In this document: one piece after another, positions 1-64,000 of the stretch
Numbering within the stretch: position 1 is the stretch's first letter
Layout: the number at the start of each line of letters is the position of its first letter
Assembly: GCA_964350465.1 (NCBI GenBank)
Contig: CAYGKE010000004.1
Span: 20,616-84,615, forward strand
DNA from: an uncultured Hyphomonas sp.
GTDB taxonomy: Bacteria; Pseudomonadota; Alphaproteobacteria; Caulobacterales; Hyphomonadaceae
DNA: 64,000 nucleotides
Reading direction: 5' to 3'
Program-made: the position numbers and the translations under genes
Notes under the pieces: generated by a model
Databases searched by the model: none
What the model was told of the DNA's origin: nothing
What the model saw: only the letters and a program-made list of their open reading frames with translations

Positions 1-453
1 CGTCAGGGTGTCATCGAGTGCGAAAGCTACGGACCCAGTATCGGGCGCCTGTCGCAAAAGGTTGCAACTAATGGCGCGTTTGATGGTTTTGGTACGCATC
101 CGATTATTGGCGATGCCCAGATGTGCCGGGTGATAGATCGCTCTGGCGGCCCGACACGTCGGCAGGTGCGGGTCTTCCTGCCCTCACCAGACCATCGCGG
201 CGCGACCCCGCCCATGGTATCGGAGGTGTCAATTGGCCTCGAATATGTTGGTGACGAGACGGTTACGGTCGAAGCAGGCACTTTCGACTGTCATCACTTC
301 CGCTATGTCGATGAGGATGGCCCGGGTATGGGCGGCACTCAGCATCCCAATTACGATATGTGGGTCACCAAGGATGACTTCATCTTCGTGCAGGGCGGCG
401 TCGGCGGCTATATGTCGACCTGGTATGAGTTAGTTGAGCTCGAACGCGGTTAG
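1..453 (+). CDS. Hypothetical protein, 5'-truncated by window edge
   Basis: Frame is open from base 1 (RQGVIECESYGPSIGRLSQ...) through track ORF 121..453; stop overlaps that of the convergent ORF at 450. Confidence 0.7.
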   Translation, partial: RQGVIECESYGPSIGRLSQKVATNGAFDGFGTHPIIGDAQMCRVIDRSGGPTRRQVRVFLPSPDHRGATPPMVSEVSIGLEYVGDETVTVEAGTFDCHHFRYVDEDGPGMGGTQHPNYDMWVTKDDFIFVQGGVGGYMSTWYELVELERG

Positions 454-815
454 TCGACTTTCGCAAACTCTTCGGCGACATCCTCGCTCGATGCTTCGTC
501 GCCGCGATCCAGCGCTTCGCGGTCTTGCTGCAGGATGCGGAAGATACGGGCGATATATTCCTGCATCCACAGGCCGCGCTCATCGGCGGCCTGCTTGCTC
601 GGGACATACGCGTCGATACTGGCCTTGGACACGGTCTCGCCCGCTTCAAGCAAGCGCTCGATCGTATCCATACGTTCGTGCATGACGGCGATTTCCTGGA
701 TCAGCGCGAGGTTTATGTTCATCACCCGCTCGACATCAGGGTTTTCGAGGAACCAGGGGCGTTTACCTTTGGCCTTGGCTCCGGCGAGAGCAATTGGGTC
801 AATGGTCTGTGTCAT
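450..815 (-). CDS. Conserved hypothetical protein (121 aa) coupled to the methyltransferase
   Basis: Starts 2 nt after the methyltransferase stop; helical, AKGKRPWF motif. Confidence 0.75.
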   Translation of the reverse strand: MTQTIDPIALAGAKAKGKRPWFLENPDVERVMNINLALIQEIAVMHERMDTIERLLEAGETVSKASIDAYVPSKQAADERGLWMQEYIARIFRILQQDREALDRGDEASSEDVAEEFAKVD

Positions 816-817
816 GG

Positions 818-2056
818 TCAGGCTACCTTTTTCGCGCCGACGACATGCCAGGCAGCTTTTCGGCCAAAGTCTTCGCTGTCATCGTCAGCCGCGTCCGGGA
901 AGACGTCCTTGTCGACCACCGCGGCAACGCCGCCATGCATGATCTGATTGGCACCGAAGCCGGCGTCTTTCATCCAGGCGTCCATGTCGATTTCATGCAT
1001 CTTGGTCCAGAACGGCTCATTATTGTAGAAGGCATCCCAGTCGCGCATGGCCTGCTCAAATAGTGGCATGTCCTCGCTATATTGCGGCTGTTCGACATGC
1101 AGGACGATGCCGCCGGGTTTCAGAAGACGCTGCGTCTCGGCAAAGATTTTGGGCATCGACTTGTAGCTGGTCTCATGCAGGAACATGGTCGACTGCACCC
1201 AGTCAAAGCTTTCATCTTCGAAACAGGAAAGATCAGAAACATCATCCTGAATGAAGGTGACATTCTCGATCCCCATACTCTTGGCGCGAGCGAGCCCGTA
1301 GCGCAGCATAGGTGCCCCGGCATCAACGGCGATGACCTCGGCATCGGGGAAGGCGGCTGCAATGGGGAGGACATTGTGGCCAAGACCTGCCCCGATGTCG
1401 AGGATACGTTTAGGCTTGAAATCATCGCCAAAGGTCTGCTTGACCCATTCGGCAACAGCGACCCCACCGCCATCATTATAACGTCCGAGCATGCCGCCCG
1501 TTGTGGCGAAGATGCCCGCGTCGTAATTAGCGGGACCAGTAATGTCGCCCGGGACAAGTTCGGTATGATAGCTGCCCGGCATACAGTGATGGTCGATCGC
1601 TTCGGTTGAGCGTGGCTGTTTGAATTTCGGGTCCAGCACGAGGCGCTCGTCGCCTTCGGTAAGCTGTCGCACTTTTTCATTTAGCTCTTCGGCCTGACGC
1701 AGTGTGACCCAGCGACCAGCCTGCTGGCGGGTTTCCATCGTTGCCCGGCGCAGCGCCGACCACCACTGAAACATCGGATCTTTGGTCAGGGCTTTGCGAA
1801 CCTCATGACGGGATTTGAAATCGCGTTTGTTCTCTTTTTTGAAGGCAGGCTCTACGCGTGCCCCAAAGGCCTCGCCAACACCTGGCATGACTTTGGTCGA
1901 AAGATGCCGATTCATCTGTGCCAGAAAATTGAACCGTGCAATCTCGTCATGAGTTGTTTCGGGATAGACGCCATGGCGACCAACGACACGGTAATCCGGC
2001 GGTCCATCATACTCGATATCAGCTTTTTCTGGGACTGAGTGCGCGCTATCTGCCAT
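818..2056 (-). CDS. Class I SAM-dependent methyltransferase with long N-terminal extension
   Basis: Motif I RILDIGAGLG, VIAVDAG, FDWVQSTMFLHE, LLKPGG; upstream GGAG. Confidence 0.85.
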   Translation of the reverse strand: MADSAHSVPEKADIEYDGPPDYRVVGRHGVYPETTHDEIARFNFLAQMNRHLSTKVMPGVGEAFGARVEPAFKKENKRDFKSRHEVRKALTKDPMFQWWSALRRATMETRQQAGRWVTLRQAEELNEKVRQLTEGDERLVLDPKFKQPRSTEAIDHHCMPGSYHTELVPGDITGPANYDAGIFATTGGMLGRYNDGGGVAVAEWVKQTFGDDFKPKRILDIGAGLGHNVLPIAAAFPDAEVIAVDAGAPMLRYGLARAKSMGIENVTFIQDDVSDLSCFEDESFDWVQSTMFLHETSYKSMPKIFAETQRLLKPGGIVLHVEQPQYSEDMPLFEQAMRDWDAFYNNEPFWTKMHEIDMDAWMKDAGFGANQIMHGGVAAVVDKDVFPDAADDDSEDFGRKAAWHVVGAKKVA

Positions 2057-2132
2057 GTTTCATCTCCGTCTACCCTTAACAAAATGGCCGCGAAGCGCGA
2101 CTGTTTCAAGCAAGGGACTATTCAAGTTCGCT

Positions 2133-2148
2133 AAAAGATATATCATTT
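2133..2148 (+). promoter_or_regulatory. Operator A copy 1 (AAAAGATATATCATTT)
   Basis: 16-mer with palindromic GATATATC core in a divergent intergenic region; identical copies at 24171 and 29209. Confidence 0.75.
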
Positions 2149-2179
2149 GCAAAATATAGCCATAGGGGAGTTTACGGAT

Positions 2180-2494
2180 ATGAGCACCAAAATCGTCGCA
2201 CTGTTCAACTTGAAGCCAGGTATCAGCGTTTCAGACTATGAGGCCTGGGCCCAGAGCAAAGACATTCCGACCGTCAACGGATTGCAATCGGTTGATTCAT
2301 TTGAAGTCTATAAATCGGTTGGCCTGCTCGGTACCGACGACAAGCCGCCCTATGCCTATATCGAGACCATAGACGTCAATGACATGGAAAAGTTTGGCGG
2401 CGAGGTGTCGACTGACACCATGCAGTCCATTGCCGGCGAATTTCAGGCGATGGCCGATGACCTGGTCTTCATTCTGACGGACAAGCTGGGCTGA
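2180..2494 (+). CDS. HapK/REDY-like dimeric alpha+beta barrel protein
   Basis: IVALFNLKPGISVSDYEAWA...DIPTVNGL..VDSFEV, PYAYIE; ATG 2180 after GGGGAG preferred over the track's TTG 2147. Confidence 0.7.
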   Translation: MSTKIVALFNLKPGISVSDYEAWAQSKDIPTVNGLQSVDSFEVYKSVGLLGTDDKPPYAYIETIDVNDMEKFGGEVSTDTMQSIAGEFQAMADDLVFILTDKLG

Positions 2495-2499
2495 GCGCG

Positions 2500-3336
2500 A
2501 TGGGACGGTTTTCAGGAAAAACGGCCGTGATCACCGGCTCAGGCCGTCGCAAGGGCCTTGGGGAAGCGATTGCCAAACGCCTCGCCGAGGATGGCGCAAA
2601 TATTGTCATCTCGGATATTGGTGCACCGCGTGATGACGCCACTGGCGCGGAACACATTGGCTCCACCGATGAGATGGAAGCCATCGCTGCCGACATGCGC
2701 GCGCTTGGCGTCGATGCTTCGACCTGCGTGTGCGATGTTCGCTCACTCGAAGACGTGCGCGCGCTTGCGAAACATGCTGTCGACACGCATGGCAGTCTCG
2801 ATATCTGGGTCAATAATGCCGGCATCGGCTATATCATGAAGCCGCTGCTGGAGGTGACCGAAGACGACTGGCGCGCTGTGATCGATGTCAATCTGACGGG
2901 TGCCTTTTTCGGCGTGAAGGCGGCTGCCGAAGTTATGACCAAGCAAGGCAAGGGCGGGCGGATTATTAATGTCGCATCGCAGGCGGCCAAGTCGGGCTTC
3001 CCGCATGCGCAAGCCTATACGTCCTCGAAACATGGACTCGTTGGTCTTGTGCGCTCAGCCGCAGTTGAACTGGGCGGCGACAAGATCACGGTCAACAATG
3101 TTTGCCCGAACCATGTCACGACGGGGCTTGGCGCCTGGCAGAATGAGTATTTCGCAAAAGTCGTTGGCGCAGATTCGGTTGATGATTATCTCAAGGCCAT
3201 GGCGGCGCGGATTCCATTGGGACGACCCGGATTGCCTGAGGACACTGCGAATGCGGTGGCCTGGCTATGCTCTGATGAGGCCAACTATATTACTGCTGAG
3301 AGCATGAATGTCTCAGGCGGCGAGGAACCGCACTGA
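2500..3336 (+). CDS. SDR family oxidoreductase
   Basis: TGSGRRKGLG, NNAG, YTSSK catalytic motif. Confidence 0.9.
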   Translation: MGRFSGKTAVITGSGRRKGLGEAIAKRLAEDGANIVISDIGAPRDDATGAEHIGSTDEMEAIAADMRALGVDASTCVCDVRSLEDVRALAKHAVDTHGSLDIWVNNAGIGYIMKPLLEVTEDDWRAVIDVNLTGAFFGVKAAAEVMTKQGKGGRIINVASQAAKSGFPHAQAYTSSKHGLVGLVRSAAVELGGDKITVNNVCPNHVTTGLGAWQNEYFAKVVGADSVDDYLKAMAARIPLGRPGLPEDTANAVAWLCSDEANYITAESMNVSGGEEPH

Positions 3337-4235
3337 TGGTGGTCCCTCCCGATCCTGCCCCGAAGGACTTCACTTGGCCGGGCGGCGCCAAACTTGCGCT
3401 GTCAATTGTCGTGAATGTCGAGGAAGGCGCTGAGAAGCGCGTTGATGAGGGCGACAAGAAGCCTGAACCGGTCGATGAGCTGAAAGCGGTGCCATCTGCG
3501 CCGATCCGCGTATTCTCGAATGAAAGCAACTACCAGTACGGTATCAATCGTGGCGCGCCGCGTGTCTTGAAGCTGCTCGACAAGGCGGGCGTGAACGCAA
3601 CCTGGACCGTCTGCGGGCAAGCGCTTGAAAAGGCACAATGGCTTGCCGATGCCTTGATGGCGCGCGGGGATGAACCGGCCGACCATGGCCATAAATGGGC
3701 CTTCACGGCCTTTATGGATGAAGACCGAGAGACGGCATTTATCGAGAAGAGCGCGGCCAGTATCGAGAAGACCTGCGGGCGTCGTCCGGCCGGTTGGCTG
3801 TCACGCTACCTCTATTCAGAAAATACCCGGCGCATTCTCAAGGCGCAGGGCTACACCTACCATATGGATGATTTTTCCGACGACTTTCCGTATTGGGATC
3901 AGGTCGACATGGGCAACGGAACGCGTGAGCCGATGGTGATCCTGCCTTATGCGATCGATAGCAATGACATGAAATTCTGGATTGATCCGTCTTTCACGAC
4001 GCAGATGTGGATCGACTATGCCAAGCAGACTTTTGATTGGCTGCTCAATGAGTCTGAAACTGAAGGCGCGCGGATGATGAGCCTTGGGCTGCATTTGCGT
4101 ATCATCGGTCGACCCGGCCGTATCGGCGCGCTGGAAGAAGTGCTGGATTATGTGACCAGTAAATCCGGGGTCTGGATCGCCACACGTGAACAAATCGCGC
4201 AGCACTTTGCTGTGCACGTGAAGCCGGAGAGTTGA
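3336..4235 (+). CDS. PuuE/allantoinase-like CE4 (polysaccharide deacetylase fold) hydrolase
   Basis: WPGGAKLALSIVVNVEEG, DHGHKW, GLHLRIIGRPGR. Confidence 0.8.
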   Translation: MVVPPDPAPKDFTWPGGAKLALSIVVNVEEGAEKRVDEGDKKPEPVDELKAVPSAPIRVFSNESNYQYGINRGAPRVLKLLDKAGVNATWTVCGQALEKAQWLADALMARGDEPADHGHKWAFTAFMDEDRETAFIEKSAASIEKTCGRRPAGWLSRYLYSENTRRILKAQGYTYHMDDFSDDFPYWDQVDMGNGTREPMVILPYAIDSNDMKFWIDPSFTTQMWIDYAKQTFDWLLNESETEGARMMSLGLHLRIIGRPGRIGALEEVLDYVTSKSGVWIATREQIAQHFAVHVKPES

Positions 4236-4236
4236 G

Positions 4237-4863
4237 ATGACACGGAAACTATTGGCAGTGCTTAGTGTGCTAGCTCTATCTGGCTGCATCGTCATCGAGT
4301 CAGATGAAGTTCATTCTGAAGTCGCGCGAGAGATTGAGCGCGAGATCGTTGCCGACAAAGCCGAGGCTGCTGTCGCCAACCCGCTTGATCTACGCCGCAC
4401 AACTTTGGTCGTTCGGGACATTGAGAGGTCGCTCGCTCTATATCGCGACGCGCTGGGCATGACCGTCGAGTATGATCAGGAATTGACCTCACCGGGCCTT
4501 AGCATGCGATATGGCGCCGATGGTGCGAACCGCTCGCGCCTCGTGCTCTTGAAAGCCAATGACAGCTTCATCGGTATGCTTGGTCTGTGGCAGTTCCTTG
4601 ATCAGACCGAGAAAGATCTGGCTGGACCTGACGCCGCCGATTTCACGCCCGGAGAGATCGTTCTCCTGTTCAATTCCAAGACCCTGGATGAGACTTTTCC
4701 TGCCGCCGCCGCAGCGCCGGGTGTGCAAATAGTCGGCGAACCGCATGAGCGGCGTTATCCCTCACCGGCCGGCGACATTGTCGTGATGGTGTCTATGCTG
4801 GTCGATAATGACGGGCATACGATCGAGCTCAACCAGATTATTTCCGATCCGCGTAATCCATGA
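4237..4863 (+). CDS. VOC/glyoxalase-fold lipoprotein
   Basis: Lipobox LALSG-C; TLVVRDIERSLALYRDALG and DNDGHTIEL VOC motifs. Confidence 0.75.
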   Translation: MTRKLLAVLSVLALSGCIVIESDEVHSEVAREIEREIVADKAEAAVANPLDLRRTTLVVRDIERSLALYRDALGMTVEYDQELTSPGLSMRYGADGANRSRLVLLKANDSFIGMLGLWQFLDQTEKDLAGPDAADFTPGEIVLLFNSKTLDETFPAAAAAPGVQIVGEPHERRYPSPAGDIVVMVSMLVDNDGHTIELNQIISDPRNP

Positions 4864-5420
4864 CACGGCTATCTCCCTTGTCCCTTGATCAGGTCGATCC
4901 GGAAACACGGTCCATGATCGAGAATGCAGAGAATCTGATGGGGTTTGTCCCGAATGATGCGCTGGTCATGGCCCGCCACCCGGCTTTGCTCAAAGCCATG
5001 TGGGGCTTAGTTGCAGCGATCTATGGACCGGGCGATGTGGACAATGGCTTGAAGCGATTGGTCGGAGAAGCAGCAAGCAAAGCTGCCGGTTGTTTCTATT
5101 GCTCGGCCCATGCCGCTCATGGCGCGCGGGAACATGGTGTCTCAGCTGAGAAGATCGAAGCGGTCTGGTCGTTTGAGGATAGCCCGCTTTTCACTGAGGC
5201 TGAACGTGCAGCTATTGCACTGGCCATGAAGGCGGGTGCCATACCTAATGAAACCGAAGACACGGATTTTGATCGCTTGAAACAGAATTTCAGCGATCGT
5301 CAGATCACAGAAATCGTTGCCGTCATTGCCATGTTTGGCTTCCTCAATCGATGGAACACAACGCTGGGCACAGCGCTGGAGCCGATGCCGATGGCTTCAG
5401 TGGAAGGACTTGCCTCATGA
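4860..5420 (+). CDS. AhpD-like / carboxymuconolactone decarboxylase family protein
   Basis: GCFYCSAH (CxxCxxH), FTEAERAAI, FLNRWN. Confidence 0.8.
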   Translation: MTRLSPLSLDQVDPETRSMIENAENLMGFVPNDALVMARHPALLKAMWGLVAAIYGPGDVDNGLKRLVGEAASKAAGCFYCSAHAAHGAREHGVSAEKIEAVWSFEDSPLFTEAERAAIALAMKAGAIPNETEDTDFDRLKQNFSDRQITEIVAVIAMFGFLNRWNTTLGTALEPMPMASVEGLAS

Positions 5421-6520
5421 TCAGGACGTTACGGCTGCTTGCTATTCTTGGCGGTCTTGGCCTCGCGTCTTGTGTAGCCCCAGCACCGCAGACCCCCGCC
5501 ATTGCACAGACTACGGCAGCGCCCTGGTCGCCGCCGCCGATGGTTAAGCCGGAACCGATCACGCGCCAGCCCTGGCAGGAGGCGGTCGTCAGTGTGCGTG
5601 ATATCGACACGACAGCCCGGTTTTTTCTTGAAGTAGCCGGTTACGAGGTCCGCACACGCGGACCGGTCGATTCCGCCATGCTTGAACATTGGGGGCTGCC
5701 CGCTGAAGCGAGTGCTGAGGCACTCGTTCTTGGTCGTCCTGGGCACGATCAGGGTCAGGTCAGGCTGGTTGAATTCAAAGACGCCGGCCGGCAAGTGCCG
5801 ATGCGTCCGGGCGCGCGTGCTTGGGATACGGGTTGTTACTTCTCACTCATGGTGCGCGCCAAAGATCTTGAGGCACGTTACGAAGAAGCGCTCGCGCTGG
5901 GCTGGTGGACCGAAACGCCCATTGCCGATCTTGAGTTTGGCACGTCAGTCCTGAAGATCGTCATCTTTCGCGGCCCTGACGGATTGCAGGTCCAAGCCTA
6001 TGAGCGTATCAGTCCGGAACTGCCCGAGGCGATTGGGCCATTTGAGCGTATGACGCAGCCTTTCAACGTGATGCAAATGGTGGCTGACCGCGACAAGACG
6101 CGAGAGCTTCTGGTCGGTGTCCTAGGTTTCGATACGTTCTGGTTCGGCCCGCCCTATGTTGATGAAGAGCCGACCTATATGCCAATTGGCATTCCTTATA
6201 ATCTGACGACCAGTGTGCATTATGGCGCCGGCATCTTCTATCCGCAGCCAGGTGAGTTCGGCCGGATGGAAAGTATTGAAATCATGGATCTGGAAGGCCG
6301 TGATTATTCCGACCGCTGCGCCGCGCCGAATTACGGCATCTTGGCGGTCCGTTTCCCTGTCGAGGATCTCGAAACGGCTCGTACCATGATTGAAGCGCGC
6401 GGCTGGCCGATTGCACGGGCAAAGACACAAACTGATATTGCTGGACTGGGCGAGGTTGAGATATTGGGCATCGATACGCCAGACGGTGCGATGGTAGATT
6501 TCTATGCGCTGGTTCCCTGA
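5417..6520 (+). CDS. Tandem-VOC-domain lipoprotein
   Basis: ATG 5417 overlaps the previous stop (ATGA); lipobox LAS-C; repeated VOC strands (SVRDIDTTARFF, GPDGL, TPDGAMVDF). Confidence 0.7.
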   Translation: MIRTLRLLAILGGLGLASCVAPAPQTPAIAQTTAAPWSPPPMVKPEPITRQPWQEAVVSVRDIDTTARFFLEVAGYEVRTRGPVDSAMLEHWGLPAEASAEALVLGRPGHDQGQVRLVEFKDAGRQVPMRPGARAWDTGCYFSLMVRAKDLEARYEEALALGWWTETPIADLEFGTSVLKIVIFRGPDGLQVQAYERISPELPEAIGPFERMTQPFNVMQMVADRDKTRELLVGVLGFDTFWFGPPYVDEEPTYMPIGIPYNLTTSVHYGAGIFYPQPGEFGRMESIEIMDLEGRDYSDRCAAPNYGILAVRFPVEDLETARTMIEARGWPIARAKTQTDIAGLGEVEILGIDTPDGAMVDFYALVP

Positions 6521-6535
6521 GGGCGCGGATTCCTG

Positions 6536-6564
6536 TTGACCTCTGCTTATACGCGCCCTAATTT
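6536..6564 (+). promoter_or_regulatory. Putative sigma70 promoter of the CitE-MaoC operon
   Basis: TTGACC-17 nt-TAATTT; the -10 overlaps operator B. Confidence 0.55.
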
Positions 6565-6576
6565 GTCCGGACAAAT
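6561..6576. promoter_or_regulatory. Operator B copy 1 (ATTTGTCCGGACAAAT, perfect palindrome)
   Basis: Perfect 16-bp palindrome 11 nt upstream of ATG 6588; resembles HutC-subfamily GntR boxes. Confidence 0.75.
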
Positions 6577-6587
6577 CCGGATGAGTC

Positions 6588-7406
6588 ATGATACCCACTT
6601 TTCGTTCCTTGCTTTTCGTGCCAGGCGCACGGCCTGATCGTTTTGATAAAGCGGCGTCGGCTGGCGCTGATACGATTATCATTGATCTGGAAGACGCTGT
6701 TCTGCGCGCTGACAAAGTTGAGGCGCGATCAGCTTCGCTCGGTTGGCTGGCGCACCGTGAAAAGACCGTTTGCGCCGGCATACGCATCAATTCGCCGAGA
6801 ACTGCCGAGGGGTGCGCCGATATCGCCGCGCTCGCCATGTCCGGCTGCAGCCCGGACTTTGTCATGGTGCCGAAAGCCGAAACGGGCGTGGATATGGAAA
6901 TTGTCGGCGAAGCCTTGGGCGGCGGTGCCTCACTAATCGCAGTGATCGAAAGTGGACGCGGCTTGCGCCGAGCTTTTGACATTGCCCAGCAATCGGCTGG
7001 CGGTATCCTGTTTGGTGGCGCAGATTTCAGCGCAAGTGTCGGCGCAGACCTGTCAGATTGGGATGCCATGCTGACAGCGCGAGGAACAATCGCAGCAGCC
7101 AGCGGTGCTGCGGGTATCCCCTGCTATGACGTGCCTTACCTGGACATAAAAAATGACGAAGGGCTGCGCGCCAGCACTGCGAAGGCCAAGTCCCTGGGTT
7201 TCTCCGGCCGTACCTGTATTCACCCTGTACAAGTGGAGGGTGTGAACGACGTGTTTTCGCCGACCCCCGCAGAAATTGTAGAGGCCCGCGAAATTATCAA
7301 ATCCCTTAATGACTCAGATGGCGGTGCTGTCCTGCACAAAGGAAAACTGGTCGATCGCCCGATCATTCTCGCGGCGCAAAGAACACTCGCCAAGATCGAC
7401 GAATAG
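6588..7406 (+). CDS. CitE-like acyl-CoA lyase (HpcH/HpaI aldolase-citrate lyase family; citramalyl/malyl-CoA lyase type)
   Basis: RSLLFVPG, IIDLEDAV, GIRIN, VPKAE, IES, FGGADF, CIHP. Confidence 0.85.
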   Translation: MIPTFRSLLFVPGARPDRFDKAASAGADTIIIDLEDAVLRADKVEARSASLGWLAHREKTVCAGIRINSPRTAEGCADIAALAMSGCSPDFVMVPKAETGVDMEIVGEALGGGASLIAVIESGRGLRRAFDIAQQSAGGILFGGADFSASVGADLSDWDAMLTARGTIAAASGAAGIPCYDVPYLDIKNDEGLRASTAKAKSLGFSGRTCIHPVQVEGVNDVFSPTPAEIVEAREIIKSLNDSDGGAVLHKGKLVDRPIILAAQRTLAKIDE

Positions 7407-7419
7407 AGAGGCAATAGAC

Positions 7420-7941
7420 ATGGTCAAAACTGTAAAAGAGGTTGGTCCTAATCGCTACCGCGAGACCTTCGGGCGCTATTTCGAAGATTTCAAAGAAGGC
7501 GACATATACGAACACCGCCCCGGTAAGACGGTAACCGAGTATGACAATCACATGTTCACGTTAATGACGATGAACACACATCCGATGCATTTCGATGCCG
7601 AGTTCGCTGCCGCTAGTGAGTTCAAAAAGAACCTGGTCGTCTCGCCTTACACGCTGGCCTTGCTGATCGGCATGAGCGTCACCGATACATCCCAGAAAGC
7701 TATCGCCAATCTCGGTATGGACGAGGTGAAGTTCACCGCGCCTGTCTTTGCAGGGGATACGATCTATGGCGAGAGTGAAGTTCTCGGCAAACGCGAAAGC
7801 AAGAGCCGGCCAGGTCAAGGCATCGTGACCATCGTGACGCGCGGCTACAATCAGGACGGGGTGATGATCTGCACGTTCAAACGCAATATGCTGATCCCAT
7901 CAGCCGGTAACGCCGTCGAAGACAAGATAGACACATATTAG
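7420..7941 (+). CDS. MaoC-family (R)-specific enoyl-CoA hydratase, RipB/Ich-like
   Basis: GRYFEDF, DNHMFTLMTMNTHPMHFD, PVFAGDTIYGESEVL; ATG 7420 preferred over the track's 7309. Confidence 0.85.
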   Translation: MVKTVKEVGPNRYRETFGRYFEDFKEGDIYEHRPGKTVTEYDNHMFTLMTMNTHPMHFDAEFAAASEFKKNLVVSPYTLALLIGMSVTDTSQKAIANLGMDEVKFTAPVFAGDTIYGESEVLGKRESKSRPGQGIVTIVTRGYNQDGVMICTFKRNMLIPSAGNAVEDKIDTY

Positions 7942-7950
7942 GAGGCCATC

Positions 7951-9150
7951 ATGGCAGATAGTGCATACATGTCGGCAGAGGCCGCAGAAGAAGAAGCGAT
8001 CATGCTGGACGCCATCGACAAATGGCTCGAGCAGAAGGTTAAGCCGGTTGCGATGGAGCTGGAGCACGCCAACGAGTATCCGCATGCGCTGGTCGAGGAT
8101 ATGAAAGAGATGGGTCTGTTTGGCGCTCTGATCGATCCTGAATTCGGCGGCCTTGGCCTGACAGCATCGCTGTACGCCAAAATTGTCACGCGTATCTCCG
8201 AAGAGTGGATGAGCCTCACGGGTATCTTCAACTCGCATCTTATGATGGCGCAGATTGTTCAGCGTTTCGGGACGCAGAAACAGAAAGAACACTGGCTGCC
8301 GAAATTTGCGACCGGTGAAATTCGCGGCGGCCTCGCATTGACCGAACCCAATGCAGGGACCGACCTGCAAGCGCTGACCACCAAGGCAACTCGCGTGGGC
8401 GACAAATATGTTGTCGAAGGCGCCAAGACGTGGATTTCAAACGCGATTGAAGGCCATTGCGTTGCGTTGCTTTGCAAGACCGACACGAAAGCTGAACCGC
8501 GTTACAAAGGCATGTCGATCCTGATCACGCAGACCAAGATTCCTGAGACGCGCGAAGACCTGCCAGGTGTCAAGAATGGCAACAAGCTGGAGAAGCTTGG
8601 CTATAAGGGCATCGATAGCGGCGAGCTGATCTACGATAATTATGAATGCGATGCTGAGCTTTGCCTGGTCGGCGGCGAAGAAGGCAAGGGCTTCTTCATG
8701 GCGACCGGCGGCTTGGAGATTGGCCGGATCAATATTGCTGCGCGCTCGGTTGGGATTGCGCGCCGCGCGCTCAAGGAAAGTGTTGCCTATGCCCAGACGC
8801 GCAAGTCCATGGGCAAGCCGATCTGTGAGCATCAGGCGATCCAACTCAAGCTTGGTGAAATGGGGGCCAAGACCCGCGCCGCTGAACTACTCGTGGCAGA
8901 TGCGGCGCGCGCCTATGACACGGGCGAACGGATCGATATGGAGGCTGGCATGGCGAAGTATTTTGCCTCGGAGACCGCTGTCGAAGTCGCCACTGAAGCG
9001 ATGCGTATTCATGGCGGTTATGGCTACTCAAAGGAATATGTGATCGAGCGGCTCTACCGCGACGCCCCACTGATGTGCATTGGCGAAGGCACGAATGAGA
9101 TGCAGCGCATCATCATCTCGAAACAGCTGGTCAAGCGGAACCCGGTCTGA
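7951..9150 (+). CDS. Acyl-CoA dehydrogenase
   Basis: LTEPNAGTD, GAKTWISN, KLGYKG, RIHGGYGY, IGEGTNEMQR. Confidence 0.92.
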   Translation: MADSAYMSAEAAEEEAIMLDAIDKWLEQKVKPVAMELEHANEYPHALVEDMKEMGLFGALIDPEFGGLGLTASLYAKIVTRISEEWMSLTGIFNSHLMMAQIVQRFGTQKQKEHWLPKFATGEIRGGLALTEPNAGTDLQALTTKATRVGDKYVVEGAKTWISNAIEGHCVALLCKTDTKAEPRYKGMSILITQTKIPETREDLPGVKNGNKLEKLGYKGIDSGELIYDNYECDAELCLVGGEEGKGFFMATGGLEIGRINIAARSVGIARRALKESVAYAQTRKSMGKPICEHQAIQLKLGEMGAKTRAAELLVADAARAYDTGERIDMEAGMAKYFASETAVEVATEAMRIHGGYGYSKEYVIERLYRDAPLMCIGEGTNEMQRIIISKQLVKRNPV

Positions 9151-10292
9151 TGTCTGACCTGCCTCTCAAGGGCATCCGTATCCTGTCAGTGGAGCAGTAT
9201 GGCGCCGGACCGTATGGCACCATGCTGCTCGCTGATCTCGGTGCCGAGGTGATCAAGATCGAGGACCCGTCGCGCGGCGGCGATGTCTCGCGCTCCGTTG
9301 GACCATACATGCTGGGGGAGGGCGATAGTGAATTCTTCCAGACATTCTCCTATGGAAAAAAATCGGTCGCGCTTGATCTCAAGTCAGCGGAAGGTCGCGC
9401 GAGATTTGAGGCACTGGTGAAAACCGCAGATGCCGTTTCCAATAACTTACGCGGCGACCAACCGGGCAAGCTCGGCCTGACTTATGAAGCGCTGAAAGCG
9501 ATCAATCCGAAAATTGTCTGCGCGCATCTGTCGGCCTATGGCCGCAAGTCTGAACGCGCTGCCTGGCCGGGTTATGATTATCTGATGCAGGCGGAAGCTG
9601 GCTTCATGTCGGTGACAGGCGAGCCGGATGGACCGCCTGTTCGCTTTGGCCTGTCCATGGTCGACTTTCATACCGGCAGCCAGATGGCGACGGCATTGCT
9701 GGCCGGTATTCTTGGCGCGAGCCGGACCGGCGAAGGCTGCGATCTCGACGTCTGCCTGTTTGATACAGCGCTGCACCAGCTGTCTTATCCCGGCACCTGG
9801 TATCTCAATCAGGGCCATATTACCGGCCGCCTACCGCGCGGAAGTCATCCGGCGATCACGCCAAGCCAGACGGTCAAAACCAAGGATGGTTGGGGTCTGC
9901 TAATGTGCCAGACACCGAAATTCTGGTTGCTCTGGTGCGAGCTCGCAGGGGCGCAGCACCTCAATGAAGATAAGCGCTTTTCATCGATCCCGAAACGGCG
10001 TGAGAACCTCACAGCCCTCAGTGATGCGGTCGATGCAGTGATGATGGCGAAGACCACTGAAGAGTGGATGCAGGTGCTTGGCGGGCATGTGCCCTTCGCG
10101 CCAGTATTGGATGTCGCTGAGGCACTAGATAATCCGTATGTCGCAAGCGTTGAGATGACCTCGCGCGTCGATCACCCGAATACCGATACCGGCTTGCGCG
10201 CACTGTCTTCCCCTTTCCGCGTCAATGGCGATCGGCCAAAGCTCACACGCGCACCAAAGATGGGTGAACATTCAGATGAGTTGCTAAAATGA
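9150..10292 (+). CDS. Class III CoA-transferase (CaiB/BaiF)
   Basis: LADLGAEVIKIE, GKKSVALDLK, catalytic Asp in MVDFHTG. Confidence 0.9.
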   Translation: MSDLPLKGIRILSVEQYGAGPYGTMLLADLGAEVIKIEDPSRGGDVSRSVGPYMLGEGDSEFFQTFSYGKKSVALDLKSAEGRARFEALVKTADAVSNNLRGDQPGKLGLTYEALKAINPKIVCAHLSAYGRKSERAAWPGYDYLMQAEAGFMSVTGEPDGPPVRFGLSMVDFHTGSQMATALLAGILGASRTGEGCDLDVCLFDTALHQLSYPGTWYLNQGHITGRLPRGSHPAITPSQTVKTKDGWGLLMCQTPKFWLLWCELAGAQHLNEDKRFSSIPKRRENLTALSDAVDAVMMAKTTEEWMQVLGGHVPFAPVLDVAEALDNPYVASVEMTSRVDHPNTDTGLRALSSPFRVNGDRPKLTRAPKMGEHSDELLK

Positions 10293-11458
10293 AGCTGGAC
10301 GGCGTCAAAGTCCTCGATCTTTCGGCTTTCCTGCCGGGGCCGCACATGACGATGATGATGGCTGACCATGGTGCCGACGTGATCATGATCGAACCAGCTA
10401 ACGGCGTTGGCGAGCCAACCCGCCAGATTGGCGAGAAAACCGCGGACGGCGTTTCGGTGTGGTTTCGCAATATTGCCCGCGGCAAGCGTAGCTTGAAACT
10501 GAACCTCAAGGATGAAGACGGCCGTGCGCTCTTCTATCGTCTGGCGGATCAGGCAGATGTCGTGCTCGAGGCGTTCAGGCCAGGCGTCGTCAAGCGTCTT
10601 GGCGTTGATTATGAGACTGTATCAGCGCGCAATCCACGTATCGTTTACTGCTCGATTTCGGCCTTTGGCCAGGACAGTTCGCTGGCCCACAAACCCTCAC
10701 ACGATACGGGCGTGCAAGCGTTGGCGGGGCTGATCGACCTCAATCGCGGGCTAGAGGATGATAAGCCGGCCATGCCGAGCATCCCTTTTGCTGATGCCGG
10801 GGCCTCCCTCATGGCGCTCTCGGCAGTTTTGATGGCGCTCTACCGGCGCGAGAAAACCGGTCGAGGCGACTATATCGACATGGCGATGTATGACGCTGCG
10901 ATTGCCTGGACCCCGAACGTATTGGGACCAGTCTTCGCCAGGGACGAACATCGTGAGCCAAAACAAATGCGCAGTTTTGGTGGCTCCGCTCTGACCAATC
11001 TTTACGAAACTTCGGATGGAGAGTTCATCGCATTCAGTGGGCCAGAACTGAAATTCGCAACCAATCTTCTAAGCGCGCTTGGCCGCCCTGATCTCATAGA
11101 GATCGTCAAGCTTGAGCCAGGCCCTGATCAGGTCCCGTTGCGCGCGTATTTGACAGCCACTTTCAAGTCCAAGCCTCTAGCGCATTGGCAAGCGTTTCTG
11201 GAGCCGCTTGACTGCGCCTGGTCGTGGGTACGTAGCCTGAAGGATGCTTTCGATGATCCGTTCACGGCAGAACGCGGCATGGTTTTTACCGATACTCAGG
11301 GCCATCGCCATATCGGCCCACCGATCAAGTTCAGAGATGAACCACCAAAGCCGGACACTCGCGTCCCTGGCTTCGGGGAAGACAGCCAGGCCATTGCTGA
11401 CGAGGCCGGACTTACCCCCGAAGCCATTGCCGGCCTCAAAGCCAAAGGAGTGATCTGA
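10289..11458 (+). CDS. Class III CoA-transferase (CaiB/BaiF), second paralogue
   Basis: GVKVLDLS, DHGADVIMIE, EAFRPGV, FADAGAS. Confidence 0.9.
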   Translation: MKLDGVKVLDLSAFLPGPHMTMMMADHGADVIMIEPANGVGEPTRQIGEKTADGVSVWFRNIARGKRSLKLNLKDEDGRALFYRLADQADVVLEAFRPGVVKRLGVDYETVSARNPRIVYCSISAFGQDSSLAHKPSHDTGVQALAGLIDLNRGLEDDKPAMPSIPFADAGASLMALSAVLMALYRREKTGRGDYIDMAMYDAAIAWTPNVLGPVFARDEHREPKQMRSFGGSALTNLYETSDGEFIAFSGPELKFATNLLSALGRPDLIEIVKLEPGPDQVPLRAYLTATFKSKPLAHWQAFLEPLDCAWSWVRSLKDAFDDPFTAERGMVFTDTQGHRHIGPPIKFRDEPPKPDTRVPGFGEDSQAIADEAGLTPEAIAGLKAKGVI

Positions 11459-11910
11459 TGCCAATCTATCCAAAGGACATGTTTGCCGCGACGCGAGCAC
11501 ACGAGGGTATTTGGGAAGGGACCTACACGCACATTGACGCTGACGCGCAGATCGAAGATCAGCACCGCACCCGGGTTGTCTGCGAGTTTCCTGACGATGG
11601 CGGCGATGTCTTCTATCGCCAACACATTCACTTCATGTGGGATGATGGCCGCACGCGCGATGACATGTTCGAAGGCATCCCGCGAGATGACAAGCTCTGG
11701 TATGACACACCGGCTTTCAAGGGACCGAGCTGGGAAACCCATGATGGTCTGATCATGCTCAATCTGCAACGTAAGGATGAGCCTGGGTCAAACTTCTTTG
11801 AAGTGATCATGATGGGTGATACCGGCAAACATCGCGCACGGACCTGGCACTGGTTCAGGGATGGCAAGCTGTATCGCCGTACACTTTGTAACGAGACGAG
11901 AGTTGGCTAA
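11458..11910 (+). CDS. DUF3598-like beta-barrel protein
   Basis: HEGIWEGTY start, all-beta pattern, RARTWHWF...RTLCNETR end; translationally coupled. Confidence 0.55.
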   Translation: MPIYPKDMFAATRAHEGIWEGTYTHIDADAQIEDQHRTRVVCEFPDDGGDVFYRQHIHFMWDDGRTRDDMFEGIPRDDKLWYDTPAFKGPSWETHDGLIMLNLQRKDEPGSNFFEVIMMGDTGKHRARTWHWFRDGKLYRRTLCNETRVG

Positions 11911-12285
11911 CTATCCAGCATGCTGATCAAGTAGGATCTGGTTTCCATCCGGATCAACAATCATGCAGGAGCCGGGCCCGGACCCGGCCTCGTCGACTTC
12001 GCTGACCGGCGTAATTCCGCTGGCTTTCAGACGCTTTTGAATGTCGCGCACATCTTCGAATGAATCCAGCGGCTGTGCGTCAGCGTCCCAGCCCGGATTG
12101 AAAGTCAGGATGTTCTTCTCAAACATGCCTTGGAACAGGCCAATCGTCGCTGTGGGTGATTTCAGGATGGCCCAGTTGTGAGCGGTCTGGTCATGATACA
12201 TCGAAAAGCCCAATGTCTCGTAGAACTTGATCGAGGCAGTCAGGTCTTTCACAGCAAGGCTGACGGAAAAATTTCCAAGCGACAT
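11911..12285 (-). CDS. VOC family protein
   Basis: SLAVKDLTASIKFYETLGF; DPDGNQILLDQH. Confidence 0.85.
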   Translation of the reverse strand: MSLGNFSVSLAVKDLTASIKFYETLGFSMYHDQTAHNWAILKSPTATIGLFQGMFEKNILTFNPGWDADAQPLDSFEDVRDIQKRLKASGITPVSEVDEAGSGPGSCMIVDPDGNQILLDQHAG

Positions 12286-12302
12286 GGGCAGGCTCCTGTT
12301 TT

Positions 12303-13019
12303 CTAACCGCGGGTGCGGTCAAGGCGCATTTCATACGCGAAACGGCCAGCCGGGTGAAGGCTCTCTGAAAACAGGATGATTTTACCCTTGCTGTCGCGGT
12401 AACGACGGACCGTTCTGAGTGCGGGAAAGCCTTGATCGGTGCCTAGCCGTTTGGCTTGGCTGGCATTGAGTGCCACGGCTTCCATACGCTGCACGACGCG
12501 ATCTACGCCGACGCCATGCTTATCCTCGATCCACTCTGATATCGAGCCGGACAAACCCTCGATGGTCTCGCGGTCAGGGGAAAGATCACTTCGAATATAG
12601 ACGGCCGTGATAGCCTGAGGTGCCTGGTCCTTAACCCGTCTGAATCCGATCAGCTGCTTGTAAGCGCCGGTTAGGCCAAGCCGGTCCAGTGTTTCATCGT
12701 CAGCATCTTGCATGACCGTAACTTCGAACTGGGAGTCTCGGGCATATTGCAGGATCGAGTCGAAGTCGCCGATCGGTTGGGCGAAGGCCGGTGCAGATGC
12801 TGCGGAGACAACTGTTCCTGCGCCCCGGCGGCGCTCGATCCTGCCTTCTTCGACAAGGATCCTAAGTGCATCACGCGCGGTATGCCGAGACACCGAATAG
12901 GTCTCGCAAATCTCCATTTCCGTCGGCAGCGCGTCGCCCGGTTTCAGCTTGCCATTCACAATCTGAGCCCGGAACTTGTCAGCCATTTCCCGGTAGCGTG
13001 GTTGTTTCGGCTTAGCCAT
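12303..13019 (-). CDS. GntR family regulator (HutC subfamily, UTRA domain) #1
   Basis: PRY..MAD, LPTEMEI, VSRHTARDAL wHTH; C-terminal UTRA. Confidence 0.9.
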   Translation of the reverse strand: MAKPKQPRYREMADKFRAQIVNGKLKPGDALPTEMEICETYSVSRHTARDALRILVEEGRIERRRGAGTVVSAASAPAFAQPIGDFDSILQYARDSQFEVTVMQDADDETLDRLGLTGAYKQLIGFRRVKDQAPQAITAVYIRSDLSPDRETIEGLSGSISEWIEDKHGVGVDRVVQRMEAVALNASQAKRLGTDQGFPALRTVRRYRDSKGKIILFSESLHPAGRFAYEMRLDRTRG

Positions 13020-14284
13020 TACATTGCTTTCCTGATTGCCGCCCAGTCGCTGGCAAGATGATCTCGGTGCGCTGGATCGGCGATAGAGATAAGTGACTTG
13101 GCGCGCTGGTCCAGCGATTTGTGAGCTAGGCTGGCGATCCCGTGCTCTGTGACCACAGTGTCGATATCGGCTCGCGTAATGGAGGTGGCATCTGGTGCCA
13201 GGCGAGGGACGATGCGGCTGATGCTCCCGCCTTTTGCGGTTGAGGTGAGCGCGATAATCCCTCGCCCCTGTGGTGAAGCTGCGGCGCCGCGCAGGAAATC
13301 GACCAGACCACCCGTGCCCGAGACCTGTCGCCCGCCGATGAATTCTGCGTTGACCTGGCCGAAAAGGTCGATCTCGATACAGGAATTGATCGCTTTGAGT
13401 TTGGGAATGGCGGCCAGTGTTGTGATCGAATGCGTATAGCTGACGGGCTGAAAGCGAATGCGGCGATCATGCGCGGCGCGCGCGTACAGCGTGTCAGTTC
13501 CGATCGCGACCCCGGTTGTAATTGCGCTTGGATAGTCAGCGATGGCCCCCGCATCGAGTAGGCCCAGTATAGGGTCAGAGATCATGCCAGCATGGATGCG
13601 CAGGTCGCGGCGATCACGCAGCGCTTCAAGGACCGCTTGCTGAACATTGCCAAGCCCGAATTGCAACGTGTCGCCATCGTCAATCAGTGATGCGATGTGT
13701 CTGCCAATCGAGGCGAAGGCAGGCGGCAAGCTTTTAGGTGGAACCTGAACCAGCGGCGTATCGTCCTCAGCAACATGTGTAAAGCGCGATAGTGGGACAT
13801 GTGGTGCATCTTGCGGCGTTTTCAGATGCGGGTTGATCACGGCCATACAGCGCACATCCTGTCGCTCCAGAACGGCACCGGCAAAATCAGACGAGACACC
13901 AAGGCTGACACGGTTGCCAGCGTCAGGCGGGCTGACCATGATGATTGCGCCATGCAGGGGCGTTGTCTCCAGCCATGTCCAGCTTTGCGTATAACTAAGC
14001 GGCAGAAAGTCGGTTTTGCCAGCTTCGAAACTGCCGCGTAGTGCTGGCGAGAGAAAAATGCTTTCTGCCCTCGCATCCTCGTGCAGGTTTGCCCAATCCG
14101 TCTGGTTGACACCTGGGATCCATATCCCGAGAAAAGTCACACCCGCAGCAAGCTGAGGCACTTGCCTGAACGCGTCCGCGACGGCCAACGGCTCACCGCT
14201 ACAGCCGCCAACATATAGCCTTGCTTTGCCTGGCAGGCTCAAACGGAACTCTTTTAGCGTGGATAAGAGCGGCGGATGCGTCAT
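13019..14284 (-). CDS. Acetyl-CoA hydrolase/transferase family (4-hydroxybutyrate CoA-transferase/RipA-like)
   Basis: DGDTLQFGLG, EIDLFGQVNAE, GTGGLVDF, VVTEHG. Confidence 0.88.
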   Translation of the reverse strand: MTHPPLLSTLKEFRLSLPGKARLYVGGCSGEPLAVADAFRQVPQLAAGVTFLGIWIPGVNQTDWANLHEDARAESIFLSPALRGSFEAGKTDFLPLSYTQSWTWLETTPLHGAIIMVSPPDAGNRVSLGVSSDFAGAVLERQDVRCMAVINPHLKTPQDAPHVPLSRFTHVAEDDTPLVQVPPKSLPPAFASIGRHIASLIDDGDTLQFGLGNVQQAVLEALRDRRDLRIHAGMISDPILGLLDAGAIADYPSAITTGVAIGTDTLYARAAHDRRIRFQPVSYTHSITTLAAIPKLKAINSCIEIDLFGQVNAEFIGGRQVSGTGGLVDFLRGAAASPQGRGIIALTSTAKGGSISRIVPRLAPDATSITRADIDTVVTEHGIASLAHKSLDQRAKSLISIADPAHRDHLASDWAAIRKAM

Positions 14285-14346
14285 TTATTCCTGTCTTGGG
14301 TTAGTTTTCGGGTTCACTCAAGCTTGTAACTTATGCTAGCACAATA

Positions 14347-14362
14347 AAATGTCCGGACAAAT
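14347..14362. promoter_or_regulatory. Operator B copy 2 (AAATGTCCGGACAAAT)
   Basis: 14/16 match to copy 1, in the divergent gap between the CoA-transferase/GntR#1 operon and the prpD operon; next to a TAAAAT -10-like hexamer. Confidence 0.7.
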
Positions 14363-15650
14363 GCAATCACAAACGATCTTGCAATCCCTGGCCAAGCATT
14401 TGGCACGGCCTGTGGATATTGCGACGGTCGACCGTGCGCGATTGCATCTGACTGACTGGATCGGGTGTGCGGTTGCCGGAGCAAAAGAGGTGCCGGGCGA
14501 GGTGCTGCGGCGCACCAAGGGGCAGGGCCGAAGCGGGGATGCCTTTTACTGGGGCGGTTTAGGCAATATTCTTGAAATGGATGATGTTGACAAACGCGCC
14601 ATCCTGCATCCCGGACCAGCTATTATTCCTGCCGTTTTGGCGCTTGCCGAAGGTCACAATGGCAACGCACTGTTGACTGCCATCGTTCGCGGTTATGAGG
14701 CGACGATTAGGCTCGGCCGCGCGGTCGGGCTGAGCCATTACGCTTTTTGGCATAGTACAGGCACGTGCGGGTCGATCGGAGCTGCCGCCGCATCTGCCAG
14801 CCTTCTTGAACTCGATGAAGAACAGACTGCTCAGGCCATGGCGCTCGCCCTGAGCCAGGCCGCAGGTCTATGGCAAACCCGGCACGAGACCTTCAGTATG
14901 GGCAAGCAATTGCACACGGCCCATGCGGCGCGGGCAGGGCTTGAAGCGGCTGAACTGGCAGCTGCGAGTTTCAAGGGACCATTGTCGATCCTTGAGGGCG
15001 AGCAGGGCTTTTTTGCCGCCATGTGCCAGGGCGCAAATCCACACACTGTGTTGGCTGAGTATGAAAGCGACTGGCTGATCCATGATGTCAGCTTCAAACC
15101 GTGGCCCGCTTGTCGGCATGCCCACCCAACCATTGATGCGGCGCTTGAACTTGCTGGCCAGATTGAAGACGCAGGCAGTGACAAGATCGACGTGCGCACC
15201 TATGGGGATGCCTTGAAATTCTGTGACCGGCCTAACCCTCAAACACCGCATCAGGCGAAGTTTTCATTACAGCATGTAGTTGCCATTTGTCTGACGCGAG
15301 GCGCGCCGCAGCTTGAAGACTTTGAAATGGCGACGGTCCGCGATCCTGAGATTACCGATATCCGGGCCCGCGTGAGTGTCAGTGTCGGCGAACCCTATGC
15401 CTCGGCCTATCCCGATCGTTACGGTGCCGAAGTCTCGGCAGAGGGTAAAATTGCCAGAGTTCCGGATGCTTTGGGTGATCCGGAGAACCCCGTCACCGCT
15501 GAGCAAATTTATACCAAGGCTACAACACTTATGCAGGTTGGTGGTTTAGACGATGGCCAAGCCAAAGCGCTGATTGCGCAGGTCAATAACCTTGGCCCAA
15601 ACGACAGCGCCGCGAATCTGTTGAAGGCTGTGCGGGAGGCGCTGACATGA
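14361..15650 (+). CDS. MmgE/PrpD family protein #1
   Basis: LEMDDV...HPG, KQLHTAHAA, SFKPWPACRHAHP; start 14361 (or 14349). Confidence 0.88.
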   Translation: MQSQTILQSLAKHLARPVDIATVDRARLHLTDWIGCAVAGAKEVPGEVLRRTKGQGRSGDAFYWGGLGNILEMDDVDKRAILHPGPAIIPAVLALAEGHNGNALLTAIVRGYEATIRLGRAVGLSHYAFWHSTGTCGSIGAAAASASLLELDEEQTAQAMALALSQAAGLWQTRHETFSMGKQLHTAHAARAGLEAAELAAASFKGPLSILEGEQGFFAAMCQGANPHTVLAEYESDWLIHDVSFKPWPACRHAHPTIDAALELAGQIEDAGSDKIDVRTYGDALKFCDRPNPQTPHQAKFSLQHVVAICLTRGAPQLEDFEMATVRDPEITDIRARVSVSVGEPYASAYPDRYGAEVSAEGKIARVPDALGDPENPVTAEQIYTKATTLMQVGGLDDGQAKALIAQVNNLGPNDSAANLLKAVREALT

Positions 15651-17020
15651 CGGATATGGTATCTGCCTTTGTTCACCATGGTCTGACGGCGCGCTATGAA
15701 GCCATGCCCGAGGCGGCGCGTATAGCTGCTCAAACCTATCTACTGGATTCACTTGGCGTCGGGATTGCCGGGGCCGTCGTTCCGTTGACGCATAATGTAC
15801 GTGCGTCGGCGGCTGAGTGGGCCGGTTCCGGCGACGCCTGGGTCTGGGGTCAGGGCAGCTTTCAGACAACACCGGCTAATGCTGCTTTTATCAATGGCTT
15901 TCAGATTCATTGTCAGGAGTTTGACTGCGTTCACGAGCCCGCTGTTGTGCATCCAATGGCGACGATTCTTGCAGCCATCATGGCCGAAGTGGACGGTAGC
16001 AATGCGAAGGTCAGCGGCAAGGAGCTCGCAATGGCGCTAGTCGTTGCGGCAGACCTCGCCACTGGTATCGGTGTGTCAGTAACCAGCCCGATCAAATTCT
16101 TCCGCCCTGCCAATGCCGGCATCTTTGGTGCGACACTCGGTATCTCGCGGTTGCGTAGCTTCACTGCAGAGCAGACAAAAGACGCACTCGGCTATGCGCT
16201 GGCTTTCTGTTCCGGCACCATGCAGGCGCATGTCGAAGGCAAACCTGCTCTACCGATCCAGATTGGAAATGCCGCACGCGGCGCGATCATGGCGTGCGAT
16301 CTTGCCCGCAATGGCATACCGGGTCCGCATGACAGTCTGGAAGGTCCGTTTGGTTATTTCAACTTGTTTGAGGATGAATCTAATCCCACAGAAGTAATCG
16401 CGTCACTCGGCAAGACCTGGCGAATTGCCGAGGTCAGCCACAAACCCTTCCCCACCGGCCGAGCCGCGCAGGGCGGTATCGTCCTGATGCAAAAACTCCG
16501 CGAGCAGGGCACGCGCGCTGATGATATCCAAAAGATAACGCTGACGGCACCGCCAATTATCAAACGTCTGGTTGGACGCCCTCTGAAAGCTGGTATGGGC
16601 GTCAATTATGCCCGGCTCTGTTTTCAGTATTCCGGTGCCGTAGCGCTGATAAGCGGCAATGTCGGCCTGGATGACTTCAGTGAAGCGGCACTGCGCGACC
16701 CGGATGTTCACGCGCTTGGCCAGAAGATCGAAGTGATTGATGATGGTTCAACAAACCCCGCTGCCTTTAAGCCGCAAGTTGCGGTTGCGACGCTTAAAGA
16801 CGGCCGCTTGGTCGAGGCGCGGATTGATGCGCTCTATGGGTCGCCATCTGATCCGATGACGCATGAGGCGCATCTCACCAAGTTCCGTGCCTGTGTCGAT
16901 TTCGGGTTTGGCGCCCCAAGATCAGACATCGCTGCAAGACTCATTGCGCTCACCGAAACACTCGAAACCCTTGAGGATGCGCGCATCCTCTCCCGACTAT
17001 CTGCTGGACAGGAGGCCTGA
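15647..17020 (+). CDS. MmgE/PrpD family protein #2
   Basis: QEFDCVHEPAVVHP, LEGPFGYF, HKPFPTGR, GSPSDPM. Confidence 0.88.
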   Translation: MTDMVSAFVHHGLTARYEAMPEAARIAAQTYLLDSLGVGIAGAVVPLTHNVRASAAEWAGSGDAWVWGQGSFQTTPANAAFINGFQIHCQEFDCVHEPAVVHPMATILAAIMAEVDGSNAKVSGKELAMALVVAADLATGIGVSVTSPIKFFRPANAGIFGATLGISRLRSFTAEQTKDALGYALAFCSGTMQAHVEGKPALPIQIGNAARGAIMACDLARNGIPGPHDSLEGPFGYFNLFEDESNPTEVIASLGKTWRIAEVSHKPFPTGRAAQGGIVLMQKLREQGTRADDIQKITLTAPPIIKRLVGRPLKAGMGVNYARLCFQYSGAVALISGNVGLDDFSEAALRDPDVHALGQKIEVIDDGSTNPAAFKPQVAVATLKDGRLVEARIDALYGSPSDPMTHEAHLTKFRACVDFGFGAPRSDIAARLIALTETLETLEDARILSRLSAGQEA

Positions 17021-17022
17021 CC

Positions 17023-18417
17023 TTGGCTGCTCAACACAAGACCTATTTTAATTCCGTCGATTGGAATGCCCTGCAAAAGGATCACCCCATTGGTGACGAT
17101 TTCCTGGCCTTTGCCAAGAAGAGCAAAGACGAGATCCGCACGCATCAGGAACGGTTATTTGCGCGTTGCGTGGACCGGGCCTGGAAAGTCCCGTTCTATC
17201 AGAGACTCTGGGGCGAAGCCGGGGTCGAGCCGGGTGACATCAAGGGTCTGGAGACACTGCCTCAGCTTCCGGTATTCGACAAATCAGACATCATGGCGTC
17301 AATCGCCCGCACACCGCCGCTTGGCGATTTCTCCGGGTTCGAAAGCCATAAAGACGGCCGCCCACCGGTCATCATGCATACGACATCCGGCACGACTGGC
17401 ACACCGCAAGTGCTGCTGTTTGGGGCGAAATCGCGTGAAGCACAGAACCTGCTGCTCGGGCGTCTTTACCGCTTTCAGGGTCTGCGCCCGGATGATGTCG
17501 TCCACTCGGTCTATGGTCATGGCATGATCAATGGTGGTCACTATGTCCGCGAAAGCGTCATTCACTGGACCAGCGCGATTTTCATGTCGGCGGGCACAGG
17601 TGTCGAAACGCGCTCTGTTCGTCAGGTCGAGCTGATGCGAGACTTTGGGGCGACCGTGATTGTCGGTTTTGCCGACTATATCAAGAAGCTCGCCAAGGTT
17701 GCTGCCGAACAAGGCATCGATCCCGTCAAGGATCTCAAAATCCGCATGGTATCCGGTCATCTTGGCCGCGAGGACAAGCAAGGCCTGTCGCAGTCCTGGG
17801 GTGGGGTCGAATGCTATGACTGGTACGGCGTTGGCGATACCGGCTGTATTGCCGGTGAAGGCCCGGACCGGGACGGTCTCTATGTCATGGAGGACGCGCA
17901 ATATCTTGAGGTTTGCGGCATTGAGGACGGCCTTCCCGTTGCCGAGGGTGAGTCAGGCGACATGGTCTGCACCTGTCTCTACAAGGATGACATTTATCCG
18001 ATCATTCGCTTCAACACACACGATGTGACCAAGGTGAAGACTGGTAACTCATCACTGGGTCTGAACTTCAAGCGCATTGAAGGCTTTCTTGGTCGTTCAG
18101 ATAATATGGTGAAGATCCGAGGCATCAATATCTTCCCGCAGGCCATGGGCCCACTGCTTGAGGAGGTCGACAGCTTTGCTGGCGAGTTTATCTGCAAGGC
18201 TGAGCGTGATGCTTCAGGCCGCGACGAGTTCATCGTCTGCGCCGAAGTGAACGGCCCGCGCGGTGACAGTGAGGTCAGCAAATTCAAGGCGTTTCTAAAA
18301 CAGAAGATCGGCATCGATTGCGGCGTTGAACTCTCAGGTCCGGGCGAGCTTTCCGCTCTGACCCAGACTGAAGTGCGCCAGAAACCCATCCGCCTGATCG
18401 ATGAGCGTTTTAAGTGA
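17023..18417 (+). CDS. Phenylacetate-CoA ligase-like (PaaK-type) adenylate-forming enzyme
   Basis: TTSGTTGTP P-loop, DWYGVGDTG, GRSDNMVKIRGINIFP; TTG start after GGAGG. Confidence 0.82.
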   Translation: MAAQHKTYFNSVDWNALQKDHPIGDDFLAFAKKSKDEIRTHQERLFARCVDRAWKVPFYQRLWGEAGVEPGDIKGLETLPQLPVFDKSDIMASIARTPPLGDFSGFESHKDGRPPVIMHTTSGTTGTPQVLLFGAKSREAQNLLLGRLYRFQGLRPDDVVHSVYGHGMINGGHYVRESVIHWTSAIFMSAGTGVETRSVRQVELMRDFGATVIVGFADYIKKLAKVAAEQGIDPVKDLKIRMVSGHLGREDKQGLSQSWGGVECYDWYGVGDTGCIAGEGPDRDGLYVMEDAQYLEVCGIEDGLPVAEGESGDMVCTCLYKDDIYPIIRFNTHDVTKVKTGNSSLGLNFKRIEGFLGRSDNMVKIRGINIFPQAMGPLLEEVDSFAGEFICKAERDASGRDEFIVCAEVNGPRGDSEVSKFKAFLKQKIGIDCGVELSGPGELSALTQTEVRQKPIRLIDERFK

Positions 18418-19691
18418 GCCCGCAAGAACGGTTTGCCTTTTACAAAGACCGGATTGCGCGCTTCAATCCGGGTCTGAATGCTTTCATCCATTTGCGTCTT
18501 GATGAGGCGAAAGCGGAGGCCGAAGCAGCAGAGCGCCGCGCCGAAGCTGGTGCACTTCTCTCGCCAATTGATGGCTGGTGCATTGCGGTAAAAGCAAATA
18601 TCGCGGTCGCGGGCCTGCCGCATCATGCAGGGATTGGCGCCTATAAGGATGACATTGCGGCGGCGGATGCCGAGGTTGTCAGACGCCTAAAGGTCGCTGG
18701 CGCGATCATCCTCGGCATCATCAACATGCATGAAGGCGCGCTTGGTGCCACGACAGACAATGAAGTCTTTGGTCGGACGCAAAACCCCTGGCGCGAGGGT
18801 GTAACGCCCGGCGGGTCATCAGGTGGATCGGGTTGCGCGGTTGCTGCTGGTCTATGCGATGCGGCGCTCGGCTCTGATACAATGGGCTCGGTCAGAATTC
18901 CATCTGCCTATTGCGGCATCCAGGGGCACAAGCCAACAACCGGTCTTGTGCCGGATGATGGCGTTTTGGCTTTGTCCCACACGCTCGACCATGTCGGCCC
19001 GCATGCGCGGCAGGTCAGTGGTCTTGCGCAGATTCTGGAAGTGCTTGCGGGAAAGTCGATGAGTATCCCCATCCCCGATCTTGATCAGGCGAGTTTTGGG
19101 GTCTGGCACGGAACCGGCCAAATCGAATGCGCTCAGACCGTAAAGGATGGGTTCCGCAACGCGCTAGAAACACTCGGCGACAGTTTACAGATCAAGATTG
19201 AGCCACCCGCCTATGCCTACGGAAAATCTCGCCGGGCGGGCCTCCTGATCTCAGAAATCGAGGGCCACGCAATCCATGTCGAGCGCCTAAAAACGGATCC
19301 AGAGGGGTTCAGTCAGACGTTCCGAAAACTCCTTGAATGGGGCGCGGCGCAATCCGCCCAAAAGGTCGATGCCGCCTATGCGCATATCCGCAATATAAGG
19401 GAGGCCGCCGGAGCGATCTTCGAGAAAGTCGATTTCGTCCTGGCCCCAACTGCGCCGCAGCTCGCTTTCGCATTCGACGAGGAAGTGCCCGCCAATCAAG
19501 CTGACTTTACAGCATGGGCCGATTTTGCGGCGCTGCCTGCGACAGCAATCTATACGGGGCTTAGCGAAACCGGTTTACCATGTTCAATGCAGGTCATCGG
19601 GCCAGAAGGCAGAGATGCCGAAACACTGGCCGTGGCGGCTGCCATGGAAGCACGGATCGGTCTGCCACCAATGCCGCCAGGGTTTGACTAG
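18414..19691 (+). CDS. Amidase-signature family amidase
   Basis: AVKANI, PGGSSGGSG, GSDTMGSVRIP (Lys-Ser-Ser triad). Confidence 0.9.
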   Translation: MSPQERFAFYKDRIARFNPGLNAFIHLRLDEAKAEAEAAERRAEAGALLSPIDGWCIAVKANIAVAGLPHHAGIGAYKDDIAAADAEVVRRLKVAGAIILGIINMHEGALGATTDNEVFGRTQNPWREGVTPGGSSGGSGCAVAAGLCDAALGSDTMGSVRIPSAYCGIQGHKPTTGLVPDDGVLALSHTLDHVGPHARQVSGLAQILEVLAGKSMSIPIPDLDQASFGVWHGTGQIECAQTVKDGFRNALETLGDSLQIKIEPPAYAYGKSRRAGLLISEIEGHAIHVERLKTDPEGFSQTFRKLLEWGAAQSAQKVDAAYAHIRNIREAAGAIFEKVDFVLAPTAPQLAFAFDEEVPANQADFTAWADFAALPATAIYTGLSETGLPCSMQVIGPEGRDAETLAVAAAMEARIGLPPMPPGFD

Positions 19692-20467
19692 AGCGTGAAT
19701 TTTGGTGGCCGTTTTTCTAGAAAGGCTTTGTAGCCATCCTTGAAGTCGGCATTTGAGAACCCTTCCAGAAACAGCGCTTCAGCTTCGGCCTGATCATCGA
19801 TCCAGCCGGATTGCAGGCCCCGTATCATCTTTTTTGTCGCACGCGTGGACCATTGCGAGATCGCAGCGATCTGCTCGCCAAATTCGCGTGCCGTCTGCAG
19901 CGCCTCACCTTTCGTGGCTAGGCGATCAATCAAGCGCATAGATTTGGCCTCTTCAGCCAAAAAAATGCGCCCGGTAAACAGAATGTCCTTGGTTGCGCCG
20001 GGTCCGATTGCTTGCAACAGGCGGCGCGTATCACCGGCCGGATAGACCAAGCCAAGTTTTCCTGGAGTGACACCAAACTTGCTGCCCTCGGAAGCGACAC
20101 GCAGGTCGCAGGCCATGGCGAGACTGACCCCGCCGCCAACACAGGCCCCGTCAATCGCGGCAATGGTCGGCTTGGGACAGTCCTCGACGGTGCGCAATGC
20201 TGCATCAATTCTCTGTCCCGCAGCCTTGGCGCTTTGAGCTGTCGCATAGATGGTTTCAAATTCGGATATGTCCGCGCCCGCTGCAAAAGCGCCTGCCTCA
20301 CCGCCATGTAAGATCAGGACTTTGACATCGGGGTTGGCTGTCGCTTGCGCCACAAGCTTCGGGATTGCTGACCACATCTCGACACTGAGCGCGTTGCGCT
20401 TGGCGGGTTGGTTGAGGACGATTTCGGCAAAGGGCGGCGCAAGATCTAGGCGGATTGAAGCGGTCAC
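19688..20467 (-). CDS. Enoyl-CoA hydratase/isomerase (crotonase) family
   Basis: KRNALS, FAAGADISEF, GACVGGG, ACDLR. Confidence 0.9.
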   Translation of the reverse strand: MTASIRLDLAPPFAEIVLNQPAKRNALSVEMWSAIPKLVAQATANPDVKVLILHGGEAGAFAAGADISEFETIYATAQSAKAAGQRIDAALRTVEDCPKPTIAAIDGACVGGGVSLAMACDLRVASEGSKFGVTPGKLGLVYPAGDTRRLLQAIGPGATKDILFTGRIFLAEEAKSMRLIDRLATKGEALQTAREFGEQIAAISQWSTRATKKMIRGLQSGWIDDQAEAEALFLEGFSNADFKDGYKAFLEKRPPKFTL

Positions 20468-21888
20468 ATGGCATCCTCGGAAAAGGCCTGTATCGCGGCC
20501 GGTGCGCCAGTATTAGCGATCAATGCCTTGCGCCTCAAGAAGCGCTGGAAACCGGCTGGACCCATCCGGCTGCCGCCCATGCCGGAGAGTTTGAAACTGT
20601 GCTTCTCGGCTTCATGAAACTGCGCCGTCAGTGCCGCATCGTTGAGGCTGACACCGCCGGCATCTATCTGGCGACCGATCGCCTCGGCCTCCTCAAGTGT
20701 GCCAGCAAATACGGCTGCCGAAAGACCATATTCGCTGTCATTGGCTTTGGTGATGGCCTCTTCAATTGTATCGAAAACCAATACAGGCATGATCGGGCCA
20801 AAGGTTTCCTCGGTCACGACTTTCATCTCATGCGTGGCATCGGCAATCACCGTTGGGCGTAGCCAGAGGCCACCGCCATGCGTTTCGATCTCGCCGCCGG
20901 TCAGGATGCGAGCGTCTTTTTCTTTCGCATCCTCAATGTGCGCGCGCAGAATGTCGGCCTGTTTGTCAAAGATGATCGGCCCGATCTCGCCTTGCGAAAT
21001 GTCAGGCCAGTTCAGCCGCACAGCCTTGGCTTTTTGGGTCAGGCGTTCGACAAAAGCTGCGTAGAGTGGCTTCGCCACATAGATGCGCTCAATCGATTGG
21101 CAGGCTTGGCCAGTGGACAGCACGGACCCGCGCAAAGCGGCATCCGTTGCCAAGTCAAGATTGGCGCTTTCCGTAACGATCAGCGGGTCTTTGCCACCAA
21201 GCTCCAGAAAAGCCGGGATCATGTTGGCGGCGGCCCCCGCAGCAACTTTGCGGCCCGTTGCGACCGAACCGGTAAAACAGATCGCATCAACAGCATTGAT
21301 CAGCGCCGCGCCTGTCTCTCCGTCCCCCTGAACGAAGGTCAGAACATCACTCATGCCGGCCTGCTCAATCGCGGTAAGGAGTGGGTCAACAAAGCGAGGT
21401 GTCACTTCCGAAGGTTTGATCATCACTGTACAACCCGCGAGCAGAGCTGGGATCGTATCGATCATGCTCAGCGTCAGTGGAAAATTCCATGGTGAGATGA
21501 CGCCGACCAGTTCATAGGGAACAAATTGCGGCGCATGGCGGATGGCCGGGTTTGATCGTCCCTCGGTCCAGCCAGTTGGCATTAGGCCCGGTGCCTGCGC
21601 CAGCCAGCCATGAATCGCGCCCGCAGCGCCTTTCACTTCCATAAGCGCGATGCGGCGGCGGCCCGTATCAATTTCCAGGGCTGCCGCAATCGAATGGGCA
21701 TGTTGATCAATGGCACGTGCGAGATTGGCGAGCTTGTTGCCGCGCTGCTCAAGCGTCATGGCCCTCCAACCCGGTGCCGACCCGCGCAAATGGTTCGCGG
21801 TCTCGTTGATCTCTTCCAGCCTTGCCGCTGCAAAGGAGAAATCCTGCTCGCCTGTGCGGGGATTGCGCGCCTGTAGCTGTCTGGACAT
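20464..21888 (-). CDS. Aldehyde dehydrogenase
   Basis: ISPWNFP, FTGSVATG, LELGGKDP, GQACQS, EETFGP. Confidence 0.92.
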   Translation of the reverse strand: MSRQLQARNPRTGEQDFSFAAARLEEINETANHLRGSAPGWRAMTLEQRGNKLANLARAIDQHAHSIAAALEIDTGRRRIALMEVKGAAGAIHGWLAQAPGLMPTGWTEGRSNPAIRHAPQFVPYELVGVISPWNFPLTLSMIDTIPALLAGCTVMIKPSEVTPRFVDPLLTAIEQAGMSDVLTFVQGDGETGAALINAVDAICFTGSVATGRKVAAGAAANMIPAFLELGGKDPLIVTESANLDLATDAALRGSVLSTGQACQSIERIYVAKPLYAAFVERLTQKAKAVRLNWPDISQGEIGPIIFDKQADILRAHIEDAKEKDARILTGGEIETHGGGLWLRPTVIADATHEMKVVTEETFGPIMPVLVFDTIEEAITKANDSEYGLSAAVFAGTLEEAEAIGRQIDAGGVSLNDAALTAQFHEAEKHSFKLSGMGGSRMGPAGFQRFLRRKALIANTGAPAAIQAFSEDAM

Positions 21889-21891
21889 GTT

Positions 21892-23478
21892 TCAGCCAAG
21901 CCCCAGCGCGCCAGGGTTTACAATGCCCTTGTCATCGACAGCCTGCTTGATCGCTTCGAGTAGTTTCCACGTCGCTTCGTCCCGGCCTTCGCGATAGGGG
22001 TAGGTTCGTCCAATCTGGAAATGCGCCGCGCCATGCTCCGTAAAGACGTCAAGGACGGCTTGTCGCGCTTTCTGAACGACCGCCGTGGCTTCCGGATTGG
22101 CTTCAAACCGTGTGACGCGTTTGGCGACATCCGGTTCAACTGTTTGCTCGTGTATGTCCCAGATCTCTTCCGGCCAGATAAATACCGGCTCGATCAGATA
22201 GCCGGTCGTGCCGAGACTGGTGATGAGATACCCGGTCAGGATGTCATGCATGTCCAACTCATCGCGCATGGCGTCGAAGCGGGTTTCGATGTCCCGCCAG
22301 GTCGCCTCGCCCTCCGAAACTGGAACAATGCCATGGATCGGGACCCAGCGCTCGCCTTGTGGCCCGAGGATGTTGTTCAATGGACCAAACGGATTGGCGC
22401 GTATGATGGTTGGTATAGAGTTTTCGATCTCCTTGCCGCCAAGATCCTTGGCGATCTTTTTCAGAACCGCCATATCTTCTTTGACGCCGGTCTTTGATCG
22501 CCCCTCGACCGAAACGTGCAGTGAATAGTCGACCTTATCCATGAAGCCGCGCCCGGCCATGGCAACTTTGGCCCCGGCTTTCAGGCCCTTCAGAATTGAG
22601 CCTTGCCCCTTGATGACATTGGTCAGGGACTTCGCGTCGGCCAGGATGCTGGCGCGTGCCATGCGCACCTTGGTCAGGTTGGGGTCAAAGCCGTAGATTT
22701 CGCAGGCAATATCCTCGCGCATCATCCTAGCCTGTGCCTGTGCGCAGGCGTCGCGTGTCGCAAACTCAAAGCTCGCATGTTCGTCTGCTTGCGGTAGAGG
22801 GATCAGGCGGAACGTGATCTCTGCCTTGTAGCCAAGCGTCCCGGCATCACCGCAGAATAGACCTGTCAGGTCGGGTCCGTAATGCCGCCAGAAAGGCTTG
22901 CCATTTTTGGTGCCGCCTGTGCCGGTCCGCACCAGTGTGCCATCCGCCAGAATGACCGTGACAGAAAGGACGCTATCGCCTGTCGTGCCGTATTTGCCAG
23001 CGCCGAAGAAGGCGTTGTTCTGTGACAGGCCGCCACCAATCGTTGAGGAGATGCCGGAAAGCGGCCCCCAGAAAGGTGTCCGCACGCCCTGCTTCTTCAG
23101 CGCCTCATAGAGTTGCGCCCAGGTCACGCCGGCTTGAACCGAGACATACATGTCGTCTGTATTGATCTCGATAATCTGGTCGAGTTTCGACATATCGAGA
23201 ATGCCGACATTGTCGCGGTCGGGCGTATAGCCTTTGGTATAGGACATGCCGCCACCGCGCGGGTTGAGCGATATTCCGCGCTCATAGGCGGCACACACGA
23301 CCGCCTGCAAATCCTCTAGGTTGGACGGCGACGCAACAAAGGCCGCAGTGTCACCCTTGTGCCAGATGTCCTGGCTCATCAGCTCGCGTGTGGCAGTATC
23401 CTCCTGCAGACCGTTTTCGCCCAGTTTCTGCTTCAGAACGCCGGGCAGGTCGCTGATGGATTTGATATCGTCAGGCAT
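21892..23478 (-). CDS. FAD-binding oxidoreductase (VAO/PCMH, D-lactate dehydrogenase-like)
   Basis: PRGGGMSY, VQAGVTW, STIGG, DAGTLG, HFQIGR, DDKGIVNPG. Confidence 0.85.
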   Translation of the reverse strand: MPDDIKSISDLPGVLKQKLGENGLQEDTATRELMSQDIWHKGDTAAFVASPSNLEDLQAVVCAAYERGISLNPRGGGMSYTKGYTPDRDNVGILDMSKLDQIIEINTDDMYVSVQAGVTWAQLYEALKKQGVRTPFWGPLSGISSTIGGGLSQNNAFFGAGKYGTTGDSVLSVTVILADGTLVRTGTGGTKNGKPFWRHYGPDLTGLFCGDAGTLGYKAEITFRLIPLPQADEHASFEFATRDACAQAQARMMREDIACEIYGFDPNLTKVRMARASILADAKSLTNVIKGQGSILKGLKAGAKVAMAGRGFMDKVDYSLHVSVEGRSKTGVKEDMAVLKKIAKDLGGKEIENSIPTIIRANPFGPLNNILGPQGERWVPIHGIVPVSEGEATWRDIETRFDAMRDELDMHDILTGYLITSLGTTGYLIEPVFIWPEEIWDIHEQTVEPDVAKRVTRFEANPEATAVVQKARQAVLDVFTEHGAAHFQIGRTYPYREGRDEATWKLLEAIKQAVDDKGIVNPGALGLG

Positions 23479-23492
23479 AGTTTGAGAGTCTC

Positions 23493-24155
23493 CTAGAATG
23501 AGGTCGGCGTCCAGAGGCCGAAGAAGGCGGCGAGCAGCAAGAGCAGCCAGATGGCCATTACCAGCGGCCGGGCGCGCTTGAGAGTGAGGGCAAGACTGGC
23601 TTCGGCAGCTTCGGCATTCTTACCCGATAGTCCCATCAGTGCAGGACCAAGCGGGCGCAATACAACGCGAATGAACAGACCGAGGCCAATACAACCCGCA
23701 AGCAATAGCATCTTGATGGCCAGAAAGGCGGGGATGTTTGTTTCGCCGAACAGGACCCAGATTGCTGTGGCGGTTAGACCAATGATCAGGAGCCAACGGA
23801 TGGCGAGATCCAGATTCTTCATCCAGCCCGGCGCGCCGCCATGGCTGAGATGTAATTTCCAGGCGAGAGCCAGCCAGACCACCGCGGCAAGGCAGATGGC
23901 GATGGTGACTGGCCAACCCAGACTCATCCATGACTTGCTCTCGGCAAGCACAAGACCTGTTGGCAATGCCAGGATCAGCGCGCTCCGCGGTGCCATATCG
24001 ACATCACCGACAATCTTGGCCGCCATCATACGCCGATCGGCACTCACGCCAGGCCGGGTCAGGAAATGACTTGTATAGAATGCGCCCAGGTCGCCGCCCA
24101 GCCAGTAGACAAAGACGAGAATATGCAAGAGTGCAAAAAGCGCCTGATCGGTCAT
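23493..24155 (-). CDS. Integral membrane protein of unknown function (about 5-6 TM)
   Basis: HILVFVYWLGGDLG first helix, multiple hydrophobic segments; GGAGG RBS. Confidence 0.75.
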   Translation of the reverse strand: MTDQALFALLHILVFVYWLGGDLGAFYTSHFLTRPGVSADRRMMAAKIVGDVDMAPRSALILALPTGLVLAESKSWMSLGWPVTIAICLAAVVWLALAWKLHLSHGGAPGWMKNLDLAIRWLLIIGLTATAIWVLFGETNIPAFLAIKMLLLAGCIGLGLFIRVVLRPLGPALMGLSGKNAEAAEASLALTLKRARPLVMAIWLLLLLAAFFGLWTPTSF

Positions 24156-24163
24156 GCGATCCT

Positions 24164-24193
24164 CCGATTTAAAAGATATATCATTTAAATCGG
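24164..24193. promoter_or_regulatory. Operator A copy 2 inside a 30-bp palindrome (CCGATTTAAAAGATATATCATTTAAATCGG)
   Basis: 14 of 15 pairs complementary; lies between the GntR#2 stop and the RBS of the membrane protein/FAD oxidoreductase/ALDH/crotonase operon. Confidence 0.8.
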
Positions 24194-24212
24194 TTTAGGC
24201 GAGACCCTTGCG

Positions 24213-25010
24213 CTATTTTTCGGTCTTCCAGTCTGTTTGAGCGGCATCATTACGGGTCAGGCGCATGTGATATTCGAAACGATCAGCGCGGTAATGGGCC
24301 GTAATGTCCTGAACCGGTCGTCCACTCTTGTCGCTCATGACGCGGTGGATGCGTAGCAAAGGTGACCCGGGCGCAACGCCGAGCGTTGCTGCAACCGCTG
24401 GTTCCGCTGCTGCCGCTGAAATGCTTTGTTCGGCTTCGACAGGTCCATGACCTGCCTTTTCCAGAAGCTTGATCAAGGACTGGCTTGTCAGCTCGGACTC
24501 CTCATAACCTTGAGCGACATCATAAGGTATATAGGTTATAAGATGAGAGAAGGGTTCGCCGTCCATCGACCTTACGCGAACGATCCTCTGCACACTTTCC
24601 CCGGCTTTCAGCTTCAGCGCGCCGCGAATGGCAGGACTGGCTGTGCCCACTGTGCAATCGAGCAGTTTAACGCTGGTCTCAACACCCATGCGCGTCAGTC
24701 CGTCGATCATTGTCTCAAAGCTGCCTTTGATCATCGACCCGTTGGCATCATAGGTGACGACGGTACCAATGCCCCGTTGACGTCTGACCAGACCGGCGAC
24801 AGCGAGTTCGTTCATCGCGCGCTTTACAGTGATCCGCGAAACGCCCAGCATTTGCGTTACGTCCTGCTCGGCTGGCAGATGATCACCATGCGCGAGGCCA
24901 CCATCGAGGATTTTCTTGCGCAGAATATCATAGATCTGCTGGTATAGCGGCGTTCCTGATTTCTCGTCGATCTGGCTGGGTTTGAGTTTCAGCATGGGAG
25001 TCCGGGCCAT
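24213..25010 (-). CDS. GntR family regulator (HutC subfamily, UTRA domain) #2
   Basis: PLYQQI, LPAEQDV, VSRITVKRAM; C-terminal UTRA ending YRADRFEY. Confidence 0.9.
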   Translation of the reverse strand: MARTPMLKLKPSQIDEKSGTPLYQQIYDILRKKILDGGLAHGDHLPAEQDVTQMLGVSRITVKRAMNELAVAGLVRRQRGIGTVVTYDANGSMIKGSFETMIDGLTRMGVETSVKLLDCTVGTASPAIRGALKLKAGESVQRIVRVRSMDGEPFSHLITYIPYDVAQGYEESELTSQSLIKLLEKAGHGPVEAEQSISAAAAEPAVAATLGVAPGSPLLRIHRVMSDKSGRPVQDITAHYRADRFEYHMRLTRNDAAQTDWKTEK

Positions 25011-25086
25011 TGTGTTTGTCTTGCCAGTTCAGTTGATTCAGAGTGCAAGGACACAGATGCCTGCAATCTAGGCGCGAGTATAGAGG

Positions 25087-25509
25087 CTATTCTCCTAGCC
25101 CCTTGGAAAGATCATTCGTTGGCCCGCCGGCGGCGCGGTGAGCGACAGAGTCAGGGCTACCCCAGATCTTGCCGCCAATATACTGGCCGATCGAGTTGGA
25201 AAACTCCTTGTATTCAATCGATTCATACATGCCGCAGGTCAGGTAGGGGTCGCCATTCATCAGCGCCTGTGCATCGCTAATATCGTCGGCGAGGACTAGA
25301 AAAACCGAACCAACCAGCGCTTCTCCGCCCGGCTCTCGGATCGGGCCGGCCGTAATATAGCGCGTCCAGTTGTCCTCGACATGCTGCAAATGCCCGGCAA
25401 GATGATCAAGGCGCGGTTTGGCACTGTCAGGACCGTCCCGGCAAATCACGAGATAGCATTTTTGCGGGAGCCGAGGCACTTCAGGGGGCTGCTTGGGAAA
25501 GGTCGGCAT
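25087..25509 (-). CDS. YciI family protein
   Basis: CRDGPD..PRLDHLAGHL, AGP, GSVFLV, DPY. Confidence 0.78.
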   Translation of the reverse strand: MPTFPKQPPEVPRLPQKCYLVICRDGPDSAKPRLDHLAGHLQHVEDNWTRYITAGPIREPGGEALVGSVFLVLADDISDAQALMNGDPYLTCGMYESIEYKEFSNSIGQYIGGKIWGSPDSVAHRAAGGPTNDLSKGLGE

Positions 25510-25518
25510 GGTCGTCTC

Positions 25519-26634
25519 CTATTTCAAAACGCCGCTGGCAACGAGGCGATCTATGACAGCTTGCTGCTGGGCGATAGCGTCAGCGCGTTCAATCATCTGA
25601 GCATCAGGTGTGCGATTGGCCGGCGCATGATTGGCTTGCCCGTATCCGCTTGCAAAAGCCGCATTAGGAAGGCGCGACAGCGTATTGGTCATGCCTGTCT
25701 TACGCCGGGTTTCCCGCAGCGCGCCAATGTCCAATACGGCATTTGCGTTCAGGGTTTCGCCCTGGTTCGCCTCTGCGAGACTGCGGCCATACCAGTCGAG
25801 CACGATTGACATGCCGTCAGTTGATGCGCTGGGCACTGGCGTACCGATTATCTCGGCGCTGTTGGCGGAAACGACGTAGGCAATATTCTCGATTGCACGT
25901 GCCTTCTTTGTAATGTGCTTTGGTGTCAGCGTGGGCGCGCCGACTTCGCTGGTTGGGTGGCAGAATATCTCCGCGCCCTTAAAGGCCTGCATCCGGGCAA
26001 TCTCTGGATAGAGAATTTCTTCACTGGCAATCGATCCAAGCACGCCAATTTCCGTGTGTGCGACCGGGAAAACGGCATCCTCGCCATAGATATCCAGATA
26101 CTTGTCCCAGACGTCATAAGGGCTTGGTGTGTACAGTGAAATCATCCTGCGATAGCGCAGCACAATATCGCCATTAGGGCCGTAGATCACGTTCGATTGG
26201 AAATAGAGATCCGGAAAGTTCGGATCAGTCTCGTAATGGTTGGAGCAAAGATAGATGCCAAAAGTCTGGGCGAGGCTTGCTAGCTTATCTGGAAAAGCGC
26301 CTTCCATGGGAATAGCGGCCTTATCCTGCCATTCTTCGCGCGTTTCCCCGAGTGGGAACCCAGTCATCCAGTATTCAGGCAAGACAACCAGTTTTACATC
26401 ATAGCCATTGAAGCCTTTCAGAAAGCCCCGGGCTGAGCCGATTTGGCCCCGGACACGGCCAATTGCCAGCTCTATTCGTGCGTGTGCGTCTTCAATCGTG
26501 CTGTCCTGATTGACCGCATCGCAAACAGTTTGAAGGGCAAGAGCGGTATAGCGCATTGATGGGTTTCCTTGGGCGAGAACGGGAGCAGCTAAAGTCGCCG
26601 CTCCGGCACTGAGAAGAAGTTCACGGCGGGTCAT
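25519..26634 (-). CDS. Nitrilase/carbon-nitrogen hydrolase-fold protein, Tat signal, non-canonical triad
   Basis: MTRRELLL..VLA-Q Tat signal; LVVLPEY; YRR in place of YRK; IASEEILYPE in place of ICYD..FPE. Confidence 0.8.
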   Translation of the reverse strand: MTRRELLLSAGAATLAAPVLAQGNPSMRYTALALQTVCDAVNQDSTIEDAHARIELAIGRVRGQIGSARGFLKGFNGYDVKLVVLPEYWMTGFPLGETREEWQDKAAIPMEGAFPDKLASLAQTFGIYLCSNHYETDPNFPDLYFQSNVIYGPNGDIVLRYRRMISLYTPSPYDVWDKYLDIYGEDAVFPVAHTEIGVLGSIASEEILYPEIARMQAFKGAEIFCHPTSEVGAPTLTPKHITKKARAIENIAYVVSANSAEIIGTPVPSASTDGMSIVLDWYGRSLAEANQGETLNANAVLDIGALRETRRKTGMTNTLSRLPNAAFASGYGQANHAPANRTPDAQMIERADAIAQQQAVIDRLVASGVLK

Positions 26635-27533
26635 GAGGCGTCCTGAAATGTGCGTATACTATCAGCGGCGGTCATTAGCTTTAGGCCTGTGCTTGTAGCG
26701 AGTGCATTGAGGATTTTACGTACGGCATGTATTCGAAACGGCTGCCCAAGCACATAGGGGGTCATCGTGAAGGCGAGGGCGGCGGCGCCCTCTTTATCGT
26801 GCAGGTCGACGCTATACTGCGCCGCTTCGATAATCTGCTCAGCCCAATCGTCTTCGGATTGCGAGCGATCAAGCAAGAGTTTGAAATCGCCAAGCTCGCC
26901 ATAGTGGGGCAGCGCGGTGATCGAACCGTTTGCTGTTCTCATAGCAAGCGGACGCTGGTCGGCCTCCCAGTCGAGTACAGTATTGAAACCTGCCTCAGTG
27001 AGGAGATCGAGCGTGCGATAGCTCTCGTTTCGCGCCGGGCTCATCCAGGTCGTGGCATCTGGGAACACTGATCGCGCATCGGCGATGAGCGCTCGCTCTT
27101 CAGCCTCGCTCAGGCCATCATGATGAATATGTGCGGTAGATACACCGTGGGCCGCGACCTCGTGCCCGCCCGCTTTAATGGCATCGATGAGTGGCGGATA
27201 GCGTTTTGCAATCTCGGCATCTACCGCGAACGTGGCCGTCACGCCCGTTGCCGAAAATTCGCGCATTAGGCGAAAAATGCCGATACGGTTGCCGTAATCC
27301 CGCGTCGTGAAATGGCGCAGATCCGGATAGGGCGTCTTCATCGCGCCGGGGTGTTTGAACGGCACGGAAGGCGGGTTCAGAGGAAAAAATTCGACTGGCA
27401 CAATGATTGTGGCGATCGCTTTGGTCCCATCTTTCAAGTAAACCGGCGCGCGTCTGTCGGCAGGCTCCCAGCCATAGTGCGGGTTATCCATGCCAGGCTT
27501 ACGGTGTGGGTAAATCAGATAGTCATCAGGCAT
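26631..27533 (-). CDS. PuuE-like CE4 hydrolase paralogue (conserved His apparently replaced)
   Basis: RDYGNRIGIFRL, EVAAHG, MTPYVLGQPFR; ATG 27533 follows the upstream stop, preferred over the track's 27668. Confidence 0.8.
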   Translation of the reverse strand: MPDDYLIYPHRKPGMDNPHYGWEPADRRAPVYLKDGTKAIATIIVPVEFFPLNPPSVPFKHPGAMKTPYPDLRHFTTRDYGNRIGIFRLMREFSATGVTATFAVDAEIAKRYPPLIDAIKAGGHEVAAHGVSTAHIHHDGLSEAEERALIADARSVFPDATTWMSPARNESYRTLDLLTEAGFNTVLDWEADQRPLAMRTANGSITALPHYGELGDFKLLLDRSQSEDDWAEQIIEAAQYSVDLHDKEGAAALAFTMTPYVLGQPFRIHAVRKILNALATSTGLKLMTAADSIRTFQDAS

Positions 27534-27537
27534 TTTG

Positions 27538-28482
27538 CTAGGAGATTGGGACAAAGCCGGTTCCTCCCGTCGCGACACCTCGGGCTGCGACATCCGCCAA
27601 TGTCTGATCCCAATAGTTCTCGCAGTAGAATTCAGCGATCTCTGCGCCCGTTGTGAACCAGACATCATCGCGGTGGCTGCAAATATGCCTCAGCGCCTCT
27701 TCAAACACGCGCAGGCGATGCGGTTGGCTGACCAGATAGGCGTGCAGTGGGATACACATCACGGTTCCGGACTGTTCGCCTTCCTTCAGCAACTGATCGA
27801 AATGCTTGATCAGCAGATCTGTGTAGCGCTGCGGGCTCCAACCCTGGACCGAATATGTGATGACATCATTCACTTCCAGCGAGTAGGGCATCGACACCAG
27901 CTTTCCGGTCTTGGTCTTGATCGGCTGGGGCTGATCATCCTGGAACAGATCGCACGTATACCAGAAATCATGCTCGGCGATCAGGTCCAGCGTATGCTCG
28001 GTATGCGTCAGCGCCGGGGCGAGATAGCCGCGGATACGTTTGCCGGTTGCACGTTCAACTGTTTCGATACTGTCTGTTAGTACCGCCACTTCCTGCTCTG
28101 GCGACATGCCATACGAATAACGCGTGTTATAAATGCCGTGGGAGAAGAACTCCCAGTTTCTTTCGTTCACGGCTTCGATGATTTCCGGGTGGTGATCAAC
28201 AAGCCCCACCGAGAGCGAGATACTCCCGCGTAGATCATACTTGTCGAACAGATCCATCAGCCGCCAATGACCGACCGTATTGCCCCAGGTGCGCTGTGAA
28301 TAGGCGACGACATCCGGGTTGCCACGTGGCCAGCCGGGACGCTTGTTATTATGTGGCGGCTGAAATTCGTAATACTCTATGTTTGGTGCGATCCAGAAGG
28401 CGAGCTTCTTGCCGCCCGGCCAGACGATCTTGGGCCGTCCTTCATAGGGCCAATAATCATAGAGGTTGGGATCAGCGTGCAT
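27538..28482 (-). CDS. PuuE-like CE4 hydrolase
   Basis: WPGGKKLAFWIAPNIEYYE, EFFSHG, IPLHAYLVSQPHR. Confidence 0.85.
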   Translation of the reverse strand: MHADPNLYDYWPYEGRPKIVWPGGKKLAFWIAPNIEYYEFQPPHNNKRPGWPRGNPDVVAYSQRTWGNTVGHWRLMDLFDKYDLRGSISLSVGLVDHHPEIIEAVNERNWEFFSHGIYNTRYSYGMSPEQEVAVLTDSIETVERATGKRIRGYLAPALTHTEHTLDLIAEHDFWYTCDLFQDDQPQPIKTKTGKLVSMPYSLEVNDVITYSVQGWSPQRYTDLLIKHFDQLLKEGEQSGTVMCIPLHAYLVSQPHRLRVFEEALRHICSHRDDVWFTTGAEIAEFYCENYWDQTLADVAARGVATGGTGFVPIS

Positions 28483-29177
28483 CAGCCCTGATACCTCGCA
28501 ATCGCCTCATGTACCTCGCTGACCGGCACAACGTCGGCATATTTGATCAGCAAGTCGGTCAGGTTCGCAAAGTGATAGCTCTCATGCTTGTCGGCGACGC
28601 ATTCCTCCGGGACGATGGTGCGGTAGCCATAACTTAAACTATCAACCGCAGTAGCGCGCACGCATCCTGACGTTGAGCCGCCGGTAACAACAACCGTGTC
28701 GACCTTGTGCCATGTCAGGAAACTGTTGAGCGGCGTTTCAAAGAAAGCGGACGGCATACGTTTGGTGTAGACCGCATCCACAGCCGGATCGATGGTCAAA
28801 CGATCATCAAACGCGGTGCGCTCTGAGCCATATTTGATATTCTGCAGGCTGTCCGGCGTATCCGTTCGCGTGCCCCAGACGCCGGCATCAGCGGCATTGT
28901 CCATATAGGCAACATGCGTCCAGATCACTGGCAGACCTTTTGAACGTGCGGCGTTTGAGATGGCATCAATATGCTCCATCTGACGAGGGTCCGTGATGTA
29001 GGCGGTCTTGTAGAGATCAGGCCGTGTGTACGCTTTTTGCGGGTCAACATTCACGATAGCGAGCTTGTCGCCAAACCCGAACCGCGCGCGCATAGGGTTG
29101 GAGCGAACCTCTTCGAATATCTCACGCGCTGTTTTGTCTGAGGTTACCATGGTCGGTTGGGACATATCGTGGGTCAT
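28482..29177 (-). CDS. Isochorismatase/cysteine hydrolase (maleamate amidohydrolase / N-carbamoylsarcosine amidase-like)
   Basis: Asp-Lys-Cys triad: VNVDPQ, TKRMPSAFF, STSGCVRATAVD. Confidence 0.88.
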   Translation of the reverse strand: MTHDMSQPTMVTSDKTAREIFEEVRSNPMRARFGFGDKLAIVNVDPQKAYTRPDLYKTAYITDPRQMEHIDAISNAARSKGLPVIWTHVAYMDNAADAGVWGTRTDTPDSLQNIKYGSERTAFDDRLTIDPAVDAVYTKRMPSAFFETPLNSFLTWHKVDTVVVTGGSTSGCVRATAVDSLSYGYRTIVPEECVADKHESYHFANLTDLLIKYADVVPVSEVHEAIARYQG

Positions 29178-29208
29178 AGGAATTCCGCTTGCATTCTATC
29201 TCTCATTC

Positions 29209-29224
29209 AAATGATATATCTTTT
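29209..29224 (-). promoter_or_regulatory. Operator A copy 3 (AAATGATATATCTTTT on +)
   Basis: Exact reverse complement of copies 1 and 2, in a divergent intergenic region. Confidence 0.75.
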
Positions 29225-29253
29225 TGCGCAAGTCTAGCCAATTGGAGGAAGTT

Positions 29254-29688
29254 ATGAAGAGTTTTATTCTGGGTGCGATACTTGGCTTGGCAGGCGGGGT
29301 TGGTATTGCTGCTTGCGTTGGCGTTCAGCCGCAGATCGCGCAAGGACAAGAAACTGCGCCAGAACCACCAGCTTACATGATCGTGCTTGGTGAAGTGCAT
29401 GACCGCCCGGCCTTTATGGAAGGGTACGCAGCCAAGTTACCGCCCATCTACGAGCAATATGGGGGTCACTATATCGCAATTGGGGGAGGTCCAGGCATCG
29501 AAGTCCTCGAGGGTGACTATGCCCCGCCGAGCTATGTGATCAGTAAATGGGAGAAGGCGCAGGACGCGCGGGATTTCTGGAACAGCCCGGAATATGACGC
29601 GCTCAGGCGCGCACGCATCAACAATAATTGGGGCACATTCGACGTCCTATTGGTGAACGGTCTCCCAAACCCTGCTGCCGCTGAATGA
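29254..29688 (+). CDS. DUF1330 family protein with signal/lipoprotein peptide
   Basis: GGAGG-ATG 29254; GIAA-C; AYMIV, YGGHYI, VLEG, FWNSPEY..LR. Confidence 0.75.
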   Translation: MKSFILGAILGLAGGVGIAACVGVQPQIAQGQETAPEPPAYMIVLGEVHDRPAFMEGYAAKLPPIYEQYGGHYIAIGGGPGIEVLEGDYAPPSYVISKWEKAQDARDFWNSPEYDALRRARINNNWGTFDVLLVNGLPNPAAAE

Positions 29689-29732
29689 AGCGTGCTGCCT
29701 CAGGTGCGGCAGATTTACAACATTGCCGCATT

Positions 29733-29748
29733 AAATGACCGGACAAAG
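29733..29748. promoter_or_regulatory. Operator B copy 3 (AAATGACCGGACAAAG)
   Basis: One substitution in the TGTCCGGACA core; abuts the -35 of the receptor promoter. Confidence 0.6.
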
Positions 29749-29777
29749 TTGGACATCTCGCGCAAAAGGTATATCAT
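29749..29777 (+). promoter_or_regulatory. Putative sigma70 promoter of the TonB-dependent receptor
   Basis: TTGGAC-17 nt-TATCAT. Confidence 0.55.
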
Positions 29778-29779
29778 TT
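29764..29779 (+). promoter_or_regulatory. Operator A copy 4 (AAAAGGTATATCATTT)
   Basis: 15/16 match; covers the -10 hexamer. Confidence 0.68.
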
Positions 29780-29839
29780 GTGCGGGAGATAAAAAAAGCC
29801 CGGTCAAAAACAATGCCTAAATTTGAGGAGATTTTGGTG

Positions 29840-32002
29840 ATGAAAAAGAATTTGATAGGAACAGCGGCGGCTTTTGCCATCGCAGCCGCATGGTCTGCAC
29901 CAGCGGTCGCGCAAGACTCAGGCGAAACGGATGCGCGCCGCCTAGGCACAGTAACCGTCACATCGCAGCGCACCGAGGAAAATCTGCAGGATGTCCCGAT
30001 TGCCGTAACAGCGCTTTCGGCCGTCCAGCTCGAGGACAAGCAAGTCGCGGATATGCTTGATCTGCAATTTCAGGTCCCGAACATCAACCTTGCGACAAAT
30101 ACGGGTACAGCCAACGCGGCCCGTATTTTCCTGCGCGGTGTGGGTGAGGATGAAAGCCGCGGCGCGGTCGATCAGGCGGTCGGAATCTATGTGGACGGAG
30201 TTTATATCGGCCGTTCCGTAGGTTCACTCTTTGACGTGGTTGACCTGGAGCAGATCGAAGTCCTGCGTGGCCCACAAGGCACGCTTTATGGCCGCAACAC
30301 GATTGGCGGCGCGATCAAGCTGACATCGGTCAAGCCACAGTTCGAGAATAGTGGTGACATCCGCACAACGATTGGCGACAATGGCCGCTTCGACCTGCGC
30401 GGTACCGGAAACATGCAGCTTGGCGAGAATACTGCTTTCCGTGTCACTGGCCTACTGCGCGAGCGTGATGGCTTCCATACCGTCATTCCGAATGGCGGCA
30501 ATGCCGGTCAGGGCAAGGACGTTGGCCGCCTGCACATTGCGTCCTTCCGCGCCAGCCTCCTGCACAATTTCAATGAAGACTGGAGTATTTTCGTTGCGGC
30601 GGACTCAACGATTGATCGTTCTGATCCAATCCCTGATTCAGCAGCGCCGCCAAATGATGCCGACAATAACCTGTTCACCATCGAACCTCTGGGTGCCACC
30701 GTATGTCCGCCAGGAAATGGCCCTTTCACCCCGATTGGGTGTTTCACGGCCTATGACCAGCGGGCTAAAACGCAAGGCATTTCTGCGAATATCGAGGGCA
30801 ATCTGGGTAATTTCACCTTCAACTCTTTGACCGGATACCGGCAGTTGGATGATGAACTGTCGACCCGCATCGGCTTCCCGTTCACGCAGATGACCGATCA
30901 GGATCAGCTCAGCCAGGAATTCACCTTGGCGTCCAACCATGACGGTCCCTTCAATTATGTTGTCGGCTACTATTACTGGAGCGAAGACCTTCAGCTGGAC
31001 TCGGTCTTTGTCTTCCCGTTCACCCTGAACTCGTCGACTGATTCCCATGCGATCTTCGGGCAGGGTACATATGAAGTGAATGACCAGTTGTCTCTGACAG
31101 GCGGTCTGCGCTTCACATCCGAATCCAAGGACTTTGACGGCGAGGCACTCTTGTCCGGTTTGTCACGGACCGATTCAGCTGACTTCGATAATGTCAGCTA
31201 TACAATCGGTGCCGATTATCGCTTCAATGAGTCTGTTCTGGGCTATGCCAAGTTCTCAACTGGCTTCAAGTCGGGCGGCTGGTCGCCGGATGCGTTCAGT
31301 CCAGCAGCTGTGTTCCTGCCTGTCCGCGAAGAAACGCTCGATTCGTTTGAGATTGGCTTCAAGTCGGACCTGTTTGACGACAGTCTTCGCCTGAACGCCG
31401 CCTACTTCTTCAACGACTATACCGATCTTCAAATCGGGGCGACGGTGCCAGGTCTCGGCTTTACCCGGTTCAATGTTGAAGGTGTTGAGATCCAGGGTCT
31501 TGAATTCGAGGCAACCTTGCAAGTGACCGACAATTTCCAGCTGAACGGTAATCTTGGCATCCTCGACGGGGAGTATACCGATCTTAGCACGTCATCGGCG
31601 GGCGGCTTGACCAATAGCGGCGCCACGCCAGCTTGCGGCGGCGTTGTTTCAATCGATTGTGCGAAAACACTCAGCCTCAAGAACGCGCCGGAATACAAGG
31701 GCAGCATTGGTGCCCTATTCAGCGTGCCAATGGGCTCAGGTGAGCTGATCGCCTCGGGTGACATCAATTTCGAGGATGAGAGCTGGAGCCTTGTTGCCAA
31801 CAGCCCGGATCATGCCCTGATCGATGTGCCAACCATCATCAATGCCCGGATCAAGTATCAGTCCGATGCTGGCTGGTCGGCGGCAATCTGGGGCAAGAAT
31901 ATCGGTGATGAGGAATATTACCGTGCTTCCTCGGCTGGTTCCTTCACAGCCTATGCCTCCGAACCAGCAACCTTTGGTATTGATCTCGGCTACGAATTCT
32001 AA
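29840..32002 (+). CDS. TonB-dependent receptor
   Basis: Signal peptide, TonB-box-like TVTVTSQR, plug motifs (IFLRGVG, LRGPQGTLYGRN), C-terminal Phe; ATG 29840 after GAGGAG. Confidence 0.93.
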   Translation: MKKNLIGTAAAFAIAAAWSAPAVAQDSGETDARRLGTVTVTSQRTEENLQDVPIAVTALSAVQLEDKQVADMLDLQFQVPNINLATNTGTANAARIFLRGVGEDESRGAVDQAVGIYVDGVYIGRSVGSLFDVVDLEQIEVLRGPQGTLYGRNTIGGAIKLTSVKPQFENSGDIRTTIGDNGRFDLRGTGNMQLGENTAFRVTGLLRERDGFHTVIPNGGNAGQGKDVGRLHIASFRASLLHNFNEDWSIFVAADSTIDRSDPIPDSAAPPNDADNNLFTIEPLGATVCPPGNGPFTPIGCFTAYDQRAKTQGISANIEGNLGNFTFNSLTGYRQLDDELSTRIGFPFTQMTDQDQLSQEFTLASNHDGPFNYVVGYYYWSEDLQLDSVFVFPFTLNSSTDSHAIFGQGTYEVNDQLSLTGGLRFTSESKDFDGEALLSGLSRTDSADFDNVSYTIGADYRFNESVLGYAKFSTGFKSGGWSPDAFSPAAVFLPVREETLDSFEIGFKSDLFDDSLRLNAAYFFNDYTDLQIGATVPGLGFTRFNVEGVEIQGLEFEATLQVTDNFQLNGNLGILDGEYTDLSTSSAGGLTNSGATPACGGVVSIDCAKTLSLKNAPEYKGSIGALFSVPMGSGELIASGDINFEDESWSLVANSPDHALIDVPTIINARIKYQSDAGWSAAIWGKNIGDEEYYRASSAGSFTAYASEPATFGIDLGYEF

Positions 32003-32028
32003 GCCAGGACCAACTGACTACCATTTAG

Positions 32029-32057
32029 AAGCCCCGGCCTCGCGCCGGGGCTTTTTT
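32029..32057 (+). terminator. Rho-independent terminator
   Basis: AAGCCCCGGC-CTCGC-GCCGGGGC-TTTTTT after the receptor stop. Confidence 0.85.
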
Positions 32058-32225
32058 ATCGACTCGTGTTTTGATCCGGCTATGGCAGTATCAGACACGT
32101 TTGCTTCAAAACGTCTTATCGACTTGCGATTTCATGCCTGTGATGGAACAAGCCGGAAAGATAATGTGCGCAATCCGGGTCATGTGTGGAATAAACATGT
32201 CCGAACTGCGGATCAGGAGGAATAA

Positions 32226-33725
32226 ATGCGCCAGGTCAGTCACTTCATTAATGGTCAGATGGTTGCTGGCTCATCCGGCCGGTTCAGCGATATCTACAAC
32301 CCGAACACGGGTGAGGTTCAGGCGCAGGTTGCCCTTGCGACGGAGGCCGAAATGGCAGGCGCCATTGAGGCTGCCGAGGCAGCGTTTCCGGCCTGGGCGG
32401 CGACCAATCCACAGCGCCGCGCCCGCGTCATGTTCGAATTCAAGCGCCTGCTGGAAGCGCATATGGACGAATTGGCGGAGTTACTTTCCTCCGAGCACGG
32501 CAAGGTCATTGCAGACTCACGCGGCGATGTGCAGCGCGGGCTTGAAGTCGTCGAGTATGCCTGCGGCATGCCGCAGGTCCAGAAAGGCGAATATACAGGC
32601 GCTGCCGGGCCTGGCATTGATGTCTATTCGATGCGCCAGCCACTTGGGGTTTGTGCTGGGATCACACCTTTCAATTTTCCCGCGATGATCCCGATGTGGA
32701 TGTTCGCCATGGCGATTTCGGCCGGCAACACATTCATCCTCAAGCCATCCGAGAAAGACCCGTCCGTGCCGATGCGACTGGCGGAGCTGTTCCTTGAAGC
32801 TGGCGCGCCGGACGGCGTCCTGAATGTCGTCAATGGCGACAAGACCGCTGTCGATGCCATCCTGGATCATCCCTCGATCAAGGCGGTGAGTTTTGTCGGC
32901 TCGTCAGATATTGCGCAGTACATTTACAGCCGCGGCACCGCCAACGGAACACGTGTCCAGGCCATGGGCGGGGCCAAGAACCACGGCATCATCCTGCCGG
33001 ATGCGAACATGGATCAGGCGGTGAAAGATATTGTCGGCGCGGCCTATGGATCTGCTGGCGAGCGCTGCATGGCATTACCGGTCGTCGTGCCGGTTGGCCA
33101 GAAAACAGCCGATGAGTTTATCGAGCGGATTTCCGATGAGGCGCGCAAGCTCAAGGTCGGCATCTCGACGGATGCGGACGCCCATTATGGTCCGGTTGTC
33201 TCCGCCGCCCATAAGGCCAAGGTCGAGGACTATATCCGCATCGGGGCAGAAGAAGACGGCGCGGACCTGCTGATTGATGGCCGCGGTTTCGAACTGCAAG
33301 GCTATGAGAATGGTTTCTTCATCGGCCCAACCCTGTTCGACAATGTAAAGCCCGGTATGAAAACCTATGAGGAAGAGATCTTCGGCCCCGTGTTGCAGGT
33401 TGTGCGCGCCGAAAGTCTTGAAGAAGCCGCCGCGCTGCCGAGCAACCACCAGTACGGCAACGGCGTTGCGATCTTTACCCGCAATGGCCGCGCCGCTCGT
33501 GACTTTGCCGCTTCGGTGAATGTCGGCATGGTCGGCGTGAATGTGCCGATCCCGGTGCCAGTCAGCTACCATACGTTCGGGGGTTGGAAGCGCTCGGCCT
33601 TTGGCGATACAAATCAGTATGGCACTGAGGGGATGAAGTTCTGGACCAAGATCAAGACCGTCACCCAGCGCTGGCCCGAAGGCGATATCGGCGACCAGGC
33701 CTTCATCATTCCAACCATGGGGTAG
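32226..33725 (+). CDS. mmsA: CoA-acylating methylmalonate-semialdehyde dehydrogenase
   Basis: ITPFNFPAMIPMW, AMGGAKNH, GSAGERCMA, EEIFGP. Confidence 0.93.
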   Translation: MRQVSHFINGQMVAGSSGRFSDIYNPNTGEVQAQVALATEAEMAGAIEAAEAAFPAWAATNPQRRARVMFEFKRLLEAHMDELAELLSSEHGKVIADSRGDVQRGLEVVEYACGMPQVQKGEYTGAAGPGIDVYSMRQPLGVCAGITPFNFPAMIPMWMFAMAISAGNTFILKPSEKDPSVPMRLAELFLEAGAPDGVLNVVNGDKTAVDAILDHPSIKAVSFVGSSDIAQYIYSRGTANGTRVQAMGGAKNHGIILPDANMDQAVKDIVGAAYGSAGERCMALPVVVPVGQKTADEFIERISDEARKLKVGISTDADAHYGPVVSAAHKAKVEDYIRIGAEEDGADLLIDGRGFELQGYENGFFIGPTLFDNVKPGMKTYEEEIFGPVLQVVRAESLEEAAALPSNHQYGNGVAIFTRNGRAARDFAASVNVGMVGVNVPIPVPVSYHTFGGWKRSAFGDTNQYGTEGMKFWTKIKTVTQRWPEGDIGDQAFIIPTMG

Positions 33726-33728
33726 GCC

Positions 33729-34865
33729 ATGCAGCTTAGCGAAGAACAGACCATGATTGCCGACATGGCGTCGGCTTTCTCAAAGGATCGCCTCCGACCC
33801 AATGCATCGGCCTGGGAGCGCGAGGAACGGCTTGACCGCGATACGCTGAAGGCCCTGGCCGAGCTTGGCTTTGGCGGCATCTATACGGGCGAAGAGCATG
33901 GCGGCTCCGGCCTTGGTCGGCTGGACGCTGTGCTGATTTTCGAACAGCTTTCGAAAGGCTGTGTCAGTCACGCCTCCTTCCTGTCGATCCACAATATGGC
34001 GACCTGGATGGTAGACCGGTTCGGCGATGCTGAGCTTCGCGCGAAATACATCCCGCAGCTCACCCGCGCTGACCTGATTGCCTCCTATTGCCTGACCGAG
34101 CCGGGCGCAGGGTCAGACGCTGCCAGCCTCAAGACCTCGGCCACTGCTGACGGCAATTCGCATTATGTCCTGAACGGTGCCAAGGCTTTCATTTCCGGCG
34201 GCGGCTTTTCTGATCTCTATCTTGTCATGGCGCGCACGTCGGATGATGGTGCGCGCGGCGTATCGGCATTTCTGGTCGAGAATGGCACACCGGGTCTCTC
34301 CTTTGGCAAGAAAGAAGAGAAGATGGGCTGGCGTGCCCAGCCGACCACGATTGTGAATTTCGATGAATGCCGCATCCCGGCGGAAAACCGCATTGGTCCT
34401 GTTGGCGAGGGTTTCAAATACGCTATGGCTGGGCTGGATGGCGGACGGCTTAACATTGCCGCCTGCTCGCTTGGCGGGGCACAGGACGCGATGGACCGCG
34501 CCATGGCCTATGCTGACGAGCGCAAACAATTTGGCAAATCTATCTCAGCCTTCCAGGCGACCCAGTTCAAGCTTGCCGATATGGAAATCGAGCTACAGGC
34601 TGCCCGCGCGCTGCTCTATACAGCTGCGACGCGCCTCGATCAGAAAGCCTCTGATGCCACAAAAATGTGCGCGGCGGCCAAGCGTTTCGTCACCGATACC
34701 GGGTTCAAGGTGGCCAATGATGCGCTGCAGATTCATGGCGGCTATGGCTACCTCGCCGACTATGAAGTCGAGCGTATCGTGCGCGACCTCCGCGTGCACC
34801 AGATCCTTGAGGGCACCAATGAGATCATGCGTGTCATCGTCTCGCGCGAACTGATGAAAGGCTAG
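33729..34865 (+). CDS. Acyl-CoA dehydrogenase (isobutyryl-CoA dehydrogenase type)
   Basis: YCLTEPGAGSDAA, QIHGGYGY, QILEGTNEIMR; between mmsA and mmsB. Confidence 0.88.
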   Translation: MQLSEEQTMIADMASAFSKDRLRPNASAWEREERLDRDTLKALAELGFGGIYTGEEHGGSGLGRLDAVLIFEQLSKGCVSHASFLSIHNMATWMVDRFGDAELRAKYIPQLTRADLIASYCLTEPGAGSDAASLKTSATADGNSHYVLNGAKAFISGGGFSDLYLVMARTSDDGARGVSAFLVENGTPGLSFGKKEEKMGWRAQPTTIVNFDECRIPAENRIGPVGEGFKYAMAGLDGGRLNIAACSLGGAQDAMDRAMAYADERKQFGKSISAFQATQFKLADMEIELQAARALLYTAATRLDQKASDATKMCAAAKRFVTDTGFKVANDALQIHGGYGYLADYEVERIVRDLRVHQILEGTNEIMRVIVSRELMKG

Positions 34866-34868
34866 GCC

Positions 34869-35759
34869 ATGACAAAGATCGCATTCATCGGCCTTGGTAA
34901 TATGGGCAGCGGCATGTGCGCGAACCTCGTCAAGGCTGGCCATTCGGTGCGCGCGTTTGACCTGAACCCGGAGGCGGTGAAGCAGGCAGAAAGTGTCGGC
35001 GCCAGGGGCGCGGGCAGTCTTGGCGATGCCGTCCGGGAGGCTGATGTGATCGTCACCATGCTGCCTGCGGGCAAGCACGTCCTGTCAGTCTATTTCGGTA
35101 ATCAGGGTGTCGCGGCTGAGGCCAAGCCCGGTGCACTATTCCTCGATTGCTCAACCATTGCCGTTGAAGATGCCCGCGCGGCTGCCAAACAGGCCGAGCA
35201 AGCTGGGTTCACCATGGTCGACGCCCCGGTCTCAGGCGGCACGGCGGCGGCATCTGCCGGGACGCTGACCTTCATGGTCGGCGGCACCAGCGATGGCTTT
35301 GCCCGCGCCAAGCCTGTGCTGGAAGCGATGGGCAAGACGATTGTTCATGCTGGCGCATCCGGCAATGGGCAGGTCGCCAAGATCGCCAATAATATGCTGC
35401 TCGGCATCTCGATGATTGCGACCTGCGAGGCCTTCAATCTGGCCGAGAAGCTCGGACTTGATGCCCAGACTTTTTTCGACATCTCGTCCAGGGCCTCCGG
35501 CCAGAACTGGTCCATGACATCCTATTGTCCGGCGCCCGGGCCTGTACCGGCTGCGCCTTCCAACAATGACTATAAGGCCGGGTTTGCCGTTGACATGATG
35601 CTCAAGGATTTACGGCTCGCCGCAGATGCTGCAGACAGCGCTGGCGCAGAGACGGTATTCGGCGACAAGGCAAGAGATATCTATGCCGCGCTCAGCAAGG
35701 ACGGTTTCGGCGCCCTTGATTTTTCCGGCGTGATGAAGCGCGTGAAAGCTGAGATCTAG
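34869..35759 (+). CDS. mmsB: 3-hydroxyisobutyrate dehydrogenase
   Basis: IAFIGLGNMG, DAPVSGG, AKIANNM, MMLKDL. Confidence 0.92.
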   Translation: MTKIAFIGLGNMGSGMCANLVKAGHSVRAFDLNPEAVKQAESVGARGAGSLGDAVREADVIVTMLPAGKHVLSVYFGNQGVAAEAKPGALFLDCSTIAVEDARAAAKQAEQAGFTMVDAPVSGGTAAASAGTLTFMVGGTSDGFARAKPVLEAMGKTIVHAGASGNGQVAKIANNMLLGISMIATCEAFNLAEKLGLDAQTFFDISSRASGQNWSMTSYCPAPGPVPAAPSNNDYKAGFAVDMMLKDLRLAADAADSAGAETVFGDKARDIYAALSKDGFGALDFSGVMKRVKAEI

Positions 35760-36250
35760 TCAATCGATTCCGGCGTGACATAGTCGCCATCGACATAAAT
35801 CAGCGGATCGACCTCGCCATGGGTGAAGACGTCCTCGACTTCACCGATAAAGATCGAATGCGTCCCGAAGGGCATTGACGAGACATTCTTGCAGACAAAG
35901 GAGGACTGGGCATCGACCAAGCGCGGCGCGCCATTATGTGCATCTGCCCACGTGCCGTCCTCAAACCGTTCCACACCGCGCTTGCCGCCGCTGCAGGCAA
36001 CCGCCAGATCAACCTGATCGGTGCGCAGGATATTGATACAAAAATCGGCACCAGTCTGCAGAACCGTATGCAAAGTGGCGGCCTGATTGACGCAAATCAG
36101 CATGCTTGGCGGGTCAAGGCTTAACTCGCTCACCGCTGTTGCCACCATGGCATAGGGCCGCGTCGCATCGGCGGCTGTGATAATCACAACAGCCTTACCC
36201 AGCCGCCGTAGACCGAGGCGCATTTCATCAGCAGAGACTGCGTGTTTCAT
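35756..36250 (-). CDS. Flavin reductase family protein
   Basis: AVVIITA, SLDPPSMLIC, GTHSIFIGEV, PLIYVDG. Confidence 0.85.
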   Translation of the reverse strand: MKHAVSADEMRLGLRRLGKAVVIITAADATRPYAMVATAVSELSLDPPSMLICVNQAATLHTVLQTGADFCINILRTDQVDLAVACSGGKRGVERFEDGTWADAHNGAPRLVDAQSSFVCKNVSSMPFGTHSIFIGEVEDVFTHGEVDPLIYVDGDYVTPESID

Positions 36251-36326
36251 TGCAACGTCCATTCAGCGCATCCAACAGCTATCGCAGCTAGCCTGCGACG
36301 TGCAAATTGCAAGCCGGTCGTACGGG

Positions 36327-37211
36327 TCAATCGCTCAGGCGCTCAACCGGGACTTCAAATCCGCAAATATCAAGGATTTCAGGCGGTTTGCGGTAGAAGA
36401 ACTCGTCATCGCGTACGCGTTTGGCTGTCTTGGCGTCTTCAAAGGCCGGGCTATCGCTGATCATCACTTGATAGTCCGGGCGCTCATCCTGGGGCAGGTC
36501 GGCTGCAACCGTCATGGAGATGATTTCGTCGCCGGTATCCGGGGCCTGGATCACACCACTTTCAATCGCGCGATCACCGCGCTGCAATTTCTGGATATAT
36601 TCAAAGCCATCAATCACCCGGCCAAAGACGGTCAGGTTGCGGTCGAGATAGCGCTGCGCATCAAGCACAATATAGAATTCTGTTCCGCCAGAGTCTGGGT
36701 CGGTATCACGCGCCATGGCCAGCGCGCCGGGACAATGGAGCAGCCATTCACGGTCGAAATTGTAGGACCTGCCAACCGCAAATCCATCAATATGACCAAC
36801 TTCTTCAGCGAACAGGTCGCCATTGCCAAGCGGGACAAAGGCCGCATCCGAGACCGGACGGTCATTCTCGTTTTCCAGGCTGGCAAAGCCTTCAATGACC
36901 GTTTCGTCTTTCAGGCCGCCTTGTGCGACAAAGCCATCAATGACCCGGTAGAAATACTGGCCATCATAAACGCCGTCACTCGCCAGTGTGCGAAACTGTT
37001 CGGCATGGCCTGGCGCAAAATCCGGGTTCAGCTCGATCGCGATCTCGCCATGGACGGTTTCGATCAGGACCAGATTTTCCGGCGCAAGCGGGCGCCAGAT
37101 CGGTGCCGTATCAATATCCACAAGTGCAGGTTCCTGAGGAAAGGCCACAGGTGCTGCTGCGCAAGCAGTGATTGCGGCAAGGGAAAGTCCAACAAGGCTA
37201 CGGATCAACAT
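36327..37211 (-). CDS. Cyclophilin-type peptidyl-prolyl isomerase, lipoprotein
   Basis: ITA-C lipobox; FYRVIDGFVAQGG, GALAMAR, YLDRNLTVFGRV. Confidence 0.85.
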   Translation of the reverse strand: MLIRSLVGLSLAAITACAAAPVAFPQEPALVDIDTAPIWRPLAPENLVLIETVHGEIAIELNPDFAPGHAEQFRTLASDGVYDGQYFYRVIDGFVAQGGLKDETVIEGFASLENENDRPVSDAAFVPLGNGDLFAEEVGHIDGFAVGRSYNFDREWLLHCPGALAMARDTDPDSGGTEFYIVLDAQRYLDRNLTVFGRVIDGFEYIQKLQRGDRAIESGVIQAPDTGDEIISMTVAADLPQDERPDYQVMISDSPAFEDAKTAKRVRDDEFFYRKPPEILDICGFEVPVERLSD

Positions 37212-37313
37212 GAGGGGTCCTCCGGGAAACAAGCTCAGGGCGTATCACAGAACGAACCATGAGGAGGCGCGGGCTGCAACGCGTTGATACAGCCCTGCAC
37301 CATGTGCCGCTGC

Positions 37314-37901
37314 CTAGGCCGCCGCAAGATTGGCGTTGGCAAAGTCCCAATTAACCAGATTGTCGAGCCAGCCTGCCATATAGGCCGGGCGGGCATTCTG
37401 GTGATCAAGATAATAGGCGTGCTCCCAGACATCCATGGTCAGGATCGGGGTGACACCGGCTTCGGTCAGAGGCGTCTCGGCATTGGCCGTCTTGCGCACT
37501 TCCAGCTTGCCGTCTGCCAGAACCAGCCAGGCCCAGCCAGAACCGAACTGTGTCGCGCCAGCTTTCGAAAACTCATCCTTGAAGGCCACATAGGAGCCAA
37601 AATCTTCCGCGATCTTGTCAGCAATTGCGCCGGTTGCCGCGCCGCCGCCACCTGGCTTCATCGAATGCCAGAAAAAGGTGTGGTTCCAGACCTGCGCCGC
37701 ATTGTTGAACACGCCGCCATCTGAAGAGCGCACGATATCCTCAAGCGATTTGCCAGCATGATCCGTGCCTTCAATCATCTTGTTCAGATTGGTGACATAG
37801 GCATTATGGTGCTTGTTATAGTGGTAGCTGAACGTATTGGCCGACATATGTGGCTCAAGGGCATCCGGGGCATAGGGAAGGGCTGGAAGTTCAAAAGCCA
37901 T
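37314..37901 (-). CDS. sodB: Superoxide dismutase [Fe]
   Basis: HYNKHH, AAQVWNHTFFW, QFGSGWAW, DVWEHAYY. Confidence 0.93.
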   Translation of the reverse strand: MAFELPALPYAPDALEPHMSANTFSYHYNKHHNAYVTNLNKMIEGTDHAGKSLEDIVRSSDGGVFNNAAQVWNHTFFWHSMKPGGGGAATGAIADKIAEDFGSYVAFKDEFSKAGATQFGSGWAWLVLADGKLEVRKTANAETPLTEAGVTPILTMDVWEHAYYLDHQNARPAYMAGWLDNLVNWDFANANLAAA

Positions 37902-38047
37902 GTAGAAAAGTCCTCCTGAGGGGCATCTGTGAATATCTGTGCAAGCCATGCCATACATATTGGCGGCCTGTACAGCCAGATCGGTTGAAATTGCGCCGGG
38001 ACAAGGGGTTAAGGCCCGGTCGCGTCATATTGTCGGAACAAATGAGC

Positions 38048-38461
38048 CTATGTATCCGCTGTCAGCACCGCGATCAGCTCAACCCATTCCAGAACGTCAT
38101 CACCGACGCCCTCGTCCTCCAGGAATGTAATAAAGGCTGGCAGTAGCGCCTCAACGCTGCCGCACTGGTCGGCAGCCGCTTTCAGCGCGGGCCAGGCATC
38201 CTGCTCGAAATCCTGTGCCAGATCCTCGAAATCCTCGATCATGCCCGGCACTTGCAACAGGGTTAGCGGTCCGGGATCATCATCCAGTTTTTCAGAGAAA
38301 TTCTTCAGCCGGTTGATCGTGCGATAATTGGCGATACTGAAATTGCTCAGGATGCGCTCGCTTTTCCATTCCACCCATTCCGGGGTGCAGGGCTCTGGGC
38401 CGGTCGCGCATGCCCCAAGGACTGCAAGTCCGGCGAGCGCGCCAAAACATCGCGTGATCAT
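38048..38461 (-). CDS. Hypothetical lipoprotein
   Basis: LGA-C lipobox; coupled to the upstream ORF. Confidence 0.65.
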   Translation of the reverse strand: MITRCFGALAGLAVLGACATGPEPCTPEWVEWKSERILSNFSIANYRTINRLKNFSEKLDDDPGPLTLLQVPGMIEDFEDLAQDFEQDAWPALKAAADQCGSVEALLPAFITFLEDEGVGDDVLEWVELIAVLTADT

Positions 38462-38703
38462 TCGCCGGCCTCTTCGACCCAGGCTTCAACCTCACCCTTC
38501 AGCTTCAGCGTTAGCGGGTTGCCCTTGCGGTCCACCGCCTTGCCAGCAGCCACCTTGATCCAGCCTTCGGAGATACAATACTCCTCGACATTGGTCTTCT
38601 CTTCGCCATTGAAGCGAATGCCGACGCCCTTGGCGAGCAAGTCGGCATGATAGAACGGGCTGTTTGGATCGACGCTCAGGCGGTCAGGGATCGTATCTGT
38701 CAT
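38458..38703 (-). CDS. DUF3297 family protein
   Basis: PDRLSVDPNSPFY, VEEYCISEGWI, G.VEAW. Confidence 0.8.
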   Translation of the reverse strand: MTDTIPDRLSVDPNSPFYHADLLAKGVGIRFNGEEKTNVEEYCISEGWIKVAAGKAVDRKGNPLTLKLKGEVEAWVEEAGE

Positions 38704-38731
38704 CGCTTCGCTTTAAACCAGGCCTTACCGT

Positions 38732-39076
38732 CTATTCAAGCAGATCATGTAGCTGCGGCGGCGCGGCCCGGCGCCATGACATGGTCAGCGCCGATAGGAC
38801 CGTTGCCCTGTCGGCGCTTGCGAGTGTGATCGTGGTCGCGCCTTTGTCACCCCATTTGTTCGGGACTTTGGAAAAGATGCCGGGTTCTGCCACGATCAGC
38901 ATCTCCTGCTCTTCGACACTCAGAAACACATTCGCCGTCTCATCGGCCTCGAGCAAAGTCGCTATGATCTTGCCGCGCGGCGCATCGACGCGAAAGCTGG
39001 CCCGGTCAAAATGCGGCTTCTCAATCGCCTTGGGCAGGCCAAGCGCCAGTGTTCGAAACTCTGCTACAGAAACCAC
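38732..39076 (-). CDS. MmcQ/YjbR family protein
   Basis: LALGLPKAIEKPHFDRASFRV, WGDKGATT. Confidence 0.75.
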   Translation of the reverse strand: MVSVAEFRTLALGLPKAIEKPHFDRASFRVDAPRGKIIATLLEADETANVFLSVEEQEMLIVAEPGIFSKVPNKWGDKGATTITLASADRATVLSALTMSWRRAAPPQLHDLLE

Positions 39077-39098
39077 GGCATATCCCCGACCTCAAAGA

Positions 39099-39860
39099 TC
39101 AGAATACGCGCGGACGCTCCACCTTGTCGACATGCAGACCGCATTCGGTCTTGTCCAAACCGGCCCACCGACCGGAGCGGATATCGGTCAGGCTTTCAGC
39201 CGGCTTGGTGCATGGCCAGCAACCTACTGACGGATAGCCTTGGCCAACCAGAGGATGGCGCGGCAGGCGGTGGCGGTCGAAATAGGCCTGGACATCGCCC
39301 TGCGTCCAGCTTGCCAGCGGGTTGACCTTGAACCGGCCATTGGCGTGCTCAACAACCGGCAGAGATAGGCGTGCCCCGCCATGGAAGCGTTTGCGACCTG
39401 TAATCCAGGCATCATAACCTTCGAGTGCAGGTTCCAGTGGGCGCACCTTGCGCAGGGCGCAGCAGGCATCCGGATTGTCTTTCCACAGCGTATTTTTTGG
39501 GTCCTCTGCCTGGCGCTCGCTTTCTTCTGGCGCAATCTCACGGACATTTGTCAGGCCGAGCTGGTCGATCAGCTCATCCTTATAGTCCAGCGTCTGCGGG
39601 AAATGCATGCCGGTCTCAAGAAACACGATGGGCAGGTTTGGATCAACTTCAGCGATCAGCGAAAGCATTACTGCGCTTTCAGTGCCAAAGGATGAGACAT
39701 AGGTGATCTCGCCCAGCCACTCGCGTAGCAGAGAAGATCGCAGAATGGTTTGCGCAGAAGCTTCGCGCAGCTCCTCATTCAAACGAACCAGGCGCTCTGC
39801 AACCGTTTCTTCAAGCGTAATTCGGATATCCGAATAAGGCATCTGGTCAGGCTTTCTCAT
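39099..39860 (-). CDS. cysH: Adenylyl-sulfate (APS/PAPS) reductase, 4Fe-4S type
   Basis: SSFG.ES, CCALRKV, GCWPCT, ECGLH; start 39860 or 39842. Confidence 0.9.
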   Translation of the reverse strand: MRKPDQMPYSDIRITLEETVAERLVRLNEELREASAQTILRSSLLREWLGEITYVSSFGTESAVMLSLIAEVDPNLPIVFLETGMHFPQTLDYKDELIDQLGLTNVREIAPEESERQAEDPKNTLWKDNPDACCALRKVRPLEPALEGYDAWITGRKRFHGGARLSLPVVEHANGRFKVNPLASWTQGDVQAYFDRHRLPRHPLVGQGYPSVGCWPCTKPAESLTDIRSGRWAGLDKTECGLHVDKVERPRVF

Positions 39861-40338
39861 GCCGCCTTGCAAACACAGATCCATGTGCATCCGCAGCGGG
39901 CTGATAGAACGCTGAATACTCTTCCAGCGCTTTCAACACATCAGATAGGTCAGCGCGGGCCGTCTCGAAAGCATCGAAGCCTGAACGGTTCATATAGAGA
40001 ATCTGATCTCTCAGCACGTGGCCGACCGCGCGCAGCTCTCCGGTATAGCCCAAACGACGCCTCAATAGCTGTGCCTGGCTGTAGCCGCGGCCATCGGTAT
40101 ATTTCGGAAAACTCACCTCGATCAGGCCAATTCGGTCCAGAAATGGCGCCAGATCATGTGGATCATCGTCCGGTTCCAGACGTACCCCAATTTGCGTGTT
40201 TCGGGCCAGTAGAGTTTCGGATTCCTGCACCAGGTGGGCCAGCGGCAGTGTCACGCAACCTGTAACAGGTATTGCAGTTTCACCCTCTATATGGGTCCAC
40301 ATATTCTCGGCTTCGGCGCCATCCTTAATCAGTGGCAT
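39847..40338 (-). CDS. DUF934 family protein
   Basis: IEVSFPKYTDGRGYSQAQLLR, ELRAVGHVLRDQ; ATG overlaps the cysI end. Confidence 0.85.
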   Translation of the reverse strand: MPLIKDGAEAENMWTHIEGETAIPVTGCVTLPLAHLVQESETLLARNTQIGVRLEPDDDPHDLAPFLDRIGLIEVSFPKYTDGRGYSQAQLLRRRLGYTGELRAVGHVLRDQILYMNRSGFDAFETARADLSDVLKALEEYSAFYQPAADAHGSVFARRHEKA

Positions 40339-41983
40339 AGACAGCCTCCTTGAACGGGTCGTGGCCGGTGCGGGACAGGGTATCGATGAATTTTTCATCT
40401 GCTGTGCTGCGCAGTTGGCGATAGGTGTCGACAATGCGTTTGACGGCGCCTGGCACAGCATCATGCGGCAGGGCAGGGCCAACAATGTCGCCGATGGCGG
40501 CTTTCTCGTCGGCGCGGCCACCTAAAGATATCTGATAGTATTCCTCACCTTTCCGGTCGACACCGAGAATACCGATATGGCCGACATGGTGATGGCCGCA
40601 GGCATTGATACAGCCTGAGATATTGATGTGCAGCTTGCCAATATCCTTCTGATAGGCCGGATCAGCAAACACTTTCTGGATATCCTGACCGACCGGAATG
40701 CTGCGCGCATTGGCGAGATTACAATAATCGAGGCCCGGGCAGACGATCATGTCCGTGATCAGGCTCTCATTCGCTGTCGCAAGGCCTGCTGCATCCAGCT
40801 CGCGGTAAACCTCATAAAGATCATCCAGCGCAATATGTGGCAGCACCAGGTTCTGTGCGTGGGTGACGCGGATATCGTCAAAGCCATAAGTCTCGGCGAG
40901 ATGTGCCGCGACCATCATTTGCGCATCGGTTGCGTCGCCCGCCAGCCCGCCAATCGGCTTCAGGCTGATCGTGGCCGAAGTATAGCCTGCCACCTTGTGC
41001 TTGTGCAGGTTGACGTCCGCCCAATTGGCAAAGGCCGGGTCGGCTGCCCTGGCGCGTTCAAAACCGTCGCTGGTCGCCGGCTTGTCTGCGAAGGCAGGCG
41101 GCGCAAAATAGGCATGAATGCGATCAATCTCGTCCTGCGGCAGGTCGATTTTTTCGGCGCTGCGCTGGGCGGCAAACTCTTCGTTCACCAGCCGCGCGAA
41201 CTCGGCCTCTCCGGTCTCCGAGACCAGAATCTTGATCCGCGCCTTATACTTGTTATCGCGGCGGCCAAAGCGGTTATAGACGCGCATGATCGCCTCGAGA
41301 TAATCCAGCAAGTCGGCTTCCGGCACGAATTCATTGACCAGGGCGGCAATGTGCGGTGTACGCCCCTGGCCCCCGCCAACATGAACCTCAAACCCAATCT
41401 CATCGCCGCGCTTGCGTATGTGCAGGCCGATATCGTGAACCCGGATCGCTGCGCGATCATGCTCTGCCGCCGTCACCGCGATCTTGAACTTGCGCGGCAG
41501 GAAAGCGAATTCCGGGTGGAACGTACTCCACTGGCGGATGATCTCGCACCACGGGCGCGGGTCCATGATCTCGTCCAGGGTCGCCCCGGCAAAATGATCG
41601 CTGGTTGTGTTGCGAATACAGTTGCCGCTGGTCTGGATGGCATGCATCTCAACTTCGGCAAGTTCGGCCAACACGTCCGGAATATCTTTCAGCGCGACCC
41701 AGTTATACTGAATGTTCTGGCGCGTCGTCATATGACCATAGCCGCGATCATAGACCCGCGCGATCTTGGCGAGCTTGCGCATCTTGGCGCTGTCGAGCTG
41801 ACCATACGGGATCGCCACGCGCAGCATATAGGCATGCAGTTGCAGGTAGACGCCGTTCTGCAGGCGCAGCGGCTTGAACTCGTCTTCCAGAATGTCTCCG
41901 GACAGGCGACGCGCGACCTGGCCGCGGAACTGGTCCACGCGTTCCTTGACGATCTGCGCGTCGAATTGATCATATCTGTACAT
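40325..41983 (-). CDS. cysI: Nitrite/sulfite reductase hemoprotein
   Basis: TTRQNIQ, QTSGNCIRN, CPGLDYC, ISGCINACGHHH siroheme/4Fe-4S motifs. Confidence 0.9.
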   Translation of the reverse strand: MYRYDQFDAQIVKERVDQFRGQVARRLSGDILEDEFKPLRLQNGVYLQLHAYMLRVAIPYGQLDSAKMRKLAKIARVYDRGYGHMTTRQNIQYNWVALKDIPDVLAELAEVEMHAIQTSGNCIRNTTSDHFAGATLDEIMDPRPWCEIIRQWSTFHPEFAFLPRKFKIAVTAAEHDRAAIRVHDIGLHIRKRGDEIGFEVHVGGGQGRTPHIAALVNEFVPEADLLDYLEAIMRVYNRFGRRDNKYKARIKILVSETGEAEFARLVNEEFAAQRSAEKIDLPQDEIDRIHAYFAPPAFADKPATSDGFERARAADPAFANWADVNLHKHKVAGYTSATISLKPIGGLAGDATDAQMMVAAHLAETYGFDDIRVTHAQNLVLPHIALDDLYEVYRELDAAGLATANESLITDMIVCPGLDYCNLANARSIPVGQDIQKVFADPAYQKDIGKLHINISGCINACGHHHVGHIGILGVDRKGEEYYQISLGGRADEKAAIGDIVGPALPHDAVPGAVKRIVDTYRQLRSTADEKFIDTLSRTGHDPFKEAVYATD

Positions 41984-42619
41984 CTAAAGCGTCACCCCTT
42001 CTTTGGGCATGGCGTGGCCAATGCCGACCGCGGTTTCAGTGCGGCCAACCCAGCGTTCGACATTCGGAAATTCGGAAAGATCAAACCCGCCTTCATGCGC
42101 GACGCGTGTATAGGCGACGAGGGCAATGTCTGTGCAGGATAAGGCAGTTCCAACCAGCCAGTCGCTCCAGGTCAGCTGCATGTCCATGACGCCGAGCGCC
42201 CTGCGTCCCTTGGCCATTAGTTGCGGGTCAATCTCATCATCCGGCAGGTCCAGATAGTGTTTCTTGAACCGGCGCACCGCGATGGCGGTCTCGTGGGAAT
42301 ATTGCTCCCAGAACAGCCAACTATTCATTTGCGCCCGTTGAAACGCGTCGCTTGGAATAAGGTCAGACCCCTCGGCCAGATATAGCATGATCGCGTTTGA
42401 CTGCGGCAAGACACGGCCATCCGGCCAGCGCGCCAGTGGCACTTGCCCGACCGGGTTCAGTGCCAGGAAGTCTTCGCTCCTCGTCCCACCATTCAGGATA
42501 TCAATCTCGACCCAGTCATGATCGATATCGAGATAATCGGCCGTCCAGCGCGGCTTCTGGCAATTGCCGGAAATGCTATCGCCATACAGGGTCAGTTTGG
42601 TAATCGCACGCGATGGCAT
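41984..42619 (-). CDS. Glutathione S-transferase family protein
   Basis: SGNCQK, NPVGQVP, QSNAIMLYLA, TDIAL. Confidence 0.88.
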   Translation of the reverse strand: MPSRAITKLTLYGDSISGNCQKPRWTADYLDIDHDWVEIDILNGGTRSEDFLALNPVGQVPLARWPDGRVLPQSNAIMLYLAEGSDLIPSDAFQRAQMNSWLFWEQYSHETAIAVRRFKKHYLDLPDDEIDPQLMAKGRRALGVMDMQLTWSDWLVGTALSCTDIALVAYTRVAHEGGFDLSEFPNVERWVGRTETAVGIGHAMPKEGVTL

Positions 42620-42924
42620 CAGATGATCACCCCATAGGGTACGGTCGGACCCTTGGCACGAATGGTCTCGCGCAGGGTCTCACGTCCGGCAATCTTGCCG
42701 TCTTCGCTGACCTCCATGAAGTATGGATCGGTGATCAGGTCTTGCTGGGTGTTGGCGAGCGCTAGAGCAGCTTCGGCTTCGTCGCCGGCGAAGACTCCAA
42801 TCTCGCTGGCATCATCGCTCCAGCTTCGATCCTGCCTCATCCAGACCACTTTCCCGGTCAGCGTCGCCCAGGCGGTAATCGTCTTCGGTGTTTCCGGTTT
42901 CAGTTTCGGGCGCACAGAGGTCAT
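42619..42924 (-). CDS. DUF2849 family protein
   Basis: ITAWATLTGKVVW, DPY, RETIRAKGPTV; usual cys-operon position. Confidence 0.75.
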   Translation of the reverse strand: MTSVRPKLKPETPKTITAWATLTGKVVWMRQDRSWSDDASEIGVFAGDEAEAALALANTQQDLITDPYFMEVSEDGKIAGRETLRETIRAKGPTVPYGVII

Positions 42925-44324
42925 GCCACGGACTCCAGTTCAAATCTTGCCAGCGCCTCGGCCGGTATCGCGCTGACCTCGCCAATGATCAGCAAGGCAG
43001 GACCCTTGATCCCGGCGCGGTCAATCAGTGACGGCAGTTCAGCCAGCGTGCCGAAAACCTTGATCTCATTTTCGCGGGTGCCGTTTTCGATGACAGCAAC
43101 CGGCGTTGATGCAGCGCGCCCGGCATGGATCAGTTTTTCTGCAATTGCAGCAGATGTGCCGACACCCATGAACACGACGACAGTTTGATTCTCACGCGCC
43201 AGGGCTGGCCAATCGAGGTCGGGGACACCGCCCTGCTTGGCGTGGCCGGTGACAAAAGTCAGGCTCTGGGCGTGGTCACGGTGGGTCAGCGGCAGGCCAG
43301 CTGACGCGGCGCACCCCAATGCAGAGGAGATGCCGGGTACGACCTGCGCTTCGATGCCCGCTTCGCGCAAGGCTTCAACTTCCTCGCCGCCGCGCCCGAA
43401 GACAAATGGGTCGCCGCCCTTCAGGCGCACAACGCGTTTGCCGGACTGTGCCGCCTCAATCATTAGCTCGTGGATCTGGCCTTGCGGTACGGAATGGTTG
43501 GCTTTGGCCTTGCCGACCGGAACGCGGTCCGCATCGCGCCGGACAAGATCGAGGATCTCATCGCTGACCAGGCGGTCATGGAACACCACGTCGGCATTCT
43601 GGATCAGGCGGAACGCTTTCAGGGTCAAAAGCTCCGGGTCACCAGGGCCTGCGCCGACAATGTGGACCGGGCCGGTTGTCGTCTCGCCTTGGCTGAACGT
43701 GGTCAGCATCTCGTGCAGCGCAGCCTCGGCGCCTTTCAGGTCACCGGCCAGCGCCAGTTCGGCCGGGGCGCCATTCATCGCGGCTTCCCAGAATTGGCGG
43801 CGCTGCGTGCTCACCGACAGGGCCTTGGCGACTTCAGGTCGGAAGGCCTTAGCCAAAGCCGCCAGCGGCCCGATATTTTGCGGGGTCAGCGCTTCCAGCT
43901 GTGTGCGGATTTTCTTGGCCAGAACCGGCGCCGCGCCGCCTGATCCAACCGCCGCGACCAGGTCGCCGCGATCCATGATCGACGGAACGGTAAAGTCGCA
44001 AAGCTCGGGTCGGTCGACGACATTGATCGGCACGCCATACTGCCGCGCCCAGGTCATGGCCCGCTCGGTATTGTCGTCAACGCGGCAAGCAATGATGGCG
44101 AACTTGGCGCGGTCCAGTGCCTGTCCGGCCTGATCCTGCGGCGCGATGGTGATCCGCCCTGAAAATTCCTCGGCGAAACCTGGCTCCAGCTCCTTGCCGA
44201 CAATCACGGTGATATTCGCGCCCGTCTTGGCCAGAAGGCGAACCTTACGCCGCGCCTCTTCGCCGCCGCCAAACACGACCACATGCGCGTCATCCATATA
44301 AAAAAAGGCTGGAAACAGCCGCAT
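42921..44324 (-). CDS. cysG: Siroheme synthase
   Basis: N-terminal dehydrogenase/chelatase, VGAGPGDPELLTLKA, RLKGGDPFVFGRGGEE. Confidence 0.93.
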   Translation of the reverse strand: MRLFPAFFYMDDAHVVVFGGGEEARRKVRLLAKTGANITVIVGKELEPGFAEEFSGRITIAPQDQAGQALDRAKFAIIACRVDDNTERAMTWARQYGVPINVVDRPELCDFTVPSIMDRGDLVAAVGSGGAAPVLAKKIRTQLEALTPQNIGPLAALAKAFRPEVAKALSVSTQRRQFWEAAMNGAPAELALAGDLKGAEAALHEMLTTFSQGETTTGPVHIVGAGPGDPELLTLKAFRLIQNADVVFHDRLVSDEILDLVRRDADRVPVGKAKANHSVPQGQIHELMIEAAQSGKRVVRLKGGDPFVFGRGGEEVEALREAGIEAQVVPGISSALGCAASAGLPLTHRDHAQSLTFVTGHAKQGGVPDLDWPALARENQTVVVFMGVGTSAAIAEKLIHAGRAASTPVAVIENGTRENEIKVFGTLAELPSLIDRAGIKGPALLIIGEVSAIPAEALARFELESVA

Positions 44325-44452
44325 GGGCGCTTACTCCCGAGAGTTTAGAAATTGCGCCGCACAAATGGGCTTGAGACCCCGCTCCGGCAAGCGTATGGCT
44401 CTTACTCCATTGTTTAGAGAAACTATAGTCAAAATCTGCTTAGAAGCGCGCC

Positions 44453-45388
44453 ATGTCCGACCCCACTGATCGCCTGCCCCCGCTGAATGCCCTGCGCGCC
44501 TTTGAGGCCGCCGCCCGCCGCCTGTCTTTCACCAAGGCCGCTGACGAGCTCAACGTCACACCGGGCGCGATTTCGCAGCACATCCGCCAGCTTGAAGACT
44601 ATGCTGGAACGCCGCTATTCAAGCGGACCGGGCGCAGCGTCCTGCTGACCGATGCAGCGCAGGCCGCGCTACCCCTTGTCCGCGAGGCATTTGACCAGAT
44701 CGCCGAGGCCGGCCGCATCATGCAGGCGCCAGCGCGCAAGGGCCGGGTCATGGTCAGCTCCGCGCCGAGCTTCGCCGCCAAATGGCTGGCCCCGCGCCTT
44801 GATGGGTTCCACAGCGCCCACCCGGATGTCGAAGCCTGGGTCAGCGCGGATAGTGGCATTACCGATTTCACCACTGCCGATGCTGACTTCGCCATCCGCT
44901 ATGGCGGCGGCGATTATGATGGCCTGAAAGCAGAAAAACTGCTCGATGAGACGGTGCTGCCAATCTGTTCGCCCGCGCTGCTCGAAGGCCCTGACCCGAT
45001 CCGTAAACCGGCTGATCTTGCCAAGCATACGCTCATTCATGATGTCTCGGCGGAGGTTGATCCATCCTGCCCGGACTGGAATAGCTGGCTGCAGGCGCGC
45101 GGCGCTGGCGCTGATGTCGATGGCACGCGCGGGCCGCGGTTCAATCAGTCGGCTTTGGCCATCGAAGCGGCTGCAACGGGCCGCGGCGTGGTCCTTGCCA
45201 AGCGTGCCATTGCCTCGGCCGATATCGCTGCCGGGCGGCTTGTTGCGCCCTTTGCAGATGGCTCAATCAGCGTCGATTATGGCTATTGGCTGGTCTGGCC
45301 GAAAGGTCGCCATCTCTCTGAAGACGTCCGCGCCTTCATCAAATGGGTCAAAGCTGAAGCGCATGCGAGCGAAGTCGCCGGGGTTTAG
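44453..45388 (+). CDS. LysR family regulator (GcvA-like)
   Basis: LPPLNALRAFEAAARRLSF HTH; divergent from cysG. Confidence 0.9.
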   Translation: MSDPTDRLPPLNALRAFEAAARRLSFTKAADELNVTPGAISQHIRQLEDYAGTPLFKRTGRSVLLTDAAQAALPLVREAFDQIAEAGRIMQAPARKGRVMVSSAPSFAAKWLAPRLDGFHSAHPDVEAWVSADSGITDFTTADADFAIRYGGGDYDGLKAEKLLDETVLPICSPALLEGPDPIRKPADLAKHTLIHDVSAEVDPSCPDWNSWLQARGAGADVDGTRGPRFNQSALAIEAAATGRGVVLAKRAIASADIAAGRLVAPFADGSISVDYGYWLVWPKGRHLSEDVRAFIKWVKAEAHASEVAGV

Positions 45389-45395
45389 GGCGGCC

Positions 45396-45704
45396 TTATC
45401 CCTTTAGCGCAGTGCCGAGCACGCCCGACAGCGCTTCGAGATAGGCAGCAAAGGCCTTGCGCCCTTCAGCCGTCAACCTGATCGTTGTCAGCGGTTTGCG
45501 CCCGACAATGGCTTTTTCAATCTCGATATAGCCAGCATCTTCCAGTTTGCGCATCTGGATCGACAGGTTGCCCTGCGTCACCTTCAGTGCGGTCTTCAGC
45601 TCGGTAAAGGAAGCCACTTCAGCGTTGGCGAGATAGGCCATCGCCCCAAGCCGAAGGCGGCCATGAATCACATCACTGATTTTGTCGATATCATAATCGG
45701 ACAT
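45396..45704 (-). CDS. Winged-helix transcriptional regulator
   Basis: IHGRLRLG, TQGNLSIQMRKLE.AGY. Confidence 0.85.
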   Translation of the reverse strand: MSDYDIDKISDVIHGRLRLGAMAYLANAEVASFTELKTALKVTQGNLSIQMRKLEDAGYIEIEKAIVGRKPLTTIRLTAEGRKAFAAYLEALSGVLGTALKG

Positions 45705-45713
45705 GTCGCGGCC

Positions 45714-46334
45714 TTACGGCTTTCCGCCCGGGCTGCGAAGCATGACATAGCCTGGAAGCGCCATGCAGAGGAGCAAGCCAACGCCCAGAATGAGAACATA
45801 ATGAGCTGGTTGATCAATGAAGAAGCTGAGGACGACCGTCGAGACGAACCATCCGACGGCCGTCAGTCCATACCAGGCCCGCCTGCGAATAATCGATGCA
45901 GCGAACCAGATCGCGCCCTGAAAGGCACAGACCACAACAGGAAACAGTAACCAGACCGACCAGTCGTTTCTCTGGTAGGCGACCGCCCCGAAAACCAGTG
46001 CCAGAATGAGATTGGCAATACCGCCGCCGGAAAACGCCGCCTCAATGGCACGTCTTGCTGTGCCGGTGCCGAAAGGTTGGGCACGGTTTCGCCAGAGATA
46101 GTAGAAATTCACCATCAGAAACAAGATGGTTGGGAGGAAACCAATCGCCATCCAGACAAGTGGTGATGCCTCAATTTCCCAAATCAGAAGCGCTCCGTTC
46201 AGGAAACATTGCAGGCCATAAAGCAGTCCAGCGGCGAGATAATTGATGCCCAAACCGCGATTGTCGAAGCCGCCATCCTCAACCAGCGCCCGCATGAAGG
46301 CGAGATCGCCCTCGGCTGTTTTCTGATCAATCAT
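45714..46334 (-). CDS. Hypothetical membrane protein (about 6 TM)
   Basis: ATG 46334 overlaps the acyltransferase stop; DLAFMRALVE then TM segments. Confidence 0.75.
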   Translation of the reverse strand: MIDQKTAEGDLAFMRALVEDGGFDNRGLGINYLAAGLLYGLQCFLNGALLIWEIEASPLVWMAIGFLPTILFLMVNFYYLWRNRAQPFGTGTARRAIEAAFSGGGIANLILALVFGAVAYQRNDWSVWLLFPVVVCAFQGAIWFAASIIRRRAWYGLTAVGWFVSTVVLSFFIDQPAHYVLILGVGLLLCMALPGYVMLRSPGGKP

Positions 46335-47539
46335 TGTACTGCCTCCGCGATTAGCCGCTTGTGGCGGGTGCGTTTCTTTCCGTTCAACACCCAGCCGATA
46401 AAAGTATAGCGCACGAGAAGCTCGTAGCTCGCCAGCATCAGGGGAATCGATAGTGCGAGGATCATGACGTATTTCACCTCGGCGGGCCACGCCCATTGCG
46501 ATACCCAGACCTGCAGGGCCATGATGATGGGCAAGTGGATGATATAGAGCCAGTAGGACGCATCGGCGATATAGCGGCGCATGGGGCTCTCTTTCGCCCA
46601 GATCTTCATGCACAGCCCAATCAGACCGAACGTCCAGAGCCAGATCGAGAGGGCATAGGCGACCGGGTAAAGCTGCGTCGCACTCTCAGGCAGGGGTTGA
46701 AAATAAGCGACCCTCACGCCGACCATGGACAGGCAATAGCCGGTCAAAACCACTGCGCCCGCCAGATAGATCGGCCAGAGCCTCGTTGCCCGAACAAGAT
46801 GCTGCGGGTCGCGCTGCATCAGCCAGCCAAGTCCAAACGCGCCGCCATAAGCAATGGTCGCGGTCAGGTTGGGCACAAATCCGTAGTCCGGTGTCGGAAT
46901 ACCGAAGAAGGGGTGCCAGTTCGCATGGTTCATGAAGGCGACTGCAGTCGGGAGTGCGATGAGGACTGGCAGAAGCCCAATCGGCGACAGCCAATTCAAA
47001 ACGCGGTCGCTAAGCGTTCCGAGCGTGCTCTTCAAACCAATGAGAGACAGTAGTGCTCGGCCCGCCAACATACCGGCATAGAGCAGCAGCAGGGCATATA
47101 GAAACCAGAGATGCGTTAGTGGAAACGTCTTCAAGGTCATTGGCGGTGGCGGCGGTGCATTCTCCGGCATCGTGCCGCCATTCGCGGTAATCATTGCCCA
47201 GATCGCGACGGCAATGAAACCTGCCATGATGATCGGCCAGAATACGACCATGGGAATACCGATCCGCTTCAGGCGGTCCTGAACAAATTTCCCGGTTCCG
47301 AGACGGTAGGTCTGCATGCGGCCGAAATATCCTGCCAGCAGGAAGAAAATCGTCATGCGAAAAATGTGCAGGGTGAAGGCGGTTCCGGAGATCGCGCCGG
47401 ACCGCTGCGTATCCATGACCAACCAGAGCTGATCACCTGGAAAGAAAGAGAAGGCGGCGTGAAAAACGATACCGAGCAATAGCGCGCTGCCGCGAACGGC
47501 ATCCAGGCCATGCAAGCGTGTGGGAGGGGTGTGAGACAT
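46331..47539 (-). CDS. Membrane acyltransferase-3 (OpgC/MdoC-like)
   Basis: LDAVR, HIFRM..FF.LAGYF, LTHLWFL, YIADASYWLYIIHLP. Confidence 0.85.
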   Translation of the reverse strand: MSHTPPTRLHGLDAVRGSALLLGIVFHAAFSFFPGDQLWLVMDTQRSGAISGTAFTLHIFRMTIFFLLAGYFGRMQTYRLGTGKFVQDRLKRIGIPMVVFWPIIMAGFIAVAIWAMITANGGTMPENAPPPPPMTLKTFPLTHLWFLYALLLLYAGMLAGRALLSLIGLKSTLGTLSDRVLNWLSPIGLLPVLIALPTAVAFMNHANWHPFFGIPTPDYGFVPNLTATIAYGGAFGLGWLMQRDPQHLVRATRLWPIYLAGAVVLTGYCLSMVGVRVAYFQPLPESATQLYPVAYALSIWLWTFGLIGLCMKIWAKESPMRRYIADASYWLYIIHLPIIMALQVWVSQWAWPAEVKYVMILALSIPLMLASYELLVRYTFIGWVLNGKKRTRHKRLIAEAVQ

Positions 47540-47579
47540 GGTTTGATCCTCAATTCATGCGGATCTCATACCTCATAAG

Positions 47580-47594
47580 GTTTATAATGTAAAC
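47580..47594. promoter_or_regulatory. Possible operator of the acyltransferase-membrane protein-wHTH operon
   Basis: GTTTA-N5-TAAAC palindrome, with GGTTTATAA repeated directly after. Confidence 0.35.
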
Positions 47595-47679
47595 TGGTTT
47601 ATAAATTTCCATTCCCACGCCTCGTGCCAATGCCGTCATTCCGGCTGAGTGATTGGCAAGAATCATTTAGACAGGGTCC

Positions 47680-48270
47680 ATGTCGAAACTCTATTTCACC
47701 TATTCTGCAATGAATGCTGGCAAGTCGGCGATCCTGCTTCAGGCTGCCTACAATTATCGCGAGCGCGGGATGGAGGTCATGCTATGGACCTCCGGCCACT
47801 ATAGTGCCGAGCCTGAGGCCGAGTTTGGCGAGATTGAATCCCGCATCGGGCTTAGCCAGCACGCCCATCTTTATCGCGGCCAGACGGATCTTTATGCCGC
47901 GATCAGCCAGCAGCATGCCGAGACGCAGCTCGGCGCCATCTTCCTTGACGAGGCGCAGTTCCTGACCAAGGCGCAGGTCTGGCAGCTTGCGCGGATTGGT
48001 GATGATCTTGGCCTGCCAGTCCTCTGCTATGGCCTGCGCACGGATTTTCAGGGCGAGACGTTTGAGGGCTCGGCCGCGCTTCTGGCGCTCGCCGATGATC
48101 TGCGCGAAGCCCGCACGATCTGTCATTGCGGCCGTAAGGCGACCATGACCGCGCGAATGGACAAAAAAGGGGGCGCCCTCAAAGAGGGCGCCCAAGTCAG
48201 TGTGGGTAAAGAGGTTTACGTCTCTCTTTGCCGCAAACACTGGGAGAAAGCGTTAGAGCGAACGGCTTAG
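47680..48270 (+). CDS. tdk: Thymidine kinase
   Basis: YSAMNAGKS, DEAQF, YGLRTDF, CHCG...Y.SLCRKH. Confidence 0.93.
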   Translation: MSKLYFTYSAMNAGKSAILLQAAYNYRERGMEVMLWTSGHYSAEPEAEFGEIESRIGLSQHAHLYRGQTDLYAAISQQHAETQLGAIFLDEAQFLTKAQVWQLARIGDDLGLPVLCYGLRTDFQGETFEGSAALLALADDLREARTICHCGRKATMTARMDKKGGALKEGAQVSVGKEVYVSLCRKHWEKALERTA

Positions 48271-50657
48271 TCGGCTTCAGAATTGCCGTAATAGCGTCGC
48301 TCATAAAGGTCCGCGCCGACCTCTTTCGAAGCCTCAACCAGCGGCGCGTACGGAATGTCGGTCACGGATACGATACCGGAATTGTAATTCTCGCCATCAT
48401 AGGCGCGGCCAGTAATCGGGCCGTCCATATACTGGAACATGTGCACGCCGACAAAATGCGGTGCCTCAATAAACGAAAACATATAGTCCTTGAACTTGCG
48501 GCCGCGATCTTCCTGGTCAGCCGCGAGCACAATGCCGGGATGCTCATGGCCGGCATCATCGGCGCCAAAGCTGAACTCACCGATCAATGACGGCCGATCG
48601 ACTTCGTCGAGAATTTCCCAATGCTCAGGGCGGTAGCCATCTTCATAGAGATTGAAGGAGAGGATGTCGGACTCTTCGGCGGCCGCGCGAACGATTTCAT
48701 CCGGCCGGCCCCAATCGGCCATACGGGCCCCAAGATAGAGATGGTTCGGCATGACCGATTTGGTGGCCCGGCGGATCGTCGAGAAATATTGCTTGCCATA
48801 GGCATAGAGCAGGTCGGAATAATCCTGGCGCTGTGCTGGCGTGGTGAAGCCCTCATCGACGCCGGCATCGAATACGTCCCATGACGCGATATCTGTTTCC
48901 CAGGCCGCGTTCAGTGCATCAATCGTCTCATACTTGTCTTTCAGGATTTGCGAGAAGGCCGCCTTGGCGGGCTTGTCATCGACACTTTCCTTCAGCGTAT
49001 TCAGGACCAGACCATAATACAGATAGTCATTGTCCGGGCGGCCAAAGCTCTGCTCATTGTCGTAGAATATGCCCATACACCAGGGGCTGGCCTGCATCTG
49101 GTCACGGACAAATTCTGCCGACACCACAGCGCGGTCATAGAATACCGGGTCGAACGGATCTGGCAGTGGATGCCAGAGATCAAAGCCACTGGTCAGGGTT
49201 TCAAATTCGCCATTGATATCGGCAAAGGCGATGAATGGGATGCGGGTGTTTTCGTAATATTCCGGCTCCGACCAATTGCCGAGCGAGGTATACCCCCAGT
49301 CAATCATCCGCTTGATGGTCACATCGCGCCAGGTGTCCATATAGGACTTCTCATAAGTCTCGCCGTAGCGGCGCTCGAGATTGGCGCTGTAGAAGCTGTA
49401 AGTCTCTCCCCGTGTGAGCGGACCGGCCACAACAGAGCGCCGATAGCCAAAGTGATCCCCAAGCGGATCATCATAGGCTGGCAGCCATTCGAACATATCA
49501 GCGCGCAGGTCAGATTTCAGCTCACGCGTTGGAATGGCCTCTTCATTGACCCGGTTCAGCGGTTGGTCGTCTTCGGATATGATTTCATTGACATCGCGCT
49601 CACTGATCAGGTCGTGGTCAAAATCATAGCCGGTGACGGTTGAGGAATTGGACAGGCGGATAATGTCGATGCCCGTCGAGAAATAGAGATAGCCTTCAGG
49701 ATCGACCAGCCACCACTTGCCATCGACTTTCTCGGTTCGGAAAAAGCCGGTGGCCTCAAGCTGTGGCCCATCTTTCCAGCCATGGAACTTGCTGCGCCCT
49801 GGCAGTGGCTCACCGACAAGTGCCGCCATCTCGGTTTCTGCGATGGCGCGTAGCTCCTCGTCAGAGCTGACCTTGGTCGCATAGTCGACCTTGGCGTTCT
49901 GGCCGAACTTGTCGAGAATACCGACCAGGAAATTGGGATCGATTTCAGGGTTCGGGCGCAAGCGAATATTGTCGATTGTGAATTCACGGTCGGAGAGATT
50001 ACCGGACACGGAAAGTGCGACCTGAGTGATCCCATCGAGGTTGAGTTTCTTCTTCCCCCAAAAGGAATAGACCTGACGGTCATCGCCGTCCCAACTCTCC
50101 GGGTTGGCGCGCAAACCGGACGGGAAGTTGAAATCATTGATTGCCGTGCCGTCAGCCTGCGTCTGGTCGTGACCATCCATCTTGCCATAGACCGTGCTTG
50201 CCGGGCCAACCGGTATCACGAAGCCGCGCGTATAGCCGTCACCGCTAATGTCAGACATGTTCAGATCAATCTGGACCGACTCTGACCCTGTGCCAGAAAT
50301 ATCAAAGGCGAAGTTGAAATCCTTATAGGCGCTCCAGTCCCAGGGTTCAGATGGGAGCAGGGCAAGGCTCGCGCTCCAATGATCCTTGGAGTTCAGAACA
50401 ACTTTCAGCGCCTTGCCGCCATCCGCGCTGTCGACAATTTCGAGCGACCCATTGTTTACCTTCACAAAGCCCGGCACAGCGCCGTCTTCAAAGTCGGCAA
50501 GCATGATGTCGCCCGGTAGTGTTGACGCGGCCTCAGGCGTTTCCGGCATATCAGTAGCGGGCTCAGCAGGTACCGTCTCGGCGCACGCCGCCAGAGCAAG
50601 TGCTGTTGACCCGGCAAGCCATATCCTGAGTGTTGGTCTTTTAATACGGTGGATCAT
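48267..50657 (-). CDS. GH50 beta-agarase-like lipoprotein
   Basis: LAA-C lipobox; WWLVDPEGY, WGYTSLGNW, catalytic Glu in FYDNEQSFG and IGEFSFG, RAYDGENYN. Confidence 0.87.
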   Translation of the reverse strand: MIHRIKRPTLRIWLAGSTALALAACAETVPAEPATDMPETPEAASTLPGDIMLADFEDGAVPGFVKVNNGSLEIVDSADGGKALKVVLNSKDHWSASLALLPSEPWDWSAYKDFNFAFDISGTGSESVQIDLNMSDISGDGYTRGFVIPVGPASTVYGKMDGHDQTQADGTAINDFNFPSGLRANPESWDGDDRQVYSFWGKKKLNLDGITQVALSVSGNLSDREFTIDNIRLRPNPEIDPNFLVGILDKFGQNAKVDYATKVSSDEELRAIAETEMAALVGEPLPGRSKFHGWKDGPQLEATGFFRTEKVDGKWWLVDPEGYLYFSTGIDIIRLSNSSTVTGYDFDHDLISERDVNEIISEDDQPLNRVNEEAIPTRELKSDLRADMFEWLPAYDDPLGDHFGYRRSVVAGPLTRGETYSFYSANLERRYGETYEKSYMDTWRDVTIKRMIDWGYTSLGNWSEPEYYENTRIPFIAFADINGEFETLTSGFDLWHPLPDPFDPVFYDRAVVSAEFVRDQMQASPWCMGIFYDNEQSFGRPDNDYLYYGLVLNTLKESVDDKPAKAAFSQILKDKYETIDALNAAWETDIASWDVFDAGVDEGFTTPAQRQDYSDLLYAYGKQYFSTIRRATKSVMPNHLYLGARMADWGRPDEIVRAAAEESDILSFNLYEDGYRPEHWEILDEVDRPSLIGEFSFGADDAGHEHPGIVLAADQEDRGRKFKDYMFSFIEAPHFVGVHMFQYMDGPITGRAYDGENYNSGIVSVTDIPYAPLVEASKEVGADLYERRYYGNSEAD

Positions 50658-50871
50658 GTAAGTCCTCCCATGGACATTTGTTGTGCCTTGAGGCCGCGTT
50701 TGGCACGCTTTTCTGGCTCATATATACACAGGAGAAGTGCGTCGGTCATCTTATTTTGTCAACAATCAACAAGATTCGAGTGGTCGTGTCGCACGCGAAA
50801 AATCGAACTTTGCCCCCATTTCGGCCATAATGAGCAGTTACTCACATAGACTGGAGACAATGGAGGTTCCA

Positions 50872-51426
50872 ATGCGCGACCGCACCCGTGGATGGATTTC
50901 AAGCTTGATCCTTGGCCTGGCGACCCTTCTGGCTTTTGTCGGCATCGGGCTTGCCGCCAATTCGCAGAGTGAAGCACCGGGCTCGCCTTTGATTGACTAT
51001 CAGGGCTTTGAGGCGCTGACAGACGAAGTCTTCGAAATTCGCAATCAGCGCTTGATAGACATTGCGAGCTTCAACGCCATGAAAGCCGACCCTGACACAA
51101 TCATTCTCGATACGCGCAGCGCCGCAGCCTTTGACATGGGTCATATCGAGGGCGCGATAAACCTGCCTTTCTCCGACTTCACAGACGAGAAACTGGCCAA
51201 AGTGATCCCGTCCATGGACACGCGTATCCTGATCTATTGCAACAATAATTTCATGGACAATATCGAGCCGGTGCCGGTCAAGCGCGTCGAACTGGCGCTG
51301 AATATCCCGACCTTCATCAATCTCTACGGCTATGGCTACGAGAATATCTATGAACTGGGCGACCTGCTCCAGACCGGCGATGCAGACGTCAACTGGGTCT
51401 CGGCTTTCGACCTTCAGGAAAACTAA
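50872..51426 (+). CDS. Exported rhodanese-like domain protein
   Basis: N-terminal hydrophobic helix; ILDTRS, GHIEGAINL, LIYCNNN; GGAGG before ATG 50872. Confidence 0.78.
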   Translation: MRDRTRGWISSLILGLATLLAFVGIGLAANSQSEAPGSPLIDYQGFEALTDEVFEIRNQRLIDIASFNAMKADPDTIILDTRSAAAFDMGHIEGAINLPFSDFTDEKLAKVIPSMDTRILIYCNNNFMDNIEPVPVKRVELALNIPTFINLYGYGYENIYELGDLLQTGDADVNWVSAFDLQEN

Positions 51427-51516
51427 ACCGCGTATTCTACCTATTGAATTCGCGGGCATTCGCCTGCAAATGGCCGCCTGAAGAGTAATTCCGGGCTGAT
51501 GGAGGCCGACTTGACG

Positions 51517-52332
51517 ATGACTGCAGCGCCAGAGGCGGCCGCGCCAAAAAAAGTGAACCCGAATGCGCCGACAGAGGAAACCGTCCTGTCGGTGCATCAC
51601 TATACTGACCGGCTGTTCAAGTTCCGCATCACACGCCCGACCAGTTTCCGCTTCCGCTCTGGCGAGTTCATCATGATCGGTCTGATGGGCGATAATGGCA
51701 AACCGCTGCTGCGCGCCTATTCGGTTGCCTCGCCGAACTGGGATGACACGCTTGAATTCTACTCGATCAAAGTGCCGGACGGCCCGCTGACCTCAAAGCT
51801 CCAACTGATCAAGGAAGGCGACAAGGTCCTGCTCGGCAAGAAGCCGGTCGGCACACTTGTCCATGACGCGCTTGTGCCGGGCAAACGGCTCTATTGCTTC
51901 TCGACCGGGACCGGCTTTGCGCCGTTCGCCAGCGTCATTCGTGACCCGGAAACCTATGACAAGTTTGACGAGGTCATCGTCACTCATACCTGCCGCGATG
52001 TTGCTGAGCTCGCCTATTCGAAAGAGGTGGTCGAGAGCTTTTTGAGCGATCCCGATATTGGCGAACTGGGCCGCGGCAAGCTTCGCCTCTACCAGACCTG
52101 CACGCGCGAAGCGTTCGACAAGGCCGGGCGTGTGACCGACCTGATCCGCTCCGGAAAACTGTTTGAGGATCTTGGCGTTCCGCGTCTCGATCCGGTAACG
52201 GACCGCGCGATGATTTGCGGCTCCATCGATATGACCAAGGAACTGAAAGGCCTGATGGAAGAACACGGCCTGAAAGAAGGCTCAAACGCTGAACCGGCCG
52301 ACTTCGTCATTGAACGCGCCTTTGTCGGCTAG
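51517..52332 (+). CDS. fpr: Ferredoxin-NADP+ reductase
   Basis: RAYSVAS, GPLTS, STGTGFAPF, MICGS, FVIERAFVG. Confidence 0.92.
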   Translation: MTAAPEAAAPKKVNPNAPTEETVLSVHHYTDRLFKFRITRPTSFRFRSGEFIMIGLMGDNGKPLLRAYSVASPNWDDTLEFYSIKVPDGPLTSKLQLIKEGDKVLLGKKPVGTLVHDALVPGKRLYCFSTGTGFAPFASVIRDPETYDKFDEVIVTHTCRDVAELAYSKEVVESFLSDPDIGELGRGKLRLYQTCTREAFDKAGRVTDLIRSGKLFEDLGVPRLDPVTDRAMICGSIDMTKELKGLMEEHGLKEGSNAEPADFVIERAFVG

Positions 52333-52356
52333 TTTTACAATCCTCAAACGCGTCAG

Positions 52357-52383
52357 TCATCCTTCGACTTCGCTCAGGATGAG
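52357..52383 (-). repeat. REP-like palindromic repeat, copy 1
   Basis: TCATCCTTCGACTTCGCTCAGGATGAG; terminal TCATCCT/AGGATGA stem. Confidence 0.9.
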
Positions 52384-52398
52384 CGTTATCCTCGCTTG

Positions 52399-52725
52399 AT
52401 GCAATTTTTCGTTTACATCCTTCGATGCGCTGATGGCGCATACTATGTCGGCAGTCATCGCGGGGATGATGTCATGGTCAGGGTTCATGATCACAATCAT
52501 GGAACAAACTCTAAGGCCTACACATACTCAAGGCGACCTGTTGAGTTGCTTTGGAGCGAGGCATTTGATGATCCACACGACATGGTCGCTGCTGAGCGTC
52601 GGCTCAAAGGTTGGAGCAGAGCAAAAAAAGAAGCTTTCATAAGTGGTGACATTGAGCGTTTGAAGCGCTCTCCAAATCCAGAACTGCGCCACCGGATTCC
52701 GCTAAGGGTTTGTATTACAAGCTGA
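52399..52725 (+). CDS. Small stand-alone GIY-YIG nuclease
   Basis: FVYILRCADGAYYVG, RVHDH, RRPVEL, ERRLKGWSRAKKEA; C-terminus possibly frameshifted. Confidence 0.88.
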   Translation: MQFFVYILRCADGAYYVGSHRGDDVMVRVHDHNHGTNSKAYTYSRRPVELLWSEAFDDPHDMVAAERRLKGWSRAKKEAFISGDIERLKRSPNPELRHRIPLRVCITS

Positions 52726-52744
52726 CAGGCCAGAAGAAACCGGA

Positions 52745-52771
52745 CTCATCCTGAGCGAAGTCGAAGGATGA
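52745..52771 (+). repeat. REP-like palindromic repeat, copy 2
   Basis: CTCATCCTGAGCGAAGTCGAAGGATGA, exact reverse complement of copy 1. Confidence 0.9.
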
Positions 52772-52856
52772 AGCGAACGACCGGACCCTTTGATCATACC
52801 AACCATTCCAAATCCTCAGATTGACACCGCATAGCGCGCAGCCTGATCTTGGGCAA

Positions 52857-53324
52857 ATGATCACTGTCCGGCCCTTCATCTCGTCCGACGCATCCGCTTT
52901 CCGCGAGCTCAACCTCGACTGGATCCGGCAATATTTTGAGATCGAGCCCGAAGACCAGGCCCAGCTCGATGACCCGCAGCGCCATATCCTGGACAAGGGC
53001 GGCCGTATCCTGATCGCTGATCATGATGGCGTTCCGGTCGGAACCGTCGCTCTGGTCAACGGCCACCAAGCCGGCACCGTCGAACTCATAAAGATGTCAA
53101 CACGATCAGATCTGCGCGGGCAGGGGATCGGCAAGGCGTTGATGATGGCCGCGCTCGAAACTGCGCGCGACATGGGCGCGTCCCGTATATGGCTGGAAAC
53201 CAGCACCAAACTGGACGCCGCCATCGCGCTCTACACAAAGTCGGGGTTTCGCGAGCTGAAGCCGGAAGAATGGGGCGATACGCCCTTCAGCCGCTGCAAT
53301 TGCCAGATGGTTTTGCAGCTATAA
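52857..53324 (+). CDS. GNAT family N-acetyltransferase
   Basis: ELIKM, RGQGIGKALM, AIALYTKSGF. Confidence 0.87.
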   Translation: MITVRPFISSDASAFRELNLDWIRQYFEIEPEDQAQLDDPQRHILDKGGRILIADHDGVPVGTVALVNGHQAGTVELIKMSTRSDLRGQGIGKALMMAALETARDMGASRIWLETSTKLDAAIALYTKSGFRELKPEEWGDTPFSRCNCQMVLQL

Positions 53325-53336
53325 ATTCAAAAGCCC

Positions 53337-53407
53337 TCATCCTGAGCAGAGCTGAAGGATGAGGGCTGAAGCAATACGAGATCATCCTTCGACGTCGCTC
53401 AGGATGA
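53337..53407. repeat. REP doublet (copies 3 and 4, inverted, 19-nt spacer)
   Basis: TCATCCTGAGCAGAGCTGAAGGATGA (53337-53362) and TCATCCTTCGACGTCGCTCAGGATGA (53382-53407), between convergent genes. Confidence 0.85.
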
Positions 53408-53422
53408 ACAAGCGGGTCAGAG

Positions 53423-54181
53423 CTACTTCCCGAAAGCATAGACCAGCGAAACGCGGCTGATCGTGTCAGTCGCCTCAAACCCGTCTACAGGATCGGTGTC
53501 ATGGCGCACTTCGAACGAGACCCGCGCCGACAGAGTATTGGTCAGGCTCGCCGTGATTGCTGCGACATTGCCAAACTGCGTCGAGGTTTCGGCATACAGC
53601 ATACTGGTATCATTGGTGAAACCGACATTGTCATTGAACTGGTAGGCAAAGTTCGATTTGGCCGTTGCACCAAAGGACTCCTCGGTCATGGCTGGGGTCA
53701 GAACCGTGAGGGGTGAGTTGGGATCAGCAACGGGGCGGATCTCGTCGATCTTGAAACCCGGGCCACCACGAACGGTCCAGCTGAGCGCATCGCTGTTATA
53801 AATTTCGTAGCCAAGGCCGCCGCCGACAAAGGCGCGGGACTCAAAGCCTGAAAACTCGTCCTTCTCGTAAGACAGTTCACCGAAGCCGAACAGTCTGTCA
53901 TTGATCTGACGGTCCAGGTTTGCACCCAGGAAAATCCGGTTTCTGGTCTCGACTTCATCAGTTTCGCCATAATCGATTGCGGCGTTGACACCGGCCGCCC
54001 AGACGCCCCAATCGCGGCCAAGGTCAACTGCCAGACCAAGATCGGTGGTTTCAGTATTACCGGTCGAAACCCCGGCGCTCAGGGAACCCTCGCCGGTCCA
54101 GGTTGCGTCTTCGGCTGCAAAGGCAGGCGCTGCGCCTGCCACAAGAAGGGCAGCGGCAGCAAGTTTAAGGTGTTTGATCAT
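53423..54181 (-). CDS. DUF481/YdiY-like outer-membrane beta-barrel protein
   Basis: Signal peptide AFA-A; STGNTET, amphipathic strands, C-terminal LVYAF. Confidence 0.82.
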   Translation of the reverse strand: MIKHLKLAAAALLVAGAAPAFAAEDATWTGEGSLSAGVSTGNTETTDLGLAVDLGRDWGVWAAGVNAAIDYGETDEVETRNRIFLGANLDRQINDRLFGFGELSYEKDEFSGFESRAFVGGGLGYEIYNSDALSWTVRGGPGFKIDEIRPVADPNSPLTVLTPAMTEESFGATAKSNFAYQFNDNVGFTNDTSMLYAETSTQFGNVAAITASLTNTLSARVSFEVRHDTDPVDGFEATDTISRVSLVYAFGK

Positions 54182-54257
54182 GATTGTATTCGCTCCTGTT
54201 GATCGCAGCGCGCGACATGGAGCCAAAAGCCTGAATTCAAAATGAATTTGGTGCAGT

Positions 54258-55349
54258 CTAGCTGCCAACCTGACCTCGGTGTCGCAATTTTGCATCAGCC
54301 AGCACACAGGCCATCATGGCCTCAGCGACAGGCACGGCGCGAATGCCAACACAAGGGTCATGCCGCCCCTTGGTGCGGACATCCACCTCTTCGCCGTCTC
54401 GTGTCACTGATTTGGTCTCGGTCAGGATCGAGCTGGTCGGCTTGATTGCGAGCCGCACGACAACATCCTGTCCGGTTGAGATACCGCCCGCAACGCCGCC
54501 ATTATTGTTGGAAAGAAAAGCAACCTTGTCGCCTTCCATGCGCATCTCGTCGGCATTCTCTTCGCCGCTGAACGCGGCTGCTGCGAACCCTGCGCCGATC
54601 TCAACGCCCTTGGCGGCATTGATACTCATCATCGCCCCGGCAAGTTCGCTGTCGAGCTTGCCATAGACCGGCGCGCCCCAACCGGCGGGAACACCGCTGG
54701 CCTGCACCTCGACCACGGCACCTGCCGATGACCCGGCTTTGCGTGTGTCATCCAGAAAGCTTTCCCACTGTTTTGCCATCGCAGCGTCCGGGCACCAGAA
54801 CGGATTGTTCTGTGTCTCGGCCCAGTCCCAGTTCTCGGGGTCGATCATGTGCGGGCCGATCTGCACCACCGCGCCGCGAATGATAATCTCCTCGCCCAGA
54901 ACCTGCCTTGCCACGGCACCTGCGGCGACCCGTGCTGCTGTTTCCCGCGCCGAACTGCGACCGCCGCCGCGATAGTCGCGCACGCCATATTTCTGATCAT
55001 AGGTATAATCGGCATGGCCGGGCCGGTAGCGATCGCGGATTTCGCTATAGTCTTTCGAGCGCTGATCGACATTTTCGATCATCAGGCTGATCGGCGTTCC
55101 GGTCGTGACCGCGCCATCCGTGCGATCATCTTCAAACACGCCGGACAGGATTTTCACATGATCCGGTTCCTTGCGCTGGGTCACGAAACGGCTGGTGCCG
55201 GGCCGTCTTTTGTCGAGGAAGCTCTGGATCAGCTCTGGCGTCAGCGCCAATCCGGGCGGGCAGCCATCCACCACACAGCCGAGCGCCGGGCCATGGCTCT
55301 CGCCCCAGGTGGTGACGCGAAACAGGTGTCCAAATGTATTGTGCGACAT
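54258..55349 (-). CDS. aroC: Chorismate synthase
   Basis: [34 protein letters not shown]. Confidence 0.95.
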
Positions 55350-55427
55350 ACAGGATTGTCCGTGGTTTCAAATCTAGCGGTGTCCTATATGCAATCTGGA
55401 GAACAAACAAACTCTTAGGATCAAGCC

Positions 55428-56090
55428 ATGAGCGACGAAACGACCGCGATCCCGCCCAGCCCAAGCGCAACCGATTATGCCGGCCATGGTGACCGCCCGC
55501 TGATCCCGGAGGCGAGCGAGCCTTATGCGCTGCTGAAAGCCTGGCTGGCTGAAGCCCGCGAGCATGAGCCAAATGACGGCAATGCGATGACGCTCGCCAC
55601 TGTCGACGCAGATGGCTTGCCAGATGCCCGCATTGTTCTGCTCAAAGGCGTCAGCGAAAAAGGCCTCGCCTTCTACACAAATTATGAAAGCGCCAAGGCC
55701 GAGCAATTGATGACCCATCCCAAGGCCGCTCTGGTCTTTCACTGGAAAAGCCTGCGCCGTCAGGTCCGGGTGCGCGGCGAGATCACCAAGGGCAGCGCCG
55801 AAGAGGCCGATACCTATTTCGCCTCCCGCGCCGCGCAAAGCCGGATCAGCGCCATCGCCTCTGACCAGTCGCGCCCGATGCCGGACCGTTCCGTGTTCGA
55901 GAACCGCATCGCAGAGCTTTCATCAATCTACGGCGATGATGACGATATCCCGCGCCCACCGCATTGGGGCGGCTTCTGGTTACAGCCTAGCCAGATCGAG
56001 TTCTGGCAGGACCAGGCCTTCCGCATGCATGACCGGCTGAGATTGCAACGAAGCGGCGCAGGCTGGACCGCAACCCGGCTGTATCCCTAG
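55428..56090 (+). CDS. pdxH: Pyridoxamine 5'-phosphate oxidase
   Basis: NAMTLAT, RIVLLK, FYTNYES.K, RPPHWGG, EFWQ..RMHDR, RLYP. Confidence 0.93.
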   Translation: MSDETTAIPPSPSATDYAGHGDRPLIPEASEPYALLKAWLAEAREHEPNDGNAMTLATVDADGLPDARIVLLKGVSEKGLAFYTNYESAKAEQLMTHPKAALVFHWKSLRRQVRVRGEITKGSAEEADTYFASRAAQSRISAIASDQSRPMPDRSVFENRIAELSSIYGDDDDIPRPPHWGGFWLQPSQIEFWQDQAFRMHDRLRLQRSGAGWTATRLYP

Positions 56091-56899
56091 CTTAGCGCAG
56101 GGCCGCCGCCTTCAGGCTCAAAGATATGTCCCGCATTTGGGTTGTCACGATCGATAATCTGTTCTGGTCCAAGCGCCACGAAATCGACAGCGCTATGCGT
56201 GCGCAGATACATGGTCAGGCTGAAATTATCTGGCGGCGGCATGTCGGGCGCAAGTGACGTCTGGACCGAGGCCTGGAACGTCAGATCATTGCCGCCGGTT
56301 GATTCAGCCTTCAGCACTTTCAACTTGTCATCGGCCGCTTGCATCCGGGCCTTGTCGCCGTCTGCCAGTCTATAAGTATTGATGTGAAAGCCGGGGCGCA
56401 TCTCACCTTGCAAGAGTTCGCTTTGCACGCCGCTCGACAGTTCCAGCACAAATGTCTCGTCAATCGGCACAGAGCCATCCGCCATAACGACCTTGAACAG
56501 CCAACGCGCCTCGCCCTCTTTGGCACGGAACTCGTTGCGCAGGCGGATCGCGACTTCGAGATTCGCCAGGTCGTTTTCAAACGGATTGGTTGAGGCGACA
56601 GCTGCGCCATTGCTCGCCGGCGCGCGCGTCTCAGATGCTGGCGCTGGTGCAGGTGTCGGCCGCTCAGCCGCAGGCGCAGGACTAGATGCCGGCGCAGGAC
56701 TTGGCGAGGGGGCAGGATTTTGCGTCGGCGCTGGCGAAGGCGAAGGGCTTGGCGATGGAGCAGGTGATGGCGCCGGACTTGGCGCGGGTGCTGGTGATGG
56801 CGCTGCTGGGGCCTGTACGGGTGCAGGCGCTGCACTTTTTCCGCACGCACCAAGCGCCGCTGCGGCTACGCTGATAAGAAGAAGTCTACGCATATTCAT
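56087..56899 (-). CDS. Hypothetical lipoprotein with Pro/Ala/Ser-rich linker
   Basis: LGA-C lipobox, about 10 SPAP/SPSP units, then a globular domain. Confidence 0.75.
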   Translation of the reverse strand: MNMRRLLLISVAAAALGACGKSAAPAPVQAPAAPSPAPAPSPAPSPAPSPSPSPSPAPTQNPAPSPSPAPASSPAPAAERPTPAPAPASETRAPASNGAAVASTNPFENDLANLEVAIRLRNEFRAKEGEARWLFKVVMADGSVPIDETFVLELSSGVQSELLQGEMRPGFHINTYRLADGDKARMQAADDKLKVLKAESTGGNDLTFQASVQTSLAPDMPPPDNFSLTMYLRTHSAVDFVALGPEQIIDRDNPNAGHIFEPEGGGPALS

Positions 56900-57005
56900 C
56901 CCTCATGTCTTGTTCCCTCAATAAGGCCTGCCGGCTGTCATTGGCAATCACCCAGCTTCACCCTGACCATTGCAAGACAGCCTGAGCCCGCCTAAAGCGC
57001 GGGGC

Positions 57006-57677
57006 ATGAGCCTGAAACTTGCCATATGGGATATGGATGGCACCATCGTGGACAGCCGCGAGGTGATCCAGACCGCGATGGTGCGCGCCTTTGAGGGCGA
57101 GGGTCTCGCCCCGCCCAGCTATGACCAGACACGCCAGATTGTCGGACTTGGCCTTGAGGAGGCGATTGCAAAACTCGCCCCTGAGCATGATGACATCGCG
57201 GCGCTGGCGGAGCGCTACAAACAGGCCTTTGTGCTGCGCCGGACAGAGCCGGAATTCAAGGAACATCTTTATGACGGCGCGCAGGAAACACTGGAGCGCC
57301 TTGCCAATGATAACTGGCTGATTGCGCTCGCGACCGGCAAGTCGCATCGCGGTATCCGTGCCATCTTCGACATGCATCCGCTAGAACAGTATTTCGATAC
57401 GATCTGGTGCGCCGATGATGGCCCCGGCAAGCCGCATCCGTTCATGTGCGAAGAGGCGATGAAGGCACTTGGCGCTGAGGCACATCAAAGTCTGATCATC
57501 GGTGACGCCATCCATGACATCGCCATGGGCCGCGCGGCGGGCATTCGCGCCATCGGTGTCGACTGGGGCTTTGGCGAGGCGCACGAGCTTCACGCCGCTG
57601 GCGCGCACGAAGTACACAGCGCGTTCGAGACACTGAATGACAGCCTCGACCAGTTTGCCGACGCACTCATCAAATGA
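57006..57677 (+). CDS. HAD-IA family hydrolase
   Basis: WDMDGT, ATGK, PGKPHP, IGDAIHD. Confidence 0.88.
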   Translation: MSLKLAIWDMDGTIVDSREVIQTAMVRAFEGEGLAPPSYDQTRQIVGLGLEEAIAKLAPEHDDIAALAERYKQAFVLRRTEPEFKEHLYDGAQETLERLANDNWLIALATGKSHRGIRAIFDMHPLEQYFDTIWCADDGPGKPHPFMCEEAMKALGAEAHQSLIIGDAIHDIAMGRAAGIRAIGVDWGFGEAHELHAAGAHEVHSAFETLNDSLDQFADALIK

Positions 57678-58381
57678 CCGCCAACCCCAAACGCTTCTAC
57701 AAATCCGCCTCTGTTGAGCAGTCCGGCGAGATCTGGGCAGTCACCCTCGATGGTCGTCCGATAAAAACCCCGGCAAAGGCTGATCTCAGCCTGCCGACTG
57801 AGGCACTGGCAGAAGCCATCGCTGCGGAATGGAATGCGCAGGGCGAGACCATCGACCTGCCATCGATGACGCTGACCCGTCTGGCCAATGTTGCACTTGA
57901 CCGGACACCAGAAACCCGCGCCGAACTGGCCGATGAACTCGCACGCTACGCCGAAACCGATGTCACCTGCTTTCTGGCCGAAGGTCCGGCAGCCCTTCGA
58001 GACAGACAGGACGCAGCCTGGCGGCCCTGGCGTGATTGGGCAGGGCAGGCGCTCGGCATCATGCTGGTGCCGGTCGAGGGTCTGATTGCGTCGCCGCAAC
58101 CTGCCGCGTCACTCGAGGCGGCAAAAGCCCACGCGCTTGGTCTGGATGATTTTCGCCTGACCGGCCTTGCCTGGGCCTACAGCCTGTTTGGCTCAGCCAT
58201 CCTGGCGCTTGCGCTTGAGCAGGAGCAGCTGAGCGGCGCCGATGCCCTGACCGCATCGTGTGTGGATGAGGACTGGCAGGCTGAACAATGGGGCGAAGAC
58301 GAGGAAGCAAAATCCATCCGCCTTGCCCGCGTCCGCGACGCTGAAGCAGTATCAGCTTGGTTTCAGGCACTTTCGGGCTAG
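57674..58381 (+). CDS. ATP12 family chaperone
   Basis: KRFYK, LDGRPIKTP, AEW.AQ, MTLTRLAN, VDEDWQ..QWGED.EA. Confidence 0.88.
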   Translation: MTANPKRFYKSASVEQSGEIWAVTLDGRPIKTPAKADLSLPTEALAEAIAAEWNAQGETIDLPSMTLTRLANVALDRTPETRAELADELARYAETDVTCFLAEGPAALRDRQDAAWRPWRDWAGQALGIMLVPVEGLIASPQPAASLEAAKAHALGLDDFRLTGLAWAYSLFGSAILALALEQEQLSGADALTASCVDEDWQAEQWGEDEEAKSIRLARVRDAEAVSAWFQALSG

Positions 58382-58413
58382 TCTATCCTTCATAAAAAGA
58401 AGGACAGGGCCCC

Positions 58414-59079
58414 ATGATCATCGTTCATCATCTCGAAAATTCGCGTTCACAGCGCGTCCTCTGGCTGCTCGAGGAGCTTGGCATTGAGTATGAGGTGAAA
58501 CGTTATGAGCGCGACAAGCAGACCATGCTGGCACCGCCTGAATTGCGCGCCGTGCATCCGCTCGGCAAGTCGCCGGTGATCGAGGACAAGGGCATCATCG
58601 TCGCTGAAACCGGCGCGATTTTCGAATACCTGCTCGAGACCTACGATACCGGCCACACGCTGTCGGCGGCCAAGGGCACACAGGAGGCCCGCGACATCAC
58701 CTATTGGCTACACTATGCCGAGGGCTCGGCCATGGCGCCGCTGCTGATGAAGCTGATCTTTGCCACTCTACCAGACCGCGCGCCCGGCCTGATGCGGCCC
58801 GTGGTCAAGAAAATCGCCAAGCGCACGCAGGACAGTTTCATCGATCCGCGCATCATGGAACATGTCAGCTATTGGAACGGTGCGCTGGCCAAGACCGGCT
58901 GGCTGGTTGGCGACAAGTTGTCAGCTGCCGACATCATGATGAGCTTCCCGGCTGAAGCCGCCAAGATCCGTATCGATCTTTCCGGACAGGCCAACGTCCT
59001 GACCTTTGTCGATAATTGCCACGCCCGGCCTGCTTACCAGAAAGCTCTCGAAACCGGCGGTCCCTATGCCTATGCGTGA
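58414..59079 (+). CDS. Glutathione S-transferase
   Basis: HLENSRSQRVLWLLEEL, HPLGKSP, ETGAI. Confidence 0.9.
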   Translation: MIIVHHLENSRSQRVLWLLEELGIEYEVKRYERDKQTMLAPPELRAVHPLGKSPVIEDKGIIVAETGAIFEYLLETYDTGHTLSAAKGTQEARDITYWLHYAEGSAMAPLLMKLIFATLPDRAPGLMRPVVKKIAKRTQDSFIDPRIMEHVSYWNGALAKTGWLVGDKLSAADIMMSFPAEAAKIRIDLSGQANVLTFVDNCHARPAYQKALETGGPYAYA

Positions 59080-59187
59080 CAACTATCTGGTTTGAGAAGC
59101 CAGCCCTAATCACCTGTTAATCCACATGAATGTCGCTGAAACGCGGCACTCACGCTGGGTTGCGTGTGGCTGTGTTTGTCTGCAGCC

Positions 59188-59697
59188 ATGATGAACCGCA
59201 TCATGACTACCCGAGTAGCCGCGCTAGCCCTAGCAGCGCCCCTGCTCTTCACCGCGCCAGCCTTGGCTGACAAGGCGCATGGCAAACGCTCTGGTGCCAC
59301 CATTTCGGTCCAGACCGGTAATGGCGCCATCACCTATTCGACCCGGTCGAACCGGATCAGCTATGCCGGTTATGGCTATCGGGATCGCGCTTATGCCCGT
59401 GATCGCTACGGCCGTCCGGAGCTTGAGCGCCAGGCCAAACGTGCCTGCCGCCGGGCGATTGCCCAGAAGGCGAGCTATATCGGTTTCCGCGATATCGACT
59501 TTGACAGCCGAGGGCGTGCCTACCAGATCGGCCCACGCGGCTTTGAGGTGACCTTTAACGAGGTCGAGTTTGAAGGTCGCCGCCGTGACTTTGAACGCCC
59601 TGTGACCTGTATCGTACGTCAGGGCCAGGTTCACCGGGTCGATGGCATCCCGCAGCCGGGCCGCCACCATCGCCGCCATAACGGCTACCGCTACTAA
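59188..59697 (+). CDS. Hypothetical secreted protein
   Basis: Signal peptide (PALA-D), Arg/Tyr/Gly-rich, two Cys; start uncertain (59188-59203). Confidence 0.6.
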   Translation: MMNRIMTTRVAALALAAPLLFTAPALADKAHGKRSGATISVQTGNGAITYSTRSNRISYAGYGYRDRAYARDRYGRPELERQAKRACRRAIAQKASYIGFRDIDFDSRGRAYQIGPRGFEVTFNEVEFEGRRRDFERPVTCIVRQGQVHRVDGIPQPGRHHRRHNGYRY

Positions 59698-59821
59698 CCC
59701 ATCCCGAACTGCAGAAAGCAGATGACGGTCCTGCCTCTCCATAACCTTGGGGCAGGGCCGTCTTTTACTTGTCAGCGTGCGCTGCAGCATTAATAACCCC
59801 TTCAGAACGCTGGAGGAATGA

Positions 59822-61354
59822 ATGCAAGACGTAATCGACGCCCTGGAAGCCCGCCGTGAACAAGCCCGCCTCGGCGGCGGCGAGAAGCGCATCGCCCGCC
59901 AGCATGAAAAGGGCAAGCTGACCGCCCGCGAGCGTGTCGCGCTCCTGCTCGACGAAAACAGTTTCGAAGAGACCGACATGTTCGTCGAGCATCGCTCGCA
60001 TGATTTCGGCATGGAAAAGCAGCGCATTCCCGGCGACGGCGTCGTTACCGGCCACGGCACGATCAATGGCCGCCTGGTCTATGTCTTCTCCAAGGATTTC
60101 ACCGTGTTCGGTGGCTCGCTCTCGCTGGCTCAGTCGGAAAAGATCGTCAAAGTCCAGAAAGCCGCGGCGAAAGTCGGCGCACCCGTCATCGGCATCTTTG
60201 ATGCTGGCGGCGCGCGCATTCAGGAAGGCGTCGACAGTCTGGCGGGCTATGCCGACATCTTCATGGAGAATGTCCTCTCCTCCGGCGTCATCCCGCAGAT
60301 CAGCGTCATCATGGGCCCGTGCGCCGGCGGCGATGTCTACAGCCCGGCGATGACCGACTTCATCTTCATGGTGAAGGATACCAGCTACATGTATGTCACC
60401 GGCCCGGACGTGGTGAAGACCGTGACCAATGAGGAGGTCAGCCACGAAAGCCTTGGCGGGGCGTCTGTCCATGCCACCAAGTCCGGCGTCGTCGATGGCG
60501 CGTTCGAGAACGACATCGAGGCGCTGACCCAGATGCGCCGCCTGATCGATTTCCTGCCCGGCTCCAACCGCGACAAGCCGCCAGTGCGCCCGACCTTCGA
60601 CACCATAGAGCGCCAGGATGAAAGCCTCGACACGCTGATCCCGGCCAATCCGAACCAGCCCTATGACATGAAGGAGCTGATCGAGAAGACCGTCGATGAG
60701 GGCGACTTTTTCGAGATCAGTCCCGCCTTTGGCGGCAATGTCATTTGCGGCTTCGGGCGCATGGAAGGCGCGCCCATCGGCGTCGTCGCCAACCAGCCGA
60801 TGACGCTGGCCGGCGTGCTCGATATTGACGCCAGCCGCAAGGCGGCGCGCTTCGTGCGTTTCTGTGACTGTTTCAATATCCCGATCGTCACCTTCGTGGA
60901 CGTCCCGGGCTTCATGCCGGGCACCAAGCAGGAATATGGCGGCCTGATCAAACACGGCGCCAAGCTGCTCTTCGCCTTTGCCGAGGCGACTGTGCCCAAG
61001 GTCACGGTGATCACGCGCAAGGCCTATGGCGGCGCCTATGACGTGATGAGCTCCAAACACCTGCGCGGTGATGTGAACTATGCCTGGCCGACGGCCGAGA
61101 TCGCGGTGATGGGGGCCAAGGGCGCGGTCGAGATCATCTTCCGCCAGGATATCGGCGATGCCGACAAGATCGCGGCGCATACGAAGAATTACGAAGACAA
61201 TTTCGCCAATCCGTATGTTGCGGCCAAGAAGGGTTATATTGACGATATCATCATGCCGCACTCAACCCGGCGGCGCGTCGCCAAGGCCCTGCGAACGTTG
61301 CAAGGCAAACAGCTCGAAAACCCGTGGAAGAAGCACGACAATATTCCGCTTTAG
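59822..61354 (+). CDS. pccB: Propionyl-CoA carboxylase beta subunit
   Basis: [45 protein letters not shown]. Confidence 0.93.
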
Positions 61355-61434
61355 GAAGTGGCGCTTAAGTGAACATTGGTAGAAGACACCAATGCCTCCT
61401 TGGGGTCAGGCGCGAACGTAAGCTCTATAGGCCC

Positions 61435-61512
61435 TCATCCTGAGCGAAGTCGAAGGATAAAGGGCCGTGCTTCCCAGACGCCCGCCTCACCCTTCGACTT
61501 CGCTCAGGATGA
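61435..61512. repeat. REP doublet (copies 5 and 6, inverted, 26-nt spacer)
   Basis: TCATCCTGAGCGAAGTCGAAGGATAA (61435-61460) and TCACCCTTCGACTTCGCTCAGGATGA (61487-61512). Confidence 0.88.
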
Positions 61513-61742
61513 GTCTCAAAGGGGCCAACCTTCTGCTCTCGCTCCCTCCGACGCCGAAAGCTGAAATTGGCGTACTGCCCCTTGAGGTCGAGACATGACC
61601 CAAATGTCGGCTTTCAGAGCTTTTCGAAGAAATTGAAAACTGCATATCAATTCAACACTTTCGTTTAATGCGTACATTGCGTGAAAAATTTTCATGAGCG
61701 CAGATAGCAGTTCGAGCAAAAAATGTGTTATGCGCGGCATTC

Positions 61743-62216
61743 CTACGCAAAGCCAAGCCAAGCAAAAATGTGGTCTTTGATAGCGCTGAAAATCACCGGC
61801 CAAGCGCTAAGCCAGCGACCAATTAACCGCCCAACCAAATCAAAAATACTGTCGCCCTCGATTGGCACCGTGCCGACAAAGAGCGGACCAAAAAGAAACC
61901 CCAAAACAACCAGACCCCAAAACATCTCAATAATAAACGCTTTGAGATCTTGCCAACCCTGCCTGCGCCTTGAGGTCCTGTACACCCAATTTATCCTTTC
62001 TCGCGGATCGGTTGGCCCGTTGCTCCAATCGCGGGCAAGGGCCCTCATAGAAGGCAACAAACGTTCAAAGTCTGGGTTTGATTCCGCGAGAGCTTTTATT
62101 TTCTCATAGACGGTTAGCACCTGCTCATCGGAGTAATCCGCGATGAGGTCAGCACCGTACTTCTGCTTAAATGCTTCCCGCGTTTGCTGGACTGTTTGGG
62201 TTGTGGGCTTGTTCAT
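61743..62216 (-). CDS. Low-GC hypothetical membrane protein
   Basis: 157 aa, GGAG RBS, C-terminal hydrophobic segments; no family recognised. Confidence 0.6.
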   Translation of the reverse strand: MNKPTTQTVQQTREAFKQKYGADLIADYSDEQVLTVYEKIKALAESNPDFERLLPSMRALARDWSNGPTDPRERINWVYRTSRRRQGWQDLKAFIIEMFWGLVVLGFLFGPLFVGTVPIEGDSIFDLVGRLIGRWLSAWPVIFSAIKDHIFAWLGFA

Positions 62217-62560
62217 CTTACTCCTACGCTGGTTACAACAGAGCTAGGACCCATGAATAGCATCGTCTTCGAATGCGCTACGGTGACCAGGAAATCCCAA
62301 ATGCCTAGAACACGTTCAATTCGTTTACCAATCTCAAATACCACTCAATCAACCGCTGTGGCAAGTTCGCTCCAGCCTGCAGCAATGGTCCAGTCGAACA
62401 GAGAATTGTTGTGGAGGTTTGCACCTTTTCACCATTGAGTTGACGCTGCGGCGCTGCCAACATCAAACTGGCTCCGAACCGGGGTATCTGCCTCGGGTTT
62501 CGTTTGGCCAACACGTTTCAGCATAGCACCAAAACCACCTAAGCCCATGGACAGGCGGCC

Positions 62561-62584
62561 GATCCCGGAATGAGTCGAGGATGA
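62561..62584. repeat. Degenerate REP-like remnant of a related family
   Basis: GATCCCGGAATGAGTCGAGGATGA; shares the AGGATGA end; single imperfect copy. Confidence 0.3.
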
Positions 62585-62710
62585 TCATCATGTAGGGGCC
62601 TTGGTCGGAAACTGACGCCTCTCAATGCGAAATGTCTCCTCCGACGCCGAAACCAGACATTCCAATTGATGCATTGTTGAGCGGAGCCAAATCGTCCTAC
62701 ACTTCCGCCC

Positions 62711-63208
62711 ATGGCCGAACCCGAAACAAACCCCGCCGAAAGAGACGCGGCTGGCGTCAAGGTCTGGCCGCCGGGTGTGCCGCTGGTCATCCTCATTCTT
62801 GGCGCGCTGCTGCAGCGCTTTGCGCCCTTGCCGAATGGCTGGATGCCTGCCTCGCCTTGGTCGAGCATTCTTGGCTGGGGCATCGTTATTGCCTCGGTCT
62901 ATTTTCTCGGCTTTCAGGCGGTGAAGACGATGCGGTCGACCGGCCAGTCGGAAATCCCCTACAAGCCCTCGACCGAGATTGTTGATCGCGGCCCGTTCGG
63001 TTTCACCCGCAACCCGATGTATCTGCAAATGGTGCTCGCCTGTCTCGGTTTTGGCATTGCCTTCGCTAATCCGTGGCTGCTGATCGGGACGCCGCTTTGC
63101 GCGCTGGGGCTCTATGCGCTCGTCATCCGCTATGAGGAGGCGTATCTGACCCGCAAGTTCGGACAGGCCTATCTCGACTATCAGGCGCGTGTTCGCCGCT
63201 GGCTTTGA
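62711..63208 (+). CDS. Isoprenylcysteine carboxyl methyltransferase/PEMT family membrane protein
   Basis: GPFGFTRNPMYL, EEAYL...FG..Y..Y...VRRW. Confidence 0.87.
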   Translation: MAEPETNPAERDAAGVKVWPPGVPLVILILGALLQRFAPLPNGWMPASPWSSILGWGIVIASVYFLGFQAVKTMRSTGQSEIPYKPSTEIVDRGPFGFTRNPMYLQMVLACLGFGIAFANPWLLIGTPLCALGLYALVIRYEEAYLTRKFGQAYLDYQARVRRWL

Positions 63209-63325
63209 CGGCTTGGTCTGACCCGCCGCCTATCCTCGCCGACGCGCCATCAGGTATTGGCAAAATGGCCGATCTATCCGCCCCCTCTCGGAATGGCCCT
63301 ATACTGAACCTCGATTGACCCTTTT

Positions 63326-63745
63326 GTGACCCTGCTTCTGGACCTTTGCTTTCGCCTGATGACCCTGCGTGTGCTTGACCCTCGACACTACCGCGACGTG
63401 CCGGTCTGGCTCTGGCCTTATGTGCTCTGGCAGCTTTTCTGCTTGCAGGGCTGGATGGAGGAGACCGGGCATCAGGCCCTGTTTACGATTTGCCCGGCGA
63501 CGGGCCGTCTCGACATTCTTTACACAACCGAACCGCTCTGGCCGCAGCGCGGCTGGCAGATGGATGAAATCTATGACGGCCTGCCCGACTGGCGGCTGTC
63601 CGACAGCCTTGATGATGGCGGGGCCAAGCTCAACCTGCTCAACCGGATTGGCGTCTATGTCTCGCGCGACCCCAGCCTTTGCATGGAAACCTTGGGCGCT
63701 GTGCCCCTGACCGAGCTGGCGCAAAGCACCACCGACCCGCCATAA
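63326..63745 (+). CDS. Hypothetical protein
   Basis: 139-aa ORF filling an intergenic gap; weak start signal. Confidence 0.4.
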   Translation: MTLLLDLCFRLMTLRVLDPRHYRDVPVWLWPYVLWQLFCLQGWMEETGHQALFTICPATGRLDILYTTEPLWPQRGWQMDEIYDGLPDWRLSDSLDDGGAKLNLLNRIGVYVSRDPSLCMETLGAVPLTELAQSTTDPP

Positions 63746-63783
63746 CCGATTGCCCTCGCCAAACCCTTCGGGCATGAAGGCGT

Positions 63784-64000
63784 ATGGCGAAACAGTCTCA
63801 AACGATTACCCTGATCGGTGCCGGGCGAATGGGCTCAGCGCTGGCGGGCGGCTGGCTGAAAGCTGGCCTTACCGGCGCAATCCACATTGTCGATCCGCGC
63901 GTCTCGCCGCTGGTGCAGTCCTGGGCCGATGACAGCAAGATCGTTCTCAATGGCGAGGCGCAGCCTGCCGACATTCTCGTTGTTGCCGTCAAGCCGCAAA
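63784..64000 (+). CDS. proC: Pyrroline-5-carboxylate reductase, 3'-truncated by window edge
   Basis: Hand translation MAKQSQTITLIGAGRMGSAL...ADILVVAVKPQ (absent from the ORF track). Confidence 0.85.
   Translation, partial: MAKQSQTITLIGAGRMGSALAGGWLKAGLTGAIHIVDPRVSPLVQSWADDSKIVLNGEAQPADILVVAVKPQ

Follow-up and report, generated by a model that had tools for sequence, protein, structure and literature searches.

The question raised by this locus is whether the genes at positions 1–32057 of the window (the whole 64 000-nucleotide stretch analysed) form one catabolic unit and on what compound such a unit would act. The host is a marine Hyphomonadaceae bacterium with its closest relatives in Henriciella. 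About 34 genes had been listed in the initial annotation; 34 ORFs were found (Table 1), and the families named were confirmed with Pfam, including one TonB receptor, two GntR/UTRA regulators and a CoA/dicarboxylate module. CitE, MaoC, ACAD, two CoA_transf_3, AcetylCoA_hyd_C and two MmgE/PrpD domains were accompanied by SDR, FAD_binding_4 oxidase, ALDH, ECH and VOC proteins.

Table 1. Features of positions 1–32057.
Feature	Position	Strand	Remarks
DUF3108-like gene	1..453	+	C-terminal 150 of 247 aa; cut by window edge; frame open from base 1; 77% identity to L003:11526-12269
121-aa conserved protein	450..815	-	always paired with methyltransferase; no Pfam match
SAM-dependent class I methyltransferase (MTase)	818..2056	-	Methyltransf_25/31/11 at residues 213-345; unassigned 200-aa N-terminal region
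Operator 1 site a	2133..2148		MTase/HapK divergent promoter; same site in L084, L085, L089, L090, L092, L095
HapK/REDY-like dimeric alpha+beta-barrel protein	2180..2494	+	PF11639, 40.9 bits; PDB 2jdj, E=4.9e-6; ORF opens 2147
Short-chain dehydrogenase/reductase (SDR)	2500..3336	+	adh_short_C2, 4.4e-57
CE4_1, putative PuuE/imidase-type cyclic amide hydrolase	3336..4235	+	Glu29-His117-Trp121 plus His253 complete
VOC_a, VOC/glyoxalase-fold lipoprotein	4237..4863	+	PF00903; signal sequence; LALSGC lipobox
CMD/AhpD-like 'peroxidase-related' protein	4860..5420	+	PF02627; TIGR01926, 83.5 bits (above cut-off 81.8)
VOC_b, two-domain VOC-fold lipoprotein	5417..6520	+	GLASC lipobox
Operator 2 site a, before CitE	6562..6575		perfect palindrome; kept in L084, L089, L090, L092
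CitE/Ccl(RipC)-like acyl-CoA C-C lyase	6588..7406	+	PF03328; NF038242 RipC_Ccl, 220.8 bits vs cut-off 375
MaoC/Ich(RipB)-like enoyl-CoA hydratase	7420..7941	+	MC_hydratase, MaoC; NF038241, 230.3 vs 340; start adopted from L086 gene call
Acyl-CoA dehydrogenase (ACAD)	7951..9150	+	counterpart of methylsuccinyl-CoA dehydrogenase PA0879
Two family III CoA-transferases	9150..11458	+	9150-10292 and 10289-11458; CoA_transf_3, 2.9e-107 and 2.9e-97
DUF3598-type ten-stranded beta-barrel	11458..11910	+	invariant His, Cys, Arg, Trp
VOC_c, small single-domain VOC protein	11911..12285	-	PF00903; PA0880 size class
GntR1, HutC-type GntR/UTRA regulator	12303..13019	-	place beside operator-2 promoters conserved
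CoAT1, acetyl-CoA hydrolase/transferase-family CoA-transferase	13019..14284	-	PF13336, 2.5e-49
Operator 2 site b	14348..14361		overlaps PrpD_a start codon
Two MmgE/PrpD-family proteins	14349..17020	+	14349-15650 and 15647-17020
PaaK-like adenylating acid-CoA ligase	17023..18417	+	PDB 4r1l, 2.3e-42; NCBIfam PaaK models sub-cut-off
Amidase-signature amidase	18414..19691	+	PF01425, 8.5e-88; intact GGSSGG motif (residues 133-138)
Crotonase-family enoyl-CoA hydratase	19688..20467	-	ECH_1, 2.1e-46
Aldehyde dehydrogenase	20464..21888	-	succinic semialdehyde DH-like
FAD-linked oxidase/dehydrogenase	21892..23478	-	VAO/PCMH-GlcD class; FAD_binding_4
Multi-pass membrane protein	23493..24155	-	about six hydrophobic segments; first gene of oxidase operon; kept in 30/47 loci
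Operator 1 site b	24171..24186		
GntR2, HutC-type GntR/UTRA regulator	24213..25010	-	found in 36/47 loci
YCII-family dimeric alpha+beta-barrel protein	25087..25509	-	PF03795
Nitrilase-fold protein (CN_hydrolase)	25519..26634	-	Tat signal; Glu87-Arg163-Ser204 replaces Glu-Lys-Cys
CE4_2, divergent CE4 protein	26631..27533	-	constant partner of nitrilase-fold gene; Thr at PuuE His259 equivalent
CE4_3, PuuE-like CE4 hydrolase	27538..28482	-	Glu36, His115, His247 retained
Isochorismatase-family amidohydrolase	28482..29177	-	PF00857; Cys motif, Cys172
Operator 1 site c	29209..29224		isochorismatase/DUF1330 divergent promoter
DUF1330 protein	29254..29688	+	PF07045; lipoprotein-like signal; ORF opens 29224
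Operator 1 site d	29764..29779		overlaps promoter-like TGGACA-16-TATCAT before receptor gene
TonB-dependent receptor	29840..32002	+	plug and barrel domains; ORF opens 29735; likely start at signal peptide MKKNLIG
Intrinsic terminator	32036..32057	+	closes cluster

Of the limits originally given to the cluster, the right one held: it is a good border because a terminator lies there and the mmsA-ACAD-mmsB genes 3' of the island are adjacent to it in 0 of 47 related loci. The left limit is the window edge, which cuts through the island; relatives extend about 7 kb beyond it, giving an island of about 40 kb compared with the 34 genes of the window copy. The truncated DUF3108-like gene at this edge lies inside the cluster in 20 related loci and between YCII and GntR2 in those that were mapped.

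A lack of co-conservation had been named beforehand as a result that would refute the proposal, and the comparison did not refute it: the genes lie side by side in several marine alphaproteobacterial families, in the same order in Henriciella, Hyphomonas, Hirschia, Parvularcula, Marinicaulis and many MAGs. Among the 54 loci with a length of 15 kb or more, the right half is complete in 30, and 11 more hold the right half together with a LeuCD-type hydratase. The whole cluster is contiguous in Parvularcula lutaonensis (L084 plus L002) and in ERZ25072723 contig_9, while L089, L090 and L092 keep the left half and the start of the PrpD operon. The methyltransferase, for which no NCBIfam model reached its cut-off, is kept in all left-half loci; the orthologue of the 121-aa protein adjoins it in L084, L085, L089, L090 and L092 (tblastn), and an unannotated ORF of 119-120 aa occupies the same position in L093-L095.

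The two palindromic operator families proposed earlier were both recovered, and in related loci each is found again at the corresponding promoters. Operator 1, AAAWGATATATCWTTT, occurs at four sites (2133, 24171, 29209 and 29764), every one promoter-proximal, with none in the other 32 kb of the window and a chance expectation of 0.02; an exact match was found in 38 of 88 loci, at orthologous promoters where these were inspected, the MTase/HapK promoter included. Operator 2, TTTGTCCGGACAAA, has its perfect palindrome at 6562, and imperfect close copies lie at 14348 and 29734; its statistics inside the window alone are weak, and relatives keep it ahead of CitE/MaoC and in the promoter region between the divergent CoAT1 and PrpD_a genes. 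GntR2 is presumed to bind operator 1 and GntR1 operator 2. Operator 1 would join the 'upper' operons (MTase/HapK-SDR-CE4_1 onward, the oxidase operon, the hydrolase operon, DUF1330 and the receptor) and operator 2 the 'lower' ones (the CoA operon and the PrpD-ligase-amidase operon). Against joint regulation, the two distinct GntR/UTRA regulators could each answer to a separate inducer.

'Five or six' amide or imide hydrolases had been predicted. Six hydrolase-fold proteins are present, of which two, CE4_2 and the nitrilase-fold protein, lack the canonical catalytic residues. For each of the three CE4/Polysacc_deac_1 proteins PuuE was the best NCBIfam model, below the cut-off in every case. The best solved relative of CE4_1 is 3s6o (6.6e-57), a protein sharing 91% identity with the imidase BpIH, and PuuE itself (3cl6) was matched at 2e-52; CE4_1 retains the Glu-His-Trp triad of PuuE and BpIH, and the residues listed for it in Table 1 are kept in 7 of 7 orthologues. 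CE4_2 was found in 45 of 47 loci and also in minimal two-gene contexts. The isochorismatase-family protein resembles N-carbamoylsarcosine amidohydrolase (3.2e-28) as well as 4l07 (3.2e-25) and 3ot4/3uao (1.3e-20), the maleamate amidohydrolases Ami and NicF.

The lower module (6588-17020) was compared with the Pseudomonas itaconate/methylsuccinate cluster PA0878-0883, which comprises Ich, methylsuccinyl-CoA dehydrogenase, a small VOC lactonase (PA0880, a 127-aa 2-hydroxyparaconate lactonase), an MmgE/PrpD methylsuccinate isomerase, Ict and Ccl; every one of these families has a counterpart in the island. The best NCBIfam model for the family III CoA-transferases was succinyl-CoA:mesaconate CoA-transferase, below its cut-off, and the MmgE/PrpD proteins best matched B. 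subtilis IRG1 (1.3e-35), IDS epimerase and cis-aconitate decarboxylase. In about 15 variant clusters both subunits of a hydratase are encoded, the large one of the aconitase/LeuC family (476 bits, above the cut-off of 385) and the small one of the LeuD/DmdB family (160 bits, above 109), and most of these clusters have a PrpB-like PEP-mutase-family lyase as well; these genes lie close to the nitrilase-fold/CE4/isochorismatase operon and directly adjoin it in L059. The variants lend independent support to a substituted-maleate intermediate. The route first suggested, from imide opening through half-amide hydrolysis to an alkyl-substituted maleate or succinate and its cleavage, thus gains support from the likeness of CE4_1 to 3S6O/BpIH, the isochorismatase matches, the PA0878-0883 counterparts and the LeuCD/PrpB variants.

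At the receptor the best model was a siderophore receptor, below threshold (154 bits against 223.5), and motif inspection of the receptor found neither FRAP nor NPNL heme motifs. A VOC_b paralogue lies beside it in 22 of 47 loci. Export signals were recognized in at least four island proteins, and the Tat signal of the nitrilase-fold protein is kept in its orthologues; this conservation and the lipoboxes argue for a periplasmic stage. The closest structures to the FAD oxidase were D-lactate dehydrogenase, glycolate oxidase and p-cresol methylhydroxylase, and its fusion to the aldehyde dehydrogenase in P. lutaonensis (1002 aa) supports a probable functional coupling of the two.

Sequence and comparison supply the families, the gene order, two conserved operators beside two HutC-type GntR regulators and the export signals, and on these we lean slightly towards one jointly regulated catabolic island for import of an N-containing ring, imide opening, nitrogen removal and branched-acid degradation. 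The receptor would import a nitrogen-containing compound, to be handled in the periplasm by candidates such as the two VOC-fold lipoproteins, the DUF1330 lipoprotein and the Tat-exported Glu-Arg-Ser nitrilase-fold protein with its CE4 partner. Cytoplasmic CE4_1 and CE4_3, as PuuE/imidase-type enzymes, may open cyclic imide or lactam rings, and the NicF/Ami-like amidase and the amidase-signature enzyme may strip the remaining amide nitrogen. The resulting alkyl-substituted maleate or succinate would enter a route paralogous to the itaconate/methylsuccinate pathway and be broken down there (CoA-transferases, acyl-CoA dehydrogenase, Ich-like hydratase, Ccl-like lyase and MmgE/PrpD isomerase/decarboxylase-like proteins), with side-chain oxidation by the FAD oxidase and the aldehyde dehydrogenase. 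Several points speak against this reading: the non-canonical residues of CE4_2 and the nitrilase-fold protein, the occurrence of this pair alone in unrelated contexts, key enzymes that score below cut-off, and a CoA module that varies among relatives (CitE is absent in L084 and the entire CitE-MaoC-ACAD block in L085).

It also counts against this reading that the methyltransferase, HapK, SDR, CMD, YCII, DUF1330, DUF3598 barrel and PaaK-like ligase are given no definite step in it. The DUF3598 assignment (Pfam E=0.0013) agrees with an AF2 model (pLDDT 96) whose top Foldseek matches were the DUF3598 structures 5yvf and 2o62.

As to the substrate, the initial annotation stood in its co-conservation, its orphan status and its imide-to-dicarboxylate chemistry, and not in its tetrapyrrole origin. 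The evidence for the latter is circumstantial: HapK-like and DUF3598 folds, and a CpeT/CpcT-family gene that is found in five relatives and absent from the window; neither heme oxygenase nor bilin reductase was seen in any locus examined. Breakdown products of chlorophyll or bile-type pigments are plausible on these circumstantial grounds. Full-text literature searches and NCBIfam equivalogs yielded no characterized pathway matching the island, and no key enzyme reached an NCBIfam equivalog cut-off (for PuuE, 219 against 425). The island is a real orphan gene set, without a published counterpart found, and the likeliest substrate class would be alkyl-substituted maleimides or succinimides and related pyrrolinone fragments.

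Pfam and NCBIfam scans assigned families to the 34 ORFs found between positions 1 and 32057 of the window, and the features are collected in the table. Among the window proteins a curated NCBIfam cut-off was reached by the CMD protein alone (TIGR01926, 83.5 bits against 81.8), so the other enzymes are treated as paralogues of the families whose names they carry and not as members. No paralogues of the cluster genes were detected at 36-64 kb, and an Rfam scan of the window returned no riboswitch or other RNA and hence gave no hint of cobalamin or another ligand of the receptor. The right border that had been proposed proved sound: a terminator closes the island and the mmsA, acyl-CoA dehydrogenase and mmsB genes beyond it adjoin the cluster in none of 47 related loci. 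These genes (methylmalonate-semialdehyde dehydrogenase, acyl-CoA dehydrogenase and 3-hydroxyisobutyrate dehydrogenase, then a flavin reductase) form an operon of ordinary valine-type catabolism which is unlinked to the cluster in any relative. The left border did not hold, as the window edge truncates a gene there: the first 453 nucleotides encode the last 150 residues of a 247-aa DUF3108-like protein (77% identity to its homologue in L003, one of the related loci from other genomes and metagenomes, which are numbered with the prefix L). The DUF3108-like gene is present in 20 loci and lies between the YCII and GntR2 genes in those that were mapped, so the cluster has been rearranged here relative to its close relatives. 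In 27 loci a comparable place is taken by a DUF1838 gene, which is also a neighbour of the nitrilase-fold gene in L058, a Nevskiaceae MAG. To the left of the methyltransferase gene, relatives carry further genes for a small DUF1330 protein, a 293-aa VOC-like protein, an alpha/beta-hydrolase, a 500-aa MFS transporter, a CrtI/amine-oxidase-like flavoprotein and a CurA-like ene-reductase (282 bits against 440). Sequencing run X5 (labelled 'RNA?'), mapped to window positions 1-33000, was rejected as expression data because its depth is flat at ~18, whether over genes, between them or across the neighbouring valine operon; its reads, of 90-95% identity, appear to be genomic DNA from a related strain and not transcripts.

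Features of the island in window coordinates, followed by named features of related loci (prefix L); families from Pfam and NCBIfam scans
Feature	Position	Strand	Remark
DUF3108-like gene, truncated	1-453	+	frame 1 open from base 1
121-aa unknown protein		-	
MTase	818-2056	-	SAM methyltransferase
HapK	2180-2494	+	HapK/REDY-like
SDR		+	
CE4_1	3336-4235	+	PuuE-like CE4 protein
VOC_a	4237-4863	+	VOC-fold protein
CMD protein		+	CMD/AhpD-like
VOC_b	5417-6520	+	VOC-fold protein
CitE-like lyase	6588-7406	+	
MaoC hydratase	7309-7941	+	
Acyl-CoA dehydrogenase		+	
Two family III CoA-transferases		+	
150-aa unknown protein		+	
Small VOC protein		-	
GntR1	12303-13019	-	HutC-type regulator
CoAT1	13019-14284	-	acetyl-CoA-transferase family
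PrpD_a	14349-15650	+	MmgE/PrpD protein
Second MmgE/PrpD protein		+	
PaaK-like ligase		+	
Amidase	18414-19691	+	amidase-signature family
ECH		-	
ALDH	20464-21888	-	
FAD-linked oxidase	21892-23478	-	
220-aa protein	23493-24155	-	multi-pass membrane protein
GntR2	24213-25010	-	HutC-type regulator
YCII		-	
Nitrilase-fold protein	25519-26634	-	CN_hydrolase fold
CE4_2	26631-27533	-	PuuE-like CE4 protein
CE4_3	27538-28482	-	PuuE-like CE4 protein
Isochorismatase	28482-29177	-	
DUF1330 protein	right end	+	
TonB-dependent receptor	right end	+	
Operator 1	2133, 24171, 29209, 29764		
Operator 2	6562; near-copies 14348, 29734		
Terminator	32036-32057		closes island
Valine-type operon	32226-36262		outside island
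DUF3108-like homologue	L003:11526-12269		
FAD oxidase-ALDH fusion	L002:13025-16033		1002 aa
IS1595-family transposase	L094:8059-8718		
LeuC/LeuD-type hydratase genes, mostly with lyase gene	L059:11137-13986; L055, L063-L065, L070-L072, L074-L077, L080, L082, L083		
CpeT/CpcT-family gene (PF06206)	L084:10927-11517, L089:10903-11520, L091, L092, L095:10909-11529		

Homologues of the nitrilase-fold protein were found in Henriciella (up to 93% identity), Hyphomonas, Hirschia, Parvularcula, Marinicaulis, Maricaulis, Aquidulcibacter and other aquatic Alphaproteobacteria as well as in a few Gammaproteobacteria, and the window's own DNA was found in biofilm metagenomes. Loci of at least 15 kb centred on the nitrilase-fold gene numbered 54; 30 of these hold the whole right half of the island in order, 11 hold the right half with an added LeuCD-type hydratase and six a partial version, and in the remaining seven CE4_2 with the nitrilase-fold gene, or the latter alone, stands amid unrelated genes. 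The left half is conserved as well as the right half. The two adjoin one another in Parvularcula lutaonensis and in ERZ25072723 contig_9, the left half with the start of the PrpD operon is kept in L089, L090 and L092-L094, and the leftmost block recurs alone in L095. The genes grouped together in the initial annotation are therefore co-conserved. In L094 an IS1595-family transposase gene separates the methyltransferase and HapK genes, and an HMGL-like lyase gene lies beside the isochorismatase-CE4-CE4 genes. The FAD-linked oxidase and ALDH, separate in the window, are fused in P. lutaonensis (L002), which argues that the two enzymes act in sequence. The first gene of their operon encodes a conserved protein of 220 aa that contains several His residues and about six hydrophobic segments and could serve as a permease or as an electron acceptor in the membrane; the left part of L085 encodes a paralogue with 27% identity.

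Operator 1, AAAWGATATATCWTTT, was found four times, against 0.02 copies expected; all of the copies are in promoter regions and the remaining 32 kb of the window contains none. The copy at 29764 overlaps a promoter-like TGGACA-16-TATCAT ahead of the receptor gene. An exact match was present in 38 of 88 loci, at orthologous promoters where these were inspected, and in relatives the operator also occurs at the MTase/HapK promoter and at the VOC293/DUF1330 promoter of the extended left part. Operator 2, TTTGTCCGGACAAA, is perfect before the CitE gene, with one near-copy on the PrpD_a start and another at 29734. Within the window alone it is not statistically significant; it is kept before CitE/MaoC and at the divergent CoAT1/PrpD_a promoter in L060, L068, L074-L076, L084, L089, L090 and L092. 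Conservation at the promoters of relatives shows that both operator families, as first described from the window, are real. GntR1 and GntR2 each combine an N-terminal GntR HTH with a C-terminal UTRA domain, and from position we infer that GntR2 pairs with operator 1 and GntR1 with operator 2.

The operator-2 block is flanked on both sides by operator-1 operons in an arrangement kept across families, the amidase gene lies within an operator-2 operon (PrpD-PrpD-ligase-amidase), and the operator-2 core recurs in the isochorismatase/DUF1330 intergenic region of Parvularcula, with a near-copy at the start of the receptor ORF here. It is on these grounds rather unlikely that two or three independent systems travel together, namely a C5-dicarboxylate module (itaconate, methylsuccinate or mesaconate) under GntR1 and a set of nitrogen-scavenging amide/imide hydrolases with its own receptor under GntR2, even though the operators and regulators are distinct, the CoA module alone matches the families of Pseudomonas PA0878-0883 and the CitE/MaoC/ACAD content varies between relatives. 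The same view would accommodate the CE4_2/nitrilase-fold pair found alone and the MTase/HapK-SDR-CE4_1-CpeT-VOC block of L095, which is followed by no CitE, MaoC or CoA-transferase genes; against it, a LeuCD/lyase route is substituted next to the hydrolases in variant clusters, which would be expected of hydrolases that supply a dicarboxylate route.

The PDB matches of CE4_1 were led by 3S6O (6.6e-57) and PuuE (2e-52); 3S6O shares 91% identity with the imidase BpIH, which has a Glu-His-Trp triad in common with PuuE. CE4_1 carries Glu29, His117, Trp121 and His253, conserved in seven of seven orthologues, and thus the metal-independent feature of PuuE and BpIH, in which Glu-His-Trp replaces the Asp-His-His metal triad and is joined by a catalytic His (His259 in PuuE). 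By homology to 3S6O/BpIH it is a candidate imidase (EC 3.5.2.16) for succinimide-, maleimide- or glutarimide-type rings. CE4_3 keeps the Glu and both His residues but not the Trp. CE4_2 lacks the PuuE/BpIH feature set, with Thr at the position of PuuE His259 in all 77 orthologues. None of the three passes the PuuE model TIGR03212 (cut-off 424.6 bits; CE4_1 218.7, CE4_3 117.1, CE4_2 55.6). Maleamate amidohydrolases combine the isochorismatase fold with an Asp-Lys-Cys catalytic triad; the isochorismatase-family protein has the fold and Cys172 and matches 4l07 (E=3e-25) and 3ot4/3uao (E=1e-20), which we take to be the maleamate amidohydrolases Ami and NicF; N-carbamoylsarcosine amidohydrolase scores as well or slightly better. 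The amidase matches PF01425 (8.5e-88) and has GGSSGG at residues 133-138, the GGSS(G/A)G motif of the catalytic Ser. Of the 'five or six' amide/imide hydrolases counted initially, the family assignments stand, whereas CE4_2 and the nitrilase-fold protein have non-canonical active-site residues.

These hydrolases resemble microbial cyclic-imide metabolism (BpIH/AfIH imidases; HxnM/HxnN of A. nidulans), in which a PuuE-like CE4 protein opens the imide and a separate amidase takes the half-amide; CE4_1, with its Glu-His-Trp triad, appears closest to the BpIH-like structure 3S6O. The Blastobacter pathway is cyclic-imide metabolism of this kind, with an imidase and a half-amidase. The island differs in having three CE4 paralogues that are 23-28% mutually identical, one of them without the catalytic His, and in adding periplasmic components, a receptor and a CoA-dependent lower pathway. 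With the NicF/Ami systems of nicotinate and nicotine degradation it shares the isochorismatase fold and conserved Cys, but not 2,5-dihydroxypyridine dioxygenase, N-formylmaleamate deformylase or maleate isomerase. The nicotinate, nicotine, pyridoxine, Rut and cyanuric-acid pathways were rejected as their signature enzymes are absent and no equivalog model was reached, and flavin/dimethylbenzimidazole catabolism was set aside because the required ring-hydroxylating oxygenases are absent.

A ureide- or hydantoin-type substrate in place of a maleimide (an allantoin-like, N-carbamoyl or pyrimidine/flavin-derived ring), opened by a PuuE-like step and followed by carbamoylase-type release of CO2 and ammonia, seems improbable. 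Allantoinase PuuE is the best NCBIfam model for all three CE4 proteins, yet every score is far under its cut-off; carbamoylases and beta-ureidopropionase belong to the nitrilase superfamily, yet the nitrilase-fold protein has no Cys nucleophile. N-Carbamoylsarcosine amidohydrolase is the top solved relative of the isochorismatase, while ureidoglycolate, urease and allophanate enzymes are absent and the carbon skeletons of ureides would need neither an itaconate-like CoA pathway nor the LeuCD/PrpB-like pair of the variants.

On alignment to PH0642, the nitrilase-fold protein retains Glu87, with Arg163 in place of Lys and Ser204 in place of Cys, and so departs from the Glu-Lys-Cys triad; Glu87-Arg163-Ser204 is invariant in 14 homologues. 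Among 30 representatives of the wider family, Glu-Arg-Ser was found in seven (the five closest and two others), Glu-Arg-Cys in nine and the canonical triad in 12 domains. The sister clade is Glu-Arg-Cys, and together with the family distribution this indicates that the Arg substitution is older than the loss of Cys. The protein may have remained an enzyme nonetheless. Some relatives, at 640-745 aa, have two domains in tandem. An AlphaFold model based on a shallow alignment had a pLDDT of 54.7 and was not used for a fold search. A conserved twin-arginine signal on the nitrilase-fold protein, the lipoboxes of VOC_a and VOC_b and a lipoprotein-like signal on the DUF1330 protein place part of the pathway in the periplasm. 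CE4_2 is encoded beside the nitrilase-fold protein in all but two of 47 full loci, and in some genomes the pair stands alone amid unrelated genes (L048, L050, L052 and L057), which suggests that the two form a unit, possibly exported together.

The lower part of the island was compared with the itaconate/methylsuccinate clusters of P. aeruginosa (PA0878-0883) and Yersinia (RipABC). PA0878-0883 encode Ich, methylsuccinyl-CoA dehydrogenase, a small VOC-fold 2-hydroxyparaconate lactonase, an MmgE/PrpD methylsuccinate isomerase, Ict and Ccl. Every one of these families has a counterpart within 6588-17020: a CitE-type lyase (Ccl), a MaoC hydratase (Ich) and a methylsuccinyl-CoA-type acyl-CoA dehydrogenase occur together, with a small VOC protein, an MmgE/PrpD protein and CoA-transferases; the clustered CoA-transferase, acyl-CoA dehydrogenase and MmgE/PrpD genes all lie in 7951-17020. 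The CitE-like lyase scored 220.8 bits against NF038242 (RipC_Ccl, (S)-citramalyl-CoA lyase; cut-off 375) and the MaoC hydratase 230.3 bits against NF038241 (RipB_Ich, itaconyl-CoA hydratase; cut-off 340), which indicates a pathway paralogous to itaconate degradation rather than identical with it. The best PDB hits of the PrpD paralogues were to IRG1-like proteins, IDS epimerase and cis-aconitate decarboxylase. Unlike the two reference clusters, the island has three CoA-transferases and two PrpD paralogues, its module lies between amide/imide hydrolase operons under a GntR operator of its own, and its only uptake gene in the window encodes a TonB receptor and not a TRAP transporter.

In about 15 more distant loci, genes for a LeuC-family large subunit and a LeuD/DmdB-family small subunit, both above their cut-offs, lie near the hydrolase operon, mostly accompanied by a PrpB-like lyase of the PEP-mutase family (290 bits against the PrpB cut-off of 354); in L059 they directly adjoin the nitrilase-fold/CE4/isochorismatase operon. 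LeuCD-type hydratases act on 2-substituted maleates. In the nicotinate fermentation of Eubacterium barkeri, DmdAB and 2,3-dimethylmalate lyase convert dimethylmaleate to propionate and pyruvate, a pair of enzymes that turns a dialkyl-maleate into a 2-oxoacid and an acid. The variants match this pair, while a B12 mutase and an enamidase are lacking and the hydratase and lyase genes are absent from the window, where the CoA route is found instead. The variants provide independent evidence for a substituted-maleate intermediate. Together, imidase, half-amidase, hydratase and lyase would constitute a complete route from a dialkyl-maleimide to central metabolites.

Hydrolytic ring opening to a dicarboxylate is accordingly the best reading and is slightly favoured overall on comparative evidence and family names; the initial proposal to this effect gains from the imidase link, the PA0878-0883 families and the LeuCD variants, and loses from the equivalog cut-offs that were missed. 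The more specific proposal, that the island is dedicated to the mineralization of oxidized tetrapyrrole pigments (bilins from phycobiliproteins or heme, and chlorophyll breakdown products) by surface-attached marine Alphaproteobacteria, is possible but doubtful. Oligopyrrolic fragments or bilin-peptides would enter through the TonB receptor and would be processed in the periplasm by the VOC lipoproteins, the DUF1330 protein and the Glu-Arg-Ser nitrilase-fold/CE4 pair, joined in some strains by a secreted CpeT-like protein. Methyl-ethyl- and methyl-vinyl-maleimides and hematinic acid would then be opened by the CE4 imidases and de-amidated, and the resulting alkyl-maleates or succinates would be burnt via the itaconate-like CoA route or, in the variants, via the dimethylmaleate-type hydratase and lyase.

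In favour of a pigment origin, the oxidation of heme and chlorophyll is documented to yield maleimides, hematinic acid and amide-bearing mono- and dipyrroles; a bacterial route for such maleimides or hematinic acid was not found in the literature searched. Five relatives carry a CpeT/CpcT-family gene directly after CE4_1, between it and VOC_a; a first metagenome scan found none, and a scan with the conserved C-terminal half gave two loci. The protein matches PF06206 (33 bits; cut-off 21) and, weakly, Arabidopsis CRL, a plant CpcT-like protein, and that of L089 has a signal peptide. It resembles the CpcT/CpeT phycobilin lyases, with bilin binding putative, but its setting lacks phycobiliprotein genes and the whole 64-kb window holds no PF06206 or CpeT-like homologue. 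Also in favour are the HapK/RedY-like protein, of a family known from prodiginine clusters, and the 150-aa protein, a DUF3598-type barrel (AF2 pLDDT 96.3; Pfam 19.6, just below the cut-off of 22). A PDB sequence search with the latter gave nothing, while Foldseek placed BFA1 (5yvf, E=4e-8, TM 0.73-0.76) and DUF3598 protein 2o62 on top; neither the DUF3598 nor the HapK fold specifies a ligand. Against a pigment origin, heme oxygenase and bilin reductase were found in no locus, and the receptor lacks the FRAP and NPNL heme motifs and scores 94.7 bits against 316.85 for TIGR01785.

The best NCBIfam model of the receptor, below threshold, is a siderophore receptor, which also counts against pigments. 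Recycling or degradation of a secondary metabolite that is imported via TonB and contains citrate-like or dicarboxylate units in amide linkage, such as a carboxylate siderophore or cyclic-imide/photolysis products, would draw on this match, on the likeness of the MmgE/PrpD proteins to IRG1/cis-aconitate decarboxylase and IDS epimerase (citrate-like or aminodicarboxylate substrates) and on the several amidases. It is very improbable, given that no ferric reductase, siderophore-biosynthesis or iron-regulation genes were recognized and that in Caulobacterales such TonB receptors take up nutrients in general.

As first noted, the gene set was matched to no described pathway, here in literature and curated-model searches; it newly combines two known kinds of system by joining cyclic-imide metabolism to an itaconate-like pathway. 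At the gene level, little is known of what becomes of the tetrapyrrole ring (chlorophyll, heme and phycobilins) and of other nitrogen heterocycles in the sea. Here a large, conserved, operator-linked orphan gene set is found in many Caulobacterales and Parvularculales of marine and freshwater biofilms, coral and plastic surfaces. Cultured strains that carry it, namely Parvularcula lutaonensis KCTC 22245, Hirschia maritima DSM 19733, Hirschia litorea, Hyphomonas polymorpha PS728 and Hyphomonas beringensis, allow direct tests. Should the substrate turn out to be another heterocycle, the link of a PuuE-type imidase to an itaconate-like CoA pathway, the Tat-exported Glu-Arg-Ser nitrilase-fold clade and the two defined GntR operators would still be useful to enzymologists and genome annotators.

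Follow-up and report, generated by a model that had tools for sequence, protein, structure and literature searches.

A conserved 16-base palindrome as the likely operator of a HutC-subfamily regulator in a nitrogen-compound gene cluster of marine Hyphomonadaceae-like bacteria

Operator A, a palindrome with the consensus AAAWGATATATCWTTT, is best explained as the DNA-binding site of GntR#2, a dimeric regulator of the GntR/HutC subfamily, a reading to which we give a probability of roughly 0.8 on the strength of comparative sequence evidence. The 16-base palindrome is a real and strongly conserved predicted binding site that is computationally well supported as a variant of the HutC-type operator, and through it GntR#2 most likely switches a large nitrogen-compound breakdown cluster in marine Hyphomonadaceae-like bacteria. 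The copy found 3' of the GntR#2 gene is the only one that lies within a longer covarying hairpin, which suggests an added role for this copy at the level of RNA.

The window, that is the whole 64,000 nt stretch from an uncultured Hyphomonas sp. that was analysed, contains three exact copies of AAAAGATATATCATTT and a fourth copy that matches at 15 of 16 positions (Table 1). These copies had been reported in a first-pass annotation of the same DNA and their coordinates are confirmed, with four copies observed where shuffled sequences give an expectation of 0.01 at two or fewer mismatches. No fifth site is found in the 64-kb window even when three mismatches are allowed, the core GATATATC is restricted to the three exact positions (0.40 expected in the window), and a weight matrix derived from orthologous sites retrieves the four sites alone at 14 bits or more. 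Chance or a repeat remnant as the origin of the copies was ruled out by the shuffles and by the observation that similarity stops at the edges of the 16-mer. Two copies had been placed in divergent gaps, which is where sites 1 and 3 are found; the further statement that all copies are intergenic and directly upstream of operon starts holds for their non-coding position (four out of four) but not for site 2, which is intercistronic and without an obvious operon start.

Table 1. Predicted operator sites and the genes around them, in positions of the window
Feature	Position	Strand	Description
SAM-methyltransferase gene	818-2056	-	Divergent partner of the HapK-like gene at site 1
Operator A site 1	2133-2148	+	Exact copy in the methyltransferase/HapK divergent gap; ends 31 nt before the HapK-like ATG (2180)
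Site 1 operon	2180..6520	+	HapK-like protein, short-chain dehydrogenase, PuuE-like hydrolase, glyoxalase-fold protein, CMD-family protein, glyoxalase-fold protein
Operator B, further copies	6561-6576; 14347-14362		
GntR#1	12303..13019	-	Second HutC-subfamily regulator; found together with operator B rather than with operator A
Genes 3' of site 2	19688..24155	-	220-aa membrane protein, FAD-linked oxidase, aldehyde dehydrogenase, enoyl-CoA hydratase
Extended 30-bp palindrome	24164..24193	-	Around site 2; predicted to fold as a hairpin once transcribed in the sense (-) direction
Operator A site 2	24171-24186	+	Exact copy within the 57 bp that separate the GntR#2 stop codon (24213) from the ATG at 24155
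GntR#2	24213..25010	-	GntR/HutC-subfamily regulator; winged helix-turn-helix and UTRA domain; proposed operator A binder
Operon under proposed site 3 control	25087..29177	-	Isochorismatase-family amidohydrolase, two PuuE-like deacetylase-fold hydrolases, CN hydrolase, YCII protein
Operator A site 3	29209-29224	-	Exact copy at the centre of the 76 bp that separate the divergent isochorismatase-family and DUF1330 genes
DUF1330 gene	29254..29688	+	Divergent partner at site 3
Operator B	29733-29747	-	TTTGTCCGGTCATTT; second conserved box, proposed GntR#1 site
Operator A site 4	29764-29779		AAAAGGTATATCATTT; 60 nt 5' of the TonB-dependent receptor ATG (29840)
TonB-dependent receptor gene	29840..32002	+	Preceded by operator B, then operator A

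Gene order is conserved in related loci for the site 1 operon, for the genes 3' of site 2, the first of which encodes a membrane protein that has no Pfam match, and for the operon under proposed site 3 control, which probably reads on into GntR#2. Site 3 is 31 nt from the isochorismatase-family ATG (29177) and 29 nt from the DUF1330 ATG (29254).

Phylogenetic footprinting, one of the checks proposed for the motif, was carried out on 57 species-level loci from Henriciella, Hyphomonas, Hirschia and Parvularcula in which the GntR#2 orthologues are 52-76% identical. The consensus occurs at matching intergenic positions, with at least one site in 56 of the 57 loci, and there are 159 matches of at least 20 bits in 972 kb of these loci against 0.1 in shuffles; the matrix was trained on loci that were later counted, and the shuffle expectation is independent of that training. 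A site follows GntR#2 in 49 of the related loci, lies in the DUF1330/isochorismatase gap in 36, precedes the receptor gene in about 30 (25 + 5, several with the G variant of site 4) and precedes GntR#2 itself in 22 of the 57, counts which are not independent events as the loci are phylogenetically related. Almost all matches, both in the 64-kb window and in the 972 kb of related loci, fall at the conserved intergenic positions of this cluster. One locus (L049), with a GntR#2 homologue at 61% identity, has only a weak site (14.7 bits). Culturable carriers of the cluster include Hirschia maritima, Hirschia litorea, Hyphomonas polymorpha and Parvularcula lutaonensis. Independent support comes from orthologues of site 1 on 23 metagenome contigs that were recovered via HapK, where the distance 5' of HapK is unchanged.

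When the orthologous sites are aligned the information content is about 2 bits throughout the 16-mer and about 0 bits immediately outside it, and the matrix is symmetric with both halves conserved to an equal degree. Of 163 sites, 98% have the anchors G-4 and C+4, which are separated by six bases at HutC spacing on either side of the dyad; A occupies position -3 in 86% and G does so in 13%, position -5 is W (A/T) in the matrix, and the centre is always TATA, read as A-T-A|T-A-T.

GntR#2 has an N-terminal GntR-type winged helix-turn-helix (PF00392, E 1.1e-19, residues 22-85) and a C-terminal UTRA effector domain (PF07702, E 1.8e-35, residues 108-246), and it aligns over its full length with 2ra5 and with DasR and NagR/YvoA (E 1e-22 for the last two), with NCBIfam scores far below every equivalog cut-off. 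The gene neighbourhood is lost around its distant homologues (43-50% identity), nine of which (L068, L070-L072, L074-L076, L079 and L080) have TAATGATATATCATTA-like palindromes in their own promoter region, at a distance of 96-154 nt 5' of the matched segment of each gene. These nine loci share no element but the regulator gene, and because the palindrome is kept there without the neighbourhood, GntR#2 is likely to be the protein that binds operator A. The first-pass annotation had favoured the same protein, and comparative genomics now lends that proposal strong support, through the distant homologues and through co-occurrence of regulator and motif.

A second conserved box, operator B (TTTGTCCGGACAAA), accompanies GntR#1. 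In the GntR#1-centred loci L108-L112, each of 12.7 kb, operator B is found beside GntR#1 and 5' of an HpcH-type lyase gene, and there are zero operator A sites of at least 20 bits, the sole weak match being one of 15.4 bits in L112. On the basis of this co-localisation operator A would be assigned to GntR#2 and operator B to GntR#1. Both boxes are present at the uptake gene, with their centres 31.5 bp apart. GntR#1 and its box may control the lower, CoA-dependent half of the pathway, with the receptor promoter common to both regulators; two-regulator catabolic islands with shared transporter promoters likewise have a pair of paralogous regulators that use separate boxes and divide the upper from the lower pathway.

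The consensus operator of the HutC subfamily is NyGTMTAKACNy (Rigali 2002, as quoted in PMC4494728), and operator A is like it in being a palindrome with AT-rich flanks and an equally spaced outer G and C (GT and AC 4 nt apart). Operator A also shares with the HutC-type sites described in that survey a frequent location in divergent gaps and beside the regulator gene. Unlike the consensus, all six inner positions are different (GATATATC against GTMTAKAC), and neither T at -3/A at +3 nor the MTAK centre is characteristic of the 163 sites. The earlier remark that the core departs from the HutC-type box is therefore right for the six inner positions, but the G-N6-C anchor geometry is retained; as this family geometry (G-4/C+4) is kept, operator A is taken as a variant of the HutC box and not as a different kind of site. 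The accessible site tables of the 2015 GntR survey (PMC4494728), one of them truncated, do not contain GATATATC, and among the papers searched none ties it to a GntR regulator.

The closest comparison is with NagR (YvoA) and DasR on their dre operators (PDB 4WWC, 4ZS8), proteins with the same architecture as GntR#2. Like operator A, dre is a 16-bp dyad with the G-4/C+4 anchor and six bases between, and it is read by a dimer, as is proposed for GntR#2. The two differ in that dre (AGTGGTCTAGACCACT) has GG at -5/-4 and T at -3, whereas operator A has A/T at -5, A at -3 and an ATAT centre; the effector of NagR and DasR is GlcNAc-6-P/GlcN-6-P. GntR#2 has Gln at the Arg38 position, and its identity to these regulators is low. 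In NagR Arg48 reads G-4 and Arg38 reads G-5, with the half-sites six nucleotides apart (PMC4333415), and across HutC regulators an Arg at the Arg38 position favours G/C at -5/+5 and disfavours A/T (PMC4494728). Arg59 and Gly80 of GntR#2, the equivalents of NagR Arg48 and Gly69, are conserved throughout its clade; the equivalent of Arg38 is Gln49, with Gln, Glu or Phe across the clade (Glu and Phe in more distant members). By analogy with the NagR-DNA structure each GntR#2 monomer would read one half-site, Arg59 would contact G at -4 (C at +4), Gln49 in place of Arg38 would face the A/T base at -5, and the Gly80 wing would sit in the minor groove of the A-tract. A rare GGTATACC variant was also considered as GT-N2-AC with FadR-like spacing, and this register was rejected because it sets the invariant G opposite Gln and a variable base opposite the conserved Arg, and breaks the HutC spacing.

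Lying 15-60 nt from start codons and over likely -10/start regions, operator A would cover the promoters of the TonB-dependent receptor, DUF1330/isochorismatase-family, methyltransferase/HapK and membrane-protein/FAD-oxidase genes. Unliganded GntR#2 most likely represses all of these, together with its own gene via the site-3 operon, and would leave the DNA once a pathway metabolite occupies the UTRA domain. NagR and DasR are repressors of catabolic and transport operons that act from promoter sites, and the same role is proposed for GntR#2. The sites themselves, their conserved footprint, their co-occurrence with the GntR#2 clade and the fit of anchor geometry and contact residues are shown, while we infer the binding, its repressing as opposed to activating effect, the effector and where the promoters lie. 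A sigma-70 consensus scan gave a candidate promoter at site 4, where the site overlaps a promoter-like TGGACA-16-TATCAT, and none at sites 1-3. The conserved boxes TGGAC (isochorismatase side), GGGCTAT (HapK side) and CTCGCC (site 2) do not fit a single -35 model. One RNA-like public run (X5), from a strain 95-99% identical, has 58% of words present; it assembled as short adapter-bounded contigs and was uninformative on transcription starts.

It is very unlikely that operator A is bound by some other regulator, be it GntR#1 or a protein that acts globally on AT-rich boxes, as Fur does. In favour of this reading, the cluster encodes two HutC regulators, a TonB-dependent receptor with siderophore/haem/B12-receptor-like domains is among the operator A targets, and the AATGATATATCATT at the centre is reminiscent of AATGATAATCATT, the core of the classical Fur box. 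The Fur box, however, is a 19-bp odd-centred AT-rich inverted repeat 5' of iron-uptake genes, whereas operator A is an even-centred (8+8) 16-mer that lacks this form, and its targets are amidohydrolase and CoA-pathway operons plus the promoters of GntR homologues. No operator A site is found at the Fe-superoxide dismutase gene (37314-37958) or elsewhere in the remaining 34 kb of the window. Against GntR#1 stand the loci centred on it, with operator B and no operator A site of at least 20 bits within 12.7 kb. Operator A moreover tracks GntR#2 homologues into unrelated neighbourhoods that have neither GntR#1 nor iron genes.

That the 16-mer is instead a promoter element, a -10 region with AT-rich flanks, seems very unlikely, even though TATATC on both strands of GATATATC fits the Caulobacter-type -10 pattern TANAWC, the sites are close to start codons, site 4 provides the -10 of its promoter-like match and TGGAC is conserved about 6-7 nt 5' of the isochorismatase-side site. 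The equal conservation of the two halves, the fact that sites face either way with respect to the genes, the presence of this palindrome 100-150 nt 5' of distant GntR homologues and the lack of a consistent -35 box at fixed spacing at sites 1-3 all argue against it. The operator and -10 readings are compatible, as the operators of repressors usually overlap the -10. It would be extremely improbable for the four copies to act mainly as RNA hairpins, that is as terminators or stability elements, rather than as DNA sites: site 2 is indeed in a stably folding, covarying hairpin, but the flanks of sites 1, 3 and 4 and their orthologues pair no better than background (about 40%), the 16-mer is conserved as sequence and not through compensatory change, its stem of 6-7 A/U base pairs is weak, two sites are in divergent gaps 5' of both genes, and there is no Rfam match around site 2.

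With operator A retained as a DNA site for GntR#2, the copy at site 2 has features of its own. The 30-bp near-perfect palindrome described in the first-pass annotation just 3' of GntR#2 was recovered, with 28 of 30 bases (93%) complementary between its 15-nt arms, and the 3' arm of the hairpin runs directly up to GGAGG, the ribosome-binding site from which the next gene would be translated. The 86-nt segment that contains it has a predicted fold of -26.3 kcal/mol (z -3.3), and the arms covary across species; the arm extension is absent from the other classes of operator A site. The flanks were considered as extra half-sites in the sense used in PMC4494728, a possibility that was rejected because the arm sequences are entirely different between clades yet remain complementary. 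There is no terminator-like match on the minus strand at 24164-24193, where GGAGG and not a U-tract comes after the stem, and covariance models from Rfam gave no match at E up to 1 on either strand of 23900-24500. In lying between a stop codon and the next ribosome-binding site, and in its compensatory changes, the stem-loop is like intrinsic terminators and hairpins that sequester ribosome-binding sites; unlike intrinsic terminators, in which a U-tract comes after a G+C-rich stem, it is without a U-tract on the sense strand, and its upper stem is the operator itself. No family is known whose conserved RNA hairpin has an operator at its apex. A dual use of the site-2 copy is an unlikely proposal, in which the DNA operator would, as RNA, be a cis-acting hairpin that insulates the GntR#2 transcript from the membrane-protein/oxidase operon, either by blocking read-through or by masking the ribosome-binding site GGAGG. 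The boldest form of this idea has GntR#2 itself bind the RNA hairpin, which is conceivable since HutC DNA-binding domains are reportedly able to bind RNA that mimics their operator, as in the DasR-aptamer structure.

None of the enzymes in the approximately 30 kb of the cluster reaches a curated family cut-off, and NCBIfam and PDB searches with them returned distant relatives only. They include three PuuE-like hydrolases, an enzyme like maleamate or N-carbamoylsarcosine amidases, PrpD-like proteins and an itaconate-type CoA module; our guess is that a cyclic imide or N-heterocycle feeds into branched C5 dicarboxylates. Operator A links these enzymes behind a TonB-dependent receptor and could help to identify the inducer, which would in turn point to the pathway substrate. 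A HutC-family clade found across marine Hyphomonadaceae and Parvularculaceae, in at least 57 species-level genomes, now has an operator and a regulon that can be tested. With Gln at the NagR Arg38 position and A/T at -5, it also offers a natural check on the rule that this residue determines the -5 base. If functional, the operator within a hairpin would be an unusual coupling of control at the DNA level with control at the RNA level.

In the window, operator A, a 16-mer palindrome, occurs as three exact matches to AAAAGATATATCATTT (sites 1 to 3) and one near-copy, AAAAGGTATATCATTT (site 4), which has a single mismatch, whilst shuffles that preserve dinucleotides lead one to expect 0.01 matches at ≤2 mismatches. 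No further copy is found in the window at 3 mismatches, and the 8-mer GATATATC occurs there only at the three exact sites. Since the window has 54-60% G+C, a 16-mer that is AT-only outside one G/C pair is conspicuous. The first-pass annotation had claimed these four copies and a near-perfect 30-bp palindrome around site 2; both are borne out, the palindrome running from 24164 to 24193 with 15-nt arms that are 93% complementary. A second palindrome, TATCATTTGCAAAATATA at 2141-2158, overlaps the right half of site 1 and shows no conservation across 23 orthologous HapK upstream regions.

Operator sites and genes of the catabolic island, in window coordinates
Feature	Position	Strand	Placement and remarks
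SAM-methyltransferase gene		-	one flank of site 1
Operator A, site 1	2133-2148	+	
HapK-like, short-chain dehydrogenase, PuuE-like hydrolase, glyoxalase-fold, CMD-family, glyoxalase-fold			operon, other flank of site 1
Operator B	6561-6576		upstream of HpcH-type lyase gene
HpcH/RipC-like lyase, MaoC hydratase, acyl-CoA dehydrogenase, two family III CoA-transferases			after HapK operon
GntR#1	12303-13019	-	HTH + UTRA; between site-1 and site-3 blocks
Acetyl-CoA hydrolase/transferase, two PrpD-like proteins, PaaK-like ligase, amidase			also between these blocks
Operator B	14347-14362		over first PrpD-like gene start
FAD-linked oxidase, aldehyde dehydrogenase, enoyl-CoA hydratase		-	after membrane protein gene
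220-aa polytopic membrane protein	23493-24155	-	after site 2
Operator A, site 2	24171-24186	+	
GntR#2	24213-25010	-	GntR HTH + UTRA; after YCII, before site 2
CN hydrolase, then YCII protein		-	between PuuE-like pair and GntR#2
Two PuuE-like deacetylase-fold proteins	26631-27668, 27538-28482	-	after amidohydrolase
Isochorismatase-family amidohydrolase	28482-29177	-	first gene from site 3
Operator A, site 3	29209-29224	-	
DUF1330 gene		+	from site 3, ahead of site 4
Operator B	29733-29747		receptor promoter
Operator A, site 4	29764-29779		
TonB-dependent receptor gene	29840-32002	+	after site 4

The first 36 kb of the window form one unit, a catabolic island, and a tally of positions 1-36000 gives three PuuE-like hydrolases, an isochorismatase-family amidase, a CN hydrolase, an amidase-signature enzyme, a PaaK-like ligase, two PrpD-like proteins, a RipC-like lyase and mesaconate-type CoA-transferases. 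The pathway is uncharacterised, as no island enzyme reaches an NCBIfam equivalog cut-off. The PuuE-like proteins, half-amide-type amidases and itaconate/mesaconate-type CoA module suggest that its substrate could be an N-heterocycle or cyclic imide, which may enter via the TonB-dependent receptor and whose ring opening and deamidation would yield a branched C5 dicarboxylate; cyclic imidases have been found among PuuE-like proteins (PMC11424739, PMC9304392). The nearest solved structures to the isochorismatase-family amidohydrolase are N-carbamoylsarcosine amidase and 4l07, an unnamed isochorismatase-family hydrolase, and the 220-aa membrane protein has no Pfam match. As listed, the two adjacent PuuE-like ORFs share 131 nt, the real start of the downstream gene being probably an internal codon, and this gene, with 46-76% identity, is far less conserved than its neighbour, with 75-92%.

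GntR#2 is one of two HutC-subfamily regulators in the window, and Henriciella, Hyphomonas, Hirschia and Parvularcula have many orthologues of it, which are 57-78% identical. An alignment-based scan with one genome per species gave 80 loci with 10-kb flanks, which were annotated with the window proteins as labels, and the order that is kept runs receptor, site, DUF1330, site, isochorismatase and on to YCII, in some a site, GntR#2, site, membrane protein and oxidase. Counted at ≤3 mismatches in species that are related, so that the numbers are not independent events, operator A lies between GntR#2 and the membrane protein gene in 49 loci, in the DUF1330/isochorismatase gap in 30 (+6), in the receptor upstream region in 25 (+ about 5) and immediately upstream of GntR#2 in 26, the latter in genomes with an extra divergent DUF1838 gene; in several species it is also found in the PrpD/acetyl-CoA-transferase, HapK and methyltransferase gaps. 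In locus L001 the DUF1838 gene (9046-9861, minus strand; equivalents in about 20 loci) is divergent from GntR#2 with operator A between them, and Henriciella-type genomes have a DUF3108-like gene after YCII; the window has neither gene, and there 76 bp, with no site in them, separate YCII from GntR#2.

Phylogenetic footprinting, a check that the first-pass annotation had suggested, gave an information content of ~2 bits, the maximum, over the 16 positions and about zero from the first flanking base, which is a classical footprint. A symmetrised matrix built on 163 sites reads A.96 A.96 A.88 W G.98 A.86 T1.0 A1.0 / T A T C W T T T and, trained and counted on the same loci, yields 159 matches of ≥20 bits in 972 kb (L001-L057) against 0.1 in shuffles, with at least one match in 56/57 loci. 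For site 1, metagenome contigs were scanned separately by way of HapK, and of the 27 loci obtained 23 have operator A ending 31 nt before the HapK ATG. More operator A sites lie about 1-2.2 kb into L084, L086, L088-L091, L094, L101 and L103, upstream of a distant membrane-protein paralogue (25-28% identity) and downstream of the methyltransferase gene, those in L101 and L103 with a 7-bp extended stem and one bulge.

That GntR#2 would be the binder of operator A, as had been thought likely, is supported by the arrangement of sites and genes. In almost every species operator A flanks the GntR#2 gene, be it upstream, downstream or both, and distant homologues keep the motif: where identity is down to 43-50% and the gene neighbourhood is lost (L068, L070-L072, L074-L076, L079 and L080, from Sneathiellales, Pelagibius, Rhodobacteraceae and other MAGs), TAATGATATATCATTA-like palindromes lie upstream of the homologue gene, 96-154 nt from its aligned part, the regulator being the sole element common to these loci. 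Furthermore GntR#1, the other HutC-subfamily regulator, is paired with its own conserved palindrome, operator B (TTTGTCCGGACAAA), of the form G-N6-C with canonical GT/AC. Operator B occupies the PrpD start/GntR#1-operon gap in about 33 loci and the receptor upstream region in about 14, and it tracks GntR#1 homologues into other lineages (L001-L067, L108-L112); in the five GntR#1-centred loci among these (L108-L112, 12.7 kb each; homologues 54-58% identical) it adjoins GntR#1 and lies upstream of the lyase gene, and operator A of ≥20 bits is found in 0/5, the sole weak match scoring 15.4 bits (L112). At the receptor promoter of the window operator B lies 17 nt upstream of operator A, their centres 31.5 bp apart. 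Binding of operator A by GntR#1 or by Fur is disfavoured by this pattern of co-localisation, as it is by the even-centred symmetry of the operator. With GntR#2 as the binder, the simplest model would assign operator A and GntR#2 to the upper, hydrolytic half of the pathway and operator B and GntR#1 to the lower, CoA-dependent half.

The alignment of GntR#2 with 2ra5, DasR and NagR/YvoA spans the whole protein. In NagR-DNA structures G-4 is read by Arg48 and G-5 by Arg38, the Gly69 wing enters the minor groove at -7, contacts to bases -3 to -1 are through the backbone only, and six nucleotides separate the recognition half-sites (PMC4333415). Counted from the dyad, operator A runs A-8 A-7 A-6 W-5 G-4 A-3 T-2 A-1 / T+1 ... 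C+4, and its invariant G/C pair coincides exactly with the NagR anchor positions; Arg59 and Gly80 of GntR#2, both invariant in the clade, occupy the Arg48 and Gly69 positions, and Gln49 occupies that of Arg38. According to a survey of ~390 HutC regulators, Arg at the Arg38 position strongly favours G/C at -5/+5 and shuns A/T (PMC4494728), so that A/T at -5 together with Gln is what this family rule predicts. The core had been described as unlike the usual GT-N-AC box; it does differ from the HutC consensus GTMTAKAC at all six inner bases, but the geometry is nonetheless that of HutC, which makes operator A a variant HutC operator, with this residue-to-base correspondence as a plausible explanation. 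No link between the operator A string and a GntR regulator was found in the searchable literature, and the string is absent from the site tables in the accessible part of the HutC survey (PMC4494728).

Among the site classes, only that downstream of GntR#2 has the longer inverted repeat, whose arms are wholly different between clades with complementarity kept (GATTT/AAATC, CTCCTCAC/GTGAGGAG, CCATTCCT/AGGAATGG, ACCGGC/GCCGG). In a gap-free alignment of 54 sequences double (compensatory) changes are seen in 7/7 arm pairs, and pairing holds in 71.7% of arm cells and in 79.2% of cells over the whole structure, the latter falling to 36-51% once the partner is offset by 1-3 columns. Covariation over the whole structure scores 0.363, whereas shuffles score 0.152 and 0/500 reach 0.363, RNAalifold independently recovers the stem, and at the other site classes the arms pair no more often than background, about 40%. 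G-U pairs in the five inner arm pairs are more frequent on the sense strand (27 vs 12 antisense), a weak pointer to RNA structure in the mRNA, and an 86-nt segment of the window folds at -26.3 kcal/mol (z -3.3). The 3' arm touches or contains the GGAGG of the membrane protein gene, the 5' arm in L031 and L038 is the anti-Shine-Dalgarno CCUCC, and the hairpin has neither a U-tract nor an Rfam match. Most likely it insulates the regulator transcript from the downstream operon, be it by stopping read-through, as a processing or stability boundary, or by masking the ribosome-binding site. A contig from X5, a public RNA-like run of a 95-99% identical strain, appears to lack 57 nt (24111-24167), a gap that ends 3 nt from site 2 and takes out the ribosome-binding site of the membrane protein gene along with its first 15 codons; it may be an assembly artefact, with only 20 letters supporting one side. 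Also near site 2, CTCGCC (minus strand, 24198-24203) is conserved in most species 11 nt upstream of the operator; it is non-coding, lies just past the stop codon of GntR#2 at 17 nt from TATATC, and is unlike any sigma-70 -35 box.

The distance from the end of operator A sites to start codons is 15-60 nt, too short for an upstream activator position, and most HutC members are repressors that are released by a pathway metabolite. Site 4 supplies the -10 of a TGGACA-16-TATCAT match, and GATATATC contains on either strand TATATC, a match to the Caulobacter-type -10 pattern TANAWC that would suit the two divergent gaps; a consensus scan located no promoters at sites 1-3. On these grounds we propose that GntR#2 would repress by promoter occlusion and, the YCII-GntR#2 gap of the window being free of sites, would regulate itself through the site-3 operon. 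A pure promoter element is compatible with an operator that overlaps the -10, but it leaves unexplained both the conservation of the dyad and the sites at the promoters of distant homologues, and a purely RNA-level role is excluded for sites 1, 3 and 4, which lack covariation.

The observation is thus confirmed, and its reading as an operator is, as far as comparative sequence analysis goes, supported and sharpened. Operator A appears to be a well-conserved variant HutC operator that is accompanied by a second regulator and box, and one copy of it lies in a covarying hairpin, the unexpected part of the operator A system.

Follow-up and report, generated by a model that had tools for sequence, protein, structure and literature searches.

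A conserved palindrome beside a HutC-subfamily GntR regulator very probably serves to switch itaconate-like acid-degradation genes in Hyphomonas

The characterised members of the HutC subfamily of GntR regulators (NagR, DasR, HutC and PhnF) are repressors. NagR/YvoA of Bacillus subtilis and DasR of Streptomyces, which combine a GntR winged helix-turn-helix with a UTRA domain and control amino-sugar metabolism, recognise 16-bp palindromes in which GT and AC are separated by 4 nt, and an effector releases both proteins. A similar operator, ATTTGTACGTACAAAT, is that of B. subtilis AraR. The known itaconate degradation clusters, of the Ict/Ich/Ccl type (RipABC of Yersinia and Salmonella, PA0878-PA0883 of Pseudomonas aeruginosa), are under the control of LysR-type regulators, and a literature search for a GntR regulator of itaconate catabolism returned none. 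Operators of the HutC subfamily are NyGT-N4-ACNy palindromes with GT and AC 4 nt apart, commonly with MTAK at the centre (PMC4494728).

The window analysed here, 64,000 nucleotides of DNA from an uncultured Hyphomonas sp., encodes a regulator of this subfamily, GntR#1, and a 16-base palindrome around the core TGTCCGGACA, operator B, that very probably is the DNA docking site of this neighbouring protein. Judged from the sequence, the regulator very probably switches a set of itaconate-like acid-degrading genes together with an outer-membrane receptor. Operator B is an ordinary kind of bacterial switch, and its pairing with the regulator is conserved across many marine Alphaproteobacteria.

GntR#1 matches PF00392, the N-terminal winged helix-turn-helix, over residues 9-71 (E = 2e-19, 69.5 bits against a cut-off of 27), and PF07702, the C-terminal UTRA domain, over residues 105-227 (E = 5.6e-15, 55.8 bits against 23.8). 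The nearest solved structures are those of NagR/YvoA (E = 3.2e-17, residues 7-235) and DasR (E = 1.7e-11; 2WV0, 4U0V, 4WWC and 4ZS8 for the two proteins), with low overall similarity. GntR#1 scores below the NCBIfam equivalog cut-offs for HutC (89.3 against 220), PhnF (83.7 against 156.8), PhnR (75.9 against 296.75) and TreR (61 against 211.95), and lies outside every one of these named orthologous groups. Homologues with E <= 1e-30 number 277, and in the best 120 of these none of the matches listed with a source name is specifically named.

The central 12-mer of operator B, TTGTCCGGACAA, fits the operator rule of the subfamily and shares the 4-nt separation of GT and AC with the dre site of DasR (TGGTCTAGACCA), but its centre is CCGG rather than the common MTAK or the TAGA/TATA of NagR and DasR sites, and its arm is TTGT where theirs is TGGT. 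The targets differ too, those proposed for GntR#1 being genes of CoA-dependent organic-acid catabolism and a TonB receptor. A nearly identical core is found in the predicted actinobacterial IolR sites ATGTCCGGACAT (Beutenbergia) and TTGTCCGGACAT (Catenulispora) (Suvorova et al. 2015, PMC4494728, supplementary file 2), and in its recognition helix and wing IolR (SRPTARRAL...RRRGAGT) is closer to GntR#1 (SRHTARDAL...RRRGAGT) than to GntR#2 (SRITVKRAM...RQRGIGT), a second HutC-type regulator encoded at 24213-25010; IolR, from the HutC-subfamily data set, belongs to another phylum and another regulon (inositol catabolism), its sites are themselves predictions, and orthology to GntR#1 is not implied. 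The AraR operator has the same outer arms (ATTTGT/ACAAAT) and the same 16-bp length, with ACGT in place of CCGG at the centre. The GntR-type N-terminal domain of AraR (4EGY, 4EGZ, 4H0E; PMC4494728) matches GntR#1 at E = 2.8e-8, whereas its effector domain is of the LacI/GalR type and not UTRA. The 12-mer is also identical to MscA box2 of Mycobacterium smegmatis, which one report (PMC11711680) shows by EMSA to be a regulator binding site; the organism and the function, a copper- and redox-responsive antioxidant cluster, are unrelated, and the identity does not link MscA to GntR#1. As for the predicted target genes, HpcH lyase, MaoC hydratase, acyl-CoA dehydrogenase, CoA-transferases, a glyoxalase-fold protein and an MmgE/PrpD protein are families common to this locus and the itaconate clusters, although here, unlike there, genes for an amidase, a ligase and hydrolases are attached to the module.

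The positions that an earlier note on this DNA had given for three operator B palindromes were borne out, with agreement of 16/16, 14/16 and 12/16 (Table 1). The window holds 7 copies of the 10-mer core with up to one mismatch where 1.85 would be expected, a count reached in 0 of 100 shuffles, and the 16-mer with up to two mismatches is found at just 5 sites in the whole genome (3.28 Mb). Site 3, with 4 mismatches, is by sequence alone indistinguishable from about 120 chance matches in the genome; its validation comes only from conservation and from its rank of 6th genome-wide with a PWM built from orthologous sites, a ranking that is partly circular because sites of the window, site 3 included, were part of the training set. 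The best six genome matches of the PWM are exactly the six intergenic sites, after which there is a gap in score. A fourth site lies 13 kb to the left of the window, in front of a second TonB receptor, and two more with a perfect core, at an acyl-CoA dehydrogenase and at etfBA, are specific to this genome, the perfect core being present in 0 of 54 etfB and acyl-CoA dehydrogenase loci from other genomes. The predicted operator B regulon goes beyond the three sites of the window.

Table 1. Features of the operator B locus, in window coordinates.
Feature	Coordinates	Strand	Description
Putative promoter	6536..6564	+	TTGACC (6536-6541), 17-nt spacer, TAATTT (6559-6564), read from sequence
Operator B site 1	6561..6576	.	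ATTTGTCCGGACAAAT; perfect 16-bp palindrome (16/16); overlaps -10 hexamer and expected transcription start of lyase operon
Target operon 1	6588..11910	+	six genes; Pfam and NCBIfam
HpcH/Ccl-like lyase	6588-7406	+	target operon 1
MaoC/Ich-like hydratase	7309-7941	+	ORF; true start probably near 7400
Acyl-CoA dehydrogenase	7951-9150	+	target operon 1
Two family III CoA-transferases	9150-10292, 10289-11458	+	target operon 1
DUF3598-like protein	11458-11910	+	target operon 1
Glyoxalase-fold gene	11911..12285	-	downstream of GntR#1
GntR#1	12303..13019	-	HutC-subfamily regulator, proposed operator B binder; Pfam GntR wHTH and UTRA
CoA-transferase, acetyl-CoA hydrolase/transferase family	13019..14284	-	first gene of GntR#1 operon; Pfam PF13336; stop overlaps GntR#1 start by 1 nt
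Operator B site 2	14347..14362	.	AAATGTCCGGACAAAT; 14/16; within 64-bp divergent region
Target operon 2	14349..19691	+	Pfam and NCBIfam
Two MmgE/PrpD-family proteins	14349-15650, 15647-17020	+	target operon 2
PaaK-like ligase	17023-18417	+	target operon 2
Amidase	18414-19691	+	target operon 2
Operator B site 3	29733..29748	.	AAATGACCGGACAAAG; 12/16; 5' of TonB-dependent receptor; degenerate in this genome
Operator A copy	29764..29781	.	AAAAGGTATATCATTTGT; centre 31 bp downstream of operator B centre; covers predicted -10 TATCAT
TonB-dependent receptor	29840..32002	+	target gene 3; Pfam Plug and TonB_dep_Rec_b-barrel

Within the genus, 13 genomes carry a GntR#1 orthologue (60-78% identity), and in these the intergenic DNA flanking sites 1 and 2 is 55-66% identical. 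Mean pairwise identity inside and outside the 16-mer is 1.00 and 0.55 at site 1, 0.98 and 0.66 at site 2, and 0.91 and 0.60 at site 3, and all three sites are phylogenetic footprints, conserved non-coding elements at promoters. Sites 1 and 2 are present in all of the at least 13 orthologous clusters; one orthologue (68% identical), at a rearranged locus (L074), has no site within 10 kb. The perfect 12-mer occurs in each of the 13 same-genus genomes that have the orthologue and in 4 of the 23 that lack it (Fisher p = 1e-6); among these four is an incomplete genome that carries the cluster. Because regulator and sites are inherited as one cluster, this co-occurrence cannot split GntR#1 from GntR#2.

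At site 1 the earlier note had read a TTGACC-17-TAATTT promoter, of which the hexamers and the overlap stand, TAATTT covering the first 4 bases of the operator, whereas the consensus score, 8/12 against sigma-70, is under the scanner threshold of 9/12. TTTGACCT and TAATTT are invariant across the 13 orthologous promoters of relatives, as is the 19-mer CTAATTTGTCCGGACAAAT, with flanks that are 55% identical; the 19-mer is found too in Parvularcula and in a metagenomic locus at 55% identity. The gene order of target operon 1 is kept in relatives, and its best NCBIfam matches, all below the equivalog cut-offs, are RipC/Ccl (220.8 against 375), RipB/Ich (230.3 against 340) and succinyl-CoA:mesaconate CoA-transferase (224.4 against 700). 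By these matches the products are enzymes related to those of itaconate degradation, a relationship that does not imply a substrate assignment.

Site 2 lies 63 bp upstream of the CoA-transferase-GntR#1 operon, the autoregulatory geometry that the same note had described and that recurs in other genera and families at 36-60% protein identity. The opposing operon, which had been placed at 14361, begins instead within the operator, where the PrpD-like gene has its ATG at 14349 (ATG TCC GGA CAA, or MSGQ), and an ATG at 14361 is conserved in 0 of 12 aligned orthologous regions from relatives. In the divergent region ATGTCCGGACAAAT is invariant in 13 sequences, the PrpD-like protein being only 57-67% identical, and a consensus scan found no sigma-70 promoter around the site. 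The glyoxalase-fold gene downstream of GntR#1 is missing at that position from the syntenic same-genus loci compared, L074 alone having one, and is therefore not a core member of the regulon. Operator A (AAAAGATATATCATTTG) is a distinct motif and, as had been proposed, precedes the hydrolase and redox blocks, operator B preceding the CoA/dicarboxylate blocks.

It is likely that WWWTGTCCGGACAWWT is the operator of GntR#1 and works as follows. Each TTGT/ACAA half-site would be occupied by one winged helix-turn-helix of a GntR#1 dimer, the GT-N4-AC arrangement being typical of the subfamily. At the lyase operon, where the operator overlies the putative -10 hexamer and the expected start of transcription, RNA polymerase would be excluded, and in the divergent region the operator, set on the start of the PrpD-like gene, would shut off the CoA-transferase-GntR operon and with it the regulator's own synthesis, a negative autoregulation. 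At the TonB receptor operator B would abut the -35 region, three helical turns upstream of operator A, and uptake would need relief of both repressors. The inducer would be a small molecule of the pathway that binds the C-terminal UTRA domain and frees the protein, most plausibly a CoA ester, an amide precursor or a branched C5-dicarboxylate, for example itaconate, mesaconate or citraconate. We infer repression by promoter occlusion from the geometry, which rests on hexamer conservation because the site 1 promoter is sub-threshold and site 2 has no consensus promoter around it.

It is unlikely that GntR#1 binds operator B without being a pure repressor, activating the TonB receptor promoters and possibly its own operon, or acting in phase with the protein at operator A. 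At the receptor the centre of operator B lies at about -43 from the start predicted by TGGACA-16-TATCAT, a position also compatible with activation, and the spacing to operator A, 31 bp with no indel across 10 genomes and 52 bp at the second receptor of 4 relatives, is close to whole helical turns in both cases. However, the predicted -35 hexamer of the window is not conserved in relatives, at the second receptor this genome has a spacing of 67 bp and another has one of 48 bp, the operator at site 1 overlaps the -10 hexamer and start, and the characterised relatives named above are repressors. Site 3 itself holds TGACCGGACAAA, which does not vary across 10 genomes, and in most relatives its sequence is ATTTGACCGGACAAAT (9 of 9 in one count).

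Binding of operator B by GntR#2 or an unlinked factor, with GntR#1 acting at operator A or elsewhere, is very unlikely. Both GntR genes lie in one conserved island, and because this within-genus linkage gives no separation, that of GntR#1 from GntR#2 comes from more distant loci. The core adjoins GntR#1 homologues (36-60% identity) in all 13 loci examined outside the genus, among them loci of Hirschia, of Parvularcula and of four or more other alphaproteobacterial families; the core is perfect in 10, has one mismatch in 2, and in one (G257) is perfect solely downstream of the gene. For instance, in all 4 loci of one genus (g7, 42% identity) CTTTGTCCGGACATAT separates the CoA-transferase-GntR pair from the PrpD-ligase-amidase block, an arrangement divergent across the operator that is also that of Hirschia and Parvularcula, and the site is present at the regulator loci of Hirschia maritima, Parvularcula lutaonensis and a 55% homologue. 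In a class-wide sample (families f9, f22 and f62, 36-44% identity), 5 of 6 loci have the site with 0-1 core mismatches upstream of the regulator's operon; the remaining locus is G257, with its perfect core before a neighbouring gene and, about 225 bp upstream of the regulator, a core with one mismatch. The operator lies in the regulator's own promoter region in all same-genus clusters and in 12 of the 13 outside loci, G257 being the exception, typically upstream of a CoA-transferase-GntR operon (the pair is kept in 10 of 13) and usually divergent from a PrpD-like gene.

GntR#2 homologues exist in g7 as well, and at another distant locus (L197) homologues of both regulators are neighbours, but none of the 5 GntR#2 loci examined has an operator B site at up to one core mismatch. 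The g7 orthologue of GntR#2, paired with YCII as in the window, is about 150 kb from the operator B locus, several outside GntR#1 loci show no GntR#2 homologue within the locus examined, and copies of operator A flank the GntR#2 block. The suggestion of the earlier note that GntR#1 is the likely binder is thus supported in silico, by co-occurrence within the genus and by the core beside its homologues outside it, and comparison of these loci strongly supports both the pairing and autoregulation.

That something other than protein binding maintains the palindromes (a coding constraint where site 2 overlaps PrpD-like codons 1-5, a leader RNA hairpin, GUCCGGA...YYGGAU, that folds at -9.4 kcal/mol at site 1 in the window with comparable pairing possible in most relatives, or a restriction-modification or repeat element) is scarcely credible, as every synonymous position of the site 2 codons is invariant whereas the codons just after vary freely, the folding energy of the palindrome by itself is 0 at site 2 and -1.2 kcal/mol at site 3, the downstream YYGGAU is at the expected Shine-Dalgarno position, the left arm is not transcribed if the start is 7 nt after TAATTT, and the same 16-mer recurs in non-coding DNA of many genomes at varied distances from genes.

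A further and unlikely reading is that the TonB receptor promoters are under a two-input gate of fixed phase made up of the two HutC-type paralogues. Because the spacing of B and A is exactly 31 bp in 10 genomes, and 52 bp in 4 at the second receptor, the two repressors may touch or jointly bend the DNA. Uptake would then be licensed only with signals from both the upper pathway (hydrolase/redox, operator A) and the lower (C5-dicarboxylyl-CoA, operator B). On gene content only, an N-heterocyclic imide, for example a maleimide-type product of tetrapyrrole breakdown, could be what is imported. GntR#1 would in that case sense a substituted maleate/itaconate-type intermediate or its CoA ester, the latter an unusual ligand for a UTRA domain.

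The three operator B palindromes read in the earlier note are found where it placed them and with the sequences it described (sites 1-3 in the table), and this observation is confirmed. Within the window, the 10-mer core of the operator occurs seven times with at most one mismatch, against an expected 1.85, a count reached by none of 100 shuffles. The whole genome has 3.28 Mb in 206 contigs with 56.5% G+C, and the window is C4:20616-84615 in it. Genome-wide, no more than five sites match the 16-mer with at most two mismatches: sites 1 and 2, a fourth site to the left of the window, and the sites at C33:25472 and C6:62533. Site 3 has four mismatches and by sequence alone is one among approximately 120 such matches in the genome, and it therefore needed independent support. 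A position weight matrix built from orthologous sites places six intergenic sites at the top of the genome ranking, followed by a score gap to matches within long ORFs, a ranking that is partly circular because sites 1-3 and the fourth site were included in the training set.

Operator copies and surrounding genes (positions without a contig name are window coordinates)
Feature	Position	Strand	Sequence	Content or location	Source
Operator B site 1	6561-6576		ATTTGTCCGGACAAAT		read from sequence
Operator B site 2	14347-14362		AAATGTCCGGACAAAT		read from sequence
Operator B site 3	29733-29748		AAATGACCGGACAAAG		read from sequence
Operator B, fourth site	C4:7545-7560		CGTTGTCCGGACAAAT	13 kb left of window; <=2 mismatches to 16-mer	
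Operator B site	C33:25472		AATTGTCCGGACAAAT	perfect core; upstream of long acyl-CoA dehydrogenase	
Operator B site	C6:62533		ATATGTCCGGACATAT	perfect core; upstream of etfB-etfA	
Operator A, window	2137, 24175, 29207, 29768				
Operator A, left of window	C4:237, 3536, 6024, ~7615, 18340, 20241				
Operon	6588-11910	+		HpcH lyase, MaoC hydratase, acyl-CoA dehydrogenase, two family III CoA-transferases, DUF3598-like	Pfam, NCBIfam
Operon	14284-11911	-		acetyl-CoA hydrolase/transferase-family, GntR#1 (GntR wHTH + UTRA), glyoxalase-fold	Pfam, NCBIfam
Operon	from 14349	+		two MmgE/PrpD proteins, PaaK-like ligase, amidase	Pfam, NCBIfam
Block including second GntR/UTRA protein (GntR#2)	24213-25010 (GntR#2)	-		right of the PrpD operon	
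TonB-dependent receptor	29840-32002			beyond the GntR#2 block	

GntR#1, a 238-aa regulator of the HutC subfamily encoded at 12303-13019, has orthologues of 73-77% identity in 13 of 36 same-genus genomes, and more divergent orthologues (60-68% identity) come from the contig collection. Every intact orthologous cluster has both perfect cores, and their two positions do not change. At site 1, CTAATTTGTCCGGACAAAT and the upstream TTTGACCT are invariant in 13 aligned promoters in which the remaining DNA is 55% identical. At site 2, ATGTCCGGACAAAT is invariant, and the PrpD-like gene (MSGQ...) starts at its ATG; the start at 14361 favoured in the earlier note has to be moved, as that ATG is unique to this genome and the ATG at 14349 is conserved in all relatives. 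The PrpD-like protein is only 57-67% identical among relatives, and the codons after site 2 vary freely. Because the invariance of site 2 includes all synonymous positions, it is the DNA element that is conserved, and not the protein. At site 3, 10 genomes share TGACCGGACAAA without change and most relatives read ATTTGACCGGACAAAT, which makes the copy in the window a degenerate form of a genuine conserved site.

A third inverted repeat, GTGA-N8-12-TCAC (for example GTGATATAATTATCAC), is conserved just upstream of operator B in the loci of relatives L087-L095, between the DUF1330 stop codon and the operator; it is degenerate in the window (~29690-29725), and its role could be that of a terminator or of a further binding site.

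The best NCBIfam matches in the operon that follows site 1 are RipC/Ccl for the lyase, RipB/Ich for the hydratase, and succinyl-CoA:mesaconate CoA-transferase for the CoA-transferases, and every enzyme match scores below the equivalog cut-off. The predicted pathway resembles itaconate/mesaconate degradation. As listed, the MaoC/Ich-like ORF (7309-7941) overlaps the lyase gene (6588-7406) by 98 nt, and its true start is probably near 7400, because the family match begins at residue 38. In the regulator operon, the start of GntR#1 overlaps the stop of the preceding CoA-transferase gene by 1 nt. The glyoxalase-fold gene (11911-12285) is absent after GntR#1 in the syntenic same-genus loci compared. 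The one locus where it is seen is L074, which is rearranged: it has a 68% GntR#1 orthologue, the remnant of a CoA-transferase gene and a fragment of a receptor gene, and no operator B within 10 kb. A recurrent mix of genes, for polysaccharide-deacetylase-like, isochorismatase, amidase, CpeT/DUF3598, HapK, DUF1330 and short-chain dehydrogenase proteins, accompanies the C5-dicarboxylyl-CoA module in the wider island (window 26631-29688, and L199 and L200, the loci of the Parvularcula and metagenomic relatives); judged by gene content only, the island may act on an N-heterocyclic imide, for example a tetrapyrrole breakdown product of the maleimide type.

Site 1 overlaps both TAATTT (6559-6564) and the start expected ~7 nt downstream of it, with TTGACC 17 nt upstream, so that the putative operator would sit over the -10 and the start in a classic occlusion geometry. 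The two hexamers that the earlier note combined into a promoter are indeed present, and both are invariant in the alignment of the relatives' promoters; as a sigma-70 promoter the pair falls below the strict threshold, and a consensus promoter scan returned nothing above threshold at sites 1 and 2. Site 2 covers the PrpD-like start codon, and the same operator lies 63 bp upstream of the CoA-transferase-GntR#1 operon; a search around site 2 for the promoter of this operon found none. A conserved GGTTCACTC block, followed after 17 nt by TAAGCA/CTAGCA, would put a transcription start at or next to the ATG, and given such a start the PrpD-like mRNA would be leaderless or near-leaderless. The autoregulation geometry proposed for site 2 holds, as its position beside the regulator operon is conserved in the genus and in distant loci. 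Site 3 borders on a predicted promoter, TGGACA-16-TATCAT, which has its -10 hexamer within operator A, a separate motif, and the centres of B and A are 31 bp apart there with no indel in 10 genomes.

Characterised HutC-subfamily proteins repress, and an effector releases them. The mechanism as a whole is one that we infer: GntR#1 would repress at operator B, and an effector would release it. At the receptor promoters, where operators B and A stand together, GntR#1 could, with lower probability, be an activator or co-operator.

Perfect TTGTCCGGACAA occurs in 13/13 same-genus genomes with the regulator versus 4/23 without it (Fisher p = 1e-6). One of these four genomes is incomplete and actually carries the cluster, located at a contig break; in two others the 12-mer falls within reading frames; and in the fourth (G006) no ORF flanking the 12-mer matched the genome that holds the window. 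Within-genus linkage cannot separate GntR#1 from GntR#2, because both lie in the same island; the decisive evidence for GntR#1 as the candidate comes from more distant genomes. In g7, a genus of a different family, 42%-identical GntR#1 homologues are again preceded by a CoA-transferase homologue, and in all four genomes CTTTGTCCGGACATAT lies between the CoA-transferase-GntR pair and a PrpD-ligase-amidase block. A 400-genome sample of the class holds six further loci of GntR#1 homologues (36-44% identity; families f9, f22 and f62), five of which have the palindrome, with 0-1 core mismatch, upstream of the regulator operon or in a divergent region shared with a PrpD-like gene. The same arrangement is found in Hirschia maritima (60%), Parvularcula lutaonensis (58%) and with a metagenomic homologue (55%), the last two having a perfect ATTTGTCCGGACAAAT also before the hydratase/lyase operon. 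The cultivable relatives with this arrangement include Hyphomonas sp. FCG-A18 besides H. maritima and P. lutaonensis. At the sixth class-sample locus (G257), a perfect core lies downstream of the regulator, before the neighbouring gene, and upstream of the regulator there is only a one-mismatch core ~225 bp away.

It is unlikely that GntR#2 or another factor binds operator B. Excluding GntR#2 by its absence failed; because g7 genomes hold a GntR#2 orthologue (an assignment supported in four g7 loci by a conserved YCII-GntR pair), the exclusion rests on the lack of B sites at its loci, and in five GntR#2 homologue loci, from g7 and a sister genus, there was no site with at most one core mismatch. 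GntR#1 is the sole DNA-binding protein common to all of these operator B neighbourhoods, and in a further control the perfect core was found in 0/54 etfB and acyl-CoA dehydrogenase loci from other genomes. Co-occurrence, distant loci and controls thus support the earlier interpretation, with GntR#1 as the putative operator B protein, as far as sequence comparison can go. Conservation of the palindromes as an RNA hairpin or by coding constraint fails as an explanation: taken by itself, the palindrome forms no fold at sites 2 and 3; the possible pairing at site 1 engages the Shine-Dalgarno position, and its left arm probably stays outside the transcript; and a hairpin is not a property common to the sites. 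In that pairing (6566-6582), the operator GTCCGGA can pair with a downstream YYGGAT at the Shine-Dalgarno position; the energy is -9.4 kcal/mol in the window, and most relatives allow a similar pairing. The pairing is probably incidental, since transcription should begin only after the left arm.

The closest relatives of GntR#1 with solved structures are NagR/YvoA and DasR, and the protein scores below the cut-off of every named NCBIfam equivalog. Among the best 120 of its 277 homologues at E <= 1e-30, no source-named one has a specific name, the names being 'GntR family transcriptional regulator' and one 'hypothetical protein'. Operators of the HutC subfamily are palindromes with GT and AC 4 nt apart (PMC4494728), a rule that TTGTCCGGACAA fits. 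Predicted actinobacterial IolR sites in the supplement of the same paper are ATGTCCGGACAT and TTGTCCGGACAT (PMC4494728), and in the recognition helix and wing IolR (SRPTARRAL...RRRGAGT) is closer to GntR#1 (SRHTARDAL...RRRGAGT) than to GntR#2 (SRITVKRAM...RQRGIGT), a likeness that is suggestive, as a hint only. A literature search for the motif returned only p53 half-sites and mycobacterial MscA, which are uninformative for the family of GntR#1.

Operator A (AAAAGATATATCATTTG; AAA(A/T)G(A/G)TATATC(A/T)TTTG) is present in at least 10 copies over ~50 kb, from C4:237 to C4:50400, with eight exact GATATATC and two GGTATATC variants at receptor promoters. The rest of the genome has only a handful of copies, and the motif marks out a large regulatory island. 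The copies stand before hydrolase and redox blocks, in agreement with the proposed split into two regulatory sets, A for hydrolase and redox genes and B for CoA/dicarboxylate genes. The candidate operator A protein is presumably GntR#2; no A-like site was found within 1.5 kb of its orthologues in g7.

Inside the window the two operators occur together only at 29733-29779; outside it, a second TonB-dependent receptor gene also has both, its B site CGTTGTCCGGACAAAT lying upstream of the gene, 2 nt after TTGACA. In nine genomes, the second receptor has operator A in 9/9 and a B-type site in 6/9 (one with two core mismatches); usually B and A are 52 bp apart, with B overlapping the -10 position that follows a conserved TTGACAC. 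Near this receptor is a DUF1838 gene (C4:6048-6953), present in 13/13 same-genus genomes with the regulator and 4/4 g7 genomes, and in 0/9 same-genus genomes without the regulator. The DUF1838 gene of g7 has a perfect operator B immediately before it, and the DUF1838 protein is likely an unrecognised pathway component.

GntR#1 and operator B thus appear to form a well-defined system, a putative local repressor of the HutC type together with a palindromic operator that is conserved and placed for autoregulation. The system is not mechanistically surprising and leaves knowledge of how GntR regulators act unchanged. What it offers is a precise predicted pairing of regulator and operator in a GntR/HutC orthologous group that is uncharacterised. 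The group ranges across marine Alphaproteobacteria, from Hyphomonas/Henriciella, Hirschia and Parvularcula to families further removed, and its predicted core regulon comprises genes for CoA-transferase, PrpD-like proteins, PaaK-like ligase, amidase and Ccl/Ich-like enzymes, together with the TonB receptor and DUF1838. This regulon links genes of an uncharacterised catabolic route ending in itaconate/mesaconate-like chemistry. The motif can be used to annotate the regulon in genomes and to find the inducer, and the pair could underlie a biosensor for a branched C5-dicarboxylate.

The etfBA genes and the long acyl-CoA dehydrogenase gene were rejected as conserved regulon members, as their perfect-core sites exist only in this genome: the perfect core is found in 0/25 etfB and 0/21 orthologous dehydrogenase loci of relatives, whether or not the regulator is present. 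The whole upstream regions of these genes have been replaced here and differ from those of all relatives, and the sites, genome-specific candidates only, may reflect a recent lineage-specific expansion of the regulon that recruited electron-transfer genes, or chance. Upstream of etfBA, another palindrome, TTGAC(G/C)YTAACGT(C/T)AA followed by GGTAAGCCTTG, is conserved across the genus (C6 ~62590-62606, and at the same position in ~20 relatives), and probably serves a different regulator of acyl-CoA metabolism as its operator.
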